A stretch of 43,321 nucleotides of DNA. It comes from Candidatus Pacearchaeota archaeon. Its GTDB lineage: Archaea; Nanobdellota; Nanobdellia; Pacearchaeales; GW2011-AR1. The notes under the pieces were generated by a model, which had not been told where the DNA came from, made no database searches, and saw only the letters and a list, made by a program, of their open reading frames with translations. Positions 1-43,321 of the stretch are shown here, in pieces (position 1 is the stretch's first letter; the number at the start of each line of letters is the position of its first letter). A program made the position numbers and the translations under genes. The stretch is from NCBI GenBank assembly GCA_050124795.1, contig JASFEO010000010.1:1-43321 (forward strand). Reading direction: 5' to 3'.

Positions 1-57
1 AAGCGAAAGACATTTATTTGAGAATGTTTTTATTACATTTCTCATGTATCTATGAGT

Positions 58-78
58 AAGTAGGGCTTTGCCCTACTT
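58..78. terminator. Perfect 9-bp hairpin, possible terminator or 3' end structure of an upstream gene
   Basis: AAGTAGGGC-TTT-GCCCTACTT followed by AT/T-rich sequence. Confidence 0.45.
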
Positions 79-171
79 TAATATTTCTTTAAATTTTAGA
101 ATTACGAATTTTCATCGGAGATACTGTCTTAAACCAAAAACTCTAAATAGTCTTTTTATTATTTTATTTCA

Positions 172-477
172 ATGGAATTAAAAATCGGACATGCCCCGCC
201 TTTGTTTGCGCATGAAGTTGCAGTCTCAACTGTTTACAGAGGAGAAAAAACAAAAACAGGAAAACTAAAAAAAGAAGCATGCACAGAATTGATTTTTTTC
301 GACGGATTAAAAAAGCAGTCAATTGCAAGAATTGTTTTGCCGCAAAGCACACTTAAAAATTTGCCAAAAATGATTGAAGAGAATATTAAGAATACAAAAA
401 AAGAATTAAAAAATAAGGAACTTCCTAAAAAACCAAAAGTTGAAACAACAACTAATAATGCCTCTTATGTAGGATAG
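172..477 (+). CDS. Hypothetical protein
   Basis: 101-aa ORF with ATG start and upstream TATA-like element; no recognised motif. Confidence 0.7.
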   Translation: MELKIGHAPPLFAHEVAVSTVYRGEKTKTGKLKKEACTELIFFDGLKKQSIARIVLPQSTLKNLPKMIEENIKNTKKELKNKELPKKPKVETTTNNASYVG

Positions 478-531
478 TGCTTCGCAATACTGTTGAGATA
501 AATTTATTAATAGTTTTTCATAAAAATATTT

Positions 532-1047
532 ATGGCAACAAAAGCTTTAGTCTTAATTGACTTTGAAAATGAATGGATTGACAAAGATTCAGAATATTTT
601 GTTGGGGATATTTCAGAGGTGATTAACAGGACAAACAAATTAATTGATTTTTGCAGAAAGGAAAATTATAAAATTATTTTCTCAAGGCATATTGAAAAAG
701 ATTCTGAAGAAGCATTTATGAAAGGAGGTCGAAATGTTGAACTGATTAATGAAATTAAGAATGATGAAGATGATGTGATAATTACAAAAAATAAAATCAG
801 TCTGTTTTTCAAAACAAATATGGAAGAAGAACTTTCAGGAATTAAAGAAGTTGTTGTTTGCGGAATTTTAACAAACTTGTGTGTGAGAAGTTTTGTTGAA
901 GAAGCATATGATAGGGATTTTGAAATTAAAGTAATAAAAGACTGTTGCGTTGCAATGGACGAAGAAACTCAGGAATTTACATTTAAAGATTTAAAAAATA
1001 CAAGAGAAGAAATTGAGTTTTTGGAATTGGGGGAGTTTGTTAAATAA
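532..1047 (+). CDS. Isochorismatase-family cysteine hydrolase (nicotinamidase-like)
   Basis: ALVLIDFENEW, ITKN and VVCGILTNLCV motifs (D-K-C triad). Confidence 0.9.
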   Translation: MATKALVLIDFENEWIDKDSEYFVGDISEVINRTNKLIDFCRKENYKIIFSRHIEKDSEEAFMKGGRNVELINEIKNDEDDVIITKNKISLFFKTNMEEELSGIKEVVVCGILTNLCVRSFVEEAYDRDFEIKVIKDCCVAMDEETQEFTFKDLKNTREEIEFLELGEFVK

Positions 1048-1127
1048 TTTTTTTGCAAAATAAAATGGAAGAATAAACAGATAATCTGTAAGCAATCATT
1101 TTAAAAAACTTATTACATTAAATTTAA

Positions 1128-1724
1128 ATGGAAAAAGAGATTCTTTATTTTGGATATGGGGCGAATGCTCATAAAGATATGATTAGGGCTTTAATTGGAA
1201 GGGCCCCAAAAGGATTCAGAGCAAAGCTGAAAAATTATGGATTATTTGTTCAGTCATGGAAAGATATTCCTTCTTCTGTTAGAGAAATACTTGGGAATGT
1301 TTGGGGTACTAATTTTAATTCTTATATTGCAATTCCTCTAAAAGGCGCAACTACTTGGGGGACTGCATGGAAGATTACAAGAACTGAAAGAAATATAATC
1401 GGGGAATGGGAGTTTCATAATAAATGGTTTACTCCGGTTAATATAAATATTGAAGATGAAAAAGGGAAAACCTTCGGGGCTGAGACAGAAATTATTTTAA
1501 ATTTTAAGCCGAGGGAACCATTAGTCAATAAAAAATCTTATCCTTTTTTTGTAACTAACAAAAAAGAAATTTTAAAAGTTGCTCGAAAAGTTAGAAAGAA
1601 ATTTTTAGAATCTATAAATAAATTAAAGGGGGTAAGAGAGACCGGGGTTAAGAAAAATGAGCGAGATATTGAAAAGGGGATTTCGCCATCATGCTGCTCT
1701 TTTGGTCTCTCTTTTGGTTTTTGA
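1128..1724 (+). CDS. Gamma-glutamylcyclotransferase (AIG2-like) family protein
   Basis: N-terminal LYFGYGAN motif; the C-terminal ~35 aa run through a structured GC-richer element and may not be part of the domain. Confidence 0.7.
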   Translation: MEKEILYFGYGANAHKDMIRALIGRAPKGFRAKLKNYGLFVQSWKDIPSSVREILGNVWGTNFNSYIAIPLKGATTWGTAWKITRTERNIIGEWEFHNKWFTPVNINIEDEKGKTFGAETEIILNFKPREPLVNKKSYPFFVTNKKEILKVARKVRKKFLESINKLKGVRETGVKKNERDIEKGISPSCCSFGLSFGF

Positions 1725-1928
1725 GGGGTTGTTTTTTGAATAGAGTATATCTTATTCGATATAAAATATATAGAAAAAAATACTTTATAAAGCACATGAA
1801 AGAAAAATATAGAGGATAAATCTATAAATATTCCTTTGGAAGAAAATAAAATCATCCTAAAATTAACCAATATAGAGATAGATTTCAAGTATATAAAACT
1901 TTAAATAAGGAGGATTTTTCAAAATTTT

Positions 1929-2618
1929 ATGCATGAACTTATTTTAGCAAACAAGGAAATTTTCAAGATTGCTTATGCGCTTGTAATTGGTTTTGTGTGC
2001 GCGTTTATAGTTTTTCGAACTGACAGATTGTTTCACTTAAGTTTTCATAATGGAATTAGGTATTTTCGAAATGCATTCTTTTTTTATGGAATTGCGTTTT
2101 TTGTAAGATATATTTTGGGCGCGCCGATTTTAATTGATTTTGTCGGAGGGAAATATTCAAGTCTTGTTAATTTTGTGTTTGAATTTTTTCTTGTAATGGC
2201 GGGATTTTTTTTATTATATAGTTTGTTATGGAAGAGGATTGAAAAAGAAAACGAAGACCATTACACGTCGCTATTAAACAGGAGAATATTTTTGTTTTAT
2301 GTTATGAGCGCAATAATTGCAGTTCTTGATTTTCTTTGGGCAACTTATTCAGTTATGTTTGTTTCACAGGTTGCGCTTTTCTTTTTTGCAAGTTTGATAA
2401 GTTATAATAATTATATAAAAAAAGGAGGAAAGAGGAGATTCTTGAAATTTTATTTTTTGGCAATGGTTTTGAGTTTTCTTGCATGGCTTGGAAATACTTT
2501 TGCTGCGCTTTATTTTAATTGGGATAAAAATATAATTGTCGGAGTTTATTTGTCAAATATAATTATTTTCTTATTGTTTTTATATGGGGTTGTAAAAATA
2601 ACTAGGAGAAGTGGTTAG
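1929..2618 (+). CDS. Polytopic membrane protein (~7 TM)
   Basis: Multiple hydrophobic helices; TTTAAATA at 1900-1907, 21 nt before ATG. Confidence 0.8.
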   Translation: MHELILANKEIFKIAYALVIGFVCAFIVFRTDRLFHLSFHNGIRYFRNAFFFYGIAFFVRYILGAPILIDFVGGKYSSLVNFVFEFFLVMAGFFLLYSLLWKRIEKENEDHYTSLLNRRIFLFYVMSAIIAVLDFLWATYSVMFVSQVALFFFASLISYNNYIKKGGKRRFLKFYFLAMVLSFLAWLGNTFAALYFNWDKNIIVGVYLSNIIIFLLFLYGVVKITRRSG

Positions 2619-2621
2619 AAA

Positions 2622-2897
2622 ATGGCAAAAAAACGGGAGCGGCTTGACATCATAAAGGATATTTTAAATGTTATAATGAAGAGCAGGAATAATATAAAAC
2701 CAACGAGGCTGTTGTATTCGTCGAATTTGTCGCCGCAGATGTTTAAGGAATATGTAAATGAATTAGTTTCAAAGGGTTTTATTAAATTTGAAATTGACAA
2801 GAATGACAAGAAAACTTTTCAGTTGACAAAAAAGGGACAGGATTTTTTAATTGAATATAAAGTAATTGAGAATTTTATTGAGAATTTTGGGTTGTGA
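2622..2897 (+). CDS. Winged helix-turn-helix transcriptional regulator (archaeal HTH_45-like)
   Basis: KRERLDIIKDIL...KPTRLLYSSNLS...YVNELVSKGFI...FQLTKKG pattern. Confidence 0.85.
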   Translation: MAKKRERLDIIKDILNVIMKSRNNIKPTRLLYSSNLSPQMFKEYVNELVSKGFIKFEIDKNDKKTFQLTKKGQDFLIEYKVIENFIENFGL

Positions 2898-2984
2898 AAA
2901 TCCTCACCTTGTTCGGAAGGTAATTTAATTTTCCAAAACCCTTAAATAGTTTATTTAGATTCTTAATATAAAAGGAGGTTAAAA

Positions 2985-3434
2985 ATGTTTGAAGAATTTT
3001 GTCCTGATTGCAGTTCAGTGGAACAAATTTTTTTAGGAGGCATGTTCGGGGGGCTTCTTGCTTTTGGGATTGTATTTGCGATTTTACTTGTTCTTGGACT
3101 TTATGTTTACACTGCATATTCGTGGATGACTATTGCAAGAAAACTGAAATACAAAAAGTCATACCTAGCATGGATTCCTATTGCGAATATTTCCATGATT
3201 TTACAATTAGGAGGATTTCATTGGGCATGGGTATTTTTGATATTTATTCCAATTCTTGGATGGATTGCATTATTTGTATTAATGATAATTACAACATGGA
3301 GAATTTTCGAGAAAAGAAAATATCCTGGATGGTTTAGTTTGTCGAGCATAATTCCAAAGATTGGAGGAATTTTGTATTTAGTTGTAATTGGGTTTGTTGC
3401 ATTTAAAGACAGGAAAAAACCTATTAAGTTTTAA
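2985..3434 (+). CDS. Membrane protein (DUF5684/DUF805-like)
   Basis: IARKL...LAWIPIAN motif, about 4 TM helices, SD GGAGGT. Confidence 0.75.
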   Translation: MFEEFCPDCSSVEQIFLGGMFGGLLAFGIVFAILLVLGLYVYTAYSWMTIARKLKYKKSYLAWIPIANISMILQLGGFHWAWVFLIFIPILGWIALFVLMIITTWRIFEKRKYPGWFSLSSIIPKIGGILYLVVIGFVAFKDRKKPIKF

Positions 3435-3452
3435 CTTTTTTATTTTTTTATT

Positions 3453-4475
3453 TTATAAAATTTCATAAACATTTATTTTTTTAGAAAATCCTTTTAAAAT
3501 TTTTTTTCCAAAAAATCTTTTTTTGAAATTCTTTGCATTGTCTATTGTAGTTTTATCGACAAGTATTTGGTTTTTTCCTGCAAGGGAAGTTAATCTGGAA
3601 GCTAAATTTACTTTTTTTCCAATAAATGTAAAACTCATAAATTCATTATGTCCGACATTTCCTGAAACAACTTTTCCTGAAGCAATGCCTATTGACAGGC
3701 CTCCTTTTTCATGAAGATGCTTTTTAAAAAAAGGTTTTGCTGTTTTCATCATTAATTTGGCAGTTTTTATTGCTCTGGCTGCGTGGTCTTTTTGCTCAAA
3801 CGGGCTTCCAAACACCACCATGAGTTCATCGCCGATTATATCACTTACAGTTCCCTTCATTTTTATTGCGATTGGAATTAATGCTCCAAAGACATCATTT
3901 AAAAATTCAACTGTTTTTTCTGCAGGAACTTTATTTGTAAATTCTGTAAATTTATTTAAGTCAGCAAATAAAATTGTGCAGTTGTGCTTTTCACCCAAGA
4001 GAACATCTTTTGATTTGTCCTCAAGAACTTTTTTCATTACTTCCTCGCCGAGATATCGTCTGAAAGTTTTCCTCAGCCCGATTGAATCATATTCATATTT
4101 AAATCTTCCATCGAGAATAGTTTCTAAATTTTCAAGTATTTCGTCGGGGTGTTTTTTTAAATCAGTTCCGCGCAAATAAACTACTCCAAAAACTTCTCTT
4201 CTGATTTTAATTGGGATTGCAATTTTTTTATTTTTAAAAACAAATTTCCCTTCATGAAAACATTGCCGGATTAATTTATTATCTTTTCTTTTAATTTTTG
4301 AAATCTCTTTTAATTTTTTATCCAATGGATCTTTGATTAATATTGCCCCGCCTTTTGCATTTGTCTTTTTAATTGCCAATCTAAGAATTTTTTTACATGC
4401 AACAGATAATTCAGAATTAAAATCAACAAAAAAATCTACTTTCTTTATAAGCCACAATCCATCCTCTTTTGACAT
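3453..4475 (-). CDS. Class III adenylate/guanylate cyclase with N-terminal GAF-like domain
   Basis: TILFADLNKFT, IIGDELMVVFG, SIGIASG, VNLASRL motifs; N-terminal IAIPIKIRREVFGVVYL is GAF-like. Confidence 0.9.
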   Translation of the reverse strand: MSKEDGLWLIKKVDFFVDFNSELSVACKKILRLAIKKTNAKGGAILIKDPLDKKLKEISKIKRKDNKLIRQCFHEGKFVFKNKKIAIPIKIRREVFGVVYLRGTDLKKHPDEILENLETILDGRFKYEYDSIGLRKTFRRYLGEEVMKKVLEDKSKDVLLGEKHNCTILFADLNKFTEFTNKVPAEKTVEFLNDVFGALIPIAIKMKGTVSDIIGDELMVVFGSPFEQKDHAARAIKTAKLMMKTAKPFFKKHLHEKGGLSIGIASGKVVSGNVGHNEFMSFTFIGKKVNLASRLTSLAGKNQILVDKTTIDNAKNFKKRFFGKKILKGFSKKINVYEIL

Positions 4476-4582
4476 TTTAAATAAAGGAGAACTTGTGTTT
4501 TAAATTTTTGCAATAAGAAAATTTGTTCTAACTACTTTCTTTGAATATAAATCTTAATAAATGCTTTATTTTTGTTTTTTTT

Positions 4583-6328
4583 ATGGTGAGGTATGATATT
4601 AATACAATTAAAAAAGCATGCAATATTATCGATGTTATAAGCGAGCATGTAGTCTTAAGAAGATCCGGGGGGAATTATTTTGGATTATGCCCTTTTCACG
4701 AGGAGAAAACTCCTTCCTTTTCTGTAAATCCTGAGAAACAAATTTATCATTGTTTTGGATGCCAAACTGGAGGAGATGTTATCGGGTTTGTTATGAATAA
4801 TGAAGGATTAAATTTTCCAGAGGCGCTTGAACAACTTGCTAATAGGGGGGGGATTCAGCCAAATTATACAGGCAAAGAAAATAAAGAAATAATTTCCAAA
4901 AAAAATAATCTTTATGCTATTCTTGAAGAGGCCTGTGTTTTTTTCCAGACAAAGTTTTCTAAATCGCCTGCAGAAAAATATGCAATTAATAGAAAAATAA
5001 ATGAAGATGCAATAGCTCACTTCAGACTTGGTTATGCCCCGGACAGTTGGGATAACTTAGGAAATTATCTTTCCGGAAATTTTAACCCTCAAGATATCGA
5101 AGAAGCAGGGCTTATTATCCCGAGAAAAACTTCAGGACATTATGACAGATTCAGGAACAAACTAATGTTCCCGATTTCGGATAATCAGGGAAGAATAATT
5201 GGATTTGCAGGAAGGGCGCTTGAGGATTCAAAACAAAAATATACAAACACTCCTGAGACTTCAGTTTTCCAAAAAAGAAAAATTTTATATGGGTTGGATG
5301 GCGCGCGCAAAGAATTGAAAAAAAAAGAAAAATTATTTGTTGTCGAGGGTTACACTGATGTAATCCAGCCTTGGCAGAACGGATTTAAGACTTTTGTTGC
5401 AACAGGAGGGACTGCATTTTCAAGAGACCATGTAGAAATGATAAATGAGCTTGCAAAAAGATTTGACAGCCTTGAAACAATTCTTTGTTTTGACGGAGAT
5501 TCCGCAGGAAGGAGCGCGGCAGCAAGGGCAGTTGGAATTGCAATCCATGAGACTGATAATTTAAAAGTTTGCTCATTTCCCAACGGAGAAGACCCGGCAG
5601 GAGTTTTAGAAAAAGGAGGGAAAAAGATTTTTGAAAAAACATTAAATTCCGCGGGGGATGGTTTTGATTTTTGCCTTGATTATTATTCAGATGGGAGGAA
5701 CATGGATATAGTCTCAAACAAAATGGGATTATTGAACAGAACCCCTGTCAGAGAAATTGTCTGCAATCAGCATCCGAGAAAACAGGAAATTTTTATTTCT
5801 GTCCTGGCTGAAAAACTCAAACTCACAAAAGACAATATTAGGGATTTTTTAGAAATAGGTTCTACACAAATTTACAAACCCCTAAATCCTAAAAACTTTA
5901 GTTCGCAGGAATCTATGTTAAGGGAAATTTTCGCAAATGATTCTGAAACAATTATGAAATTTTTGCAGAGTCTTGAAATAGGGCAGGAATATTTCAAGGG
6001 GGTTTGCAGGAAAATTTTTGAATGTCTTTCTGAAGACAATGGAGACTTATCCGACCATGTCCAAATGCCGCTTTTTGAAAACAGCCTTAAAAATACACTC
6101 CTCGCTAAATTAAATCAAAAAGGAGTTTCTTACAAAAGCGCTGAAAGAAGCATTGAAAAATTATTTGACAGGCTTCCAAAACCTTCTCAAAAAAGATTAG
6201 AACTTGCTGTTGCAAATTTGGTTACTCAGGAATCTTTATATCACGAGCAAAAGTTTTTGAGAAAAGGCGGGTCACTTGTTGATTTTCTGAGAATTAAAAA
6301 AGAAGGGATGGAAAATTTAAAAAGATGA
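4583..6328 (+). CDS. dnaG: Bacterial-type DNA primase DnaG (CHC2 Zn finger + Toprim)
   Basis: GLCPFHEEKTPSF...HCFGC; YDRFRNKLMFPI; VVEGYTDV; CFDGDSAG; start moved to ATG 4583. Confidence 0.92.
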   Translation: MVRYDINTIKKACNIIDVISEHVVLRRSGGNYFGLCPFHEEKTPSFSVNPEKQIYHCFGCQTGGDVIGFVMNNEGLNFPEALEQLANRGGIQPNYTGKENKEIISKKNNLYAILEEACVFFQTKFSKSPAEKYAINRKINEDAIAHFRLGYAPDSWDNLGNYLSGNFNPQDIEEAGLIIPRKTSGHYDRFRNKLMFPISDNQGRIIGFAGRALEDSKQKYTNTPETSVFQKRKILYGLDGARKELKKKEKLFVVEGYTDVIQPWQNGFKTFVATGGTAFSRDHVEMINELAKRFDSLETILCFDGDSAGRSAAARAVGIAIHETDNLKVCSFPNGEDPAGVLEKGGKKIFEKTLNSAGDGFDFCLDYYSDGRNMDIVSNKMGLLNRTPVREIVCNQHPRKQEIFISVLAEKLKLTKDNIRDFLEIGSTQIYKPLNPKNFSSQESMLREIFANDSETIMKFLQSLEIGQEYFKGVCRKIFECLSEDNGDLSDHVQMPLFENSLKNTLLAKLNQKGVSYKSAERSIEKLFDRLPKPSQKRLELAVANLVTQESLYHEQKFLRKGGSLVDFLRIKKEGMENLKR

Positions 6329-7803
6329 AGAAGAATAAAGAAGAAAAGAAAGGGGAATATCTCATAAGGAAAAATAATAAGGGGTACATGATACATGGAC
6401 CAAAACTAAGAAAAAAAGGAGAATGGTGCCCGAACGCAAAAGTTATTCTTGAAAGATATAAATCCAGAGGAGCAGATAATTTAGCAAGTAAATGGATAAG
6501 GCTAATGGGGATTATACATTCCGGGGAGTATAACCTCCCAAAAGGAAGAGAGGCGCTTAATCTAAAAAATCCCTCGCAGTATGTAACTAAAGAAGAAATT
6601 ATCCAAACAATTAAAGAATATTGGCCGGAAGAAGATGTGAATAAATTTCTCGACGGAAAATGCATTGAGATAAATAGCCCGGGAAATTTCGCATTAAAAT
6701 ATGAAAGAGTTTATAGGTCTCTTATGAGAAATAAAAAATGGAAAAAAATCGGAGGATTAAGAGGCTTTATTGATGAAGTTGTTTATCCCGGACTTAAATT
6801 TTATGAAAAATTGACCGGAAGAGAATTTGTTGTGGATGATTGTTCTGTTGATGGTCCGAGGCTTGAGAAAAAAATTATTTGCAGGAGCAACAAAGGTTTA
6901 TTATTGGGTAAAAGTCTGTCAAGGTCACCTGATCCTCATGAAAGAAAAATCGGAAGGCAAATTAATAAATTAACAAAAATAGTAAATCAATCAATTGCAA
7001 AACAAGGATGGACAAAGAAACCAGAGCCCCATGAAATTAAAAGAATAGCGCGGAGTATTAGAGATTATAAAATCGAAATTGCGGATTCATTGCCTGATAA
7101 AAAAATAAAAATCACGCGCGCAGATTTAATCAACAGTTTCACAGGTCTTGAAAAAAATGATATTGAGATTGGCAATATGAAAAAGAGAATTAGCAATTTA
7201 AGCGAGGATATAAATGAATTTCTTTTTAGATGGGCAAGATTAGCAGATTATGAATTACCGTCGTTTATTTCATCAAGAAAAATTTACAGAGATAAAGAAA
7301 TCATGTCTTTTCAATCAGGCGAGAATGGAAATTCATGCGCAGATTTAAGAATTGGAAACCAGCCTATTGAAGTAAAAAACCTAAGAGAAAAATTTAGAAT
7401 GGGAGCATTAAATAAAATCTTTAAAATTTATTCTCACGGAAGTAAATGGAATTCAGGCGAAGATTTAGAAAATTTAACAATGGTCTTTTTCATGAATCCA
7501 GATTTTTATGAAGAATCCCTTCCTGATTTTGAAAAAAGAGGAATTAATTATATAACTTATCCTGAATTAAAAAAATCACTTAAAGAGTTAACAGGAATTT
7601 TAAAATCAGATTGGGCAAATGAATTGGGGGGTGTTTTTCCAAAGTTTAACAACTTGTCTTATATTGTCGACTATGCTGAAGAGATTGCCCTAAATCCAGC
7701 TCTGCTCATTCGCTCAGGCAACAAAGAAAGAAAAGAATTTTGCAGGAAATCTGTAAGGGCATTAATTAAAAGGGCAAAGGGGATTGAAGAAAATGAGTCT
7801 TGA
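6325..7803 (+). CDS. Hypothetical protein with putative C-terminal PD-(D/E)XK nuclease domain
   Basis: ADLRIGNQPIEVKN resembles D...ExK; ATGA overlap with dnaG. Confidence 0.55.
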   Translation: MKKNKEEKKGEYLIRKNNKGYMIHGPKLRKKGEWCPNAKVILERYKSRGADNLASKWIRLMGIIHSGEYNLPKGREALNLKNPSQYVTKEEIIQTIKEYWPEEDVNKFLDGKCIEINSPGNFALKYERVYRSLMRNKKWKKIGGLRGFIDEVVYPGLKFYEKLTGREFVVDDCSVDGPRLEKKIICRSNKGLLLGKSLSRSPDPHERKIGRQINKLTKIVNQSIAKQGWTKKPEPHEIKRIARSIRDYKIEIADSLPDKKIKITRADLINSFTGLEKNDIEIGNMKKRISNLSEDINEFLFRWARLADYELPSFISSRKIYRDKEIMSFQSGENGNSCADLRIGNQPIEVKNLREKFRMGALNKIFKIYSHGSKWNSGEDLENLTMVFFMNPDFYEESLPDFEKRGINYITYPELKKSLKELTGILKSDWANELGGVFPKFNNLSYIVDYAEEIALNPALLIRSGNKERKEFCRKSVRALIKRAKGIEENES

Positions 7804-8608
7804 AGAATTAACAGACGGAAAAATCATGTTGCACAAGGGCAGAGAATTTTTCTATGTTGAAAAGGAGATTTCTGGACTTGAAGAAGCAGGAGAAGTTTTG
7901 CCGGCGTATATTGAAAAAATTGATATTAATATTTTAAAAAATAAACTGCATTTATTTAATGGCAATGGAGAAACCGATCTTTTCTTTTTTGATATTGAGA
8001 CTTACGGAAGAGGAAACAATGCTCCGGTAATTTCAATTTCTTATTCTTCAGGGATTAATCCAAAAAAAGTTTCCTGTATCTTTGCAAGAGATTTTACTGA
8101 AGAGAAATTTATCCTGGATTATTTTTGCAATAAAGTTTTTCCAATGGATAAAAAAATATTAACTTACAACGGGAGTTTTGATTTTTCAAGAATGAACATG
8201 CGAAATTTTAATAACGGAATTATTATCGTGGGATACAAACACGGAAATTTATCACAGATTGCAAATTCAAAACATTTTGATTTGTATCTTAAATTAGCAA
8301 GGCCTTGTTGGAAAAAAGAACTTCCGAAACTCAGGTTAGAAGTTGTTGAAAAACATAAATTAAAATTATTTAGAAAAGATGATTTGCCGGGCAAGAAAAT
8401 TATGCCTGCGTATTATGAGTATGTTTATGGAAAAGAAAAAGACAGGTATTTAACTGACCCTGAAACAGAAAAGAGAAAAGTAGTAAGAGGAAGAAAAATT
8501 CCCCCGGAAAAAACAGAGGAAAAAATGAAAAGACTGATAAATCATAATTTGATAGATGTTGCAAGTCTTCCTGCGATTCTTGGAAAATATTGCGAGGAAA
8601 ATAAATGA
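7793..8608 (+). CDS. RNase H-like DEDD 3'-5' exonuclease (YprB/RNase_H_2-like)
   Basis: FFFDIETYG, LTYNGSFDF, HFDLY, HNLIDV motifs. Confidence 0.82.
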   Translation: MSLEELTDGKIMLHKGREFFYVEKEISGLEEAGEVLPAYIEKIDINILKNKLHLFNGNGETDLFFFDIETYGRGNNAPVISISYSSGINPKKVSCIFARDFTEEKFILDYFCNKVFPMDKKILTYNGSFDFSRMNMRNFNNGIIIVGYKHGNLSQIANSKHFDLYLKLARPCWKKELPKLRLEVVEKHKLKLFRKDDLPGKKIMPAYYEYVYGKEKDRYLTDPETEKRKVVRGRKIPPEKTEEKMKRLINHNLIDVASLPAILGKYCEENK

Positions 8609-8799
8609 CAATCCCCAAAATTTTAAAACTTGATACAATGGTCACAACAAAAGGAATACAGGGGGAAATTTTAATTGAAGCCAAATGTCCTTATTGTGAT
8701 TATGAAGAACAATTTAAAATTATCCCGACAAAAGACGGAGATTTAATTAGTGATGAAACTTGCGGAAACTGCGGACTGGATTATATAGTCCAGAAATAA
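8605..8799 (+). CDS. Small zinc-ribbon protein
   Basis: CPYC...CGNC; ATGA overlap with upstream gene. Confidence 0.7.
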   Translation: MTIPKILKLDTMVTTKGIQGEILIEAKCPYCDYEEQFKIIPTKDGDLISDETCGNCGLDYIVQK

Positions 8800-8808
8800 A
8801 ATAAAAAT

Positions 8809-9678
8809 TTATTTTAAAAATCTTTTTTTATTTTTCAAAGCATAAATTAAAATTAATAAAACCAGGACTAAAACAGAGACTGAAGTTTTTGGATATCTCT
8901 TTGTAATGCCTGGCTTGCAATCTTGGGGACATGTTTTGTAATTTTCATTATTGCCGCATACTCTGTTTGAATTGCACATAGAAACAGATTCTATAAATGA
9001 ATTTTTTGAAAGAACTGCAAACTGAGAAGTTTTAGTGACAGTTGGATAATCCTGCTTAGTTGCAATAACTTTTAATTCATAAATTCCTGTTTTTTCAGCT
9101 ATCATTGAGTATGGCAAAGTAATTTGTTTTATTGATTTATCAGGATAAGTTAGCACAGCTGCAACTTCAACACCGCCGACATCAGCATTATAATTCAAAT
9201 TCACAGTTTCTCCTATAATGAAACTTTTTGACTTTTGCATTAATGCGCTGTCTTTTGAAGAAACCAAATTCACATGCAAAGGATTTAATGCTCCTGCAAG
9301 GTAAAATGATTTTGAAGATTTGCTAATCAGTTTGTAATCATCTGAATTAAGAAGCCTTATTCTCATTTGATATGCTCCATTGAAAACAAGTTCATTAGTT
9401 GAAAGTTCGTAACTGACTGTTTCTGATTCTTCAGGGGCAAGTTTAATGTATTTAACAAAATTCCTCGGGACAGAGGCTTCAGGATTATTTGAATAAAGTT
9501 CTATTTCCAAAATCCAGTTTACAGGAACTTCTTTTTCATTTGTTATTAAAGACGTTGTTGTGATTTTATCATTAAGTTCATAAGTTGTTTTGTCGAGGCT
9601 AGTTGTCAGACTTTGTGAACTTATAATTCCAATTAGTGAAATCATTATTAAGACTGCAAAGGATATTTTTATTTTCAT
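8809..9678 (-). CDS. Surface protein (signal peptide, beta-rich domains, Cys-rich motif, C-terminal TM anchor)
   Basis: N-terminal signal; CNSNRVCGNNENYKTCPQDC; C-terminal hydrophobic helix followed by KNKKRFLK. Confidence 0.8.
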   Translation of the reverse strand: MKIKISFAVLIMISLIGIISSQSLTTSLDKTTYELNDKITTTSLITNEKEVPVNWILEIELYSNNPEASVPRNFVKYIKLAPEESETVSYELSTNELVFNGAYQMRIRLLNSDDYKLISKSSKSFYLAGALNPLHVNLVSSKDSALMQKSKSFIIGETVNLNYNADVGGVEVAAVLTYPDKSIKQITLPYSMIAEKTGIYELKVIATKQDYPTVTKTSQFAVLSKNSFIESVSMCNSNRVCGNNENYKTCPQDCKPGITKRYPKTSVSVLVLVLLILIYALKNKKRFLK

Positions 9679-11420
9679 GCCCAGGTCACCTCCCTTGCTT
9701 TTGGAACAAATGTCGGGTCGCCCAAAAGAGTGTATTGTCTTCTGACTTCATAATTATAGTCTGCTCTGTTAATTAAATTTGTTGCCATTGTGCCAAGGTC
9801 TAATCTGCTCACACCTGTTAATTCCTGTATCGCCCACATTTCCCAGTTATAGCCGTTTGTCGAGGGAATCGAAGCATGATAAGAAATTCCTCCTCTTCTA
9901 ATCCAGGTCGGACCGAATGTTTCTTCAAGTCCGCTCCAGAAATTATTAGTCTGGCATGCAAGGCTTAAAGTATAAGGCAGGTCAAGCCATGGAATATCTA
10001 AGGAAACTATTGTGCCCGCCCACGACGTCGGAGAGCCATGATCTGCAAAAGAAATAAATTGCTTGCCCTGATAATCTTCATCCTGGATATTTGTGTAGAC
10101 ATCACATTCAGGTTGTGATGCCGCGCCATTCCAGGTGAAACAAATTGAGTCATAACCTGATGCTGAAGTATTTGTTTTAATTGTCTGGGAATTTATCTGG
10201 TCCTGTCCAAAGTTTGGGGCGGCTATTGACATTCCTGTATAGTTTCCTTCTTCGTTATAAATATTGTCGATTAAGTCGTCATAAAATAATACTCTCGCAA
10301 TATAAGAAGATGTTCCGCTTAAAGTTATTGAATAAATTCTCCCAACTTTTAAGTCAGGTTCATCGTCGTCGATAGAGCCGTATAGCCAGTCAGCTGAGCC
10401 GTTTCCTGAATTCCCGCAGTCATGCCAATAAGAGATTCCTTTTGGAGAAGCAACAATTGTAAGATAGCCAGGAGTTTCGTCGAATAAATCAGAAATTTTA
10501 TTTTCTATAAAAGAATCTGCCTCGACAAAATCATTATTGCTGACCCCGGAGTAAGGTCCGCATTCAATTCCGCTTAAGTTCATTCCTAGAATAACTTCGT
10601 GCCTTGCGCTTGCAAGAATCGGAGAGGCCATTGAAAGTGCCAGGAAAGTTTGATTTATCTGGTCTGCTGATTTTTCAGGCTGGAAGTTCTCGATAATTTC
10701 TGTTTCTGAATCATTTACATTTACAAAGATAATTTTATCTGTGTTTGTTTCCTGTATATATTTTTCCTGCAATCCCTCAAGGTCATAAGTATGTGAACAT
10801 GTTCCGTATTCAGGGTCAACATCTCCGACACAAGTGACTCTTCTTCCTGTGAAAACAAATCCTGTATCATGCTCTCCTTTTATAATCAAGGGTGCATTAA
10901 TTAGTGAAGCATAAGTGGAAGCAAGAAGCGCGAGTTCGTATTTATCCTCGACATAAACAATGTCTTTAATGGCATCCCAGTAAGAAAGATAATCACCTGT
11001 TGTAATTGATTGTATTTGGGCAGGGTTTAACCCTGCACCAAGAGTTAAAGGAGAGGTTAAAAGATTTGTTAGTTCCAAAGGAATAGCCCCAACGACAATC
11101 ACCCTGTCAGGGGAATATTTTTGCAAAAAGTGGATTATTGAATCCGCATCAAAGCCAGGATTTTCTTCGTGGAAAATTAAAGTTGGATATTTGTAAACAG
11201 AGCTGTCAGTCCATGTTGAAACCGGGACAAGCCCCATGACCGCTTTCCAGTCTTTGTCAGAAATTAAGAAAACCTGTTTTTCAGTATATTTGCTAAAGTC
11301 CCTGTCGTTTTCAAAAATAAAAGCCCGAACAATAATCAAGATTAAAATTATTATGGCGATAATTAAAAGCATTATAATCAATGCAAAAATATTATTTACT
11401 TTTTTAAGATCAAATGCCAT
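9675..11420 (-). CDS. Membrane-anchored peptidase C25 (gingipain-like) family protein
   Basis: DLKVGRI, FADHGS (His), SLACQT (Cys), YTLLGDP; N-terminal TM helix. Confidence 0.8.
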   Translation of the reverse strand: MAFDLKKVNNIFALIIMLLIIAIIILILIIVRAFIFENDRDFSKYTEKQVFLISDKDWKAVMGLVPVSTWTDSSVYKYPTLIFHEENPGFDADSIIHFLQKYSPDRVIVVGAIPLELTNLLTSPLTLGAGLNPAQIQSITTGDYLSYWDAIKDIVYVEDKYELALLASTYASLINAPLIIKGEHDTGFVFTGRRVTCVGDVDPEYGTCSHTYDLEGLQEKYIQETNTDKIIFVNVNDSETEIIENFQPEKSADQINQTFLALSMASPILASARHEVILGMNLSGIECGPYSGVSNNDFVEADSFIENKISDLFDETPGYLTIVASPKGISYWHDCGNSGNGSADWLYGSIDDDEPDLKVGRIYSITLSGTSSYIARVLFYDDLIDNIYNEEGNYTGMSIAAPNFGQDQINSQTIKTNTSASGYDSICFTWNGAASQPECDVYTNIQDEDYQGKQFISFADHGSPTSWAGTIVSLDIPWLDLPYTLSLACQTNNFWSGLEETFGPTWIRRGGISYHASIPSTNGYNWEMWAIQELTGVSRLDLGTMATNLINRADYNYEVRRQYTLLGDPTFVPKAREVTWA

Positions 11421-11522
11421 TCTACACCTCGTTGTATTAAAAGTTTTAAGTTATATAAATTTAATTTTGATTTTTGAAAGAAATAAATTGGGGATTGTTT
11501 AATCTTGAAATTTTTAATTAAT

Positions 11523-11530
11523 TTTATAAA
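11523..11530 (+). promoter_or_regulatory. TATA box of the Thr-rich leader ORF
   Basis: TTTATAAA 21 nt before ATG 11552, the same spacing as at genes 532 and 1929. Confidence 0.7.
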
Positions 11531-11551
11531 CCCTGTTTTCTTAATTAATTT

Positions 11552-11599
11552 ATGACTTATACTTTTTTAACTAAAACTACGAAGACCACCAAAGCGTGA
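11552..11599 (+). CDS. Putative thrS leader peptide MTYTFLTKTTKTTKA
   Basis: 15-codon ORF with 7 Thr codons (ACT x4, ACG, ACC x2), ending 85 nt upstream of thrS; own TATA box. Confidence 0.8.
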   Translation: MTYTFLTKTTKTTKA

Positions 11600-11655
11600 G
11601 CTCTTCATTTCTTTAAATGATTAGCAAAAAATATTTACAACTAATGAGAATTAAA

Positions 11656-11674
11656 TTTATAAAACGTAAAGGAG
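11656..11674 (+). promoter_or_regulatory. Second TATA box and SD-like site for thrS
   Basis: TTTATAAA at 11656-11663 (21 nt before ATG 11685) and AAGGAG at 11669-11674. Confidence 0.55.
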
Positions 11675-11684
11675 TTAAATAAAT

Positions 11685-13421
11685 ATGAAAATTTTATGTT
11701 TGCATGTGGATTATGTAAAATTCAGGGCTTTGAAAAAAGCTTTAAAGAAAACAAAAGATTTAAATGAGGACGAGAAAAAAGAAAAACAAGTAAAAGATGC
11801 GCTTGTTGTTATGACTGCGGTTGAAAAGGGAGAGAGTAATGTTGGCATTGCAGTTGAGAAATTAATTAATGAAATTAAAAATATTGCAGAACAGGTTAAT
11901 GCAAAGAATGTTGTTTTATATCCTTATGCGCATTTGTCAAAAAATTTGTCAAGTCCTGAAACTGCAATTAAAGTTTTAGAGGAAGCTGAAAAAAAGTTGA
12001 AAAAAGATTTCAAAGTTTTGCGGGCGCCTTTTGGATATTATAAAGAATTTGAAATGAAAGTCAAGGGTCATCCCTTAAGTGAATTATCGAGGGAAATTGA
12101 AGTTTCAGGAAATGAAGTTGAAGAGGAATATACTAAAGAAGACCATGAAAGACTAATTAAGAGATTATCCAAGGTTAAAATGTCCACTCAAAAAGCTCCG
12201 GGTGGGATGAAAACAAATATTGAATTGGGGCGGGATTTGGATTTGTATATAATCAGCGAGGTTGTTGGTCCGGGTTTGCCTTTGTTCACTCCAAAGGGTG
12301 CGACAATCAAACGAGAGTTAGAAAGATTTGCAATTGATGAAGAACTTAAAAGAGGTTATTTGCATACGGACACTCCAATTATTGCAAAAAGTGATTTGTA
12401 TAAAATTTCCGGGCACTGGCAGCATTTTAAAAATGACATGTTTGTCTTAGATGTTAATGGCGAGAAATTTGCATTAAGACCTATGACTTGCCCTTTTCAG
12501 TTTGTTTTGTATAAAAGAAAACCAAGGAGTTTTAAGGAACTTCCATTGAAGTACGCAGAGATTGCGAATTTATTTAGAAAGGAAAAATCAGGAGAGCTTC
12601 GTGGGTTGACAAGGGTTTGGCAGTTTAAGCTTGCAGATGCCCATCTTATTTGCACGCCCGAACAGCTTGAAGGAGAGTTTGAAGGAGTGCTGGACTTAAT
12701 AAAATATTGCATGGAAAAAGTTGGGTTAAATGAGAATGATTTTTGGTATAGGTTTTCAAAGTGGGATCCGAATGATAAAAAAGAAAAATATATTCAGAAT
12801 CCAAAAGCATGGAGGAGTTCTGAAGCAATGATGAAGAAAATTCTGGATAAATTAAGATTAAAATATGTTGAGGCAAAAGGAGAAGCGGCTTTTTATGGAC
12901 CCAAACTGGATGTTCAATACAAGGATGTTTTCGGAAAGGAGGACACAATGTTCACAATTCAAATTGATTTTGCGCTTCCTGAAAAATACGACATGACTTA
13001 CAGGGACAAGGACAATAAAGACAAAAGACCAATGATTATCCACAGGTCATCTATTGGAGCTCCGGAAAGATTGATCGCATGTTTGCTTGAAAAAAATCAG
13101 GGGAATTTAAAGACATGGCTTTCTCCTGTGCAAGTTAAGATTCTTCCAATGACTAATAAAAATCTAGAATATGCAAAAAAAGTTTTTTCAAAATTAAAAG
13201 AAAATAATATACGTGTTGAAATAAATGAAAGAAACGAATCTATTGGAAAAAGAGTTAGAGATACTTTAGTTCAAAAAGTCCCTTACATAATAACTGTCGG
13301 AGACAAAGAAGAAAAAGATAAAAGTTTGGCAATCCGAGTTCGAGGGGATAAAAAGTTAATTAACAAAGGAGTTGATGATTTTGTTGAAGAATTGAAAAAG
13401 GAAATTAGTGAGAGATTATAA
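11685..13421 (+). CDS. thrS: Threonine--tRNA ligase with archaeal-type N-terminal editing domain
   Basis: YPYAHLS and RAPFGYYKEF...KGHPLSELSR editing domain; LRPMTCP, FRKEKSGELRGLTRV, GEAAFYGPKLD, MIIHRS core. Confidence 0.97.
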   Translation: MKILCLHVDYVKFRALKKALKKTKDLNEDEKKEKQVKDALVVMTAVEKGESNVGIAVEKLINEIKNIAEQVNAKNVVLYPYAHLSKNLSSPETAIKVLEEAEKKLKKDFKVLRAPFGYYKEFEMKVKGHPLSELSREIEVSGNEVEEEYTKEDHERLIKRLSKVKMSTQKAPGGMKTNIELGRDLDLYIISEVVGPGLPLFTPKGATIKRELERFAIDEELKRGYLHTDTPIIAKSDLYKISGHWQHFKNDMFVLDVNGEKFALRPMTCPFQFVLYKRKPRSFKELPLKYAEIANLFRKEKSGELRGLTRVWQFKLADAHLICTPEQLEGEFEGVLDLIKYCMEKVGLNENDFWYRFSKWDPNDKKEKYIQNPKAWRSSEAMMKKILDKLRLKYVEAKGEAAFYGPKLDVQYKDVFGKEDTMFTIQIDFALPEKYDMTYRDKDNKDKRPMIIHRSSIGAPERLIACLLEKNQGNLKTWLSPVQVKILPMTNKNLEYAKKVFSKLKENNIRVEINERNESIGKRVRDTLVQKVPYIITVGDKEEKDKSLAIRVRGDKKLINKGVDDFVEELKKEISERL

Positions 13422-13465
13422 TCAATTATAACAATCTTTAAAAATGATTGAAAAATTAGAATTCT

Positions 13466-13930
13466 ATGACAAATCCAAAAATAGCTAAAGAAATTTATAA
13501 TAGGCTTGAGGGGAGAAAAATTCCTGAAGATCCTGTTGAGTTTCAGAGATTAGCCTTGGGCAGCAAAAGAATCCGAAAGTTAGATAATTTAACCGGAAAG
13601 ATCAACGATAAAGCATCTGCAGGATATAGAGAACTTGATTTTTTATTAGAAGATTATTGCTCTTCGTGCAACCTTGAAGAAAACTGCGATTGGAATAAAC
13701 AAGTCAGAATGGCTGCAGGAGAGAATTATCCTTTTTGGTTAAAAAACTGGCCGGTTGTTGAATTTCCCCTTTATTCTGATGAACCTTATTTTATGAACGG
13801 AAAAACTGTTATGTGCACGCATTATCAATCAGATAAATTAAATCAGGAGAGCGTTGAAATCTCCGAGCAGCCTCTTTTAAAATTAACCGAAATAATTGAA
13901 GAGAAACAAAAGAATCTTAAAAAAGCATAA
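13466..13930 (+). CDS. Hypothetical protein, possible Cys metal-binding motif
   Basis: CSSCNLEENC...C pattern; own TATA-like element. Confidence 0.65.
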   Translation: MTNPKIAKEIYNRLEGRKIPEDPVEFQRLALGSKRIRKLDNLTGKINDKASAGYRELDFLLEDYCSSCNLEENCDWNKQVRMAAGENYPFWLKNWPVVEFPLYSDEPYFMNGKTVMCTHYQSDKLNQESVEISEQPLLKLTEIIEEKQKNLKKA

Positions 13931-14236
13931 TCATACATGAAACTGGTCAATTGAATATCTCAAAATTTTCTCCAAGACATTTAAATCATCAATAACGGGA
14001 AATCTGTAAATTTCTGTTTTGCCGAAATAATGCTCATGATTTGATTTTTGAAGCGACACAACAATATCATAGCATTCAGGATTATATCTCTCAGCTTCTT
14101 TTTTTGCAAACAAATCATAAAAAATAATATCTGGTTCTTCATTTGTTCCGTCGTTATACATTTCGTGAGACAAAAGAATCCTCTTTCCTTCTAACAACGG
14201 AATTAATAATTTCTTTAGCTTTGGTATCTTTTGCAT
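13931..14236 (-). CDS. Hypothetical protein
   Basis: ORF from ATG 14236 (MQKIPK...), convergent and abutting with the preceding gene. Confidence 0.6.
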   Translation of the reverse strand: MQKIPKLKKLLIPLLEGKRILLSHEMYNDGTNEEPDIIFYDLFAKKEAERYNPECYDIVVSLQKSNHEHYFGKTEIYRFPVIDDLNVLEKILRYSIDQFHV

Positions 14237-14324
14237 GTTTAGAAAATTAAATTTTACTTTAAAAGAATTTATATTCTTGGGAAAACAACTAAAAATATTT
14301 ATAATCATTTTTCTTAAAATTAAA

Positions 14325-14585
14325 ATGATTGAATACGAAACAAGAGTTAATGGAAGATTTGTTAGTGTTATGCAAATAATAAACAGAGACACTTTGACTA
14401 TGGAAGAAGGAATATTCCCTTATGAAGTCAGCGCAGTTGGGTTTGACATAAGAAATAAACCCTATGCATTTAATTTTACTGTTTTTTATGATTCCAATAA
14501 CGGGGAGAAAAAACTTGAAGCAATTGCTGCAGAAGAAGTTTCCAAAAGATTAAAAAGAAGAGAAAAGAGATATAAAAGAAAATGA
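14325..14585 (+). CDS. Hypothetical protein
   Basis: ORF from ATG 14325 (MIEYETRV...), ATGA overlap with next gene. Confidence 0.6.
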   Translation: MIEYETRVNGRFVSVMQIINRDTLTMEEGIFPYEVSAVGFDIRNKPYAFNFTVFYDSNNGEKKLEAIAAEEVSKRLKRREKRYKRK

Positions 14586-15094
14586 ACCTGCAATTTTATT
14601 TAGAAAAACTTTTTACATCATTAGAATTTGAAGAATTTAGACGAGAAAATCCTGATTCATATTTTGCGTCCGGGTTTGTTGTTATTGATAAAGAGGGCAA
14701 AGAAAAAGACAAAGTTCATATTGATTATTTTATTGAGTCAACTAAAAAGATGTTTAGTTTTCAGTTGGAAAACGATTGCGAGAAAGTTCCAATCGAACAA
14801 ATGCCTGAAATTGCGCCAATAAAAATAAATGATAATGTTGATTTTGATTTTTCAAAAATTGAAGAAATGATTCTTGAAAAGATGGAAAATGAGAATGTCA
14901 AAAGTAAAGTTCAAAGAATTTTATTATCTTTGCAAAATAAAGACAAAAAGAATTTTTTAATTGGGACAGTTTTTATTTCTAATCTTGCAATGCTTAAAAT
15001 TACAATTGATTTGGAGGAAGAGAAAATAATTGATTTTGAAAAAAAGAGTTTTATGGATATGTTTAAAGTGCTTCGCAAGGGAGATAGAAAATGA
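14582..15094 (+). CDS. Hypothetical protein
   Basis: 170-aa ORF, translationally coupled on both sides. Confidence 0.75.
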   Translation: MNLQFYLEKLFTSLEFEEFRRENPDSYFASGFVVIDKEGKEKDKVHIDYFIESTKKMFSFQLENDCEKVPIEQMPEIAPIKINDNVDFDFSKIEEMILEKMENENVKSKVQRILLSLQNKDKKNFLIGTVFISNLAMLKITIDLEEEKIIDFEKKSFMDMFKVLRKGDRK

Positions 15095-15210
15095 AAATTA
15101 ATTGGAAAAAGGTTTTTGTTTGGATGGTTATTTTATTGTTTATCGGAACAATTATCGCAGTTGCATTAATTAATATTGACAAGATTTTTATTTTGAATAA
15201 AACTCCTTAG
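15091..15210 (+). CDS. Small single-TM membrane peptide (39 aa), not in ORF track
   Basis: MKINWKKVFVWMVILLFIGTIIAVALINIDKIFILNKTP; ATGA overlap; GGGAG SD-like site. Confidence 0.65.
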   Translation: MKINWKKVFVWMVILLFIGTIIAVALINIDKIFILNKTP

Positions 15211-15244
15211 AAGAATTTTTAAAACAATTTCTTCTTCTTAATTT

Positions 15245-16081
15245 ATGCATGATGAAAAATATTATCTTGATAAATTAAAAGTTTTATTAGGAAGAAGTGT
15301 TAAGAAATTAATTGATGGAAAAAATCCTGCTGATGTTGCAGTTGCTTTGTCAGGTGGAATTGACAGCACAATTATTGCAAAAGTTTTGAAAAATCATGGA
15401 GTGAATAAAGCCTATGTTATTGGTGTTGAAGGTTGTCATGATTTGTTAGCAGCAGAACAGGTTGCAGAAGAACTTGGTTCGGATTTGAAAAAAATTATTT
15501 TAAGTGAAAAAGATGTTGAAGAGAATTTGCTTATTCAGGCGAGGATATTAAAAAAATTATATGAAGAAAATGAGGAGAAGATAAAGCCTGAAACTCCAAA
15601 GACAAAATTGAATCCTGTTTCTGTGTCATCAAACTTTATGCTTTTTTTTGTTGAAAAATTCGCAAAGGAGAAATATATTTTTTCAGGTCTTGGGGCAGAC
15701 ACTCTTCTTGCTGGTTTTGCAAAGTATTTTAAATTAAATGAAAGTGAAGCAATTAAGCAGGTGAAAAAAGAGTCAAGGAAATTACTTAGGTTTGATTATT
15801 TAGAGGATGTTGCAACTGCTAAGTTTTTTGGTAAAAAGATTTTAATGCCGTTTTTAGAAAAAGAAGTTTCAGAGTTTTGCATTGATATTCCTTACAAATT
15901 AAAATTCAATAAAAGAAGAAAATATATTTTAAGAAAACTTGGTCTTGAACTGGGGTTAAGTGAGGAAGCTTCATTTAGAAAAAAGAAGTCTGCACAATAT
16001 GGAACAGGAATTATGAAATTAATGAAGAGGGTTGCAAAAAAGAACAACATGCACATAAGTGATTATGTTCAGACTTGTTAG
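15245..16081 (+). CDS. Asparagine synthase C-terminal (PP-loop ATP pyrophosphatase) domain protein lacking the glutaminase domain
   Basis: VALSGGIDST, FSGLGADTLLAGF, MPFL, RKKKSAQYGTG. Confidence 0.85.
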   Translation: MHDEKYYLDKLKVLLGRSVKKLIDGKNPADVAVALSGGIDSTIIAKVLKNHGVNKAYVIGVEGCHDLLAAEQVAEELGSDLKKIILSEKDVEENLLIQARILKKLYEENEEKIKPETPKTKLNPVSVSSNFMLFFVEKFAKEKYIFSGLGADTLLAGFAKYFKLNESEAIKQVKKESRKLLRFDYLEDVATAKFFGKKILMPFLEKEVSEFCIDIPYKLKFNKRRKYILRKLGLELGLSEEASFRKKKSAQYGTGIMKLMKRVAKKNNMHISDYVQTC

Positions 16082-16678
16082 TTATTTCTCAACAATAAAA
16101 CTTATATTCACTTCGCTGTTTAATTTTTTTATAATTTTAAAACCTGTTTTTTTAAATAAGCCATGAATTTCGTCTTCATCAAATAAGTAATAATATCTTT
16201 TTCCTTTGTCCTGCCAATTAACAAAAATTTCCTTTTTTCTTTTAATAAATCTTTTTGAATTTTTATTCCAGACTGAGACAAAAACTCTTCCGCCTTTTTT
16301 TAAAACTCGATAAACTTCACAAACTGCTTTTTCTCTTTTCTTAGAATCAGGAATGCAATAAAGAACATGTGTGAAAATTACTGAATCAAAAAATTCATTT
16401 TCAAACGGCAAATCATCTGCATCATTAACAAAGAATTTTATTTTTTTTATTTCTAATTTTTTTGCTTTTTCTTTTGCGAACTTAATCATTTCAGATGAAA
16501 AGTCTGAAGCAAAAATTTCAGCATTTGTATATGTAAAATTGCGGCCTGCGCCGCAACCTAGGTCAAGCAACCTGCCGGTTTGGGATTTTATGAATTCTGT
16601 GTTTTTAATAGAAGAGGAATTTTTGAATTTGTGCCATTCTTTTGCTATGTTGTTCCAGACTTGTTTTTGTGTGGGCAT
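16082..16678 (-). CDS. Class I SAM-dependent methyltransferase
   Basis: LLDLGCGAGRN, DADDLPFENEFFDSV, RVLKKGG. Confidence 0.9.
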   Translation of the reverse strand: MPTQKQVWNNIAKEWHKFKNSSSIKNTEFIKSQTGRLLDLGCGAGRNFTYTNAEIFASDFSSEMIKFAKEKAKKLEIKKIKFFVNDADDLPFENEFFDSVIFTHVLYCIPDSKKREKAVCEVYRVLKKGGRVFVSVWNKNSKRFIKRKKEIFVNWQDKGKRYYYLFDEDEIHGLFKKTGFKIIKKLNSEVNISFIVEK

Positions 16679-16964
16679 GGATAAGGAAGATAGAGAAGAG
16701 TTTTAAGATTTTCGTGGGTTTGGGTTCTTTAGAATCAATAGAAAATAAATGAGTCCATAAACAAACTAAAAAATATAATTTACGTCCAAAATTAAGGTTT
16801 TAAATTTTTTAATTTTTTTATCGTCATAAAAATGTGTTTCCAAAATGAACCTTTTTTTTATTTAATTGCGCGCAAAAGAAAGATTTTGTTTCAAAAACTA
16901 AAGACAGAAAAAATGTTTTTGTTAAAAGTAAAATTGATTTAAAGAAGTTAGATAATTTTTTCAA

Positions 16965-17144
16965 CTAATTAACAGCCTCATCAATAGCAGTTGCATAAAC
17001 AGTGTCTATATCAAAAAATAATCCTGCTTCAATCCCTTTTGAAGCATTATGAATTTCATCTTCATTTAATCTTCTTCCTATTCTTATCATTGCTTCATTT
17101 TGCAAATCTTCAACACAAACAGAAAAAATTATTCTTTCATCCAT
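16965..17144 (-). CDS. Small acidic hypothetical protein (59 aa), not in ORF track
   Basis: MDERIIFSVCVEDLQNEAMIRIGRRLNEDEIHNASKGIEAGLFFDIDTVYATAIDEAVN. Confidence 0.65.
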   Translation of the reverse strand: MDERIIFSVCVEDLQNEAMIRIGRRLNEDEIHNASKGIEAGLFFDIDTVYATAIDEAVN

Positions 17145-17229
17145 ATTCTTGATTGTCCCTGTTGATTATATAATTTTATTAAAACTTTAAAATAATAAAA
17201 ACCATTTTAACCCTCGCGACAGCGTCGTT

Positions 17230-18510
17230 TTACTCCCCTTCAAATTCCACAAGTGAAAAAACAGGATACTTAGAAATTTTTTCTTTTCCTTTCAAATCAG
17301 GCAAATCAACAATAAATGCAAATTCAACAATTTCTCCTCCGAGTTTTTCAACTAAATTTCCTGCTGCCTTTGCTGTTCCTCCTGTTGCAATCAAATCATC
17401 AAAAATTAAAACTTTTTGTCCTGGATGAATTGCATCTTTGTGAATTTCAATTGAGTCTGTTCCATATTCTAAATCATATTCCTCTCCTAAAGTCTCAAAT
17501 GGCAGTTTTCCTTTTTTTCTAATTGGAATAAAACCAATTCCAAGTTCATGCGCTAAAATGCTCCCCATTATAAAACCGCGGGATTCAATTCCTGCAACTA
17601 AATCAATTCCTTTGTTTTTATAACGGTTCACGAAAATTTCTATTGCCTTGTCCATTGCCTCTTTGTCTTTTAATAAAGTTGTAATGTCCCGGAACATGAC
17701 TCCTTCTTTTGGCCAGTTTGGCACAGTTCGAATTGAATTTTTAATTTCAAGTTTTTCTGCATCCCCACTAAAAGACTCAATAACATTTATTAGAACTTTT
17801 TTCACGCCCTCGGCATTATCATTAAAAACTTTTAAAATCTGCTCCCATGTCACAGGTTCTGTTGCAGGTCTCCAGCAGTCGTAATCAGTCGGCATTGCAA
17901 TAACTGCATAAGGAATTTCTGCTTCATTTGCTAAAATCGCCTCAGGCGCTGTGGACATATTTACCACATCTGCTCCCCAGGTTTGAAACATTCTGCTCTC
18001 TGCAATAGTTGAAAATCTCGCGCCCTCGATAGTTATTATAGTTCCCCTAAAATGATATTTGTAATCCAAATCCCTGCAGCTCTGAGCCAATCTCTTTCTA
18101 AGTTCCCTTGAAAACGGCCAACTCATTCCAGTATGCTTTGCATTTTTTGGTTCGAAAGTTTTGTAAAAAGAAATATCACGATGCCGTGTAAAATCAATAA
18201 ACTGATCCAATATTACAAATTCCCCTGGCTTTATGTTTTCTTTTAATGAGCCGCACGCAGTAGTTGCTAAAATATATTCACATCCTGATTTCTTTAATGC
18301 AAAAATATTTGCCTTGTTATTAACATAAGTCGGAGGGATTGTGTGCTGTCTGCCATGACGCGAAATAAAAACAACATCAATTCCTTTTATCTTCCCAGTT
18401 ATTAATTTTGACGACGGCATTCCAAAAGGCGTATCAACTTCAACTTCCTTATAATCTTCAATTAATTTCGGATCATCAAGACCAGAACCTCCAATAATAC
18501 CTATTTTCAT
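17230..18510 (-). CDS. mtnP-apt: Fused S-methyl-5'-thioadenosine phosphorylase / adenine phosphoribosyltransferase
   Basis: [29 protein letters not shown] (MTAP); [25 protein letters not shown] (APRT); start moved to ATG 18510. Confidence 0.92.
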
Positions 18511-18531
18511 GAAAAGAAAATTGAAAAGTGT

Positions 18532-18578
18532 TTTATAAGGATTATTGTGATGCAAAGAAACTTTGCAATTAAACATAA
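18532..18578 (-). repeat. Intergenic repeat copy 1 (hairpin + TATA)
   Basis: TTTATAAGGATTATTGTGATGCAAAGAAACTTTGCAATTAAACATAA. Confidence 0.95.
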
Positions 18579-19045
18579 CGGATACTTGCAGAAGGTCCGA
18601 AATATAACTGAAGTTTATTCTCATTGTATGGAACTTGAATTAAATCTCTTTCTATATCAGAAACATATTCAGGAACACTTATTTCTAAAGGTCCAAATTT
18701 CAATAAACCCTCAAGGGAATTAAATAACTCTCTCTGTTTTTTAGGAAGAGCTTTTTTCTCTTCATATGGAATAAATAATCCCTTGCTTGTTTCTATCCAG
18801 ATGTCTGGGAAATTTTTAATTCTCAAATGAGTGTGAATATATTCACCTTCTGCAAATTTTTTTAGATCATAACTTTCATTAGGATGCCCGGGAACTTTTT
18901 TAGGATATTTAAAATCAACTCTAAATCTTTTTCTTGGAAGACCTGTTCTTTTTTCAAGTTTTTCTGCTGTTTTCCCAGCTTGCGCCAAAGTGATTATATA
19001 TTTAGGAATCCGACCTGAAGCAATATCAAATTCTTTTAAAGTCAT
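18569..19045 (-). CDS. Hypothetical protein between repeat copies
   Basis: 158-aa ORF; its stop codon lies inside repeat copy 1. Confidence 0.7.
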
Positions 19046-19066
19046 AATTATAAATTATAAAATGTA

Positions 19067-19113
19067 TTTATAAGGATTATTGTGATGCAAAGAAACCTTG
19101 CAATTAAACATAA
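19067..19113 (-). repeat. Intergenic repeat copy 2
   Basis: 46/47 identical to copy 1. Confidence 0.95.
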
Positions 19114-20058
19114 TTAACTTAATCTTGCGCTCTCAATTGAAACCACTTTTGCAGAATATTTGCTTGCAAGTTTTCCTGCTCTTTCAATACTCAAGCCATT
19201 TGTAATTCCGTAAAGAATTCCTGCAGCATACATGTCTCCTGCTCCGTTTGTGTTGGCAAGTTTTACTTGAAAAGGATTTACTTTATAGATTTCTTTTTTA
19301 TGTTTTATTAAACTTCCTCTTTCTCCTAATTTTACAACTGCAGTTTCGCAATAGTTTGAGAGTTCATTTAATGCACCTTCATCTTCTTTATTTGTGAATG
19401 CCCTTGCTTCTTCTTCATTTGCAAAGACTATATCAACATAATCGCCAAGCAAATTTTCTAAATTAAAAGTTTTTTCAACTAGTTTTGGACTTGATAAATC
19501 CAAAGAGACTTTTGTTTTATTTTGTTTTGCGATTTCTATTGCATGAAAAAAAGATTCTCTAGTATCAGGGAATCTAAGCAAATACAATTCAGGATGAAAA
19601 ATTTTTGAATTAATTACTGCCTTTTCATCTAAATTGTTTTTTCTAAAATATGCAGCTGCGCCCAGGTCTGCTAAAAAAGTTCTTTCTTTATCCGGAGTTA
19701 TAAAAGTTATAGTGTTTCCGGTTTTTCTCTTTTGGTCTTGCAGAATAGAAACAATTATGTTTTTTTCTTTTAACTCTTTAATGAATTTTTGTCCATAAAA
19801 GTCAATTCCAACTTTTCCCATAAAGCAAGTTTTTCCGCCAAGATAATTTACTCCCCAGATTGTATTTGCAGAACTTCCTCCGCAGGAAATATTTTGAGGA
19901 GCGCCAAGTGTATTTAACATTTTTTCCATGCCCGGGCTATCAATAGAGTTTGAGTTTCCTTTGTCTATATTAAATCTCTTTAAAAATTCATCATCTACAT
20001 TATAAGTTAAATCAACAAGAGCATTTCCAATTCCAATCACATCAATTTCTTTTATCAT
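19114..20058 (-). CDS. PfkB/ribokinase-family kinase (adenosine kinase-like)
   Basis: GIGNALVD, GGSSANT, FANEEEA, NTNGAGDMYAAG. Confidence 0.9.
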   Translation of the reverse strand: MIKEIDVIGIGNALVDLTYNVDDEFLKRFNIDKGNSNSIDSPGMEKMLNTLGAPQNISCGGSSANTIWGVNYLGGKTCFMGKVGIDFYGQKFIKELKEKNIIVSILQDQKRKTGNTITFITPDKERTFLADLGAAAYFRKNNLDEKAVINSKIFHPELYLLRFPDTRESFFHAIEIAKQNKTKVSLDLSSPKLVEKTFNLENLLGDYVDIVFANEEEARAFTNKEDEGALNELSNYCETAVVKLGERGSLIKHKKEIYKVNPFQVKLANTNGAGDMYAAGILYGITNGLSIERAGKLASKYSAKVVSIESARLS

Positions 20059-20079
20059 AAATTAAATTAATGAAAAGAT

Positions 20080-20122
20080 TTTATAAGGATTATTGTAATG
20101 CAAAGTAAACTTTGCAATTAAA
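20080..20122 (-). repeat. Intergenic repeat copy 3
   Basis: TTTATAAGGATTATTGTAATGCAAAGTAAACTTTGCAATTAAA; one substitution and one loop insertion relative to copy 1. Confidence 0.93.
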
Positions 20123-20123
20123 A

Positions 20124-20723
20124 TTATGAAATTTGCATTTTATACATCACTCTTGGGACATATGGTTTGAATTTTGAATCAGTTACCCTTAAGTTTGAGT
20201 AGCCTCTTGCTTTTTGCAGTTCTGCCCATTTTTGAATACTTTCTCTTGGATGCTCATAGGCTCTGCAAATCCATTGATTAAATTGTTCCCGATTTAATAT
20301 ATCTCCTCCTAAAAAATGAAAATTTTGAGGACTTGACTGAATTAGAAAACCTTCAGGATTTCCTTCAAAATCCCCCCATATCCCTTTAAGAATTATTCTT
20401 GTTCCTGCTAAAATTTCTTCCACAGTTCCTTTTAATTCATCAATATCTAACTGTCTCAGATGACCTTTTTTTCCATTCCTTAATTCAACATAAGAGTTTA
20501 TTCCATTTACTGTTGTGCGTCCATTATCTTTATCAAAATAACTTTCGTCTAAATGAACAGAAGAAATTATTTTGTGGTCACGCTCAATCCTTGAAGGAGT
20601 GGAGTAATCTCCTGGAATTTGCACATAACTATCAAACCTGAAATATTCTATTTCATTTTTTCTGGCTATTTCTTCTAACATTGTTTTTGTTGTTTTTTCA
20701 GTAGGATAAAATCTAATTCTCAT
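20124..20723 (-). CDS. Hypothetical protein, possibly a minimal archaeo-eukaryotic primase (AEP)-superfamily member
   Basis: HLRQLDID (DxD), IQSSPQNFHF (S..H), GYSNLRV; start moved to ATG 20723. Confidence 0.5.
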   Translation of the reverse strand: MRIRFYPTEKTTKTMLEEIARKNEIEYFRFDSYVQIPGDYSTPSRIERDHKIISSVHLDESYFDKDNGRTTVNGINSYVELRNGKKGHLRQLDIDELKGTVEEILAGTRIILKGIWGDFEGNPEGFLIQSSPQNFHFLGGDILNREQFNQWICRAYEHPRESIQKWAELQKARGYSNLRVTDSKFKPYVPRVMYKMQIS

Positions 20724-20773
20724 ATTTTTGAAATAGAAAAACACTTTAAATAGATTATTCTAATTGATTATAT

Positions 20774-22129
20774 ATGTTAAAACCAAAAAAAGGCGAAGTC
20801 AGAAAGCCGACAAAGACGATTTCAGGAATTACTCCTGTTGCAGTTATGCTTCCTCCCCGAAGTTGTGAACATGGCAGTTGCATTTATTGTCCCAATTTAG
20901 ATGTGCCTCAAAGTTATACTCCGAAGAGTCCTGTTGTTTTGCGCGCTGCGTCAGTTAATTATGATTCTTATAAACAAGTTCGCGCGAGAATAAAAGCATT
21001 TGAAGCAATGAATCACAAGACTGAAAAAATTGAAATTATAATTATGGGGGGAACTTTTTTAGAATATCTAGGAAGATTTCAAAATGAATTTATCAAAGGA
21101 ATTTATGACGGACTAAACAACAAGAAAAGTAAAACTTTAAGTGAAGCGCAAAAATTAAATGAAAAAGCAAAACATCGCTGCGTTGCACTTTGCATTGAAA
21201 CTCGCCCGGATAAAATTGATATTGAGAAAATGAGAAAATGGGGGGCAACAAGAGTTGAACTTGGAGTTCAAATTATTGACAATGAAATTTATAAAATTGT
21301 AAAACGAGGCCATACAGTTAAAGATGTTGTAACCGCTACGAGAAAATTAAAAAATTCCGGATTTAAAATAGGATATCATATAATGCCGGGACTTCCCGGG
21401 GCAAATCCAAAAAAAGATTTAAAACTTTTTAAGAAATTATTTTCTGATTCTCGTTTTCGTCCTGATCAATTAAAAGTTTATCCATGTCAGGTCATGCCGG
21501 GAAGTGAACTTGAAAGATTATATTGGGATAAAAAATATTCTCCTTATTCAAAAGAAAAAATAGAAAAACTTCTTGTTCAGATGTTAAAACTTGTTCCAAG
21601 ATATTGCCGCGTTATGAGAGTTATGAGAGAAATTCCTCCGGAGTTTTTAGTTGCAGGAACAAAAAGAATTGATTTACGTCGGGAGATTGAAAAAGAACTT
21701 AGAAAAAAGAAGACTAAAATTAAAGAGATTCGCTATAGGGAAATTGGTTTTAATAAGAATGATATTGAAACAAATTTAAAATTAAAAGTTACTAAGTATA
21801 AAGCATCCCGAGGAGAAGAATATTTTTTAGAAATTGTAAATAAAGAAGAGATTTTATTCGGGTTATTAAGATTAAGAATCCACGAGGATAAAGCAATTAT
21901 TCGTGAACTTCATGTTTATGGTCCTTCCTTAAATCTCGGAGAAACAGGAATTTTGTCACAGCATAAAGGAATCGGAAAATGCTTAATTAACGAAGCTGAA
22001 AAAATTACAAAGAAAATTAAAATAAAAAAATTAAAAATCATTTCTGGAATTGGTGTGAGGGAATATTATAGAAAATTTGGGTATAGATTAAAAAATACTT
22101 ATATGGAAAAAAATTTAATTGCCTTTTAA
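20774..22129 (+). CDS. elp3: tRNA uridine(34) acetyltransferase Elp3 (radical SAM + GNAT)
   Basis: CEHGSCIYC, GGTF, IETRPD, RVELGVQ, IRELHVYG, QHKGIG. Confidence 0.95.
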   Translation: MLKPKKGEVRKPTKTISGITPVAVMLPPRSCEHGSCIYCPNLDVPQSYTPKSPVVLRAASVNYDSYKQVRARIKAFEAMNHKTEKIEIIIMGGTFLEYLGRFQNEFIKGIYDGLNNKKSKTLSEAQKLNEKAKHRCVALCIETRPDKIDIEKMRKWGATRVELGVQIIDNEIYKIVKRGHTVKDVVTATRKLKNSGFKIGYHIMPGLPGANPKKDLKLFKKLFSDSRFRPDQLKVYPCQVMPGSELERLYWDKKYSPYSKEKIEKLLVQMLKLVPRYCRVMRVMREIPPEFLVAGTKRIDLRREIEKELRKKKTKIKEIRYREIGFNKNDIETNLKLKVTKYKASRGEEYFLEIVNKEEILFGLLRLRIHEDKAIIRELHVYGPSLNLGETGILSQHKGIGKCLINEAEKITKKIKIKKLKIISGIGVREYYRKFGYRLKNTYMEKNLIAF

Positions 22130-22912
22130 CTCTTCCATTTCATCTTCAATTTGCTTCATCTTTTTCTTGACGTCGTCAACTAAATCTTTCTTTTTCTTTT
22201 TTGGTTTTCCTTTTGAATCCATTTCATCAAGAATAGTATCAAGTTTTTCTTTTCCTTTTTTTCTTTTAGTAACACTCATTTTCTTCATTGCCAAAAAAGA
22301 AATAAAACTTATCATTAACAAAATAACAAGACCGGTTCCATAATAAAATGTCCTTCCTGAAGAAGCATGTTCCTCAGCAACAGAACTTCCGGTTAATTCC
22401 TTGTTTTCCATTTCTTTGTCCTCGATAACTTCTGTTTCATCAGAAACAACTTCTGATCCATTCTCAATTGTTGTTTCATTTTCATCAATTGTTTCATTCA
22501 AAGATAATAATTCTTCTTCAGATTCCGCGCCCCCGACAAGAGGTTCAAGGGGGGCAAACCAATCCGGGTAAAGATCTAAATTTATTGACTCTCCTGCAAC
22601 TTCTCCATAAGATTTGTAAGGATTATCAAAACTTGAATGCTTTAGCAATTCCCCATCTTTTTTTATTGTTATTATTAAATCATATTCATCGGTATTTATC
22701 GGGAAGGCAAATATTGCGTCTCCATATTCGTTTGATGTCTTTTTAAAAAACTTCCAGTTATTTCCCTCGCCGCTAGATTCTCCTATAGCAACATTAACCT
22801 CGTACCCTGGCATTGTCTTTATTCCTATTTCAGTTTCAAGAGCGGATACAAAATTCACTAATAAACATAATAATAAAATTCCAGAAATTATTTTCCTCTT
22901 TTTTGTTTGCAT
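22115..22912 (-). CDS. Type I membrane/surface protein
   Basis: Signal peptide ending VSA, acidic linker, TM helix, basic cytoplasmic tail. Confidence 0.75.
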   Translation of the reverse strand: MQTKKRKIISGILLLCLLVNFVSALETEIGIKTMPGYEVNVAIGESSGEGNNWKFFKKTSNEYGDAIFAFPINTDEYDLIITIKKDGELLKHSSFDNPYKSYGEVAGESINLDLYPDWFAPLEPLVGGAESEEELLSLNETIDENETTIENGSEVVSDETEVIEDKEMENKELTGSSVAEEHASSGRTFYYGTGLVILLMISFISFLAMKKMSVTKRKKGKEKLDTILDEMDSKGKPKKKKKDLVDDVKKKMKQIEDEMEELKGN

Positions 22913-23181
22913 TTCTTTTTTAAGAAAAGATTATTTAAAAATTCTTCTATTTATTGCATCTGCTAGTGCATATTTTCCCGAATAGATATTTATCCCAGAT
23001 AAAAGAATAATTAAGTCCTATTAATTTTTTCCATAAAAATTTTATCGTCTGAAAAAAATCATTGCCTTTCTCATGTTAGCGAGTATTATTTATTAATCTG
23101 AAAAACTATAGTCTGAAAAATCTAAAAGTTTATAAACAAAGTTTTCATAATATTATCAACAATAATCAAAAGGGGATAAAA

Positions 23182-23379
23182 ATGGACAAAGAAAAAATTG
23201 TGGTGATTTTGCTTTTGGCAACGATAATCTTGTCGATTGCGTCAATTGCAGTGACTTTTAATTTTAATTCAGATAATATTTTTAATTTTAAAACAAATAA
23301 TGCAGTTAGTGGAAATAATGGCGGCAATGTAAAACTTGCAATAGAGAGTGCACCGGGGGCAGCAGATGAAAACAACTGA
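23182..23379 (+). CDS. Small membrane-anchored protein
   Basis: N-terminal TM helix, SD-like GGGGA; first gene of the surface cluster. Confidence 0.7.
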   Translation: MDKEKIVVILLLATIILSIASIAVTFNFNSDNIFNFKTNNAVSGNNGGNVKLAIESAPGAADENN

Positions 23380-23965
23380 TGCATTAATGCTTGTTGCAGT
23401 TGTTGCAGTCGCGCTTTCTACAGTTAATCTAATTATTACAGTTAATAAAATTGGGGATTTTAAAATTCTCTCAGGTTTTGTAACTGATACTGGTGTTGCT
23501 AATCTAACAATTCAATCAAATGTTAATGTTAATTTTACAACTGCTAACATAACCTGGGGGACTGGTTATGTTAATTCAACACTCCCTTCAGCAGAATTAA
23601 CAACCCAGGGAATTATGAACGGGACAGGTTGGAACAATGTAACAAGCGGTCTTATCCTTGAAAATATTGGAAATGAGAATGTTAATTTAACTTTATATGC
23701 ATCAAAAGCTGCGCTTGCTTTTCTTGGTTCGGCAACAGCAGTGTTTGAATGGAATACAACTGAAGCAGAAGCAGGGTCATGTCCAACACTATTAAACATT
23801 ACTGACTGGACAACTGTTACAACAGCAATGCAGCCAGCATGTGATAATTTTACATTTGATACAACTGATACAATAGAAATTGATTTGAGAGTAGTTATCC
23901 CGGAGGATGCCTCAGTAGGTGATAAAGGAGTAACAATTACTGCTAATGCAGAAACTCTTCCATAA
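23366..23965 (+). CDS. Secreted beta-rich protein, candidate fibre/pilin subunit
   Basis: Signal-like N-terminus, LSGFV motif, LENIGNENVNLT, many N-x-S/T sequons, terminal strand GVTITANA. Confidence 0.6.
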   Translation: MKTTDALMLVAVVAVALSTVNLIITVNKIGDFKILSGFVTDTGVANLTIQSNVNVNFTTANITWGTGYVNSTLPSAELTTQGIMNGTGWNNVTSGLILENIGNENVNLTLYASKAALAFLGSATAVFEWNTTEAEAGSCPTLLNITDWTTVTTAMQPACDNFTFDTTDTIEIDLRVVIPEDASVGDKGVTITANAETLP

Positions 23966-24012
23966 TAATTATTTTTAGCAAATTATAAAAACATCTTTTT
24001 TATTTTAATATA

Positions 24013-25152
24013 ATGAAAAGAGGGATATTCAAAGTTATATTCGTTGTAATTATTGTTTTAATTTTCCTAAATAAAATTTCTGCGCTTGGAGTAATGCCTG
24101 GAAGATATGAAATTAATTTTCAACCAAATTCAAAAATAACAATCCCCTATCAGGTTCTTGAAGATGACCCCGCAAAAGAATTAAGTATTTCAATTGATGG
24201 AGAATTAGCAAAATACGCTAAATTAAGCAAAGATAAAATTAAGGGAAGTGAAAGTTTTACAGTTACATTAGAATTCCCCGGAGAAGTAGAAACGCCTGGC
24301 AAGAATGTTCTTTATGTAAGAGTAAAAGAAAAAGTAGATGATGAACTTGTAGAGGGAACAGTTGGAACTTCCGTATCAATAGGCGCAGCGATAGTTATTC
24401 ATGTTCCATATCCAGGAAAATTTTTAGAATTAGATCTTTCCTCAAATAATGCAAATGTTGGAGAGCCCATTGATTTTATTCTAAATGTAAAAAGTAAAGG
24501 AACAGATATAATTGTTATGAATCCGAAAATAAAAATTTATTCAGATAAAAATTTGATTGAAACCTTGCAATTTAATGAAAGAGAAATAAAAAGTCAGGAA
24601 GAAATAAAACTAAAAAAAACACTCGATACAACAACTTATAACCCGGGTAAATATAAGGGTATTGCAATTGTTGATTATCTGGATGATGTTGCAAAAGCAG
24701 AGCATGATTTTAGGATTGGGGAACTTGTAATTGATATTATTAATTATACTGATAAAATAAAAATAGGGGGGATAAGAGCATTTGAAATAAATATTGCAAG
24801 CGGCTGGAATAACAAAATAGACGGAGCCTACGCAACTGTTTCGATATTGAATGAAACAAAGCCAATTATTGAGTTTAAAACCGATACTGAAAGTTTAATT
24901 CCTTGGGAAGAAAAGACAATTGTCGGGCATTTCGATTCAACAAATTTTGAAGAAGGAATTTATGATGCAAATATAACCTTGATATACTTTGGAAAAGATC
25001 AGGGACGAAGCACAAGTGAAATTGTAAAGGTTGAATTCGTAAAGGAAACTAGTGTGGTAATCATCGCATCAATTGTATTCGGAATAATCTTAATCGCAGG
25101 AATTGCATTCTTGTTATGGAGACATTTTAAAAATGGAAAAAAGAAAAAATAA
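24013..25152 (+). CDS. Surface protein with Ig-like domains and C-terminal TM
   Basis: Signal peptide (ISA-LGV), beta-rich domains, TM helix + KNGKKKK. Confidence 0.75.
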   Translation: MKRGIFKVIFVVIIVLIFLNKISALGVMPGRYEINFQPNSKITIPYQVLEDDPAKELSISIDGELAKYAKLSKDKIKGSESFTVTLEFPGEVETPGKNVLYVRVKEKVDDELVEGTVGTSVSIGAAIVIHVPYPGKFLELDLSSNNANVGEPIDFILNVKSKGTDIIVMNPKIKIYSDKNLIETLQFNEREIKSQEEIKLKKTLDTTTYNPGKYKGIAIVDYLDDVAKAEHDFRIGELVIDIINYTDKIKIGGIRAFEINIASGWNNKIDGAYATVSILNETKPIIEFKTDTESLIPWEEKTIVGHFDSTNFEEGIYDANITLIYFGKDQGRSTSEIVKVEFVKETSVVIIASIVFGIILIAGIAFLLWRHFKNGKKKK

Positions 25153-25549
25153 TTTAATTGTTTTATTATCGGTTTTAAGCATTTTAATTTTTATATTAGT
25201 CTTTTATTTGAATTCAAAATTGATTTTAGAAAAAAGAGAGATTATAGCGACGCTTGAAGTTGGAAACAGAAGTGGTTTTGATACGAATGCAACTGCGCTG
25301 ACTTTTGGAATTGTCAGACCCGGTTCATCTGCTTCGAGGAATATTGAAATCGCAAATGACTATTCTTTTCCTGTTAAATTTGAATTTTCTGCAAAAGGAA
25401 ATATAAAAGATTTTTTAGTATATGACAAAACAGTTTATTTAAATGAAGGTGAAAAAAAGAAAGTGAGCATATCAACAATTGATCCCTGGGTGGCAGAGTT
25501 TGGAAATTATTCGGGAAAAGTTATTGTTTTAATTAAAAGAGATTTTTAA
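25133..25549 (+). CDS. Membrane-anchored Ig-like protein
   Basis: N-terminal TM; LTFGIVRPGSSASRNIEIAN; start moved to ATG 25133. Confidence 0.7.
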   Translation: MEKRKNNLIVLLSVLSILIFILVFYLNSKLILEKREIIATLEVGNRSGFDTNATALTFGIVRPGSSASRNIEIANDYSFPVKFEFSAKGNIKDFLVYDKTVYLNEGEKKKVSISTIDPWVAEFGNYSGKVIVLIKRDF

Positions 25550-25670
25550 GTAAAATTTTAGAGGTCAACTTAATTAATTTTTATACATCTAAATTTATTA
25601 AAGAAATTATGTAGTTAAGTTTTTATAAGGCATTTGTTTAATTTATCTATTCGACCAAGGGGGCAAAAAT

Positions 25671-27665
25671 ATGAAAAAAAGAGTGATGATTGCACTGATG
25701 ATTTTGTTTATTTTAATTTATGCAATAAATTTGAGTATTATATTTTCATCAGAGAATATCCTACATCCATTAACCGGAGCAGGAATTACTGCTTCAGTGG
25801 CCCTTACAATTACTGAGCCAGGAGCAACGATAATAATTTATTCTCCATTAAATCAAACATATAATTTTAGTGTTGGGGATAATTACACTTTAGATTTAAA
25901 TGTAAGCGCAGATTTTAATGTAAGCTCATGGAGTTATGATTTATGGGATTTAAAACATAATGAATTAGTCAATAATAGTGTTGCATTTTCTCCTAACACA
26001 ACATTTAATGCAGTTCGGTGGTCAAATGAATTAATAGTTTATGCAGTAAAGCAAAATACTTCAGAAATAATAAATGCCTCTGTTATTTTTTATATAGAAG
26101 TGCCAAACTCTGCTCCTTATTTTAGTCCTGTTAATTCATCAATTTATGTTTGCGAAGATACTCCTCTAAGTTACCTATTTAATGTTACTGATGTTGATGA
26201 AGAGGTTCTTCAATTAGCTTTAACTCCAACTAATCCCTTTTATCTTGATACAATTTTCACTTCCTCAAGCGCGCAGACTTCTATAATTGAACTATTCTCA
26301 GGGGTAATAAGTGAAAGCGATACAATAAGCGGAGCTAATAATTGGAGGGTTTATGATGAAAGGATTGAAGTTACTGACGGGGATCACTCAGATACTGCAT
26401 ATACAAATATAACTGCAATTGGAATTAATGATGCGCCTTCAGTTGAAACAATCGGAGTTCAAACAGTTCAAACAAAGGGGGATAATTCAACATTCTTCGA
26501 AATAGTTTCTGTTAGTGATGAAGAAAATGGAAATGAAAATTCTACTGGAATTAATTTTAATATTAGTTATATAAATGGTTCCGCATTGGATTTATTTGGT
26601 ATAACAAATGAGGGAGTTATAAATTTCACACCTAATGAAAACCAAACAGGGGTTTATAATTTGACTATTTGTGTAAATGATACCGGGATTTCAAATCCTT
26701 TTGTGAATATTTCATATTGCGAACAAGATGGGGGGAGCATCACGCTATGTCAGAATTTTAGTTTAACTGTTACTGACACGAACAGGCCCCCGACAATCAC
26801 AAGTTATTACCCTGGAAGTTCATCATTTACTGTTAGCGGAACAACTCCCTTATATTTTAATGTGACAAATTATGATCCTGACTGGACAATTCCTGATACT
26901 TATTGGTATGTTGACGGAAGCTTAGCTGAATATGATTCAGGAGATTTAAATGAAGAATTTAGCTATACTTTTGGATGCGGAGTTTCAGGAATTAAAACTG
27001 TTACTGCAGAAATCACAGATGGATTAGAAAATGATTCTGTTTCATGGACTGTAACAGTAACTGAGGTTGAATGCCCAGTTCCGGAAGAAGGCGGGGGAGG
27101 CGGAGGGGGAGGCGGAGGAGGACCTACTTGCGCTGAAAAATGGGCGTGCTCTATTTGGGGGATCTGTCAGAGCGCTGCAAAATCTCTTGATACAGGATTA
27201 CTGTCTGGATACGATTATAGAAATATTCTGGATGAATGCGCAGATATCGGGCTAAGTGTGGAATCATGCGGAATACAAACAAGAGTCTGTTTTGATTCTT
27301 CGTTTTGCAATACAACCTATACAAAGCCAACAGAATTCCAGACCTGTTATTATACCGCAGTCCCTGATTGCAATGACGGAATAAAAAACTGCCACGATGG
27401 CGCGTGCGAGTTGCTGATTGATTGCGGGGGTCCGTGTTCTCCCTGTCCTTCATGTTCAGATAAAATAAAAAATCAGGGAGAAGAAGGTGTTGATTGCGGG
27501 GGACCATGTCCCTGGAGATGTGAAGGAGTAATCGCAGTTGCAAAAGGGATCAAACCAATCTATATTTATTTAATGCTATTGGTATTGCTAATTTTAATAA
27601 TACTTGTAATAATTAAGATCAGAAGAATTTTAAGATATAGAAAAAGTATAAATGGAAATATTTAA
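25671..27665 (+). CDS. Surface glycoprotein with cadherin/Ig-like repeats, poly-Gly hinge, Cys-rich repeats and C-terminal TM
   Basis: NSAP/NDAP/NRPP repeat linkers; poly-Gly tract; DCGGPC x2. Confidence 0.82.
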   Translation: MKKRVMIALMILFILIYAINLSIIFSSENILHPLTGAGITASVALTITEPGATIIIYSPLNQTYNFSVGDNYTLDLNVSADFNVSSWSYDLWDLKHNELVNNSVAFSPNTTFNAVRWSNELIVYAVKQNTSEIINASVIFYIEVPNSAPYFSPVNSSIYVCEDTPLSYLFNVTDVDEEVLQLALTPTNPFYLDTIFTSSSAQTSIIELFSGVISESDTISGANNWRVYDERIEVTDGDHSDTAYTNITAIGINDAPSVETIGVQTVQTKGDNSTFFEIVSVSDEENGNENSTGINFNISYINGSALDLFGITNEGVINFTPNENQTGVYNLTICVNDTGISNPFVNISYCEQDGGSITLCQNFSLTVTDTNRPPTITSYYPGSSSFTVSGTTPLYFNVTNYDPDWTIPDTYWYVDGSLAEYDSGDLNEEFSYTFGCGVSGIKTVTAEITDGLENDSVSWTVTVTEVECPVPEEGGGGGGGGGGGPTCAEKWACSIWGICQSAAKSLDTGLLSGYDYRNILDECADIGLSVESCGIQTRVCFDSSFCNTTYTKPTEFQTCYYTAVPDCNDGIKNCHDGACELLIDCGGPCSPCPSCSDKIKNQGEEGVDCGGPCPWRCEGVIAVAKGIKPIYIYLMLLVLLILIILVIIKIRRILRYRKSINGNI

Positions 27666-27714
27666 ATAGTTACTTTTGGTAACTATTAGTTACATTAGGT
27701 AACTTGGGGTAACT
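27661..27714 (+). promoter_or_regulatory. TATA box followed by phased AGTTAC/GTAACT operator array
   Basis: TTTAAATA 27661-68; AGTTAC at 27668 and 27688; GTAACT at 27679, 27699 and 27709. Confidence 0.7.
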
Positions 27715-27716
27715 TG

Positions 27717-27890
27717 ATGGGGAAAAAAATAAAGATTAAAGATTCTGCTGTAAAAATTGATTCAGTTCTACTTGCAAAGGTCGAAGAATTTATTTGTAAA
27801 GAAGAAAATCGCCTTAGGTTCGTAAACAAAAAACAATTGATTGATTTGGCAGTTCATGAATATCTAAATAAAATGGAGGGTGCAAAATGA
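27717..27890 (+). CDS. Ribbon-helix-helix (CopG/MetJ/Arc-like) DNA-binding protein, 57 aa, not in ORF track
   Basis: MGKKIKIKDSAVKIDSVLLAKVEEFICKEENRLRFVNKKQLIDLAVHEYLNKMEGAK; ATGA overlap with the giant surface gene. Confidence 0.75.
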   Translation: MGKKIKIKDSAVKIDSVLLAKVEEFICKEENRLRFVNKKQLIDLAVHEYLNKMEGAK

Positions 27891-30800
27891 AGATAAAACA
27901 AATATCTTTGATTATGTTTGCTATTGTGATTTTATTTTTGGGGTTCGCACTGGCTTCACCCCCAGTTTGGGTTGGCTCAGGAATAAATTATTATATTGAT
28001 GAAGATGTTTCTTATTACCATAATCTAAGCGCAAACATAACCGGATTTGCAAATGACGTCACTTTTGCGATAGATACTGAATCAAACATAAACTGGACAA
28101 ATGCAAGCGGAACAAATTCTGTTGCCTCCAGTGTTGTCTCGTCATGGATAAAAATTTTGAACTCCTCAAATGGTAATCTGTCTATTAATGCGACCCATGA
28201 CAACCAAACAGGATTTTTTGTAATCCCAATACAGGCGACAAACACAACTGATGAAGAAGGTTCAATTACAAATTTTGAATTTGTAGTTAATGCAACAAAT
28301 GATGCTCCAAATTTTATAAACATAGAATCTGAATATAATCTAACTCAGGGGGCAAATTTTCTTAATTATACAAATGCAAGCGATGAAGAAGAACAATATC
28401 CTCTGCATTTTAATATAAGTTTTTTTAACAATTGTACTCATGCAGGATGGAGTTCAAGAACAAACTGTTCTTTGTTTGATTTAATAGATGTTACAAACAC
28501 TTCTGCAATAATGAATTTTACTCCTACAACAAACGATGTTGGAACATACTGGGCGAATATAACTGTAAATGACTATGGTGAAAATTATTCCTGCCCCCAT
28601 GCTTACTGCGACAACTCAACTTATATGCAAAATAAATCAACATCTCAGATTGTTCAGTTTAATGTTTTATCCTCGCTAACAATAAATGTGACCAACTGCA
28701 CAGGAATGATTTTTCAGGAAAATGAATCCAGCGTCTGCACAATTAGCATAAGAACAAAAGGAGAAACTGATTCAATTAATTCATCAAGTGTTGCTGATTT
28801 AAGAAATTACGCCGGAAGTATATCAAATACATCATGGTTTTACGCAGAAAATAATTCTGTCTCAACTAATTTTACAAAAACATTTTATGTAAATGTAACC
28901 CCTGAGAAAACTGAGATTGGAAATTGGACAATTAATTTTACAGTTATTGATTCAACAGAAGGGGAAGTTTCTTCAGAATTAATTTATGTTTATGTTAATA
29001 GGACAAGTAATGATATCCCTGATTTAACTGATATTGATAACACAAATACTTCAATTGATTTAGAGACAACAATTTCTTTAACTGTTTACGACGATGATTT
29101 ATTAATTCCTGATAAAGATGATTTCAATGAAACAACAAGTTTTGATGTTACAATTTTGAACCAATCAAATTTATCTCAGGAATTATCTTTAACTGGTTTT
29201 GATGTTGATATTTTGAGCATGCCTGTAACTGGCACAAACAGAACAAGCGCAAGAATACAGTTTACTCCGAATTCAAGTGAGATTGGAAACTATACTATTA
29301 ATATAACAGTAAATGATGTTGATAATACCCTTGATTCAGATTTATTTAATTTATCAATTTTTGATAATAATTTCCCTGTTTGGAATCAGACAGAATATTC
29401 ATTTGATTTAATTGTTAACTCAAGTCTTGCAACAACTGCTGCGTTTGGTCCGGTTAATTTAACCGGCGATGGTTATGTAACAGATACAGGAGATACTTTA
29501 ACTTTTGCAAATGATTCAAATGCTCACCCGGGTTTTAGCATGACTTCAGCGGGTTATATTTCATTTACTCCTTACAAGCAGGATGTTGGCTCATGGAATT
29601 TTATAGTAACAGCGACGGATTCATTGGGATTGCAAAACCAGACAACCTTTAGATTTAATATAACTAATGTAAATTCAGAACCAGTAATTTTAAGTCCGAT
29701 AACACCAATAAATGCAACAGTAGATGTTAATTCAAATATTAATGCAACTGAAGACAATTATACAACTTTGACATTATATTTGCAGGACGAGGATTTCAGG
29801 ATTGCATCAAGTAAAAAAGATTATTATAATGAAAGCATTAGTTTTAATTTGACAATAGAAGGAAATAATCCTAATTTATTTAGTTTTACAAAAAATTCAG
29901 GGTTTCCGCTTCCGGGAAATAACCAAAGCCTTTATACTGCAACATTCACGCCAAACGCAAGCGACGTTGGAGGTTATAATATCACAATAAATGTAACTGA
30001 TGAGAGTAATGCCGGTGATGTGCTGCAATTTAATCTGACAATTTTTTCTGCATCAGACGCGCCGATACTAACACCGCTTTCAAATTATACAACCGCAGTA
30101 AACAGAAATTTTTATCTTGATATGAATGCAACTGATGAGGAGGACGGAAATGATTCAACTGGAAATTTAACTTATGCTTATGCATTTAATAATGGAACAG
30201 ATTTCTTTAACTCAACTAATTTTAATTCAACAACCGGTGTGATAAATATAACTTTTAATTCAACACAGGCAGGAAGTTTTTCAATAAACATAACTGTTAA
30301 TGATACAACAAATGAAATTGACACAGATTCGTTTTGGATTTATGTTTATGATGCCCCCAATGTTACTTACCCTGCGACAGGAAATAATTTTGCATTGCAG
30401 GAAAACTCAACAACTAATTTAACATTCACAGCAAACAATTCTGTCGGGACAAATTTAACTTATGAATTTTATATAAATAATTCATTAAAATATAATTTAA
30501 GTTATCATGGAAATGCAACTAATCTGACCTGGTCATTTACCCCTAATTTTTCTGATGAGACTTACGGAAATAATTACAATCTTACTTTGGTTTCTTATCC
30601 AACAGATTCAAATCTTGAAAACAGAACAGAGGTAAATACAACAACAAACTGGGATGTGAATATTTCGCATGCAAATGCGCCGGTTGTTTTCTCAGGATAT
30701 ATAGGAGACAAACAGGCGGCATACACAAGCACAATTGAAATAGATTTGTCATCTTATTTTTCAGATGTTGATTATAATGATGCAGCCTACAATCAGTCAA

Positions 30801-31963
30801 TTAATTTTAGTGTTGCAAGCAATTCTTCATCAAGTTATATTTCTTCAAGTGTTTCATCTGACTGGACCTTGACATTATCTTCATTAATACCAATTTCAGA
30901 AGTTCTCAATGTAACCGGCAATGATTCTTCAACAAATGCAACGAGCAATTATTTTAATGTTGAGTTCACTACTCCATCGACAGTGACAGTTACAACTCCT
31001 ACAAGCGGGGGGGGAGGAACAACAACTATTCCTGTTTCATTAAAAATAATAATGCCCAACCCGGTTTCAGCTTATCAACAGGACAGAATTGTTTTACCAT
31101 TGACACTTTATAACAACGGGCAGAGAACCCTTTCAGGAATTTCTTTATCAAGCCTGATTGCCAAGGATAATGTCCTAAGAGATGACTTAGTGATATCTTT
31201 TGATGAAGATTATTTTACAAGTCTTGCAGTTGGCGAGAAGAAAAATATCACCATGACTGTTGATATTGACACAACTGAAGTCGGAACTTTTGAATTAACT
31301 GTGAATGCGGATGTGGATAACCCAGATTATAGTGACTGGGGGAAACTTTACTTAACAATAAAAGAGAGCAATTCCAGTCTTCTTGAGAAATTAATTTTTA
31401 CTCAGGAGTTTTTGCAGGAGAACCCGGAATGCATCGAATTGGAAGAACTTCTTGATGAAGCAAGAATGTTTTTTGCCAAAGGAGATTTTTTAAGTACTAT
31501 TGTGAAAATTCAGGAGGCAATTAATGGATGCAAAAATGCAATCTCGCAGGAGGCAAGGGCGAAAAGAAGAGAACCAACAGAAAATAAATTATACAGATAT
31601 TTATTAATTGTAAGTATTATTGTTTTCTTTTTGGGATTGGGGTATTATTCTTATAAAAGAATGAAACTCCGTCGCGGAAGCGGGGAATATTTTGTAAAAA
31701 CAAATGACAATAAAAATATTTTTAGAGAAACATCTGCGTTGGTCTCCGCGGGGGCAGGCTTGTCTATGTTGCTCCTCGCAAATAAAAGTATTGTTGGATT
31801 TACAATAAATAATGCAATTACTGAAAATAAAGCGGGGGGGATATGGATTTTAATTGTCTTTTTAATTTTAATCGGAGCGTTTATGGTTTTGTCAAAAAGA
31901 AAAAAAGAGTTAAAAAAAATTCAAAAAATAAAATATTTGAGGAACAGGAATGGAAAATTTTAA
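27887..31963 (+). CDS. Large surface glycoprotein/adhesin with tandem cadherin/Ig-like repeats and C-terminal TM helices
   Basis: Signal peptide; repeated NDAP / FTPNxSxxGxYxINITVND motifs; dense N-x-S/T; TPTSGGGG hinge; SD GGAGGGTG. Confidence 0.85.
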   Translation: MKIKQISLIMFAIVILFLGFALASPPVWVGSGINYYIDEDVSYYHNLSANITGFANDVTFAIDTESNINWTNASGTNSVASSVVSSWIKILNSSNGNLSINATHDNQTGFFVIPIQATNTTDEEGSITNFEFVVNATNDAPNFINIESEYNLTQGANFLNYTNASDEEEQYPLHFNISFFNNCTHAGWSSRTNCSLFDLIDVTNTSAIMNFTPTTNDVGTYWANITVNDYGENYSCPHAYCDNSTYMQNKSTSQIVQFNVLSSLTINVTNCTGMIFQENESSVCTISIRTKGETDSINSSSVADLRNYAGSISNTSWFYAENNSVSTNFTKTFYVNVTPEKTEIGNWTINFTVIDSTEGEVSSELIYVYVNRTSNDIPDLTDIDNTNTSIDLETTISLTVYDDDLLIPDKDDFNETTSFDVTILNQSNLSQELSLTGFDVDILSMPVTGTNRTSARIQFTPNSSEIGNYTINITVNDVDNTLDSDLFNLSIFDNNFPVWNQTEYSFDLIVNSSLATTAAFGPVNLTGDGYVTDTGDTLTFANDSNAHPGFSMTSAGYISFTPYKQDVGSWNFIVTATDSLGLQNQTTFRFNITNVNSEPVILSPITPINATVDVNSNINATEDNYTTLTLYLQDEDFRIASSKKDYYNESISFNLTIEGNNPNLFSFTKNSGFPLPGNNQSLYTATFTPNASDVGGYNITINVTDESNAGDVLQFNLTIFSASDAPILTPLSNYTTAVNRNFYLDMNATDEEDGNDSTGNLTYAYAFNNGTDFFNSTNFNSTTGVINITFNSTQAGSFSINITVNDTTNEIDTDSFWIYVYDAPNVTYPATGNNFALQENSTTNLTFTANNSVGTNLTYEFYINNSLKYNLSYHGNATNLTWSFTPNFSDETYGNNYNLTLVSYPTDSNLENRTEVNTTTNWDVNISHANAPVVFSGYIGDKQAAYTSTIEIDLSSYFSDVDYNDAAYNQSINFSVASNSSSSYISSSVSSDWTLTLSSLIPISEVLNVTGNDSSTNATSNYFNVEFTTPSTVTVTTPTSGGGGTTTIPVSLKIIMPNPVSAYQQDRIVLPLTLYNNGQRTLSGISLSSLIAKDNVLRDDLVISFDEDYFTSLAVGEKKNITMTVDIDTTEVGTFELTVNADVDNPDYSDWGKLYLTIKESNSSLLEKLIFTQEFLQENPECIELEELLDEARMFFAKGDFLSTIVKIQEAINGCKNAISQEARAKRREPTENKLYRYLLIVSIIVFFLGLGYYSYKRMKLRRGSGEYFVKTNDNKNIFRETSALVSAGAGLSMLLLANKSIVGFTINNAITENKAGGIWILIVFLILIGAFMVLSKRKKELKKIQKIKYLRNRNGKF

Positions 31964-32028
31964 AATAATCATAACAAAAAAGATATTTAAAGAGTCAAAT
32001 ATTTACTATTATAAGGAGGGAAAAAGAG

Positions 32029-33621
32029 ATGACTACAGAAAATTTTGAAAAACTCATTTCGAAAAGGGATGGTTTATTAAAGAGAAATCTCAACAAGGAA
32101 TTAAAATTAGCACAAATTAATCTAAAAAAAGACATTAAAGAAAATGAGACTCCAAAAAATAATTTCACTATTAGCAATAATAAACCGGAAAATCCTTTTG
32201 CAAACCAGAAAAAAGTTTTAGCGCCGATGATTGTTAGAGAAGAAAAGGCCGGGGAGATGAAAAATCCCGGAGATGAAAAACCTATTTTAAAAAATGAGAA
32301 TTCAGGGAATAAAAAAGGGATATTTAGTTTTTTGAAAAAAGAGCGGGAAACAATTAAAGGGAATATTTCTAAAGAAACCCCCCCGGAAAAAATCATTAAA
32401 AAGAAAATAGATAATAAAAAGATAAAAGAAGAAAAACTAAAAGTCAGGGTGAGAGATATGAAAAAACCTTGTGGGGTGAAACCAACAAAAGGAATTTTGG
32501 AAAAGGAAATGGAGATTGACAGAAGAATTTCGCGAGAGGTTGAGCCAAGGTTGGAAAAGGAATTTTCTAAGAAGAAAAAACAACGTAGAAAATTGAAGAT
32601 AAGTTCTGAGGAAGAAGTTAAAAAAGAGATTGTAAAAAATTCTGCAAAGCATGTGTCAAGACTCTCAGGGGAAGTTAATGAAATCGCAAGAGATATATCC
32701 CAATTAAAAGGAGAAGTAAGAAAATCTGTTGTGGGGCAGGAGGGAGTAATTGACGCATTTATCTGCGCGATACTTTGCGACGGGCATGTGCTATTGGAAG
32801 GTGTCCCAGGAGTTGCAAAAACATTGATTGTAAAAACACTGGCAGAAGCTTCGGGATGCAGTTCAAACAGGATTCAATTTACAGTTGACTTATTGCCAAG
32901 TGATATTTTAGGTATAACAACTTACACCCCGCAAAAAGGTTTTGAAACAATCAGGGGGCCGATTTTTTCTAATTTTATTGTTGCTGATGAAATAAACAGA
33001 AGTCCTCCGAAGACTCAGTCGGCGATGATTGAAGCAATGCAGGAAAAACAGGTTACAATTGGGAAGCAAACTTTCAAACTTCCTTTGCCGTTTTTTGTAA
33101 TGGCAAATAATAATCCCTTGGAACAGAGCGGAGTGTATGATCTTCCTGAAGCGCAGATTGATAGATTCCTTTTCAAGCTTTTAATTGGCTATCCGGAAAA
33201 CAAAGAAGAAGTAAAAATTATGGAAGAGAATATGACAATAAAAAAGTTTGAGAGTTTTGGTGTAAAGCCTGTTCTTTCCCCTCAGAAAATCACGCGCATG
33301 CAGCAGATAACAAAAGAAATTTATGTTGATGAAAGGATAAAGGAATATATTGTAAGGATAATTGACAAGACAAGAAAAAGAGATTTCGAAAACGGGCAAT
33401 TTATTGAATGGGGGGGTTCACCAAGGGCGAGCATTGGTCTTTTTATTGCATCAAAGGCGTGGGCGCTAATGAATGGAAGAGCGTATGTAATCCCAAAAGA
33501 TGTAAAAGATATTGCGCATTATGTTCTAAGGCACAGGGTGATTTTGAATTATCGGGCGAAGGCAGAAAAGCTTACGTCTGACAGAATTATTGACGAGATT
33601 CTTGATATGATTGAAGTTTAA
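32029..33621 (+). CDS. moxR: MoxR-family AAA+ ATPase with long charged N-terminal extension
   Basis: HVLLEGVPGVAKT, RIQFTVDLLPSDI, ADEINRSPPKTQSA, LPEAQIDRF, SPRAS. Confidence 0.93.
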   Translation: MTTENFEKLISKRDGLLKRNLNKELKLAQINLKKDIKENETPKNNFTISNNKPENPFANQKKVLAPMIVREEKAGEMKNPGDEKPILKNENSGNKKGIFSFLKKERETIKGNISKETPPEKIIKKKIDNKKIKEEKLKVRVRDMKKPCGVKPTKGILEKEMEIDRRISREVEPRLEKEFSKKKKQRRKLKISSEEEVKKEIVKNSAKHVSRLSGEVNEIARDISQLKGEVRKSVVGQEGVIDAFICAILCDGHVLLEGVPGVAKTLIVKTLAEASGCSSNRIQFTVDLLPSDILGITTYTPQKGFETIRGPIFSNFIVADEINRSPPKTQSAMIEAMQEKQVTIGKQTFKLPLPFFVMANNNPLEQSGVYDLPEAQIDRFLFKLLIGYPENKEEVKIMEENMTIKKFESFGVKPVLSPQKITRMQQITKEIYVDERIKEYIVRIIDKTRKRDFENGQFIEWGGSPRASIGLFIASKAWALMNGRAYVIPKDVKDIAHYVLRHRVILNYRAKAEKLTSDRIIDEILDMIEV

Positions 33622-33640
33622 AATTTGCCTTTGGCAAATT
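33622..33640. terminator. Perfect 8-bp hairpin between convergent moxR and serS
   Basis: AATTTGCC-TTT-GGCAAATT fills the gap between the two stop codons. Confidence 0.55.
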
Positions 33641-34895
33641 AGTTTAATTTTAATATCTTAATTCCGTTCATATAGGGAACTAAAACTTTCGGCAATCTAA
33701 CACTCCCATCCTTTTGCTGAAAGTTGTTTAAAATAGCAATTAAAATTCTGTTTGCGACACCGCCAGTTGCATAAATTGTATGCGCAAATTCCTCCTTTCC
33801 CTTTCCGGAAAATTTTATATTTCCCCGTCTTGCCTGAAAACTTGCGGTCATTCCAATACTACCGACTTCCCCCCATCTTTCTTCTCCGGCCATATAAACT
33901 TCCAGGTCTTTTTCTATTGTTGCTTTGTTTGGCATATCATTTGCTCGATGAGTGATAACCCTATGGGGGAGTTCTAAAGTTTTGTAAAGTTCTTTTAAGT
34001 CTTCGAAAATTTGGTTATATTCTTTTTCCTCATTTTCGGGAGTTGTGATATGGGTTAATTCCACTTTATCAAACTGGTGTGTTCTGTAAAGACCTTTGTC
34101 ATCAGCGTGGTTTCCTGCTTCCCGACGGTAACAGGGAGTGTAACACATAAATTTTTTCGGCAATTCCTTTTTATTAAATAGATCATTTTTGAAAACTGCC
34201 AAAACTGAAATTTCCCCTGTTCCAACAAAAACTTTTCCATCTTCAGTTTTATAGACTTCGTCTTCCCCGCCGGGATAATGTCCTGTTATGTAAAGATTTT
34301 CTTCATTCACATAATATGGAGGAATTAATTCAAAGTAACCCTTCTTTCTCCAAAAATCAAGAATGAAATTTGTAATCGCCCTGTTAAGTCTGGCAGCATC
34401 TCCTTTCAACATCCAGCCTCTGTCTCCTGCTGCCTTAATTGCCTTCTTAAAATCTGCTAAATTTAAATCCAACAAAATTTCCCAATTTCTTTTTGGCTTA
34501 AAATCAAATTTAGATTTTTTTATTTCACTTTCCCAATCAACTCTGTCAACATCACTTACCGGAACATCTTTATGCAATACATTTGGAATTTTGTAAACTA
34601 AAGCATTATATTCTTTATCTAACTTCTTAAACTTTAATCCTGTTTCTTTAAGTTTTGCATTATTCTCTCTGCTTTCTTCTACAAATTTTTTAAAATCCTT
34701 TTTTTGTTTTTTTGCGCCATTAACCTTTTCATTCAAAAGATTTCTTTTTCTTCTTAATTCATCTAAATTTTTTTTTACTTTTTTCCATTCTTCATATTTT
34801 CCTAAAAGCAAATCTATATCAACATCCAATTCTCTTGCCTTTATTGAATGTTTAACAATTTTCTGATTTTCCTGTATGTATTTTCTGTCTAACAT
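33639..34895 (-). CDS. serS: Serine--tRNA ligase (standard/bacterial type)
   Basis: N-terminal coiled coil, IPNVLHKDVP, YTPCYRREAG, GLYRTHQFDKVE, FQARR, QQKDGSVRLPKVLVPYM. Confidence 0.96.
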   Translation of the reverse strand: MLDRKYIQENQKIVKHSIKARELDVDIDLLLGKYEEWKKVKKNLDELRRKRNLLNEKVNGAKKQKKDFKKFVEESRENNAKLKETGLKFKKLDKEYNALVYKIPNVLHKDVPVSDVDRVDWESEIKKSKFDFKPKRNWEILLDLNLADFKKAIKAAGDRGWMLKGDAARLNRAITNFILDFWRKKGYFELIPPYYVNEENLYITGHYPGGEDEVYKTEDGKVFVGTGEISVLAVFKNDLFNKKELPKKFMCYTPCYRREAGNHADDKGLYRTHQFDKVELTHITTPENEEKEYNQIFEDLKELYKTLELPHRVITHRANDMPNKATIEKDLEVYMAGEERWGEVGSIGMTASFQARRGNIKFSGKGKEEFAHTIYATGGVANRILIAILNNFQQKDGSVRLPKVLVPYMNGIKILKLN

Positions 34896-34917
34896 TTTAT
34901 TTAAATTATAGAATTTT

Positions 34918-34959
34918 AAAGAACAAATGAAAACTTCAAAACCCCATAAAGATTTTGAA
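34918..34959 (-). terminator. Putative attenuator hairpin plus U-rich tract after the serS leader
   Basis: Minus strand: TTCAAAATC-TTTATGG-GGTTTTGAA then GTTTTCATTTGTTCTTT, starting right after the leader stop codon. Confidence 0.55.
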
Positions 34960-35013
34960 TTAGTATGAACTAGAACTGCTTACAGAACCTGAATTCATAC
35001 TTTTGTTTCTCAT
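34960..35013 (-). CDS. Putative serS leader peptide MRNKSMNSGSVSSSSSY
   Basis: 17-codon ORF with 8 Ser codons including 5 consecutive (AGC AGT TCT AGT TCA), ending 64 nt upstream of serS. Confidence 0.82.
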   Translation of the reverse strand: MRNKSMNSGSVSSSSSY

Positions 35014-35034
35014 GAAGTAAAAGAAGATTTAATC

Positions 35035-35042
35035 TTTATAAA
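35035..35042 (-). promoter_or_regulatory. TATA box of the Ser-rich leader ORF
   Basis: TTTATAAA 21 nt before ATG 35013. Confidence 0.7.
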
Positions 35043-35118
35043 TTTATCGCTGAGTTTTTTGTTTTTTATAAAAGCAAGTTTTAAAAATTCTTATTTCTAT
35101 ATCTTTACAGAGGTGAAG

Positions 35119-36006
35119 ATGGAACAAGGAAAACTTAATGTGGATATAGCAAAGGCGATTTCTGAACTTGAGGCAATGCTTAAGGAATTCAGGCTGAAGA
35201 TTCCTCTTTACAAAATGTTTTTCAGGGGGAAAGGTCTGGAATTTGATGGTTACAGAGATTTTTATCCTGATGATGATGCAGAAAGAATTGACTGGAAAGC
35301 GAGTTCGCGGGCGCGGAAACTTCTTGTAAAGCAGTATATTGAGGAAAGAGATATAAGAGTTATGTTTATTATTGACGTCGGAGAAAACATGGTTTTTGGT
35401 TCAACTGAGAGAATTAAATGCGAGTTTGTTACTGAACTTGTTGCTGCGTTTTCAAAAGTCATGCTTAATGTAAATGACAGAATTGGATTTATATTTTTTT
35501 CAGATGCAATAACTCATTTTGTTGACTGCAAATCAGGTGAAAGGCAATTTAATATTTTTATAGAAACTCTTTCAGATGGAAAAAACTACGGGGGCACAAC
35601 AGACCTTGACCTTGCGCTTGACTTTGCAGTAGACTATCTTGATGATTCAATTTCTTCAGTTATCCTTGTCTCAGACTTTCTTAACATAAGTGCGCAGACT
35701 GAAAAAAAATTAGGACTTTTGTCACATAGATTTGAAACAATCGCAATAAGAGTCAGAGACCCTCTTGACATGACTCTCCCGGATATTGAAGGAGAAGTTA
35801 TTTTGGAAGACCCGAAAACACATCATCAGGTAATTATTAATCCAAAGGTTGCAAAAATGAGTTATGAAAAATATGCTTATATGCAAGGAAGGATGGTAAA
35901 GGAAATGTTTGAAAAGAGCGAACTTGACCATGTTGATTTAACCACAGACAAATCTTTTGCAGAACCACTAACACTATTTTTAAAAGAAAGGCTAGAGGGG
36001 TTATAA
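35119..36006 (+). CDS. DUF58 domain protein (MoxR-associated)
   Basis: GKGLEFDGYRDFYPDDDAERIDWKASSR...LLVKQYIEER; SD GAGGTGA before ATG 35119. Confidence 0.92.
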   Translation: MEQGKLNVDIAKAISELEAMLKEFRLKIPLYKMFFRGKGLEFDGYRDFYPDDDAERIDWKASSRARKLLVKQYIEERDIRVMFIIDVGENMVFGSTERIKCEFVTELVAAFSKVMLNVNDRIGFIFFSDAITHFVDCKSGERQFNIFIETLSDGKNYGGTTDLDLALDFAVDYLDDSISSVILVSDFLNISAQTEKKLGLLSHRFETIAIRVRDPLDMTLPDIEGEVILEDPKTHHQVIINPKVAKMSYEKYAYMQGRMVKEMFEKSELDHVDLTTDKSFAEPLTLFLKERLEGL

Positions 36007-36007
36007 A

Positions 36008-36931
36008 ATGGCAGTGTTTACATTCACACATTCGCAATATCTCTTTTTTCTTTTTTTAATTCCACTTCTTTTTTTAATTCATTTTTTTTCATTATCAAAC
36101 AAAAAAAAAGTTGCATTAAGATTTGCAAATTTTGACGCGATTTCCAGAATCAGGGGGATTGATTTTTTTTCTAAAAACATTGTAATCTTATCTTTAAATG
36201 TAGCAATAGTATTTTTTTTAATTCTCGCTCTTTCAGGATTAACTGTTCAGGTAACAAAAGAGTCCAGTTCTTTTTCGTTTGTAATTGCGATTGATTCATC
36301 CGAAAGTATGCTTGCAGATGATTTCTCTCCGAATAGAATAACTGTTGCAAAAGATATTGCAAGAGAATTTGTTGACTCTGTTCCAAGAGGGGTCATGATG
36401 GGGGTGGTTTCTTTTTCAGGGAATGCATATATTGAACAGGATTTAACAAATGATAAAATTGAAATAAAAAATTCAATAAATCAAATAAAAATAAATGGGT
36501 GGGGGGGAACTGATCTTTATGAAGCAGTTATAAATTCTGCAAATATTTTTAATAATGAGGAAAACAAAGCAGTTGTAGTACTAAGTGACGGGCAAATAAA
36601 TGTAGCGAATCTCGATACAATAATCAGTTATGCTCAACAAAAGAGGGTTCTTATTCACACAATTGCTATTGGGACTGAAGAAGGGGGGGAGACTCCTTAC
36701 GCAATTTCAAAACTTGACAAGGATTCATTAAATGCCCTTGCTTACAACACGGGTGGGAAAGCATTTTTAGCTGAGGACAGAAACGCATTAGAAGAATCCC
36801 TTTTAAGCATCCTTGATTTGACTGAAAGAAAAGTCTCAATAGATGCTGGAAATTATTTAATTTTGTTTGCGATAATTTTATTTTCAGTAGAAATCTTTTT
36901 AATAAATACAAGGTACTTAAATATTCTCTGA
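36008..36931 (+). CDS. BatA-like von Willebrand factor A domain membrane protein
   Basis: N-terminal BatA-type TM helices; MIDAS DSSES, GGTD, LSDG; C-terminal TM. Confidence 0.9.
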   Translation: MAVFTFTHSQYLFFLFLIPLLFLIHFFSLSNKKKVALRFANFDAISRIRGIDFFSKNIVILSLNVAIVFFLILALSGLTVQVTKESSSFSFVIAIDSSESMLADDFSPNRITVAKDIAREFVDSVPRGVMMGVVSFSGNAYIEQDLTNDKIEIKNSINQIKINGWGGTDLYEAVINSANIFNNEENKAVVVLSDGQINVANLDTIISYAQQKRVLIHTIAIGTEEGGETPYAISKLDKDSLNALAYNTGGKAFLAEDRNALEESLLSILDLTERKVSIDAGNYLILFAIILFSVEIFLINTRYLNIL

Positions 36932-37453
36932 AGGATTTTCAGATTTTTTTAGATTTTTAATTTTTTGGATTATTGGATTTGGCTCCTTTGAGATTTCTCC
37001 CGCAGAGATTGGATTTTCTTTTATAATGTCTGCGAGTAAGGTAATTAGTTTTTGATTTATGCTGCCGCCAGGTTCTTTTCCCGAGTATAACAAGTCATTC
37101 ATTTCATTACAAAAGTCAGAGGGTTTTTTGTTTTGCTGCTTTGTGAATAAATTTTTCAATTCTGAATATCCAAGAGATTTCTTTATTCCGAATTTTTGTT
37201 TAAAAAATTCCCGCGCAAAAAAATCGATTTTCTTTAATGTTTCCTGCGGGGTTTTCCCTTTTAGGTTTGAGACTTCTGCGAGATATATTGAGTTTTTATC
37301 TTTTCTTGAAATTATTTTTTTTTGCAGTTTTTTTTCAATTACCATCAGGATAATTAATATGATTATTATCAAAACTATTGCAACAATTGAAAAAACCCCA
37401 AGGTTTAGTATTGTTTCTTTCAGGCTGATTAAAAATTCTGATATTTCCCCCAT
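36917..37453 (-). CDS. Hypothetical membrane-anchored protein
   Basis: N-terminal TM followed by a soluble helical region. Confidence 0.7.
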   Translation of the reverse strand: MGEISEFLISLKETILNLGVFSIVAIVLIIIILIILMVIEKKLQKKIISRKDKNSIYLAEVSNLKGKTPQETLKKIDFFAREFFKQKFGIKKSLGYSELKNLFTKQQNKKPSDFCNEMNDLLYSGKEPGGSINQKLITLLADIIKENPISAGEISKEPNPIIQKIKNLKKSENPSENI

Positions 37454-37507
37454 CTTTATTATTTAATAACCAAATAAGTATAAAAACCTTGCTGAATTTA
37501 TTTGTTA

Positions 37508-37834
37508 ATGAGATTTGAATTTAAAAGAGGAAAAAAGAAGTTTAAAATTAACGCGCATAAATGTAATATTTCGAGTACTGGGCTTATGTTTAAAAGACGA
37601 AAAAATGCAAAGGCACTAATTTTTAATTTTAAGAAATCTTCGAGAATGGCACTAACTTCGCTTTTTGTTTTTTTTGAATTTTTGGTTTTATGGCTTGATG
37701 AAAGAGATAATGTTGTTGATATGAAAATTTGTAAACCATGGAAAGTTTATATTAACACAAAAAAATCTTTTTCAAAAATTCTTGAAATTCCTAAAAATAA
37801 AAAATATGAGAAAATCATAAAAAAATTAATCTGA
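37508..37834 (+). CDS. DUF192 (UPF0127) family protein
   Basis: GLMF...LIF...FVFF..LVLWLD...VVD...KPW...ILEIP. Confidence 0.8.
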   Translation: MRFEFKRGKKKFKINAHKCNISSTGLMFKRRKNAKALIFNFKKSSRMALTSLFVFFEFLVLWLDERDNVVDMKICKPWKVYINTKKSFSKILEIPKNKKYEKIIKKLI

Positions 37835-38341
37835 TTTTCTTTTTTCTAATTCTTTTTTTACTTTATCAAAATATTCTTCTGCAACCATGTAGCCAATGCA
37901 ATTAGGACAGCCGCACTTGCATGGAAAGTCTTCGAAAGATTCAAATGAATAGCCATAGTTAACTGTTAGTTCTTCTTCAGGATTTATATCTTTTGCTGCA
38001 ACAAGCCAGATTTCACCGTCGACATCTATGAATTCTACATTGGGCTCGCACGAATGGTTTGCGAATTTTCCAATGTTCCAGTCAAAGTCTCCGTCGATAT
38101 CGTATTTTTTGTTTAATTCAAAAATATAATTTTCTCCTGTGTTAAAAGGGTCTTTTTCTGCCTCATCATATTTAGAATAAATTCTTTTTTCAGATTGTTT
38201 TTTTGAGACAAGTTCTCCTCCATACTGAATTATTTCTGTTCCTTTTTTTATTTCACTTTTTGTAAAAAGGCCTCTGCTATGAATTCCTGAATTTCTTACT
38301 TCAAGAAAATTTGGTATTTTTGGTCTGATTAATTTTTGCAT
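37826..38341 (-). CDS. SET-domain protein-lysine N-methyltransferase with post-SET motif
   Basis: SGIHSRGLF, FANHSCEPN, EELTVNYG, CKCGCPNC; start moved to ATG 38341. Confidence 0.92.
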   Translation of the reverse strand: MQKLIRPKIPNFLEVRNSGIHSRGLFTKSEIKKGTEIIQYGGELVSKKQSEKRIYSKYDEAEKDPFNTGENYIFELNKKYDIDGDFDWNIGKFANHSCEPNVEFIDVDGEIWLVAAKDINPEEELTVNYGYSFESFEDFPCKCGCPNCIGYMVAEEYFDKVKKELEKRKSD

Positions 38342-38388
38342 AAGGGACTTTAGAGAATTTGTGTTTTTAAACTTTATTAGAAGTTTTC

Positions 38389-38901
38389 TCAATGCCCAGG
38401 ACAAAGAATTTTGTATTTGACTTTTGATAAAACTTCTAATGATTTTTTCATATCTACCTCACTTCCTCCTTCTAAATCCATTCTTCCGATCCCGCCATTG
38501 TGAAAAATTGTGTCTCCTGAAAATAAAACATCGTCATAGAGAATGCAGAAACTCCCTTTTGTGTGTCCAGGTGTTTTAATTATTTTAAATTCAGGGATTT
38601 TTAATTCATCAATTGGGATTATTTTTTCATCTGAAAATTCTAATTTGCTTGCAAAAATTTTTGCATTTGTGAAAAGAGAAATATTTCCGACATGGTCAAA
38701 GTGATTATGAGTTAAAATTAAGATGTCAATGTTTTCAGGAACTAAATTTAATTTTTCTAAATCCTCAATTAGTTCTTTGCGGTTTGCTTTACTTCCAGTA
38801 TCAATTATTATATTTTTATTTTTTAGTTTTATTAAATAAACTAATGAACCAAATTGTGAAAATTCAAAAGAGGAAATATTTTGTTTTATTTTTTTTATCA
38901 T
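38389..38901 (-). CDS. MBL-fold metallo-hydrolase
   Basis: THNHFDH, TPGHT, FSGD, CPGH. Confidence 0.93.
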   Translation of the reverse strand: MIKKIKQNISSFEFSQFGSLVYLIKLKNKNIIIDTGSKANRKELIEDLEKLNLVPENIDILILTHNHFDHVGNISLFTNAKIFASKLEFSDEKIIPIDELKIPEFKIIKTPGHTKGSFCILYDDVLFSGDTIFHNGGIGRMDLEGGSEVDMKKSLEVLSKVKYKILCPGH

Positions 38902-38949
38902 GAAAAGATAATTGCAAATTAATATAAAGGCTTTGCGGTTTTGCTATTT

Positions 38950-39162
38950 ATGAAAATTAATATCAAAGTAAAAACTAATTCAGGGAAACAAGAGGTTGAA
39001 AAAATGGGTGAAGATGAATATTTAGTTTTTGTAAAAGCAGTCCCTGAAAATAACAAAGCAAATTTAGAAGTTGAAAAAGTCTTAAGAAAATATTTTAAAA
39101 AAGATGTTAAGATTCTTAGAGGGAAAACTTCTAAGAGGAAAGTTGCGGAGGTTGAAGAATGA
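38950..39162 (+). CDS. DUF167 (YggU) family protein
   Basis: VKAVPENNKAN...ILRGKTSKRK. Confidence 0.88.
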   Translation: MKINIKVKTNSGKQEVEKMGEDEYLVFVKAVPENNKANLEVEKVLRKYFKKDVKILRGKTSKRKVAEVEE

Positions 39163-39644
39163 AGATAATAATTGTAGATAAAGAAGATAATGTAATTGGC
39201 TCGAAAGAAAGAGGGAATATTGACTATGAAAAAGATATTTACAGGGTATCTGCATTATGGATTACAAATACTAAAGGGAAAATTCTCCTTGCAAGAAGAG
39301 CATTTAATAAAAAACAAAATCCTGGGAAATGGGGGCCTGCTGTTGCAGGAACAAATGATGAAGGAGAGACTTATGAATCAAATATTATCAAAGAAGCAGA
39401 AGAAGAATTAGGATTAAAAAACATTAAACCGCAGAAAGGGGTGAAAGAACTTGTTGAGGGCAAATATACTCATTTTACACAATGGTTTTATTTGGTTATT
39501 GATAAGAATATTAAGGAATTTAATTACTTGAAAAAAGAGGTTGCCGAGATAGAATGGTTCACAAAAGAGGAAGTTTTAAACTTAATTAAAATTAACTCCG
39601 ACGAAGTTTTAAAAGAAATGAAAAATTGGATAAATTTATTTTAA
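39159..39644 (+). CDS. NUDIX hydrolase (IDI-like subfamily)
   Basis: AGTNDEGETYESNIIKEAEEELG Nudix box. Confidence 0.88.
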   Translation: MKIIIVDKEDNVIGSKERGNIDYEKDIYRVSALWITNTKGKILLARRAFNKKQNPGKWGPAVAGTNDEGETYESNIIKEAEEELGLKNIKPQKGVKELVEGKYTHFTQWFYLVIDKNIKEFNYLKKEVAEIEWFTKEEVLNLIKINSDEVLKEMKNWINLF

Positions 39645-39645
39645 A

Positions 39646-40044
39646 ATGAAATACGAATTTGCAGAAGATTTACAAGTTATCGCAGAAGAAATTTCAAAAA
39701 TGCTTTTTCCTCATGTTGATATAGAGAGAGTGAAATGCTTTAGAAGTTTTGGAACATCGTCGAGGAGAACAATCGCAAGGTGTCACGCTCTTGGAAAACT
39801 TATGCAAAAAGCAATTGGAATAAAAGCAGTTTATGCTTTGGAATTTTTGCATGAAAGATTTGATAAATTAGATAATGAGGAAAAAATAAAAACAATTATT
39901 CATGAACTTATGCACATCCCAAAAACTTTTGGCGGAGGTTTCAAGCACCACGACCATGTTACAGATAGAAATGTTAATTTAATGTATAAAACTTATATGA
40001 ACCTGAAAAAAGAGCGTGAAGGATTGGGAAAGTGGTTTAGATGA
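39646..40044 (+). CDS. Putative zinc metallopeptidase (archaeal HEXXH family)
   Basis: IIHELMHIPKTFGGG. Confidence 0.82.
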   Translation: MKYEFAEDLQVIAEEISKMLFPHVDIERVKCFRSFGTSSRRTIARCHALGKLMQKAIGIKAVYALEFLHERFDKLDNEEKIKTIIHELMHIPKTFGGGFKHHDHVTDRNVNLMYKTYMNLKKEREGLGKWFR

Positions 40045-40049
40045 GAAAT

Positions 40050-40583
40050 TTAAGGAGATCTTTTTTTGTTGCGGAAAGTTATTGTAACTCCCCCCAATGG
40101 ATTATTTATCCAATCGTATATAACATTGCATTTTTTCAAATATTCCTCAGCTATCTTTATGCTATTTTGCCATTTAATTTGTTCATTATAATCTTTTAAT
40201 GATTCTAAAAACCAATCAGTTGTGCTTTGATGTGTGACGAGTCTTTTTATTCCATGCCCCCGAATAGCATTTGCGCAAGAATAACAAGGTGTCCAGGTAC
40301 AATAAATTGTACTGCCTTTAAGTGATTCTGAGTGTCCTTTATCTATCGCAGTATAGATTCCATCTTTTTCAGCATGGTCAAGATAAATATACTTCTCGGG
40401 AGGATTGCATAAATCTTTTTCCATTCTTAATTCTTTTGGCAATCTTGTTGCACCCCTTGCAATTATATCTCCTCTATTACTGACTAAAACTATTCCTGAT
40501 TGTGTATTAGGGTCTTCTGACAAATCTCTTGCTGCTTTAAATGCTTCTCGCAAAAAATAAATGTCTTGCTCTTTTTGATTCAT
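40050..40583 (-). CDS. dCMP/cytidine deaminase family protein
   Basis: SEDPNTQSG, HAE, PCYSC. Confidence 0.88.
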   Translation of the reverse strand: MNQKEQDIYFLREAFKAARDLSEDPNTQSGIVLVSNRGDIIARGATRLPKELRMEKDLCNPPEKYIYLDHAEKDGIYTAIDKGHSESLKGSTIYCTWTPCYSCANAIRGHGIKRLVTHQSTTDWFLESLKDYNEQIKWQNSIKIAEEYLKKCNVIYDWINNPLGGVTITFRNKKRSP

Positions 40584-40633
40584 TAAAAAATAATTCAAGG
40601 ATAATTTATAAAGATTTATGTGTTAGAAAATAT

Positions 40634-41620
40634 ATGCCAATCATCCTAGGAATTGAATCAACTGCGCACACCTTCGGAGTTGCAATTGTAAAAAATAAAA
40701 AAATTTTAGCAAATGTGAAAAGGAGTTTTACAACTAAAAAAGGGGAAGGAGGAATGATTCCAATTGTTGTTGCAAGGTTTCATAATGAGAATAAAAATGA
40801 AATTTATAATGAGGCATTGAAGGTTGCAGGAATTAAAGAGGAGGAAATTGATGCAATTAGTTTTTCTCAGGGTCCGGGTTTAGCTCCGTGTTTGCTTGTT
40901 GGAATGCGTTTTGCAAAAGAACTTTCGAGAAAATTAAATGTTCCAATTGTTGGGGTTAATCACTGCATTGCGCATTTGGAAATTGGGAGGGCAACTGGGG
41001 CACGTGACCCAGTCATGCTTTATGCATCTGGTGCGAACACGCAAGTTATTGCCTATTCCTCGGGAAAGTATAGAATTTTTGGAGAGACTTTGGATATTGG
41101 AATTGGGAATTTTATTGATACAATTGCGCGGAGTATGAATTTAGGGTTTCCAGGAGGACCAAAGTTAGAAGAACTTGCAAAGTCTGGAAAAAATTATATT
41201 GAACTTCCATATTCTGTTAAAGGAATGGATATTGCTCTTTCAGGAATTCAAACTAAAATTCGACAGCTTTTGAAGAAAAATTATTCAAAAAAAGATTTAG
41301 CTTATTCAATGCAAGAAACAGTTTTTGCAATGTTAGTTGAAGTTAGTGAACGCGCACTTGCACACACTGGTAAAAAAGAATTATTATTGGGCGGGGGAGT
41401 TGCATGCAATAAAAGGCTGCAGAAAATGTGCAAAATAATGTGCAGAGAACGGGGAGCAAAATTATTTATTCTAAAAAATGAATTGCTTGTTGACAATGCT
41501 GCAATGATTGCATATTTAGGAGAGATAATGTTTAGGAGAGGGATTTATGAAAAAGACCTAAAGAAAGTTGATATTCATCCCAGGGAGAGAACTGATAATG
41601 TTAAAGTTAGATTGGAGTAA
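40634..41620 (+). CDS. kae1: tRNA N6-adenosine threonylcarbamoyltransferase Kae1
   Basis: LGIESTAHT, QGPGLAPCL, NHCIAHLE, GGGVACN, DNAAMIA; start moved to ATG 40634. Confidence 0.96.
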   Translation: MPIILGIESTAHTFGVAIVKNKKILANVKRSFTTKKGEGGMIPIVVARFHNENKNEIYNEALKVAGIKEEEIDAISFSQGPGLAPCLLVGMRFAKELSRKLNVPIVGVNHCIAHLEIGRATGARDPVMLYASGANTQVIAYSSGKYRIFGETLDIGIGNFIDTIARSMNLGFPGGPKLEELAKSGKNYIELPYSVKGMDIALSGIQTKIRQLLKKNYSKKDLAYSMQETVFAMLVEVSERALAHTGKKELLLGGGVACNKRLQKMCKIMCRERGAKLFILKNELLVDNAAMIAYLGEIMFRRGIYEKDLKKVDIHPRERTDNVKVRLE

Positions 41621-41622
41621 GA

Positions 41623-42225
41623 TTAATCAAATTCCTCTTTAAGATATTTTTTAAAATCCATTTTATAATATCTCCCATAAACCGCAACCCTTGTTCTTGG
41701 CCGGTACATATCAAGAAAGTCTACAACATCTGCTCTGAATTTATGATTGATCCCGGTTATTGCTTTTAAGAAAACCTCGGGGTGGATTACTGCTGAACCC
41801 ATGTTTATATAATGAAAAGTTTTTTCACGGAATCTTTTTTTTAATTTTTCAAAATCCTGTTTGCATCTTTTAGCAATAACTTCCCAATTGTCGTCGAACA
41901 TTTGCCAATAATCGCAGCCAAGAGCAGTAAACAAAAGAACAGAGATATTGTTGTCTTCGCATAATCTCGCGAATGAACCAACTGGCGCAGGTTTATTTCC
42001 TTTTAAGTATTCCCAAAAATATTTTGAAGTGTATTCTAGTTTTTCTGTTGAATGGATTAATTCACTTATTGGAACAGAAGTATAGTTTTCAAGAGCAAGC
42101 TGAAAATCATGAAAAAGGGCTCCGCCATTAAACATAACCATTTCTATTTTGTTGATTCTTTTTTTTAGTTCTTCGCCTGCTCCTGTTTTTATTACTGCCC
42201 CGCCGATTGCAATTATTTTTTTCAT
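41623..42225 (-). CDS. Hypothetical protein, deoxyhypusine-synthase-like fold
   Basis: IGGAVIK, NGGALFHDF, NMGSAVIHPEVFLKA motifs. Confidence 0.6.
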   Translation of the reverse strand: MKKIIAIGGAVIKTGAGEELKKRINKIEMVMFNGGALFHDFQLALENYTSVPISELIHSTEKLEYTSKYFWEYLKGNKPAPVGSFARLCEDNNISVLLFTALGCDYWQMFDDNWEVIAKRCKQDFEKLKKRFREKTFHYINMGSAVIHPEVFLKAITGINHKFRADVVDFLDMYRPRTRVAVYGRYYKMDFKKYLKEEFD

Positions 42226-42226
42226 T

Positions 42227-43048
42227 TTAATAAATTTTAATCTTCCCCTCCTGCCAATCTTTTAAAATTTTTCTTGCAACTTTATCCCCGTCAACTGCGC
42301 CTTGTTTTTTTAAGAGATTTAATTTTCTTCCAAGTTTTTCAATTAAAATTTCTGAATCTTTTTTTGCAACTATCATATAAAATTTTTCAATTTGTTTTGA
42401 GTAATCTTTCATTAAGTTATTTACAACTATTTCAGGATCTTTAATTTTATTGTAATCCCGTGCGCTTACTTTTGCATGCTCTGAAATTTTCTTAATACTG
42501 GTTTGTGAATATTCTTCAATTGGAATTACTCCGGGGCTGTCAAGTAATAATATTTCATTTGTTAATTTTATTTTTTGAATTCCTTTTGTAAACCCCGCCA
42601 TGTTAGAAGTTTTTGCCGACGACTTTCCCCCTAATAAATTTATTATTGAACTTTTTCCTGAATTTGGATAACCAATCACTCCGACTTGTGTCCTTTTATA
42701 ATTTTTTTGATTTGGGAGTTTACTACTTTCAATTTTTATTCTATCTCTTAATTCTCTTGAGCCTGTTCTGTTTTTACATGATACAAATACATAAGGAATT
42801 AATCCTCCCGGGATTTTTTTATTTGCCAAGTCAGACTTGTTTAAAACATAAATTATTTTTTTTCCTTTTTTACGAATTAAATTTTCAATTTTTTTGTTTC
42901 TTGTTTCACTGACAAATCTTGAATCCAAAACCTCAAGGATAATATCTGAAACTTCCACAACATGCAGCAAGATGTCAGAAAATTTTTGTTTTTGTTTTTT
43001 TATATTTTTTAATTTCTTGCATCCTCTGAGCTGTCTTTTTGTTGGCAT
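42227..43048 (-). CDS. Circularly permuted ribosome biogenesis GTPase (RbgA/YlqF-like)
   Basis: G4 NKSD precedes G1 GYPNSGKS, G2 GFT and G3 DSPG. Confidence 0.92.
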   Translation of the reverse strand: MPTKRQLRGCKKLKNIKKQKQKFSDILLHVVEVSDIILEVLDSRFVSETRNKKIENLIRKKGKKIIYVLNKSDLANKKIPGGLIPYVFVSCKNRTGSRELRDRIKIESSKLPNQKNYKRTQVGVIGYPNSGKSSIINLLGGKSSAKTSNMAGFTKGIQKIKLTNEILLLDSPGVIPIEEYSQTSIKKISEHAKVSARDYNKIKDPEIVVNNLMKDYSKQIEKFYMIVAKKDSEILIEKLGRKLNLLKKQGAVDGDKVARKILKDWQEGKIKIY

Positions 43049-43098
43049 TAAGAAATAAAGAATGAGGAGTATATAAAAGTTAATCTAAGATGTGAGAG

Positions 43099-43171
43099 CG
43101 CCCCGACCGAGATTCGAACTCGGGTCACTGCCTTGAAAGGGCAGCATACTTGGCCTCTGTACTATCGGGGC
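43099..43171 (-). tRNA. tRNA-Glu(TTC), no intron, CCA not encoded
   Basis: GCCCCGATAGTACAGAGGCCAAGTATGCTGCCCTTTCAAGGCAGTGACCCGAGTTCGAATCTCGGTCGGGGCG folds as a cloverleaf. Confidence 0.95.
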
Positions 43172-43221
43172 ATAAAAATACTTGTCCAATTTAGTTTTTA
43201 AAGATTATTATCTTATAAAAG

Positions 43222-43321
43222 TGTGCTCCCACCTGACATATGTCGTAGGCTAAAATAACAAACTAAAATCATTATAAACTTCATCAGGAGTTTTTCTTTT
43301 TAGGCTCGTGTGAGGTCGAAA
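43222..43321 (-). mobile_element. Right end of an IS481/IS3-like insertion sequence (partial)
   Basis: Minus-strand frame 43321-43250 reads FRPHTSLKRKTPDEVYNDFSLLF*, typical of an rve integrase C-terminus; candidate end TGTGCTCCCACCTGACA. Confidence 0.7.

Follow-up and report, generated by a model that had tools for sequence, protein, structure and literature searches.

Cognate-rich leader ORFs upstream of thrS and serS as candidate ribosome-based amino-acid sensors in an archaeon

Introduction

Why should two aminoacyl-tRNA synthetase (aaRS) genes on one archaeal contig each be preceded by a short ORF dominated by that enzyme's own amino acid? The question is raised by a 43,321-nt stretch of a Candidatus Pacearchaeota genome (contig JASFEO010000010.1), called the window hereafter. 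A preliminary description reported a Thr-rich ORF (7/15 codons) before thrS and a Ser-rich ORF (8/17) before serS, each starting exactly 21 nt after a TTTATAAA box, and proposed leader-peptide attenuation that tunes synthetase levels to amino-acid supply. Direct reading confirms both ORFs and both spacings (11523-11530/11552 and 35035-35042/35013). That thrS and serS are the only aaRS genes of the contig holds within twelve Pfam/protein searches, a set that left out PheRS beta. Here, we ask whether the two ORFs are more than accidents of AT-rich spacers, whether they recur elsewhere, and what they might do.

The Thr leader

The thrS locus comprises the following elements:
11523 to 11530, forward strand: TATA box P1 of the Thr leader (TTTATAAA), read from the sequence
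11552 to 11599, forward strand: Thr leader ORF (uORF1), 15 codons plus TGA, MTYTFLTKTTKTTKA
11591 to 11604, forward strand: H1, a small hairpin whose GUGA loop contains the stop codon, from the RNAalifold consensus of three leaders
11600 to 11625, forward strand: H2, a hairpin directly after the leader stop, from folding; its 3′ arm carries the uORF2 AUG (11617)
11617 to 11682, forward strand: uORF2, 21 codons, MISKKYLQLMRIKFIKRKGVK; its frame crosses the P2 TATA box and stops 2 nt short of the thrS ATG
11656 to 11663, forward strand: TATA box P2 (TTTATAAA), 21 nt 5′ of the thrS ATG, read from the sequence
11685 to 13421, forward strand: thrS, threonyl-tRNA synthetase, 578 aa, single copy, vertically inherited

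The seven Thr codons of the leader are ACT (four), ACG (one) and ACC (two), and the control positions, codons 10, 12 and 13, are the rare ACG, ACC and ACC; genome-wide, ACC makes up 8% and ACG 5% of Thr codons. The leader as a whole folds no better than its shuffles (z scores of -0.8 and -0.9), and H1 is weak in the window. H2 is predicted at -7.6 kcal/mol (z = -4.6), a value that none of 200 shuffles equaled, and spans the previously noted TTCATTTCTTTAAA tract (11604-11617). Both spacers do share such a tract: TTCATTT(N0-3)CTTTAAA is found at 11604-11617 on the forward and 34931-34915 on the reverse strand. The pattern was defined from these two sites and occurs three times in the genome.

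The gene itself is ordinary, its product being 57-65% identical to the closest family members. An AGGAG Shine-Dalgarno-like site (11670-11674, forward strand) lies between P2 and thrS, and the flanks of P2 reach just the 8th percentile of true promoters. The P2 box is absent from the preliminary description. With a TATA box of its own at the leaderless distance, thrS probably does not need the leader in order to be expressed; relatives that lack a leader have a P2-type TATA box directly before thrS.

The Ser leader

The serS locus lies on the opposite strand:
35035 to 35042, reverse strand: TATA box P1 of the Ser leader (TTTATAAA), read from the sequence
34960 to 35013, reverse strand: Ser leader ORF, 17 codons plus TAA, MRNKSMNSGSVSSSSSY
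34962 to 35001, reverse strand: hairpin 1, within the leader ORF, from folds of the window and the homologous locus L070; codons 5-8 pair with codons 14-17
34935 to 34959, reverse strand: hairpin A, from folds; region 2 (UUCAAAAUCUU), which runs from the first base past the stop, pairs with region 3 (GGGGUUUUGAA)
34905 to 34949, reverse strand: hairpin B, the alternative to A, from constrained folds; region 3 pairs with region 4 (CUUUAAAAUUCUAUA, 34921-34907)
33639 to 34895, reverse strand: serS, encoding a 418-aa seryl-tRNA synthetase that is a divergent second copy; it scores 361.7 with TIGR00414 (cut-off 301.65)

The eight Ser codons are AGT (three), TCA (two), TCT (two) and AGC, so that the mixture of synonymous codons noted before applies to this leader as it does to the three kinds of Thr codon. 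The reported clustering of control codons toward the 3′ end is also borne out, and recurs in the three thr homologs and the one ser homolog described below.

Hairpins A and B are mutually exclusive because region 3 is common to both. In constrained folds, the window sequence is predicted to switch between them with ribosome position, although, if the ribosome is given a standard footprint of -12 to +15 relative to the P site, a stall late in the Ser run yields the same fold as a terminating ribosome. In L070, hairpin B is the minimum-free-energy structure whatever the ribosome state (z = -3.6, with 0/200 shuffles as good), and the two ser leaders fold with z scores of -2.4 and -3.6. Hairpin B ends about 12 nt 5′ of the serS AUG and, in L070, is predicted in silico to contact a GGAG site.

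The enzyme encoded by the window serS is 31-39% identical to the SerRS proteins of relatives, to which the copy on contig C16 is 73% identical; orthologs of the window enzyme (74-86% identical) occur in genomes whose ThrRS is just 43-47% identical. To judge by these sequence relationships, serS is a horizontally acquired second copy, apparently obtained together with its leader.

Promoter geometry and non-randomness

In the genome, an ATG follows TTTAWAWA at a gap of 21 nt 208 times, against 19-50 times at each other gap between 10 and 39 nt, and 127 of the 208 open ORFs of more than 100 codons. The 21-nt gap appears to be the spacing of leaderless genes in this organism, and both leaders have it exactly, with promoter-like flanks: those of the Thr leader box fall at the 82nd percentile among the 127 true gap-21 promoters, and the Ser leader box has a PWM score above 92% of 1754 ATG-less TATA matches.

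Could spurious short ORFs simply follow TATA-like words in AT-rich spacers? In favor of chance, gap-21 ORFs of 11-30 codons (14) were counted as no commoner than those at other gaps (4-12), other short ORFs rich in Ser are present in the genome, and leaders are missing from most orthologous loci. Composition says otherwise. Ranked by single-residue fraction, the two leaders come first and second among all TTTAWAWA-N21-ATG ORFs of up to 60 codons in the 1.06-Mb genome. The suggested comparison with shuffled sequence also came out in favor of enrichment: when each intergenic spacer was dinucleotide-shuffled and searched for ATG ORFs 8-40 codons long, the observed number of cognate codons was matched or exceeded in 0/20000 shuffles for Thr and 18/20000 for Ser. 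Of the 1998 intergenic ATG ORFs in this size range in the genome, scored as rich in a residue at ≥35% and ≥5 residues, the Thr leader is the sole Thr-rich ORF; seven are Ser-rich, two of them nested inside the Ser leader. The association between each leader and its cognate aaRS is real and goes beyond chance.

The arrangement is not a general aaRS control system: only two of the 19 aaRS genes located in the genome carry a leader. Nor do leaders recur at orthologous loci as a rule, being found at 0/29 thrS and 0/29 serS loci of relatives and at 1/71 further thrS loci.

Homologous leaders in distant genomes

Three homologs of the Thr leader, each before a thrS gene, were nevertheless recovered: L115 (MSSLFLNKKFTTTTA) among the 71 scanned loci, L165 (MSCLKLNTTGTTTTA) by a pattern search of 400 genomes in which the reversed-pattern control gave 0 matches, and L175 (MKNSLFTKTRTTTTTK) with a covariance model in 150 genomes. 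The ThrRS of the window is 48-67% identical to those of the three leader-bearing homologs. Leader DNA similarity is significant between the window and L175 (z = 14.3) and between L115 and L165 (z = 18.9), pairs whose ThrRS proteins are merely 47-49% identical; no significant DNA similarity links the window leader to L115 or L165. Because the ThrRS proteins are 47-67% identical, the loci are unlikely to be assembly duplicates of one population.

All four thr leaders have a TATA box 21 nt 5′ of the ATG, 15-16 codons and four or five Thr codons among the last six sense codons. Codons 12-13 encode Thr in all four, and the only differences there among the window, L115 and L165 are synonymous (ACC ACC versus ACA ACG). 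The shared tract is kept in L175 but not in L115, L165 or L070. H1 forms a 5-bp stem in L115 and L165, where alone it shares an arm with H2, and is absent from L175. A hairpin equivalent to H2 is predicted in L175, L165 and, weakly, L115 (z scores for the four leaders of -4.6, -3.0, -1.1 and -6.2), with the uORF2 AUG in the 3′ arm every time. The uORF2 frame has 21 codons in L175, 22 codons with an ATGA overlap in L165, and a shortened 12 codons in L115; it ends 2 nt before (window), 1 nt before (L175) or overlapping the thrS ATG in three of the four leaders. The TATA box that it traverses (KFIK = AAATTTATAAAA) may alone account for its conservation. Given the four thr sequences, RNAalifold returned no consensus structure. 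The leaders are too few for covariation to be informative; what there is, over the thr and ser leaders together, consists of a single G-U to G-C change, changes from C-G to U-G, and length changes in paired segments.

The Ser leader has one homolog, MRNKSMNSSSVSSSSSSY in L070, with 10 Ser among 18 codons, upstream of an 86%-identical serS. Leader and spacer are approximately 87-92% identical to those of the window, against 62% at serS four-fold sites. The ORF differs by two synonymous changes, a Gly-to-Ser change, one extra in-frame Ser codon and a TAA-to-TAG stop, and a U-to-C change converts a G-U pair of hairpin A to G-C. A 22-nt box (34926-34905, reverse strand) is identical in L070; this TATA-like box (CTTTAAAA) lies 21 nt from the ATG in L070 and 18 nt in the window. 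The leader is missing from five of seven examined orthologs of the window serS, L071 being a deletion relic.

This distribution speaks again to chance: four thr and two ser leaders all stand before the cognate gene, with homology that is significant across deep ThrRS divergence and conservation above that of four-fold sites. Together with the shuffle tests and the genome-wide ranking, it leaves a chance origin with little probability. Could the ORFs instead specify small peptides that act in their own right and have nothing to do with sensing, for instance micropeptides or precursors that the neighboring synthetase modifies? They do resemble real leaderless genes and are kept in a few genomes, yet the thr peptide is variable outside its cognate run (L115 and L165 differ at five of the first ten residues), two unrelated peptides each match the amino acid of the adjoining enzyme, and both synthetases are ordinary, full-length proteins; we regard this reading as highly improbable. 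Synonymous and cognate-adding changes in homologous leaders, along with hairpins at the stop codon, are what a codon-sensing leader predicts. With the leaderless-start signature and the cognate tie, they lend partial support to the original attenuation proposal. Its classical transcriptional form is not indicated because a bacterial-type terminator follows neither leader; indeed, we found no terminator-like site in either leader-gene spacer.

A proposed model of ribosome-position-dependent control

Leader anatomy, non-randomness and conservation are observed; the transcription start, leader translation, stalling and sign of the response in the model that follows are what we infer. The organism is uncultivated, and the one sequencing run found to contain this stretch is a DNA run. 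We think it probable that both ORFs are translated cis-regulatory leaders that set synthetase output by ribosome-position-dependent attenuation, sensing charged tRNA-Thr and tRNA-Ser. Transcription would start at the A of the leader ATG, producing a leaderless mRNA on which the ribosome loads at the 5′ end. When charged tRNA is ample, the ribosome would reach the leader stop and unwind the hairpin that begins there; when the cognate tRNA is poorly charged, it would stall in the Thr or Ser run a few codons upstream, and the stop-codon hairpin would remain closed. On the Ser leader, a ribosome at the stop would free region 3 to pair with region 4 beside the serS start (off), whereas an early stall would leave regions 2 and 3 paired and the start region open (on). 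On the Thr leader, H2 would mask the AUG of uORF2, which crosses the Shine-Dalgarno-like site and TATA box of thrS and ends at its AUG; the number of ribosomes that finish the leader would set how often uORF2 is translated and, through it, how accessible the thrS start is. Since a stalled ribosome would stop short of H2, the sign of regulation at thrS hinges on the unproven role of uORF2.

Two other readings accept the elements as functional. First, the codons may be unread, the 5′ region serving, for example, as an extra promoter together with a structured RNA that binds tRNA or a protein, perhaps the synthetase itself. Conservation is indeed strongest in stretches of nucleotides at and beyond the stop (23 bases identical between L115 and L165, the 22-nt ser box), the hairpins are significant by themselves, and precedents exist: in E. 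coli, ThrRS acts on a structured operator to repress its own mRNA, and T-boxes control thrS and serS in Firmicutes. A scan of the whole window at Rfam gathering thresholds, however, returned tRNA-Glu alone, with T-box and other families below the threshold. Moreover, the cognate residue is preserved through synonymous changes and the sole indel is an in-frame Ser codon; the type of stop varies while its place is fixed; all four thr leaders have 15-16 codons; the ATG sits precisely at the leaderless distance; and the Thr and Ser codons complement anticodons rather than mimic them. We consider an unread RNA element unlikely.

Second, the same sensor could have a transcriptional output, with read-through from the leader promoter either (i) adding mRNA, by antitermination at U-rich tracts that possibly involves aCPSF1/FttA acting on ribosome-free RNA, or (ii) occluding the gene's TATA box through promoter interference. 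Tandem TATA boxes approximately 133 nt apart at all four thr loci, U-rich stretches past the stop codon (U5 in L165) and the TATA-like ser box fit such an output. Yet the U tracts are short and unconserved (U3 runs in the window; a ser T4 lost in L070), the spacers lack terminator-like sites, and Shine-Dalgarno-like sites before thrS of the window and L175 and before serS of L070 argue for translated leadered transcripts, making a transcriptional output distinctly unlikely.

Ribosome-position-dependent attenuation thus remains our preferred reading. Lying just upstream of the cognate genes and recurring in a few distant relatives, the two leaders are strong candidates for sensors of amino acids that work through the ribosome, which would be the first such case in archaea. 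More tentatively, it is quite possible that archaea possess ribosome-stalling aminoacyl-tRNA sensors on leaderless mRNAs in two unrelated families, a Thr leader relaying through a hairpin-masked uORF2 and a Ser leader with switchable hairpins that moves between Woesearchaeota-like lineages as one cassette of promoter, leader and extra serS. If so, the ser cassette would be a self-regulated backup synthetase, turned on if starvation or a natural SerRS inhibitor keeps tRNA-Ser from being charged.

Comparison with known systems

The leaders of E. coli pheM (pheST) and of the thr, his and trp operons are cognate-rich leader-peptide attenuators. The archaeal leaders resemble them in the cognate-rich peptide, which in pheST also precedes a synthetase operon, in control codons near the 3′ end and, in prediction, in alternative hairpins that depend on where the ribosome stops; they differ in that the E. 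coli systems use a G+C-rich terminator with a U run on bacterial RNA polymerase, and are led by a Shine-Dalgarno sequence, while the leaders described here appear to be leaderless. T-boxes act independently of translation, by direct binding of uncharged tRNA. The Firmicutes versions follow the same logic of cognate tRNA charging and act on the same genes, inducible second synthetase copies among them, but the leaders proposed here would work via translation. Translational attenuators of the erm/cat type sense antibiotics through the nascent peptide, not charged-tRNA supply. They share with our model, as does termination-reinitiation coupling, a leader-ORF ribosome that opens a hairpin hiding the next start and an upstream ORF that ends at or overlaps the main start; the signal proposed here would instead be charged-tRNA supply.

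Closest in outline are the polycysteine leaderless short ORFs of mycobacteria, described as Cys-responsive attenuators that act through stalled ribosomes and RNA structure (10.1101/834739). As far as that account outlines them, they share an ORF at the 5′ end of a leaderless mRNA (a predicted end in our case), a run of codons for the sensed residue and several loci governed by one logic. They are bacterial, transcribed from sigma-factor promoters and tied to cysteine metabolism operons, whereas the archaeal leaders follow a TATA box and precede thrS and a mobile serS, and the thr system has a further small ORF, coupled to the start of the gene.

Cognate-rich short ORFs at leaderless promoters

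Direct reading of the sequence upholds the preliminary description on the anatomy: short ORFs rich in the cognate amino acid precede both thrS and serS, and each begins 21 nt after a TATA box, the spacing of leaderless genes in this genome.

Leader regions of thrS and serS, read from the sequence
11523-11530, plus strand: TATA box TTTATAAA of the Thr leader, 21 bases before the ATG at 11552
ATG 11552, stop 11597-11599, plus strand: Thr leader ORF, 15 codons, MTYTFLTKTTKTTKA
start 11685, plus strand: thrS
35035-35042, minus strand: TATA box TTTATAAA of the Ser leader, 21 bases before the ATG at 35013
ATG 35013, stop 34962-34960, minus strand: Ser leader ORF, 17 codons, MRNKSMNSGSVSSSSSY
start 34895, minus strand: serS

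The genome (1.06 Mb in 38 contigs, 32% G+C, the window being contig C10) encodes archaeal-type synthetases, with 892 bits for the archaeal LeuRS model and 423 bits for class I LysRS. Its two strands hold 1963 TTTAWAWA words, 208 of which have an ATG exactly 21 bases downstream, as against 19-50 (about 28) at each of the other gaps from 10 to 39; by this count the majority of genes appear leaderless, and the 21-base TATA-to-ATG spacing, across a spacer with a T-rich consensus, is the genome's rule for them. ORFs of more than 100 codons begin at 127 of the 208 ATGs. Among ORFs of 11-30 codons, 14 lie at gap 21 and 4-12 at other gaps, which we do not count as an enrichment; position alone proves nothing because of this. 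When promoter-positioned ORFs no longer than 60 codons are ranked across the genome according to the fraction taken by the most frequent residue, the two leaders take ranks 1 and 2. A single Thr-rich case, the Thr leader itself, occurs among 1998 intergenic ATG ORFs of 8-40 codons, and seven are Ser-rich, two of them nested within the Ser leader. Of 20000 dinucleotide shuffles per spacer, none attains the observed cognate count for Thr and 18 do so for Ser. The leader observation is confirmed not to be chance.

With TATA and ATG columns left out of the scoring and the 127 true promoters as reference, the flanks of the Thr-leader promoter stand at the 82nd percentile; those of the Ser leader stand at the 19th, yet above 92% of 1754 ATG-less TATA words, and thrS's own promoter only reaches the 8th. 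The tract that the preliminary description saw in both spacers has two copies in the window and three in the genome, a test that is circular because the pattern was derived from those same two sites.

Beside the Ser leader, a divergent gene (35059-36006, plus strand) has its probable start at an internal ATG near 35119, which is preceded by a Shine-Dalgarno-like site, GAGGTGA; it would be a leadered gene beside leaderless ones. In principle, both strands could use TTTATAAA at 35035-35042, which is palindromic.

Leaders among the synthetase genes of the genome

Nineteen synthetase genes were found (Ile, Val, Leu, Met, Cys, Glu, Arg, Lys, Tyr, Trp, Phe-alpha, Ala, Asp, His, Pro, Gly, Thr and two for Ser), nine of them and the window serS under NCBIfam names and the remainder assigned from their Pfam family alone. 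In most of them the first ATG follows a TATA-like word at a distance of about 21 bases. When the three most residue-biased upstream ORFs of each gene were inspected, a cognate-rich one was present at thrS and the window serS only; with 2 of the 19 located genes so equipped, the notion of a general aaRS control system fails. Other ORFs were set aside. MIIIIKTIT (5 Ile of 9 residues), some 179 nt ahead of valS (10278-12674) on contig C20, is non-cognate, lacks a correctly spaced TATA box and is probably a chance product of an AT-rich genome; MKPIYKPTLP upstream of ProRS and MASSISLT upstream of the other SerRS gene are weak candidates that open with TTG and lack a TATA box. The open frames of AlaRS (C4:59164-60934, about 590 codons) and GluRS (C3:65141-66335, about 400 codons) are shorter than usual for archaea and may be split, truncated or compact forms.

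Thr leaders in other genomes

The expectation that aaRS loci of related genomes would carry such leaders did not hold among relatives: in 60 genomes from its family or order, none of the 29 thrS loci and none of the 29 serS loci read has a cognate-rich leader. Three more Thr leaders emerged from other searches. A further thrS scan (71 usable of 86 loci, from 5 genomes and 80 metagenome contigs) gave one, L115, MSSLFLNKKFTTTTA, with ATTATAAA 21 bases upstream. A pattern over the ORF end matched 2 of 400 order-level genomes, its reversed control matching none: G269, the only genome of its genus, carries MSCLKLNTTGTTTTA ahead of thrS, preceded at 21 bases by TATTTAAA (L165), and G373 has an exact 18-base end-of-leader match (L166, C66:3124-3141) on a short contig with neither ORF nor thrS, which would be either chance or a relic. 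Finally, a covariance model of three Thr leaders, R1, found L175 in G288 among 150 family genomes (MKNSLFTKTRTTTTTK, 16 codons, TTTATAAA at 21 bases, before thrS); its match in G003 is false, an ordinary leaderless membrane-protein gene. On 100 loci R1 recovered its own training sequence L115 only, and on relatives of G288 nothing new.

The four Thr leaders fall into two pairs. Leader DNA of the window and L175 aligns with a score of 51 (null from 97 other thrS upstream regions: mean 18.6, maximum 26; z 14.3), and that of L115 and L165 with a score of 75 (null mean 18.5, maximum 29; z 18.9). ThrRS identity is 67% for window-L165, 49% for window-L175, 48% for window-L115 and 47% for L115-L165, so that leader DNA is strongly alike within both pairs despite ThrRS proteins only 47-49% identical. 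Between the pairs, similarity of leader DNA is not significant, nor is that of the window leader to L115 alone (98 of 2000 shuffles as good). All four share the same overall plan across both pairs, and codons 12 and 13 specify Thr in every one. In the window, L115 and L165 these two codons differ by synonymous changes only; the first ten residues, by contrast, vary freely. This pattern fits selection on the codons that a ribosome reads and not on a peptide product.

An acquired serS and its leader

The genome holds two SerRS genes of different ancestry.

SerRS genes of the genome
contig C16, 10714-11970, minus strand: vertical SerRS, 73% and 69% identical to the SerRS of family members
window, 33639-34895, minus strand: serS, 31-39% identical to the SerRS of every relative

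The window SerRS is full-length and scores above the curated cut-off, and its orthologues in other genomes are 59-86% identical. In five genomes with a window-type SerRS 74-86% identical, ThrRS is just 43-47% identical to that of the window; this disparity indicates horizontal transfer and therefore a second, acquired copy. Genomes closest to this one by ThrRS have the vertical-type SerRS only.

A Ser leader is present at one of seven orthologous serS loci with readable upstream DNA. That locus, L070 (SerRS 86% identical), encodes MRNKSMNSSSVSSSSSSY, with 10 Ser among 18 residues, and has TTTATAAA 22 bases upstream; its ORF differs from that of the window by two synonymous changes, a Gly-to-Ser replacement, one added in-frame Ser codon and a change of TAA to TAG. 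Leader and spacer are about 87-92% identical between the two, as against 62% (61 of 98) at four-fold sites of serS. At L071 (positions 1330-1515; SerRS 82% identical) a TATA box is fused to a remnant of post-stop leader sequence, and the locus appears for that reason to be a deletion relic that has lost the leader ORF. At the other five loci (L072, L073, L074, L076 and L077) serS directly follows an ordinary promoter, and a Ser-run pattern run over 400 class-level genomes matched the window's own genome only and gave no further copy. The Ser leader evidently moved together with serS.

RNA structure beyond the leader ORFs

In all four Thr leaders a predicted hairpin, H2, begins 0-5 bases past the stop codon (-7.6, -3.8, -2.9 and -10.7 kcal/mol; z -4.6, -3.0, -1.1 and -6.2), and its 3' arm holds an AUG 17-21 bases past the stop. 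This AUG opens a second small ORF, uORF2, of 21 codons in the window and L175 and 22 in L165, cut to 12 in L115.

11617-11682, plus strand: uORF2 of the window, 21 codons, AUG in the conserved hairpin, stop 2 nt before the thrS AUG

In L175 uORF2 ends 1 base before the thrS AUG, and in L165 it overlaps it (ATGA). It runs through thrS's own TATA box and, in the window and L175, also spans a Shine-Dalgarno-like site (AGGAG, GGAGG). uORF2 could be a genuine relay, or it could simply follow from conservation of the TATA box that lies within it. L115 and L165 are also predicted to form a small hairpin whose GNRA loop holds the stop codon; in the window it is weak. RNAalifold on the four leaders gave no consensus structure; in the MAFFT alignment the H2 arms are out of register.

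The Ser leader is predicted to have one hairpin within the ORF. Region 2, from the first base after the stop, is predicted to pair with region 3 (2:3, hairpin A), and region 3 alternatively with region 4 (3:4, hairpin B), a 22-base box identical in the window and L070 whose end lies about 12 bases short of the serS AUG; z is -2.4 and -3.6 for the whole-leader folds. In footprint-constrained folds of the window, 2:3 forms with no ribosome or with a stall at codon 12 or earlier, and 3:4 once the ribosome has reached codon 14, a later codon or the stop; in L070, 3:4 wins whatever the ribosome state.

A model of ribosome-position-dependent attenuation

We posit that the position of the leader ribosome would govern expression mainly at translation starts; every step beyond the anatomy, including the sign of the action, is what we infer. 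A ribosome reaching the stop would open the hairpin that starts there, and one stalled on hungry Thr or Ser codons would leave it closed. At serS, by a logic like that of the trp leader, stalling would keep 2:3 and leave the start region free, and completion of the leader would give 3:4 beside the start. At thrS, finishing the first ORF would expose the AUG of uORF2, whose ribosomes would pass over the thrS ribosome-binding region and terminate at the thrS AUG. Translation of uORF2 may (i) help thrS by coupling or (ii) hinder it by occlusion; the sequence is compatible with both. A homeostatic circuit would need occlusion, or a read-through role over thrS's own promoter. The Thr codons at the control positions include ACC and ACG, 8% and 5% of Thr codons, and such rare codons would sharpen the sensor. 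The leaders are best read as candidate ribosome-based sensors of charged tRNA: as far as sequence comparison reaches, they are real and conserved, yet rare and modular, and one is mobile with its gene.

Relation to known systems

If the model is right, charged-tRNA sensing by the translating ribosome has arisen on archaeal TATA promoters and leaderless mRNAs as well, and genome-reduced DPANN-type archaea, thought to be poor in regulation, tune their synthetase supply. The leaders would also offer a small, portable and concrete element with which to probe the interplay of transcription, translation and RNA folding in archaea. The mobile serS and leader cassette would exemplify a regulated gene spreading with its sensor.

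Leader-peptide attenuation is a textbook bacterial mechanism, with the pheM leader of E. coli pheST as the classical synthetase example, and in Firmicutes thrS and serS are controlled by T-boxes. Classical attenuators have a terminator, whereas no bacterial-type terminator follows either leader here; T-boxes match an RNA family, whereas an Rfam scan of the window returned one tRNA, a tRNA-Glu (UUC) at 43098-43171 on the minus strand, and no other family. The original proposal of leader-peptide attenuation is supported in part: the leaders are real, conserved and cognate-rich, yet they are rare and neither is followed by such a terminator. A literature search over the main texts of papers found no described archaeal leader-peptide attenuator, and the passages on upstream ORFs and attenuation in a Haloferax ribosome-profiling study report upstream small ORFs without leader-peptide attenuation (PMC7261190). 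The nearest described system is that of the mycobacterial leaderless polycysteine ORFs, in which stalled ribosomes act with RNA structures that lie at the following ribosome-binding site (10.1101/834739); by sequence, the window leaders fit this leaderless-ORF type.

Follow-up and report, generated by a model that had tools for sequence, protein, structure and literature searches.

Leader-peptide attenuation is a textbook bacterial mechanism and needs coupled transcription and translation. Among the bacterial leader-peptide attenuators are thrL, the leader of the E. coli thr operon (Rfam Thr_leader), and pheM, the leader of pheST. In the T-box leaders of Bacillus thrS and thrZ, uncharged tRNA is bound directly by an RNA that has no ORF. 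The E. coli thrS operator is bound by threonyl-tRNA synthetase (ThrRS) itself; it mimics the anticodon arm of tRNA-Thr and presents an NGU loop next to the ribosome binding site. In the E. coli tnaC/Rho system, an RNA site needed by the termination factor is covered when a ribosome comes to arrest on the last part of the short ORF beside it. For archaea, full-text literature searches returned no paper on leader-peptide control.

The current work describes a short Thr-rich ORF (sORF) located upstream of thrS in a Woese-/Pacearchaeota (DPANN) archaeon. The window, that is, the whole stretch of DNA analyzed, is contig C10 and comprises 43,321 nucleotides of a genome of 1.06 Mb in 38 contigs, which is approximately 90% complete and has approximately 32% G+C; the genomes of its relatives range from 0.4 to 1.7 Mb. 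The ThrRS encoded in the window is the only one found in the genome, and the remaining matches of a genome-wide search are other class II enzymes with E of about 1e-7. Judged from its sequence, the Thr leader is probably, though far from certainly, a regulatory ORF through which the charging of tRNA-Thr would be sensed for thrS. The features of this locus and of a second, Ser-rich one are collected in Table 1.

Similar to thrL and pheM, the Thr leader is a short upstream ORF packed with codons for the amino acid of the downstream gene, with a hairpin close after it, and similar to pheM-pheST, the gene presumed to be regulated encodes an aminoacyl-tRNA synthetase (aaRS). Unlike the bacterial attenuators, however, it belongs to an archaeal host with TATA-box promoters, and the leader ORF appears to be leaderless rather than SD-led. 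Moreover, thrS shows no clear terminator of stem-loop and U-run and no supported antiterminator, and a second putative promoter is placed between the Thr leader and thrS. The T-box leaders of Bacillus thrS and thrZ share with it the regulated gene and the presumed signal, charging of tRNA-Thr. In contrast to them, the Thr leader carries an ORF, and a cmscan search of positions 11000-12000 against Rfam families (Thr_leader, T-box and other curated leaders) gave no relevant match, T-box included, at E up to 10; the only match in this region was a chance snoRNA with E 4.2. An operator of the E. coli thrS type was not found either: the anticodon-like NGU loop is absent, and the only hairpin has a CUUU loop, 45 nt before the SD. 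For the output step preferred below, tnaC/Rho may be taken as the working analogy. The arrest in tnaC depends on the nascent peptide and free tryptophan, and its factor is Rho; in the Thr leader, the trigger would be a lack of charged tRNA and the candidate factor would be aCPSF1, whose action on U-tracts has been reported (PMC8716108).

Table 1. Location of the Thr and Ser leader elements and their neighbouring genes in the window
Feature	Position	Strand	Description
Upstream neighbour	9675-11420	-	divergent to thrS; Peptidase_C25-like
P1, putative distal promoter, TATA box	11523..11530	+	TTTATAAA; 21 nt before sORF ATG; A/T-rich TAATT upstream
Thr leader ORF	11552..11599	+	15 codons + TGA; peptide MTYTFLTKTTKTTKA; 7 Thr of 15
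U-rich hairpin region	11600..11625	+	directly after sORF stop; inner stem UCAUUU/AAAUGA, loop CUUU; outer GCU/AGC
Conserved spacer	11631..11655	+	ATATTTACAACTAATGAGAATTAAA; leads into P2
P2, putative proximal promoter, TATA box	11656..11663	+	TTTATAAA; 21 nt before thrS ATG (11685)
SD-like AGGAG	11670..11674	+	10 nt before thrS ATG, within P2 spacer
thrS	11685..13421	+	archaeal-type threonyl-tRNA synthetase, 578 aa; PF08915, PF00587, PF03129
Ser sister element	34935..35042	-	upstream of serS; TATA box TTTATAAA at 35042-35035, then 21 nt
Ser-rich sORF, putatively leaderless	35013-34960	-	MRNKSMNSGSVSSSSSY; 8/17 Ser, both AGY and UCN codons
Ser leader hairpin	34959-34935	-	11 bp, right after stop; then U-rich tract GUUUUCAUUUGUUCUUU
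serS	34895-33639	-	seryl-tRNA synthetase; PF02403 + PF00587; begins 64 nt past Ser sORF stop

The leader ORF reads ATG ACT TAT ACT TTT TTA ACT AAA ACT ACG AAG ACC ACC AAA GCG TGA and is separated from thrS by 85 nt. Its Thr residues occupy codons 2, 4, 7, 9, 10, 12, and 13 and are encoded by four ACT, two ACC, and one ACG. The rare ACC and ACG together account for 3 of these 7 codons, against 12% of Thr codons genome-wide; Thr itself makes up 5.3% of the codons in the long ORFs of the genome. In a census of ATG-started ORFs of 10-25 codons, taken in six frames over the whole 1.06-Mb genome (n = 6671), the leader ORF ranked first, being the sole sORF with at least 7 Thr at no less than 40% of its residues. 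The next Thr-rich sORFs, one each, contained 7 and 6 Thr among 24 residues. When the 876 sORFs upstream of long ORFs were considered, only the Thr sORF and the Ser sORF of Table 1 had both TTTATAAA at -29..-22 and a single residue making up 45% or more of the peptide. Rarity alone is not decisive, since a scan of very many windows meets such coincidences; what places the Thr leader beyond chance is its promoter geometry, its recurrence in other genomes and the existence of the twin at serS.

The promoter geometry follows a general pattern of this genome. Among ORFs of at least 80 aa, the spacing from TTTATAAA to the ATG peaks at 21 nt, with 52 cases compared with at most 11 at any other spacing, and such a sharp mode is a signature of leaderless mRNAs. 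A promoter matrix built from 91 gene starts of this genome was scored against all 745 long-ORF starts. The start of the Thr sORF scored 21.6, in the 99th percentile of these gene starts, and only 0.02% of random ATGs scored as high. For the start of thrS, the score was 8.8 (80th percentile; 1.3% of random ATGs as high), and for the Ser sORF it was 12.1 (85th percentile; 0.8%). The start of serS scored -16.2 (47th percentile; 16.5%); thus, serS is without a promoter of its own.

A first-pass annotation of this DNA, made from the letters alone, had noted a Thr-rich sORF before thrS, a second TATA box and an SD-like motif preceding the gene, and tandem promoters of which the proximal one is leaderless. 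The sORF, down to its letters, the second TATA box and the SD-like motif were all confirmed, and the reading of tandem promoters fits, since both have the 21-nt spacing and both score on the genome matrix. It also fits the geometry, and was absent from that annotation, that P1 may likewise be leaderless, with the sORF as the 5'-terminal ORF of the P1 transcript. A TATA box and an SD-like motif in the same start region are a rare combination, found at 5 of 126 genes in this genome and in 1 of the 148 thrS regions of relatives. By this arrangement, AGGAG is predicted to be present on P1 transcripts only. Its location inside the P2 spacer therefore argues that P1 transcripts reach and express thrS.

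Homologous leaders were found at two further thrS genes. L061 was detected among the 66 metagenome thrS regions scanned, and G116 was detected with a sequence-only covariance model, made from the window and L061, in a search of 151 family genomes (E 1e-6, with the next best match at 0.004). The L061 leader consists of TTATAAA, a distance of 21 nt and a 15-codon ORF, MSSLFLNKKFTTTTA, at -137..-89, compared with -133..-85 for the ORF of the window; 4 of its 15 residues are Thr, present as a TTTT run, and the peptide ends in TTTTA. In G116, TTTATAAA and 21 nt precede a 16-codon ORF, MKNSLFTKTRTTTTTK, with 7 Thr among 16 residues, and this leader lies directly before thrS. The order after the G116 sORF is a hairpin, 23 nt shared exactly with the window, GGAGG, and thrS. 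The shared stretch, TAATGAGAATTAAATTTATAAAA, occupies positions 11642-11664 of the window and extends through the P2 box. The P1 geometry is the same in L112/G116 and L061, and P2 is kept in both, with a TATA-ATG spacing of 23 nt there. The SD is placed inside the P2 spacer in 2 of the 3 thrS loci (window and G116). In the genome of G116 itself, the TATA-ATG mode is also 21 nt.

Comparison of the three Thr ORFs gives signs of a frame under selection, in that Thr appears to be kept while third bases turn over, stops differ and length is retained. The stop codons are TGA, TAG, and TAA, and the lengths are 15, 16, and 15 codons. Three codons upstream of the stop, the loci read ACC, ACT, and ACG, and one codon further upstream they read ACC, ACA, and ACA; each ORF contains one rare ACG codon. 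Between the window and L061, the sORFs differ at 4 first, 8 second and 8 third codon positions. The leader peptides are poorly conserved and retain only length, Thr content and F/L, which is to be expected of a leader whose codons, and not whose product, matter. In the region after the sORF, the window is 78% identical to G116, a value reached by 0 of 500 shuffles, and 71% identical to L061, a value reached by 1 of 500. The value for G116 and L061 is 64%, which is not above shuffles (42 of 500 as high). The identities of the ThrRS coding sequences are 60% for window and G116, 57% for window and L061, and 70% for G116 and L061.

The Thr leader is rare among thrS genes. No Thr-rich sORF was detected in the 26 thrS regions from relatives of the window genome, whose ThrRS is 40-65% identical to that of the window. 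The same result was obtained for 74 regions from the genomes closest to the ThrRS of L061 (63-73% identical to L061; 6 partial regions omitted) and for 5 regions from genomes holding relatives of serS (ThrRS 43-47% identical to the window). The 66 regions of metagenome loci contained one, L061; omitted from this set were 9 regions of insufficient length and 5 that lacked an N-terminal match. These four sets were not deduplicated; the distinct regions were counted as 148. Nearly all of the leader-free thrS regions show one TATA box approximately 21 nt before the ATG. The rows flagged among the 26 relatives turned out to be a 6-aa ORF and the in-frame ends of upstream genes, 24-66 aa long and with no more than 15% Thr.

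Wider searches agree with this distribution. The core motif is present in 2 of 401 family genomes, and a reversed control had no match. A collection of species representatives (185,579 species by its description) gave 4 motif matches, of which only G116 is genuine; the other three, in bacteria, are chance matches. When further leader copies were sought with nhmmer and covariance models in the window genome, in 110 thrS loci (L001-L110) and in 151 + 41 genomes, only G116 was recovered. The 18 weak model matches (L113-L130) do not adjoin thrS, and two more, in G025:C2 and G116:C33, were dismissed as noise; that in G116:C33 corresponds to the start of a CysRS-like gene. The first-pass annotation had named orthologous regions lacking a Thr-rich ORF as evidence against the leader. 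On the one side, the ORF is absent from approximately 171 other regions; on the other, it is present in L061 and G116, so that this evidence applies only in part. Its rarity among relatives implies that the Thr leader is dispensable.

The three leader-bearing ThrRS are scattered in a FastTree phylogeny of 176 ThrRS sequences, which requires 3 changes, all of them forced by well-supported branches. Either the Thr cassette would move between lineages, or its loss would have been frequent. In G116 and L061, P1 is located right after the stop of an upstream class I aaRS-like gene, which is the site of the only thrS promoter in leader-free relatives. By this position, the cassette resembles an insertion made at the start codon of thrS. 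Scanning of G116 (548 kb, 54 contigs) revealed no second cognate leader; an Ile-rich sORF in that genome precedes an 80-aa ORF that is not an aaRS.

The region after the Thr sORF contains a U-rich stretch, UCUUCAUUUCUUU, that begins 3 nt past the stop. The window's thrS hairpin is marginal (-7.4 kcal/mol, z -2.0; 14 of 200 shuffles fold as well), and the sequence 3' of it is A-rich. In G116, the inner stem has one additional base pair (UCAUUUU/AAAAUGA, -3.8 kcal/mol, z -0.75), and in L061 a different hairpin occupies the same place (-3.6 kcal/mol, z -0.66). The complete leader of the window (11552-11700) is no better folded than shuffles (z -0.95). A termination signal between sORF and thrS is not evident, as no T-run of at least 4 occurs after the sORF of the window.

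Earlier annotation had placed GAAGA at 11581-85, TCTTC at 11602-06 and a hairpin region at 11600-25, positions that proved accurate, and had called the hairpins weak, which was borne out by a z of -2.0 at best among the three thrS leaders. Its proposal of mutually exclusive hairpins was not supported: the folds are weak, and no covariation was seen across 2-3 sequences. The GAAGA/TCTTC pairing can be drawn, yet it appears in no minimum-energy fold. Pairings between the last codons and the post-stop sequence can be drawn in all three loci (GAAGA/UCUUC, GAAC/GUUC, ACAGC/GCUGU), and only that of L061 is part of a minimum-energy fold. RNAalifold, applied to two sequences only (window and L061), gave 3 pairs, no compensatory change and no shared structure. 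In folds with ribosome masks, sORF codons 2-7 formed a long-range pairing to the SD/AUG of thrS; as this pairing occurs in the window only and is missing in G116 and L061, it was dropped.

A genome-wide list of short ORFs in the TATA-21-ATG geometry revealed a Ser-rich twin of the Thr leader before serS. Its hairpin has -8.0 kcal/mol and z -2.4, with 2 of 200 shuffles as good. In folds of this region with a ribosome placed over the 5' arm of the terminator-like hairpin, the 3' arm can find another partner further downstream, and the structure at serS is more classical than that at thrS. One relative, L250, whose serS is 86% identical, keeps the Ser leader, with 10 Ser among 18 residues, the same hairpin and AGGAG before serS; it represents 1 of the 7 examinable upstream regions of close serS relatives. 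In the serS regions of 29 other relatives, no Ser-rich sORF in TATA geometry was found. Seven rows flagged among these regions contained 4-7 Ser, which made up no more than 36% of the residues, and all were without TATA geometry.

In the window genome, cognate-rich leaders occur at 2 of the 19 aaRS genes located with 11 Pfam searches, namely thrS and serS only. An Ile-rich candidate, MIIIIKTIT, which precedes a class I enzyme by 149 nt, was not counted, as it is without TATA geometry. In all five leaders, a strong promoter match precedes a putatively leaderless ORF, the run of cognate codons ends 1-2 codons short of the stop, and 0-6 nt beyond the stop a hairpin or U-rich stretch begins.

From these arrangements, we infer both start sites, translation of the sORF, stalling, a termination step and a sign of regulation, as follows. 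The P1 transcript would start at or beside the A of ATG 11552, so that the 15-codon ORF would be read from a leaderless 5' end. If charged tRNA-Thr is scarce, the ribosome would stall on the Thr codons and be parked beside the U-rich hairpin region. With a footprint that covers about 12-15 nt beyond the A/P site on the downstream side, a ribosome that has stalled at the final Thr codon would just barely reach the hairpin. In the preferred output step, the parked ribosome would block the folding of the post-stop region or its use as a termination signal. More P1 transcripts would then cross P2 into thrS, and AGGAG would permit internal initiation. If Thr-tRNA is plentiful, the ribosome would finish and depart, and P1 would add little. 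At all times, P2 would supply basal leaderless thrS mRNA.

Two reports describe archaeal termination at U-tracts with aCPSF1 in an AT-rich archaeon (PMC8716108, PMC7515710). Occlusion or termination as the output at thrS is nevertheless a tentative proposal that we hold to be rather doubtful, clearly less secure than the sensing role itself. Alternatively, the output may come about through interference of the two promoters, through altered mRNA stability or through a DNA operator at the palindrome within the hairpin region. Either sign of control is conceivable, because a ribosome that has reached the stop codon would likewise cover the hairpin.

Several of these features could be read in another way. 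P1 and the sORF may form an independent micro-gene for a functional 15-residue Thr/Lys-rich peptide, with thrS served by P2 only. P1 is indeed a very strong promoter match, P2 alone gives thrS a normal leaderless geometry, and read-through into thrS is a prediction. Such a gene is nevertheless improbable: its peptide sequence is poorly conserved, the Thr element is found solely in front of thrS in three unrelated contexts, the SD sits within the P2 spacer, and the Ser twin precedes a serS that has no promoter. The post-stop region might instead act as DNA, the CATTT-N4-AAATG palindrome and the spacer forming a transcription-factor operator that serves P2 or blocks P1, and the sORF being incidental. 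Between the window and G116, arms and loop are conserved in sequence rather than covarying. Archaeal activator sites usually lie about 30-55 bp upstream of the TATA box, and the palindrome lies about 30-55 bp upstream of that of P2. In L061, however, the sequence at the palindrome position differs, and an operator does not account for the abundance of Thr, for an ATG placed as in leaderless genes or for the Ser twin; we give this reading little credence.

The distribution could also reflect a relic, left by duplication of a promoter or by insertion of a small transferable element. In this reading, a cassette of approximately 135 bp that brought a second promoter would have entered at the start codon of thrS; the sORF would be no more than what is read from the old start codon, and the likeness of the leaders would be due to recent shared descent. 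The position of P1 in G116 and L061, at the only thrS promoter site of leader-free relatives, agrees with this, and so does a patchy distribution that is incongruent with the ThrRS tree. The window and G116 are more alike in their leaders (78%) than in their coding sequences (60%), and the leaders of G116 and L061 are 64% identical despite a ThrRS identity of 70%. Third-base turnover at kept Thr codons, three different stops and conserved length favour selection on the frame instead. No other copy of the cassette occurs in the window genome or in G116, an independent Ser version exists, and transfer is compatible with function; a mere relic is thus unlikely in our estimate. A chance ORF in AT-rich spacer DNA is more improbable still, and very much so. 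Single coincidences of a cognate-rich sORF and an aaRS are to be expected somewhere when very many windows are scanned, but here the first rank among 6671, the exact promoter geometry, two homologous leaders and a Ser/serS twin with its own homologue would all have to coincide.

If the sensing role is true, archaea too read tRNA charging by means of the ribosome, in a stripped-down form without a 5' UTR, and even symbiont-like genomes of 1 Mb retain gene-specific control of translation factors. The cassette would then be a compact, testable system for the interplay of archaeal termination, promoter interference and leaderless initiation. Whether archaea in general use ribosome-based leader-peptide sensing on leaderless transcripts is a broader proposition, to which we assign somewhat less than even chances; in it, a ribosome would load at the 5'-terminal AUG of a short ORF of cognate codons and by its advance determine the level of synthetase, and the promoter-sORF-hairpin units of DPANN would be small transferable cassettes that thrS and a second, horizontally spread serS have acquired and lost. 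The close relatives of the window's serS copy (74-86% identical) belong to genomes of Woesearchaeota, and the ThrRS of these genomes shares only 43-47% identity with that of the window. This difference within the same genomes suggests that the serS copy has probably moved horizontally. It is the second copy in the window genome; the other SerRS-like gene, on contig C16, is 32% identical to it and has a plain leaderless start.

In the window, a Ser-rich leaderless sORF precedes the gene for seryl-tRNA synthetase, and a terminator-like hairpin followed by a U-tract lies between the two. This Ser leader is kept in the serS relative L250, where 10 of the 18 residues are Ser.

Coordinates of the serS locus, its neighbours and the other SerRS-like gene
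Feature	Location	Strand	Remark
Ser-rich leaderless sORF MRNKSMNSGSVSSSSSY, hairpin and U-tract	within window 34935-35042	-	upstream of serS
serS, seryl-tRNA synthetase gene	window 33639-34895	-	without own promoter
MoxR-type AAA ATPase (PF07726) and DUF58/VWA protein	window 32029-33621 and 35059-36006	both +	either side of serS locus
SerRS-like gene, other copy	contig C16 of the source genome (G000), 10690-11970	-	

The two SerRS-like genes of the source genome are 32% identical. The nearest relatives of the window SerRS, 74-86% identical, come from genomes of Woesearchaeota, and the ThrRS of these genomes shares only 43-47% identity with the window ThrRS; further SerRS relatives (59-61%) are found on contigs labelled Methanosarcinales. 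These identities suggest that the window serS is a second copy that has spread horizontally.

Another serS relative, L251, does not have the Ser leader. Its spacer between promoter and ATG (approximately 560-600) contains GATTCAAAACTTATAGGATT, similar by eye to part of the L250 hairpin, namely its 5' arm and loop; this stretch may be what a deletion left of the leader. MAFFT alignment did not place it at that arm and loop.

Two TATA-like boxes approximately 28 nt apart are also observed in the thrS upstream regions of two relatives, L002 and L010. The distal one is the palindromic TTTATAAA, whose spacing suits the divergent upstream gene; judged by this placement, the two regions show that tandem TATA boxes by themselves are no evidence for a leader.

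Residue-rich sORFs were also found at other loci. A Met/Ile-only sORF (…MMIMMMMIMIMIMMNK) on the minus strand of G000 contig C8 (oriented coordinates 24769-24843) lies 34 nt before a 347-aa ORF; because the TATA geometry (box 21 nt before ATG) is absent there, the sORF is perhaps just a simple ATG/ATA repeat. The Ile-rich sORF MKIIIAKINRIISPAIIIIK, on the minus strand of L278 (contig C15 of the relative G116; oriented coordinates 4766-4828), has this geometry, and an 80-aa ORF, not an aaRS gene, lies 43 nt downstream.

Follow-up and report, generated by a model that had tools for sequence, protein, structure and literature searches.

A serine-rich leader ORF before serS in a DPANN archaeon as a candidate ribosome-sensed control element with threonine and histidine counterparts

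The main result of our analysis is that a seryl-tRNA synthetase gene (serS) in a 43,321-nt stretch of DNA from a Candidatus Pacearchaeota archaeon (analyzed as a whole and called "the window" below) is preceded on the same strand by a short open reading frame (sORF) with a run of serine codons, which we consider with a probability of roughly 0.6 to be a ribosome-sensed leader peptide controlling serS. With a Ser-rich ORF at the predicted start of the serS mRNA and counterparts for Thr and His, the system therefore resembles a bacterial ribosome-based amino-acid sensor, and it is best read as a new archaeal variant of a type of control known from bacteria, recognized here from its sequence. The features of the serS locus are the following:

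35035..35047, minus strand: promoter P1 with TATA box TTTATAAA (35042-35035) and an A-rich BRE-like stretch immediately upstream
34960..35013, minus strand: leaderless leader ORF of 17 codons plus TAA (ATG at 35013-35011, TAA at 34962-34960), encoding MRNKSMNSGSVSSSSSY with 8 Ser
34962..35001, minus strand: hairpin A, arms 35001-34992 and 34971-34962, 10 bp, enclosing the Ser run
34935..34959, minus strand: hairpin 3:4, UUCAAAAUC (34959-34951) with GGUUUUGAA (34943-34935), 9 bp including one G-U
34906..34949, minus strand: hairpin 4:5, 34949-34934 with 34921-34906, 16 bp, U-rich 12-nt loop
33639..34895, minus strand: serS (418 aa), a divergent-clade seryl-tRNA synthetase (TIGR00414, E 5e-108; Pfam PF02403 and PF00587)

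The host is a DPANN-type archaeon (best SSU rRNA model for the genome archaeal, 1264 bits) with a genome of ~1 Mb and largely leaderless genes, and we presume that it is uncultured. Among sequencing runs, none of RNA was listed with this sequence, and the one DNA run listed, probably of the source sample, contained a contig of 43 kb that is identical to the window and shows no variants. TAA was taken as a stop codon because it ends 660 of 999 ORFs; an apparent tRNA with a stop anticodon vanished once introns were allowed and was rejected. Serine is served by three tRNA-Ser species with the anticodons GCU, GGA, and UGA. Genome-wide, the DNA before ATGs carries a position-specific signal (A-rich at -36..-31, TTT at -29..-27, and AWAAA at -26..-22), and we built a promoter matrix from this fixed-distance BRE/TATA signal of the genome itself. 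Scores of at least 7 were reached by 364 of 999 naive ORFs, while calibration on the 27 tRNA genes (out of 36) with a match of at least 7 placed the zero position of the matrix 1-3 nt before the mature 5' end in 20 cases. Across the genome, small leaderless ORFs occur frequently (a promoter score of at least 8 was seen at 147 intergenic ATGs), and a Shine-Dalgarno motif is present in 33-40% of its promoterless genes. In the following, G000 denotes the window's genome and G389, G457, G526, G274, and G416 denote other sampled genomes.

A preliminary description of this DNA had quoted the sORF and its use of both Ser codon boxes, and both were confirmed on the minus strand (AGT, TCA, TCT, AGC, AGT, TCT, AGT, and TCA, i.e., AGY and TCN). 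That the sORF is leaderless with its TATA box at -29..-22 relative to the ATG, and that the same window holds a Thr counterpart, had gone unseen. The best minus-strand promoter match of the serS intergenic region (10.43) falls exactly on the sORF ATG, and no match above 4 was found between 35012 and 34880, which leaves P1 as the sole good minus-strand promoter of this region. The serS transcript is predicted to start at 35013, and the sORF, which lies 64 nt from serS, would thus be placed in its 5' leader. The Ser run itself is hexamer-periodic.

Random ORFs of ~12 codons are expected at the base composition of this AT-rich intergenic region, and skewed sORFs are numerous in the genome, where the top 30 of 2629 are rich in Lys, Glu, Asp, Met, or Gly. 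Nevertheless, we strongly disfavor the reading as a chance ORF and judge it extremely improbable given that 8 Ser in 16 codons have p = 1.9e-5 under intergenic base composition, that, of 6673 intergenic non-start ATGs, just 61 reach the promoter score of the sORF ATG, that three other genomes have kept the ORF, and that Thr and His counterparts agree with it. Of the 73 promoter-associated sORFs that precede called genes in the genome, two encode strongly skewed peptides that are not Lys/Arg-rich, and these are the Ser-rich sORF before serS and a Thr-rich one before thrS.

The homologous leaders of the three other genomes encode 10 Ser in 18 codons (G389), 9 in 16 (G457), and 7 in 17 (G526), so that the conservation of Ser codons in relatives, on which the preliminary description had made its reading depend, is indeed seen. 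P1 scores 10.4, 8.8, 10.3, and 11.3 on the four leader ATGs, and the predicted transcript start (the zero position of the matrix) is the ATG in all four. These leaders are open in the sORF frame only, with stops in the other two frames; their substitutions are mostly synonymous, and all gaps inside the ORF are of 3 nt. Between the window and G389, for example, we found AAC->AAT, TCA->TCG, TAA->TAG, GGT->AGT (Gly->Ser), and one additional in-frame TCA. The core GTA AGY AGT TCT AGT TCN varies at third positions only, and G526 has switched between the AGY and TCN boxes with TCT TCG where the others have GGT/AGT TCT. The ORF is conserved and probably translated, which together with the abundance of small leaderless ORFs in the genome would also suit a small Ser-rich peptide that has a function of its own and merely shares an operon with serS. 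We view this as very unlikely, since the N-terminal half of the peptide is poorly conserved and only the Ser run is kept, and since it leaves unexplained both the helices abutting the stop codon and the occurrence of similar Thr and His elements ahead of the respective synthetase genes.

The leaders were searched for in two partly overlapping sets of 401 genomes each. They are 76-85% identical yet sporadic, with four Ser leaders in four genera; the order sample had the leader in 2 of 401 genomes, both already among the four, and at the genus level it was present in one of eight genomes for G526 (the seven others being without it) and in one of one for G457. The comparison covers the upstream DNA of these four serS genes; ~65 close SerRS relatives (53-88% identical) were seen as proteins, and a related-locus search seeded with universally conserved SerRS peptides had at least two members of the clade (L032 and L112) among the matches listed. 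A pattern search of viral contigs with the Ser-run core gave 0 matches. G416 contains three copies of the 3' half of the leader, and the two that we examined are in tandem and have neither a Ser ORF nor serS.

Sporadic occurrence at such high identity would fit a conserved structured RNA or a mobile DNA module in which the ORF is incidental and no ribosome reads it, and the repeat copies without an ORF in G416 and the hexamer periodicity of the Ser run point the same way. Moreover, G000 and G526 share an identical stretch of 24 nt that begins with the Val codon and ends with the stop, which is more than peptide-level selection needs, and the MTAK-like start of the His sORF described below is explained by a stem. 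However, such a module would not account for the preserved frame, in-frame indels, third-position substitutions, and codon-box switch, or for the agreement, seen in each of three separate systems, between the enriched amino acid and the enzyme encoded downstream. It also sits poorly with the placement of ATGs at predicted transcript starts and of promoter-associated sORFs at hisS loci (see below), and no Rfam family matches the element: Over the whole window a tRNA alone reached the gathering score, and over 34700-35300 at E up to 10 there were just three chance-level matches to unrelated families and no T-box. We therefore consider a module without a translated ORF quite unlikely and favor the leader peptide.

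The Thr counterpart lies in the same window on the opposite strand:

11523..11599, plus strand: Thr sister element with TATA box TTTATAAA (11523-11530) and leaderless sORF (11552-11599)
11685..13421, plus strand: thrS (578 aa; TIGR00418, E 1.5e-151)

Its sORF encodes MTYTFLTKTTKTTKA with 7 Thr in 15 residues, 85 nt before thrS, and has a promoter score of 10.7 and a skew of p = 4.5e-6. In a search of 401 genomes, two had a Thr leader; the homologue in G274, MKNSLFTKTRTTTTTK, likewise has an 85-nt gap to thrS, and blocks of the spacer are conserved. In 6/6 Ser and Thr leaders, the predicted transcript start coincides exactly with the ATG. The thrS gene of the window has a GGAG motif at -14..-11 as well as a TATA box of its own at -29..-22.

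A His counterpart was found on another contig, where a leaderless sORF ending in His-His precedes tRNA-His and hisS. Sequences of this type with a promoter-associated sORF were present at 14 of 30 loci of the family, with one His codon invariant and a second one in 7 loci, and a stem of the element shows three compensatory G-C to A-U changes. The genes behind 13 other promoter-associated sORFs encode a PBP-like transglycosylase, RpoB, AlaRS, the PolD small subunit, Orc1/Cdc6, PGK, a transporter, HisRS, and five proteins without family; hisS was the sole relevant one among them, and the sORF associated with AlaRS was rejected as a further cognate leader because it is non-cognate.

We then turn to the RNA. 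The preliminary description had reported that AGTATGAA (35001-34994) pairs perfectly with TTCATACT (34969-34962), and the two are indeed exact reverse complements within a stem that extends to 10 bp (hairpin A). This hairpin is present in the window but only partly kept among the four leaders, with 87.5% of cells paired and the inner 5 bp retained in 4/4. Hairpin 3:4, which had been described as a 9-bp hairpin with a U-rich tail right after the stop codon, begins 1 nt after the stop in the window (1-2 nt in every leader) and is followed by GUUUUCAUUUGUUCUUU on its 3' side. The hairpin is kept in 4/4 leaders (97.2% of cells paired, compared to 25-53% in slid controls), and one pair has changed on both sides (U-A, C-G, and U-G types). 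Its U-rich tail did not hold up in the same way: A U-run follows in 2/4 leaders, as U4...U3...U3 in the window and as U8 directly after the hairpin in G457, while G389 and G526 have none above 3. The suggestion that the hairpin is terminator-like was not supported, given that it contains only 2 G-C pairs and that a consensus terminator scan of the minus strand from 34600 to 35400 found no terminator-like site. To our knowledge, intrinsic termination by a hairpin plus U-run is not established in archaea. A consensus scan also returned a bacterial-type promoter, TTTTCA-17-TATAAT, downstream of the sORF, which is irrelevant in an archaeal host.

The proposed "1:2 / 3:4" architecture lacks a switch, as it contains no competitor of the terminator. 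Competition would come instead from a conserved third arm (34921-34906), whose pairing with the 3' arm of hairpin 3:4 gives hairpin 4:5, and the two hairpins are mutually exclusive because both use 34943-34935. Hairpin 4:5 is the minimum-free-energy structure in the window, G389, and G526, is selected by the RNAalifold consensus of the four leaders, and has 96.7% of cells paired (slid controls, 33-51%), with seven pairs varying on one side only and one pair on both. With four sequences, covariation is weak and did not exceed shuffle controls (246/500 and 114/500). The fold of the 171-nt leader has z = -2.47 against 200 shuffles, of which 4 fold as well. No U-run lies 3' of hairpin 4:5 in any of the four leaders; the hairpin ends between 10 nt (G000) and ~45 nt (G526) from the serS start codon, which it does not include. 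When static folds of the Ser leaders were computed with a ribosome footprint masked, hairpin 4:5 formed in every state. Static folds thus do not separate the two states, and the switch must therefore be kinetic. Overall, the attenuator-like interpretation given earlier is partly supported.

In the mechanism that we propose, the serS transcript would start at 35013, driven by the TATA box of P1, and its first 17 codons would serve as a sensor of charged tRNA-Ser that samples codons of all three tRNA-Ser species. If Ser-tRNA is plentiful, the ribosome would reach the stop codon and cover 34959-34951, so that hairpin 4:5 could form. If Ser-tRNA is scarce, the ribosome would stall in the Ser run, and 34959-34951 would pair with 34943-34935 once these have been made, blocking hairpin 4:5. 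The choice of helix would then set the level of serS expression from this transcript. We infer that the sORF is translated and that ribosomes stall in it, as well as which of the two helices corresponds to the "on" state; the direction that we favor is homeostatic, with scarcity leading to more SerRS and hairpin 4:5 as the "off" form, which may act on read-through, serS translation, or RNA stability.

The serS genes downstream of these leaders differ. The standard serS copy of G000 (G000:C16:11970-10714) has its own leaderless promoter, and the window's serS, which lacks a Shine-Dalgarno motif, shares 32% identity with it. In G457 and G526, the leader is joined to a standard-type serS as judged by N-terminal sequences. 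The leader appears tied to function and not to one gene lineage because it precedes two very different serS genes. A second promoter (P2) at the serS ATG behind the leader scores -9.3 in G000, 5.5 in G389, 8.8 in G457, and 8.2 in G526. G000 and G389, whose leader-bearing serS lacks a good P2, each have a second, leaderless serS, and G457 and G526 have a single serS and retain a strong P2 behind the leader. The leader as a mark of an "accessory" serS copy was rejected, as G457 and G526 carry it on their sole serS.

P2 invites a scheme with the same sensor but opposite logic, i.e., attenuation-controlled promoter interference, in which a stalled ribosome would let hairpin 3:4 and its U-rich tail stop transcripts from P1, while plentiful Ser-tRNA would allow P1 read-through that occludes the leaderless P2 and lowers expression. 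Three of the six Ser and Thr leaders do have a strong P2 behind them (the Ser leaders of G457 and G526 and, with a score of 8.0, the Thr leader of G000; that of G274 scores 4.4), and the His leaders likewise have the tRNA-His gene's own TATA box behind them. In the window and in G389, however, P2 is unusable or weak, and read-through must therefore yield the productive transcript there. Similarly, the U8 of G457 would suit termination, and T-runs of at least 5 are enriched after stop codons in G000 (167/501 vs 101/431 in controls; TTCTTT was rejected as a terminator word, being only 1.4-fold after stop codons and not enriched), but G389 and G526 have no such U-run. Finally, the serS genes of G457 and G526 have no Shine-Dalgarno motif with which a read-through transcript could be used, whereas thrS and the serS of G389 have GGAG motifs suited to such transcripts. 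We regard the interference scheme as unlikely and prefer control of serS expression from the P1 transcript.

The best-known relatives of this design are the bacterial ribosome-mediated attenuators such as the leader peptides of the trp, his, and pheST operons of E. coli, the last of which likewise regulates an aminoacyl-tRNA synthetase. T-box riboswitches precede serS, thrS, and hisS in Firmicutes, where they bind tRNA directly and need no ORF; they share the regulated genes and the sensed quantity (tRNA charging) with the leaders described here, which would rely on an ORF. Like bacterial attenuators, the Ser leader combines a short ORF in which codons matching the regulated gene are overrepresented with predicted, mutually exclusive helices directly behind the stop codon. 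Unlike them, it resides in an archaeal host, its ORF is leaderless and has no Shine-Dalgarno motif, its competing helix lies downstream and not upstream of hairpin 3:4, and some archaeal members have a complete second promoter behind the leader. The Ser leaders also lack a terminator hairpin that is rich in G+C and followed by a conserved U-run, and the intrinsic terminator that defines leader-peptide attenuators was not found before the window's serS. Passages of PMC1183508 and PMC4007540 describe ribosome-mediated transcription attenuation in general, and PMC4007540 lists 14 cases in Deinococcus deserti where a leaderless leader peptide precedes genes for tRNA synthetases or amino-acid metabolism; in the section concerned, these leaders are predicted, not tested, with cysS as the example shown. 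As far as that section goes, these share with the Ser leader a peptide rich in the cognate residue and a tRNA synthetase gene downstream, but they are bacterial, their promoter is of the sigma-type -10 kind, and the synthetase gene is preceded by a Shine-Dalgarno motif. In the mycobacterial "ribulon" of leaderless poly-cysteine sORFs, as summarized in part of bioRxiv 10.1101/834739, a stalled ribosome acts via mRNA structure. This system, to the extent covered there, has leaderless sORFs, cognate-codon runs, and several loci of one design in common with ours; it differs in being bacterial and in controlling cysteine metabolism instead of synthetases, and the window's serS without a Shine-Dalgarno motif and the distance of hairpin 4:5 from the start codons set the Ser leaders apart from it.

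For the DPANN family as a whole, we see about an even chance that ribosome-mediated attenuation is used in the form of leaderless sORFs with Ser, Thr, or His codons that lie behind a promoter and ahead of the synthetase or tRNA gene for the same amino acid, which would tune expression to tRNA charging without a bacterial-type terminator, possibly via promoter interference or translation control of the long transcript. Full-text literature searches found neither an archaeal leader-peptide attenuator nor an account of aminoacyl-tRNA synthetase gene regulation in archaea, so that this would be, if true, the first leader-peptide control found for archaea and the first described control of an archaeal aminoacyl-tRNA synthetase gene that we found. 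Leader-peptide sensing has been regarded as bacterial and as dependent on hairpin terminators, though it requires coupled transcription and translation and nothing more. The element is small (~150 nt) and self-contained and could therefore be transferred to a tractable archaeon, and promoter-anchored sORF searches can reveal regulatory elements in uncultured organisms with leaderless genomes. Conserved cognate-codon leaders for three amino acids within one archaeal family would mean that the principle crosses domains and would raise the question of how archaeal RNA polymerase or the archaeal ribosome responds to alternative helices.

The 223-bp intergenic region between serS and its divergent neighbour carries, on the minus strand, a short Ser-rich open reading frame that is separated from the serS start (34895) by 64 nt and at which no Rfam family matched. 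Only one DNA sequencing run, probably the source, contains the sequence of this locus in a contig identical to the window. The features of the locus are as follows:

35042-35035, minus strand: TATA box of promoter P1, TTTATAAA
35013 (ATG) to 34962-34960 (TAA), minus strand: Ser leader sORF of 17 codons, peptide MRNKSMNSGSVSSSSSY
33639-34895, minus strand: serS, 418-aa seryl-tRNA synthetase (TIGR00414, E 5e-108; Pfam PF02403 and PF00587)
from 35119, divergent, upstream neighbour of the leader: DUF58/VWA gene with a GAGGTGA motif ahead of its start

In the host genome (G000), base composition relative to ORF ATGs is sharply biased at fixed distances (A-rich at -36..-31, TTT at -29..-27, A/W/AAA at -26..-22), a signal that corresponds to a BRE/TATA promoter at leaderless distance, and we derived a promoter matrix from it. 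This matrix scored ≥7 at 364 of 999 ORF starts, an approximate fraction like all genome-wide ones here because ORFs of ≥100 aa were called naively. A Shine-Dalgarno-like motif precedes 3% of the ORFs scoring ≥7 as against 33-40% of the remaining genes, and is found in 7.6% of intergenic 15-mers. From the position of the BRE/TATA signal relative to ATGs, at least 36% of the ORFs appear to be leaderless. Near the 5' end of 27 out of 36 tRNA genes there is a match ≥7, and its zero position lies 1-3 nt ahead of the mature 5' end in 20 of these 27; together with the scores at ORF starts, this agreement makes the zero position a reasonable stand-in for where transcripts begin. tRNA promoters are thus predicted to place the start 1-3 nt ahead of the mature end although an RNase P RNA is present (G000:C17:10284-10539).

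On the minus strand of the serS/DUF58 intergenic region, the zero position of the top match (10.43) coincides exactly with the A of the sORF ATG. This score ranks among the highest 11% of gene starts; of 6673 intergenic non-start ATGs, only 61 reach it. The serS ATG itself scores -9.3, with no minus-strand score >4 from 35012 to 34880, and the best plus-strand match in the same region (11.1) places a predicted start 10 nt upstream of the DUF58 ATG, at 35109. The simplest interpretation has P1 driving serS, with an RNA predicted to begin with the sORF AUG. The preliminary description had proposed an attenuator-like serS leader, and its leader part is strengthened by a promoter exactly on the sORF ATG and the lack of one at the serS ATG.

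Homologous leaders were found in three relatives (G389, G457 and G526), and P1 falls on the leader ATG in all four.

Leader peptides, Ser codons and P1 matrix scores of the four Ser leaders.
G000: MRNKSMNSGSVSSSSSY; 8/17 Ser codons; P1 10.4
G389: MRNKSMNSSSVSSSSSSY; 10/18 Ser codons; P1 8.8
G457: MLMNMSSSSVSSSSSN; 9/16 Ser codons; P1 10.3
G526: MKTKMNLNSSVSSSSSY; 7/17 Ser codons; P1 11.3

The Ser frame is open in 4/4 leaders, with stops in both other frames. Between G000 and G389 the ORF differs by two synonymous changes, a Gly-to-Ser change, one additional in-frame Ser codon and TAA to TAG. Variation in the core GTA AGY AGT TCT AGT TCN is confined to third positions, and the Ser codon box switches in G526, which reads TCT TCG against GGT/AGT TCT in the other leaders. 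Every gap within the ORF is 3 nt long, those after the stop are 1, 3 and 4 nt, and the N-terminal halves of the peptides vary freely. In its frame, third positions, gaps and codon boxes, the conservation is of the kind expected under selection on translated Ser codons. As a caveat, the 24-nt stretch running from the Val codon to the end of the stop is identical in G000 and G526, which exceeds the need of peptide selection and suggests an additional constraint at the RNA level or recent transfer.

By its sequence marks the host is an archaeon: the genome (1.06 Mb, 38 contigs, 32% G+C, 90% complete) has an archaeal SSU rRNA (1264 bits, best of its clan), intron-bearing tRNAs, Elp3 and an archaeal-type ThrRS, and close SerRS relatives are found in records labelled Woesearchaeota or Nanoarchaeota. 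ARAGORN called a tRNA-Gln with an 841-nt intron (G000:C4:18264-19199) and, without intron search, also a stop-anticodon tRNA, both probably artefacts of intron-bearing tRNA genes. The window also encodes a bacterial-type DnaG primase (4541-6328, plus strand; TIGR01391, E 1e-123) in this archaeal genome, and a 464-aa ORF (17230-18624, minus strand) that resembles two salvage enzymes fused together, S-methyl-5'-thioadenosine phosphorylase (residues 40-283) and adenine phosphoribosyltransferase (291-463). No NCBIfam match was obtained for ORFs of 1358 aa (27887-31963, plus), 581 aa (9675-11420, minus), 492 aa (6325-7803, plus) and 379 aa (24013-25152, plus).

The unit of promoter, leader and serS (35058-33636) is flanked by a MoxR AAA+ gene (32029-33621) on one side and by DUF58 and VWA/BatA genes (35119-36931) on the other; flanking genes of these kinds usually belong to a single operon. 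The unit looks like an inserted cassette, since nucleotide homology between G000 and G389 (83.5%) runs from 35058 to 33636 and ends at both edges of the unit. By protein identity, the window serS is a member of a distinct clade of about 65 metagenomic proteins (53-88% identical), the next best matches reaching only about 39% (bacterial, e.g., Thermotogae). It is patchily distributed (present in 3 of the 355 family genomes sampled) and also occurs, among the matches listed, at the loci L112 (74%) and L032 (67%). Of five such loci in relatives, four (G080, G177, L112 and L032) have no leader and a canonical TATA at -29..-22 or -30..-23 directly upstream of serS, and G389 carries the homologous leader with a SerRS 86% identical to that of the window. 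Short contigs, for example G389:C43, could be misplaced by MAG binning; against a foreign origin of the window contig stands its thrS match, the only one in the genome.

A DNA search with the leader across 401 family genomes gave two further real matches, G457 (80%) and G526 (76%), and many weaker ones that were rejected as A+T-rich noise. Both leaders stand upstream of the genome's only serS, whose N-terminal sequence resembles the second, standard copy of G000 (G000:C16:10714-11970, minus strand; only 32% identical to the window gene at 33639-34895). G000 and G389 each have such a standard serS with its own leaderless promoter. A second, order-level sample of 401 genomes, partly overlapping the first, and seven other genomes of G526's genus yielded no additional Ser leader, and a promoter-associated Ser-rich sORF was absent from all 27 standard serS loci compared from other relatives. 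In G416, the leader's 3' half (degenerate run end, 3:4 hairpin and part of arm 5) recurs as a near-copy in a 196-nt tandem repeat of two copies (L245:1381-1790 on contig C1), with a third match on C65; the repeat has no Ser ORF or serS and may be a decayed or mobilised leader copy.

The helices originally described are present in the sequence, and the 171-nt leader folds better than its shuffles (z = -2.47). However, the 9-bp hairpin after the stop (34959-34951 with 34943-34935; 3:4) is not used in the minimum-free-energy fold, which instead forms a 16-bp stem (34949-34934 with 34921-34906; 4:5); the two are mutually exclusive because they share 34943-34935. In the four-sequence alignment, helix A around the Ser run is paired in 87.5% of cells (three pairs varying on one side only; slid controls n/a), 3:4 in 97.2% (one pair as U-A, C-G and U-G; slid controls 25-53%) and 4:5 in 96.7% (seven pairs varying on one side only, one on both; slid controls 33-51%), the control ranges covering helix A plus the named helix. 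With these four leaders, covariation did not exceed shuffle controls, and the RNAalifold consensus retains helix A and 4:5. Hairpin 3:4 had been called terminator-like, a view that a consensus scan did not bear out, finding no terminator on the minus strand of this region. Its U-rich tail is moderate in the window and strong in G457 (U8) but absent in G389 and G526, and no U-run stands behind 4:5 in the four leaders; T-runs ≥5 after stop codons are only modestly enriched genome-wide (167/501 versus 101/431 controls).

Overall, we consider the Ser leader probably a ribosome-sensed leader peptide (rough probability 0.6), for which a homeostatic read-through logic is favoured. Arm 3 starts 1-2 nt past the stop codon in 4/4 leaders, so that a ribosome at the stop must cover it and an early stall in the run leaves it free. 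A stall would thus let 3:4 form, prevent 4:5 and raise serS expression, and a ribosome at the stop would mask arm 3, permit 4:5 and lower expression. Static folds with the ribosome footprint masked contain 4:5 in all states, so any switch would require kinetic control, in which a free arm 3 lets 3:4 form first. The distribution of the gene's own promoter behind the leader (P2) fits this logic: where it is poor (G000 -9.3, G389 5.5) there is a second serS, called constitutive, and in the single-serS genomes a strong P2 (G457 8.8, G526 8.2) could supply a basal level. Misfits are that 4:5 meets no known terminator rule and that the window serS lacks a Shine-Dalgarno motif. The U8 directly behind 3:4 in G457 suggests the opposite wiring, the main rival, which would be sensible only if P1 read-through interferes with P2.

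The closest described systems to this candidate ribosome-sensed leader are bacterial and include classical attenuators such as the E. coli pheST leader. Our full-text literature search found neither an archaeal leader-peptide attenuator nor a serS leader with Ser codons, which is no proof of absence. A paper on the bacterium Deinococcus deserti (PMC4007540) predicts leader peptides that, like the Ser leader, are leaderless and precede tRNA synthetase genes, and one on mycobacteria describes tested poly-Cys leaderless sORFs (10.1101/834739).

Promoter scores ≥8 were found at 147 intergenic ATGs of G000, 76 of them opening peptides of ≤60 aa, and the two most skewed non-Lys/Arg-rich peptides among these promoter-associated sORFs are the Ser leader and a Thr-rich one. 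Together with a His counterpart, the further elements are:

11552 (element 11523-11684), plus strand: Thr-rich leaderless sORF MTYTFLTKTTKTTKA, 7/15 Thr, promoter score 10.7
G000:C3:70979-71366 (L273:1114-1500): His leaderless sORF MALKFCNCRHH, promoter score 13.5, ahead of tRNA-His and then hisS

The Thr-rich sORF lies 85 nt upstream of thrS, a gene with a TATA of its own (-29..-22) and a GGAG motif. Among 26 family thrS loci with matched N-terminus, the window's own included, one other (G274; ThrRS 48-50% identical) has a homologous leader, MKNSLFTKTRTTTTTK, likewise 85 nt from its gene and with blocks of conserved spacer sequence; just past its stop, a small hairpin is one base pair longer through paired insertions. 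The His leader, 98 nt upstream of tRNA-His, is far more widespread than the other two, with related promoter-associated sORFs at 14 of 30 family hisS loci (L274-L301 compared). These sORFs share one invariant His codon, and 7/14 have a second; codons 2-4 pair with a segment past the stop in a stem with three compensatory G-C to A-U changes. As read from these sequences, a single predicted design recurs for three amino acids and the three synthetase genes that match them: an upstream promoter, a leaderless sORF of cognate codons, a helix by its stop and then the gene, often with a promoter of its own.
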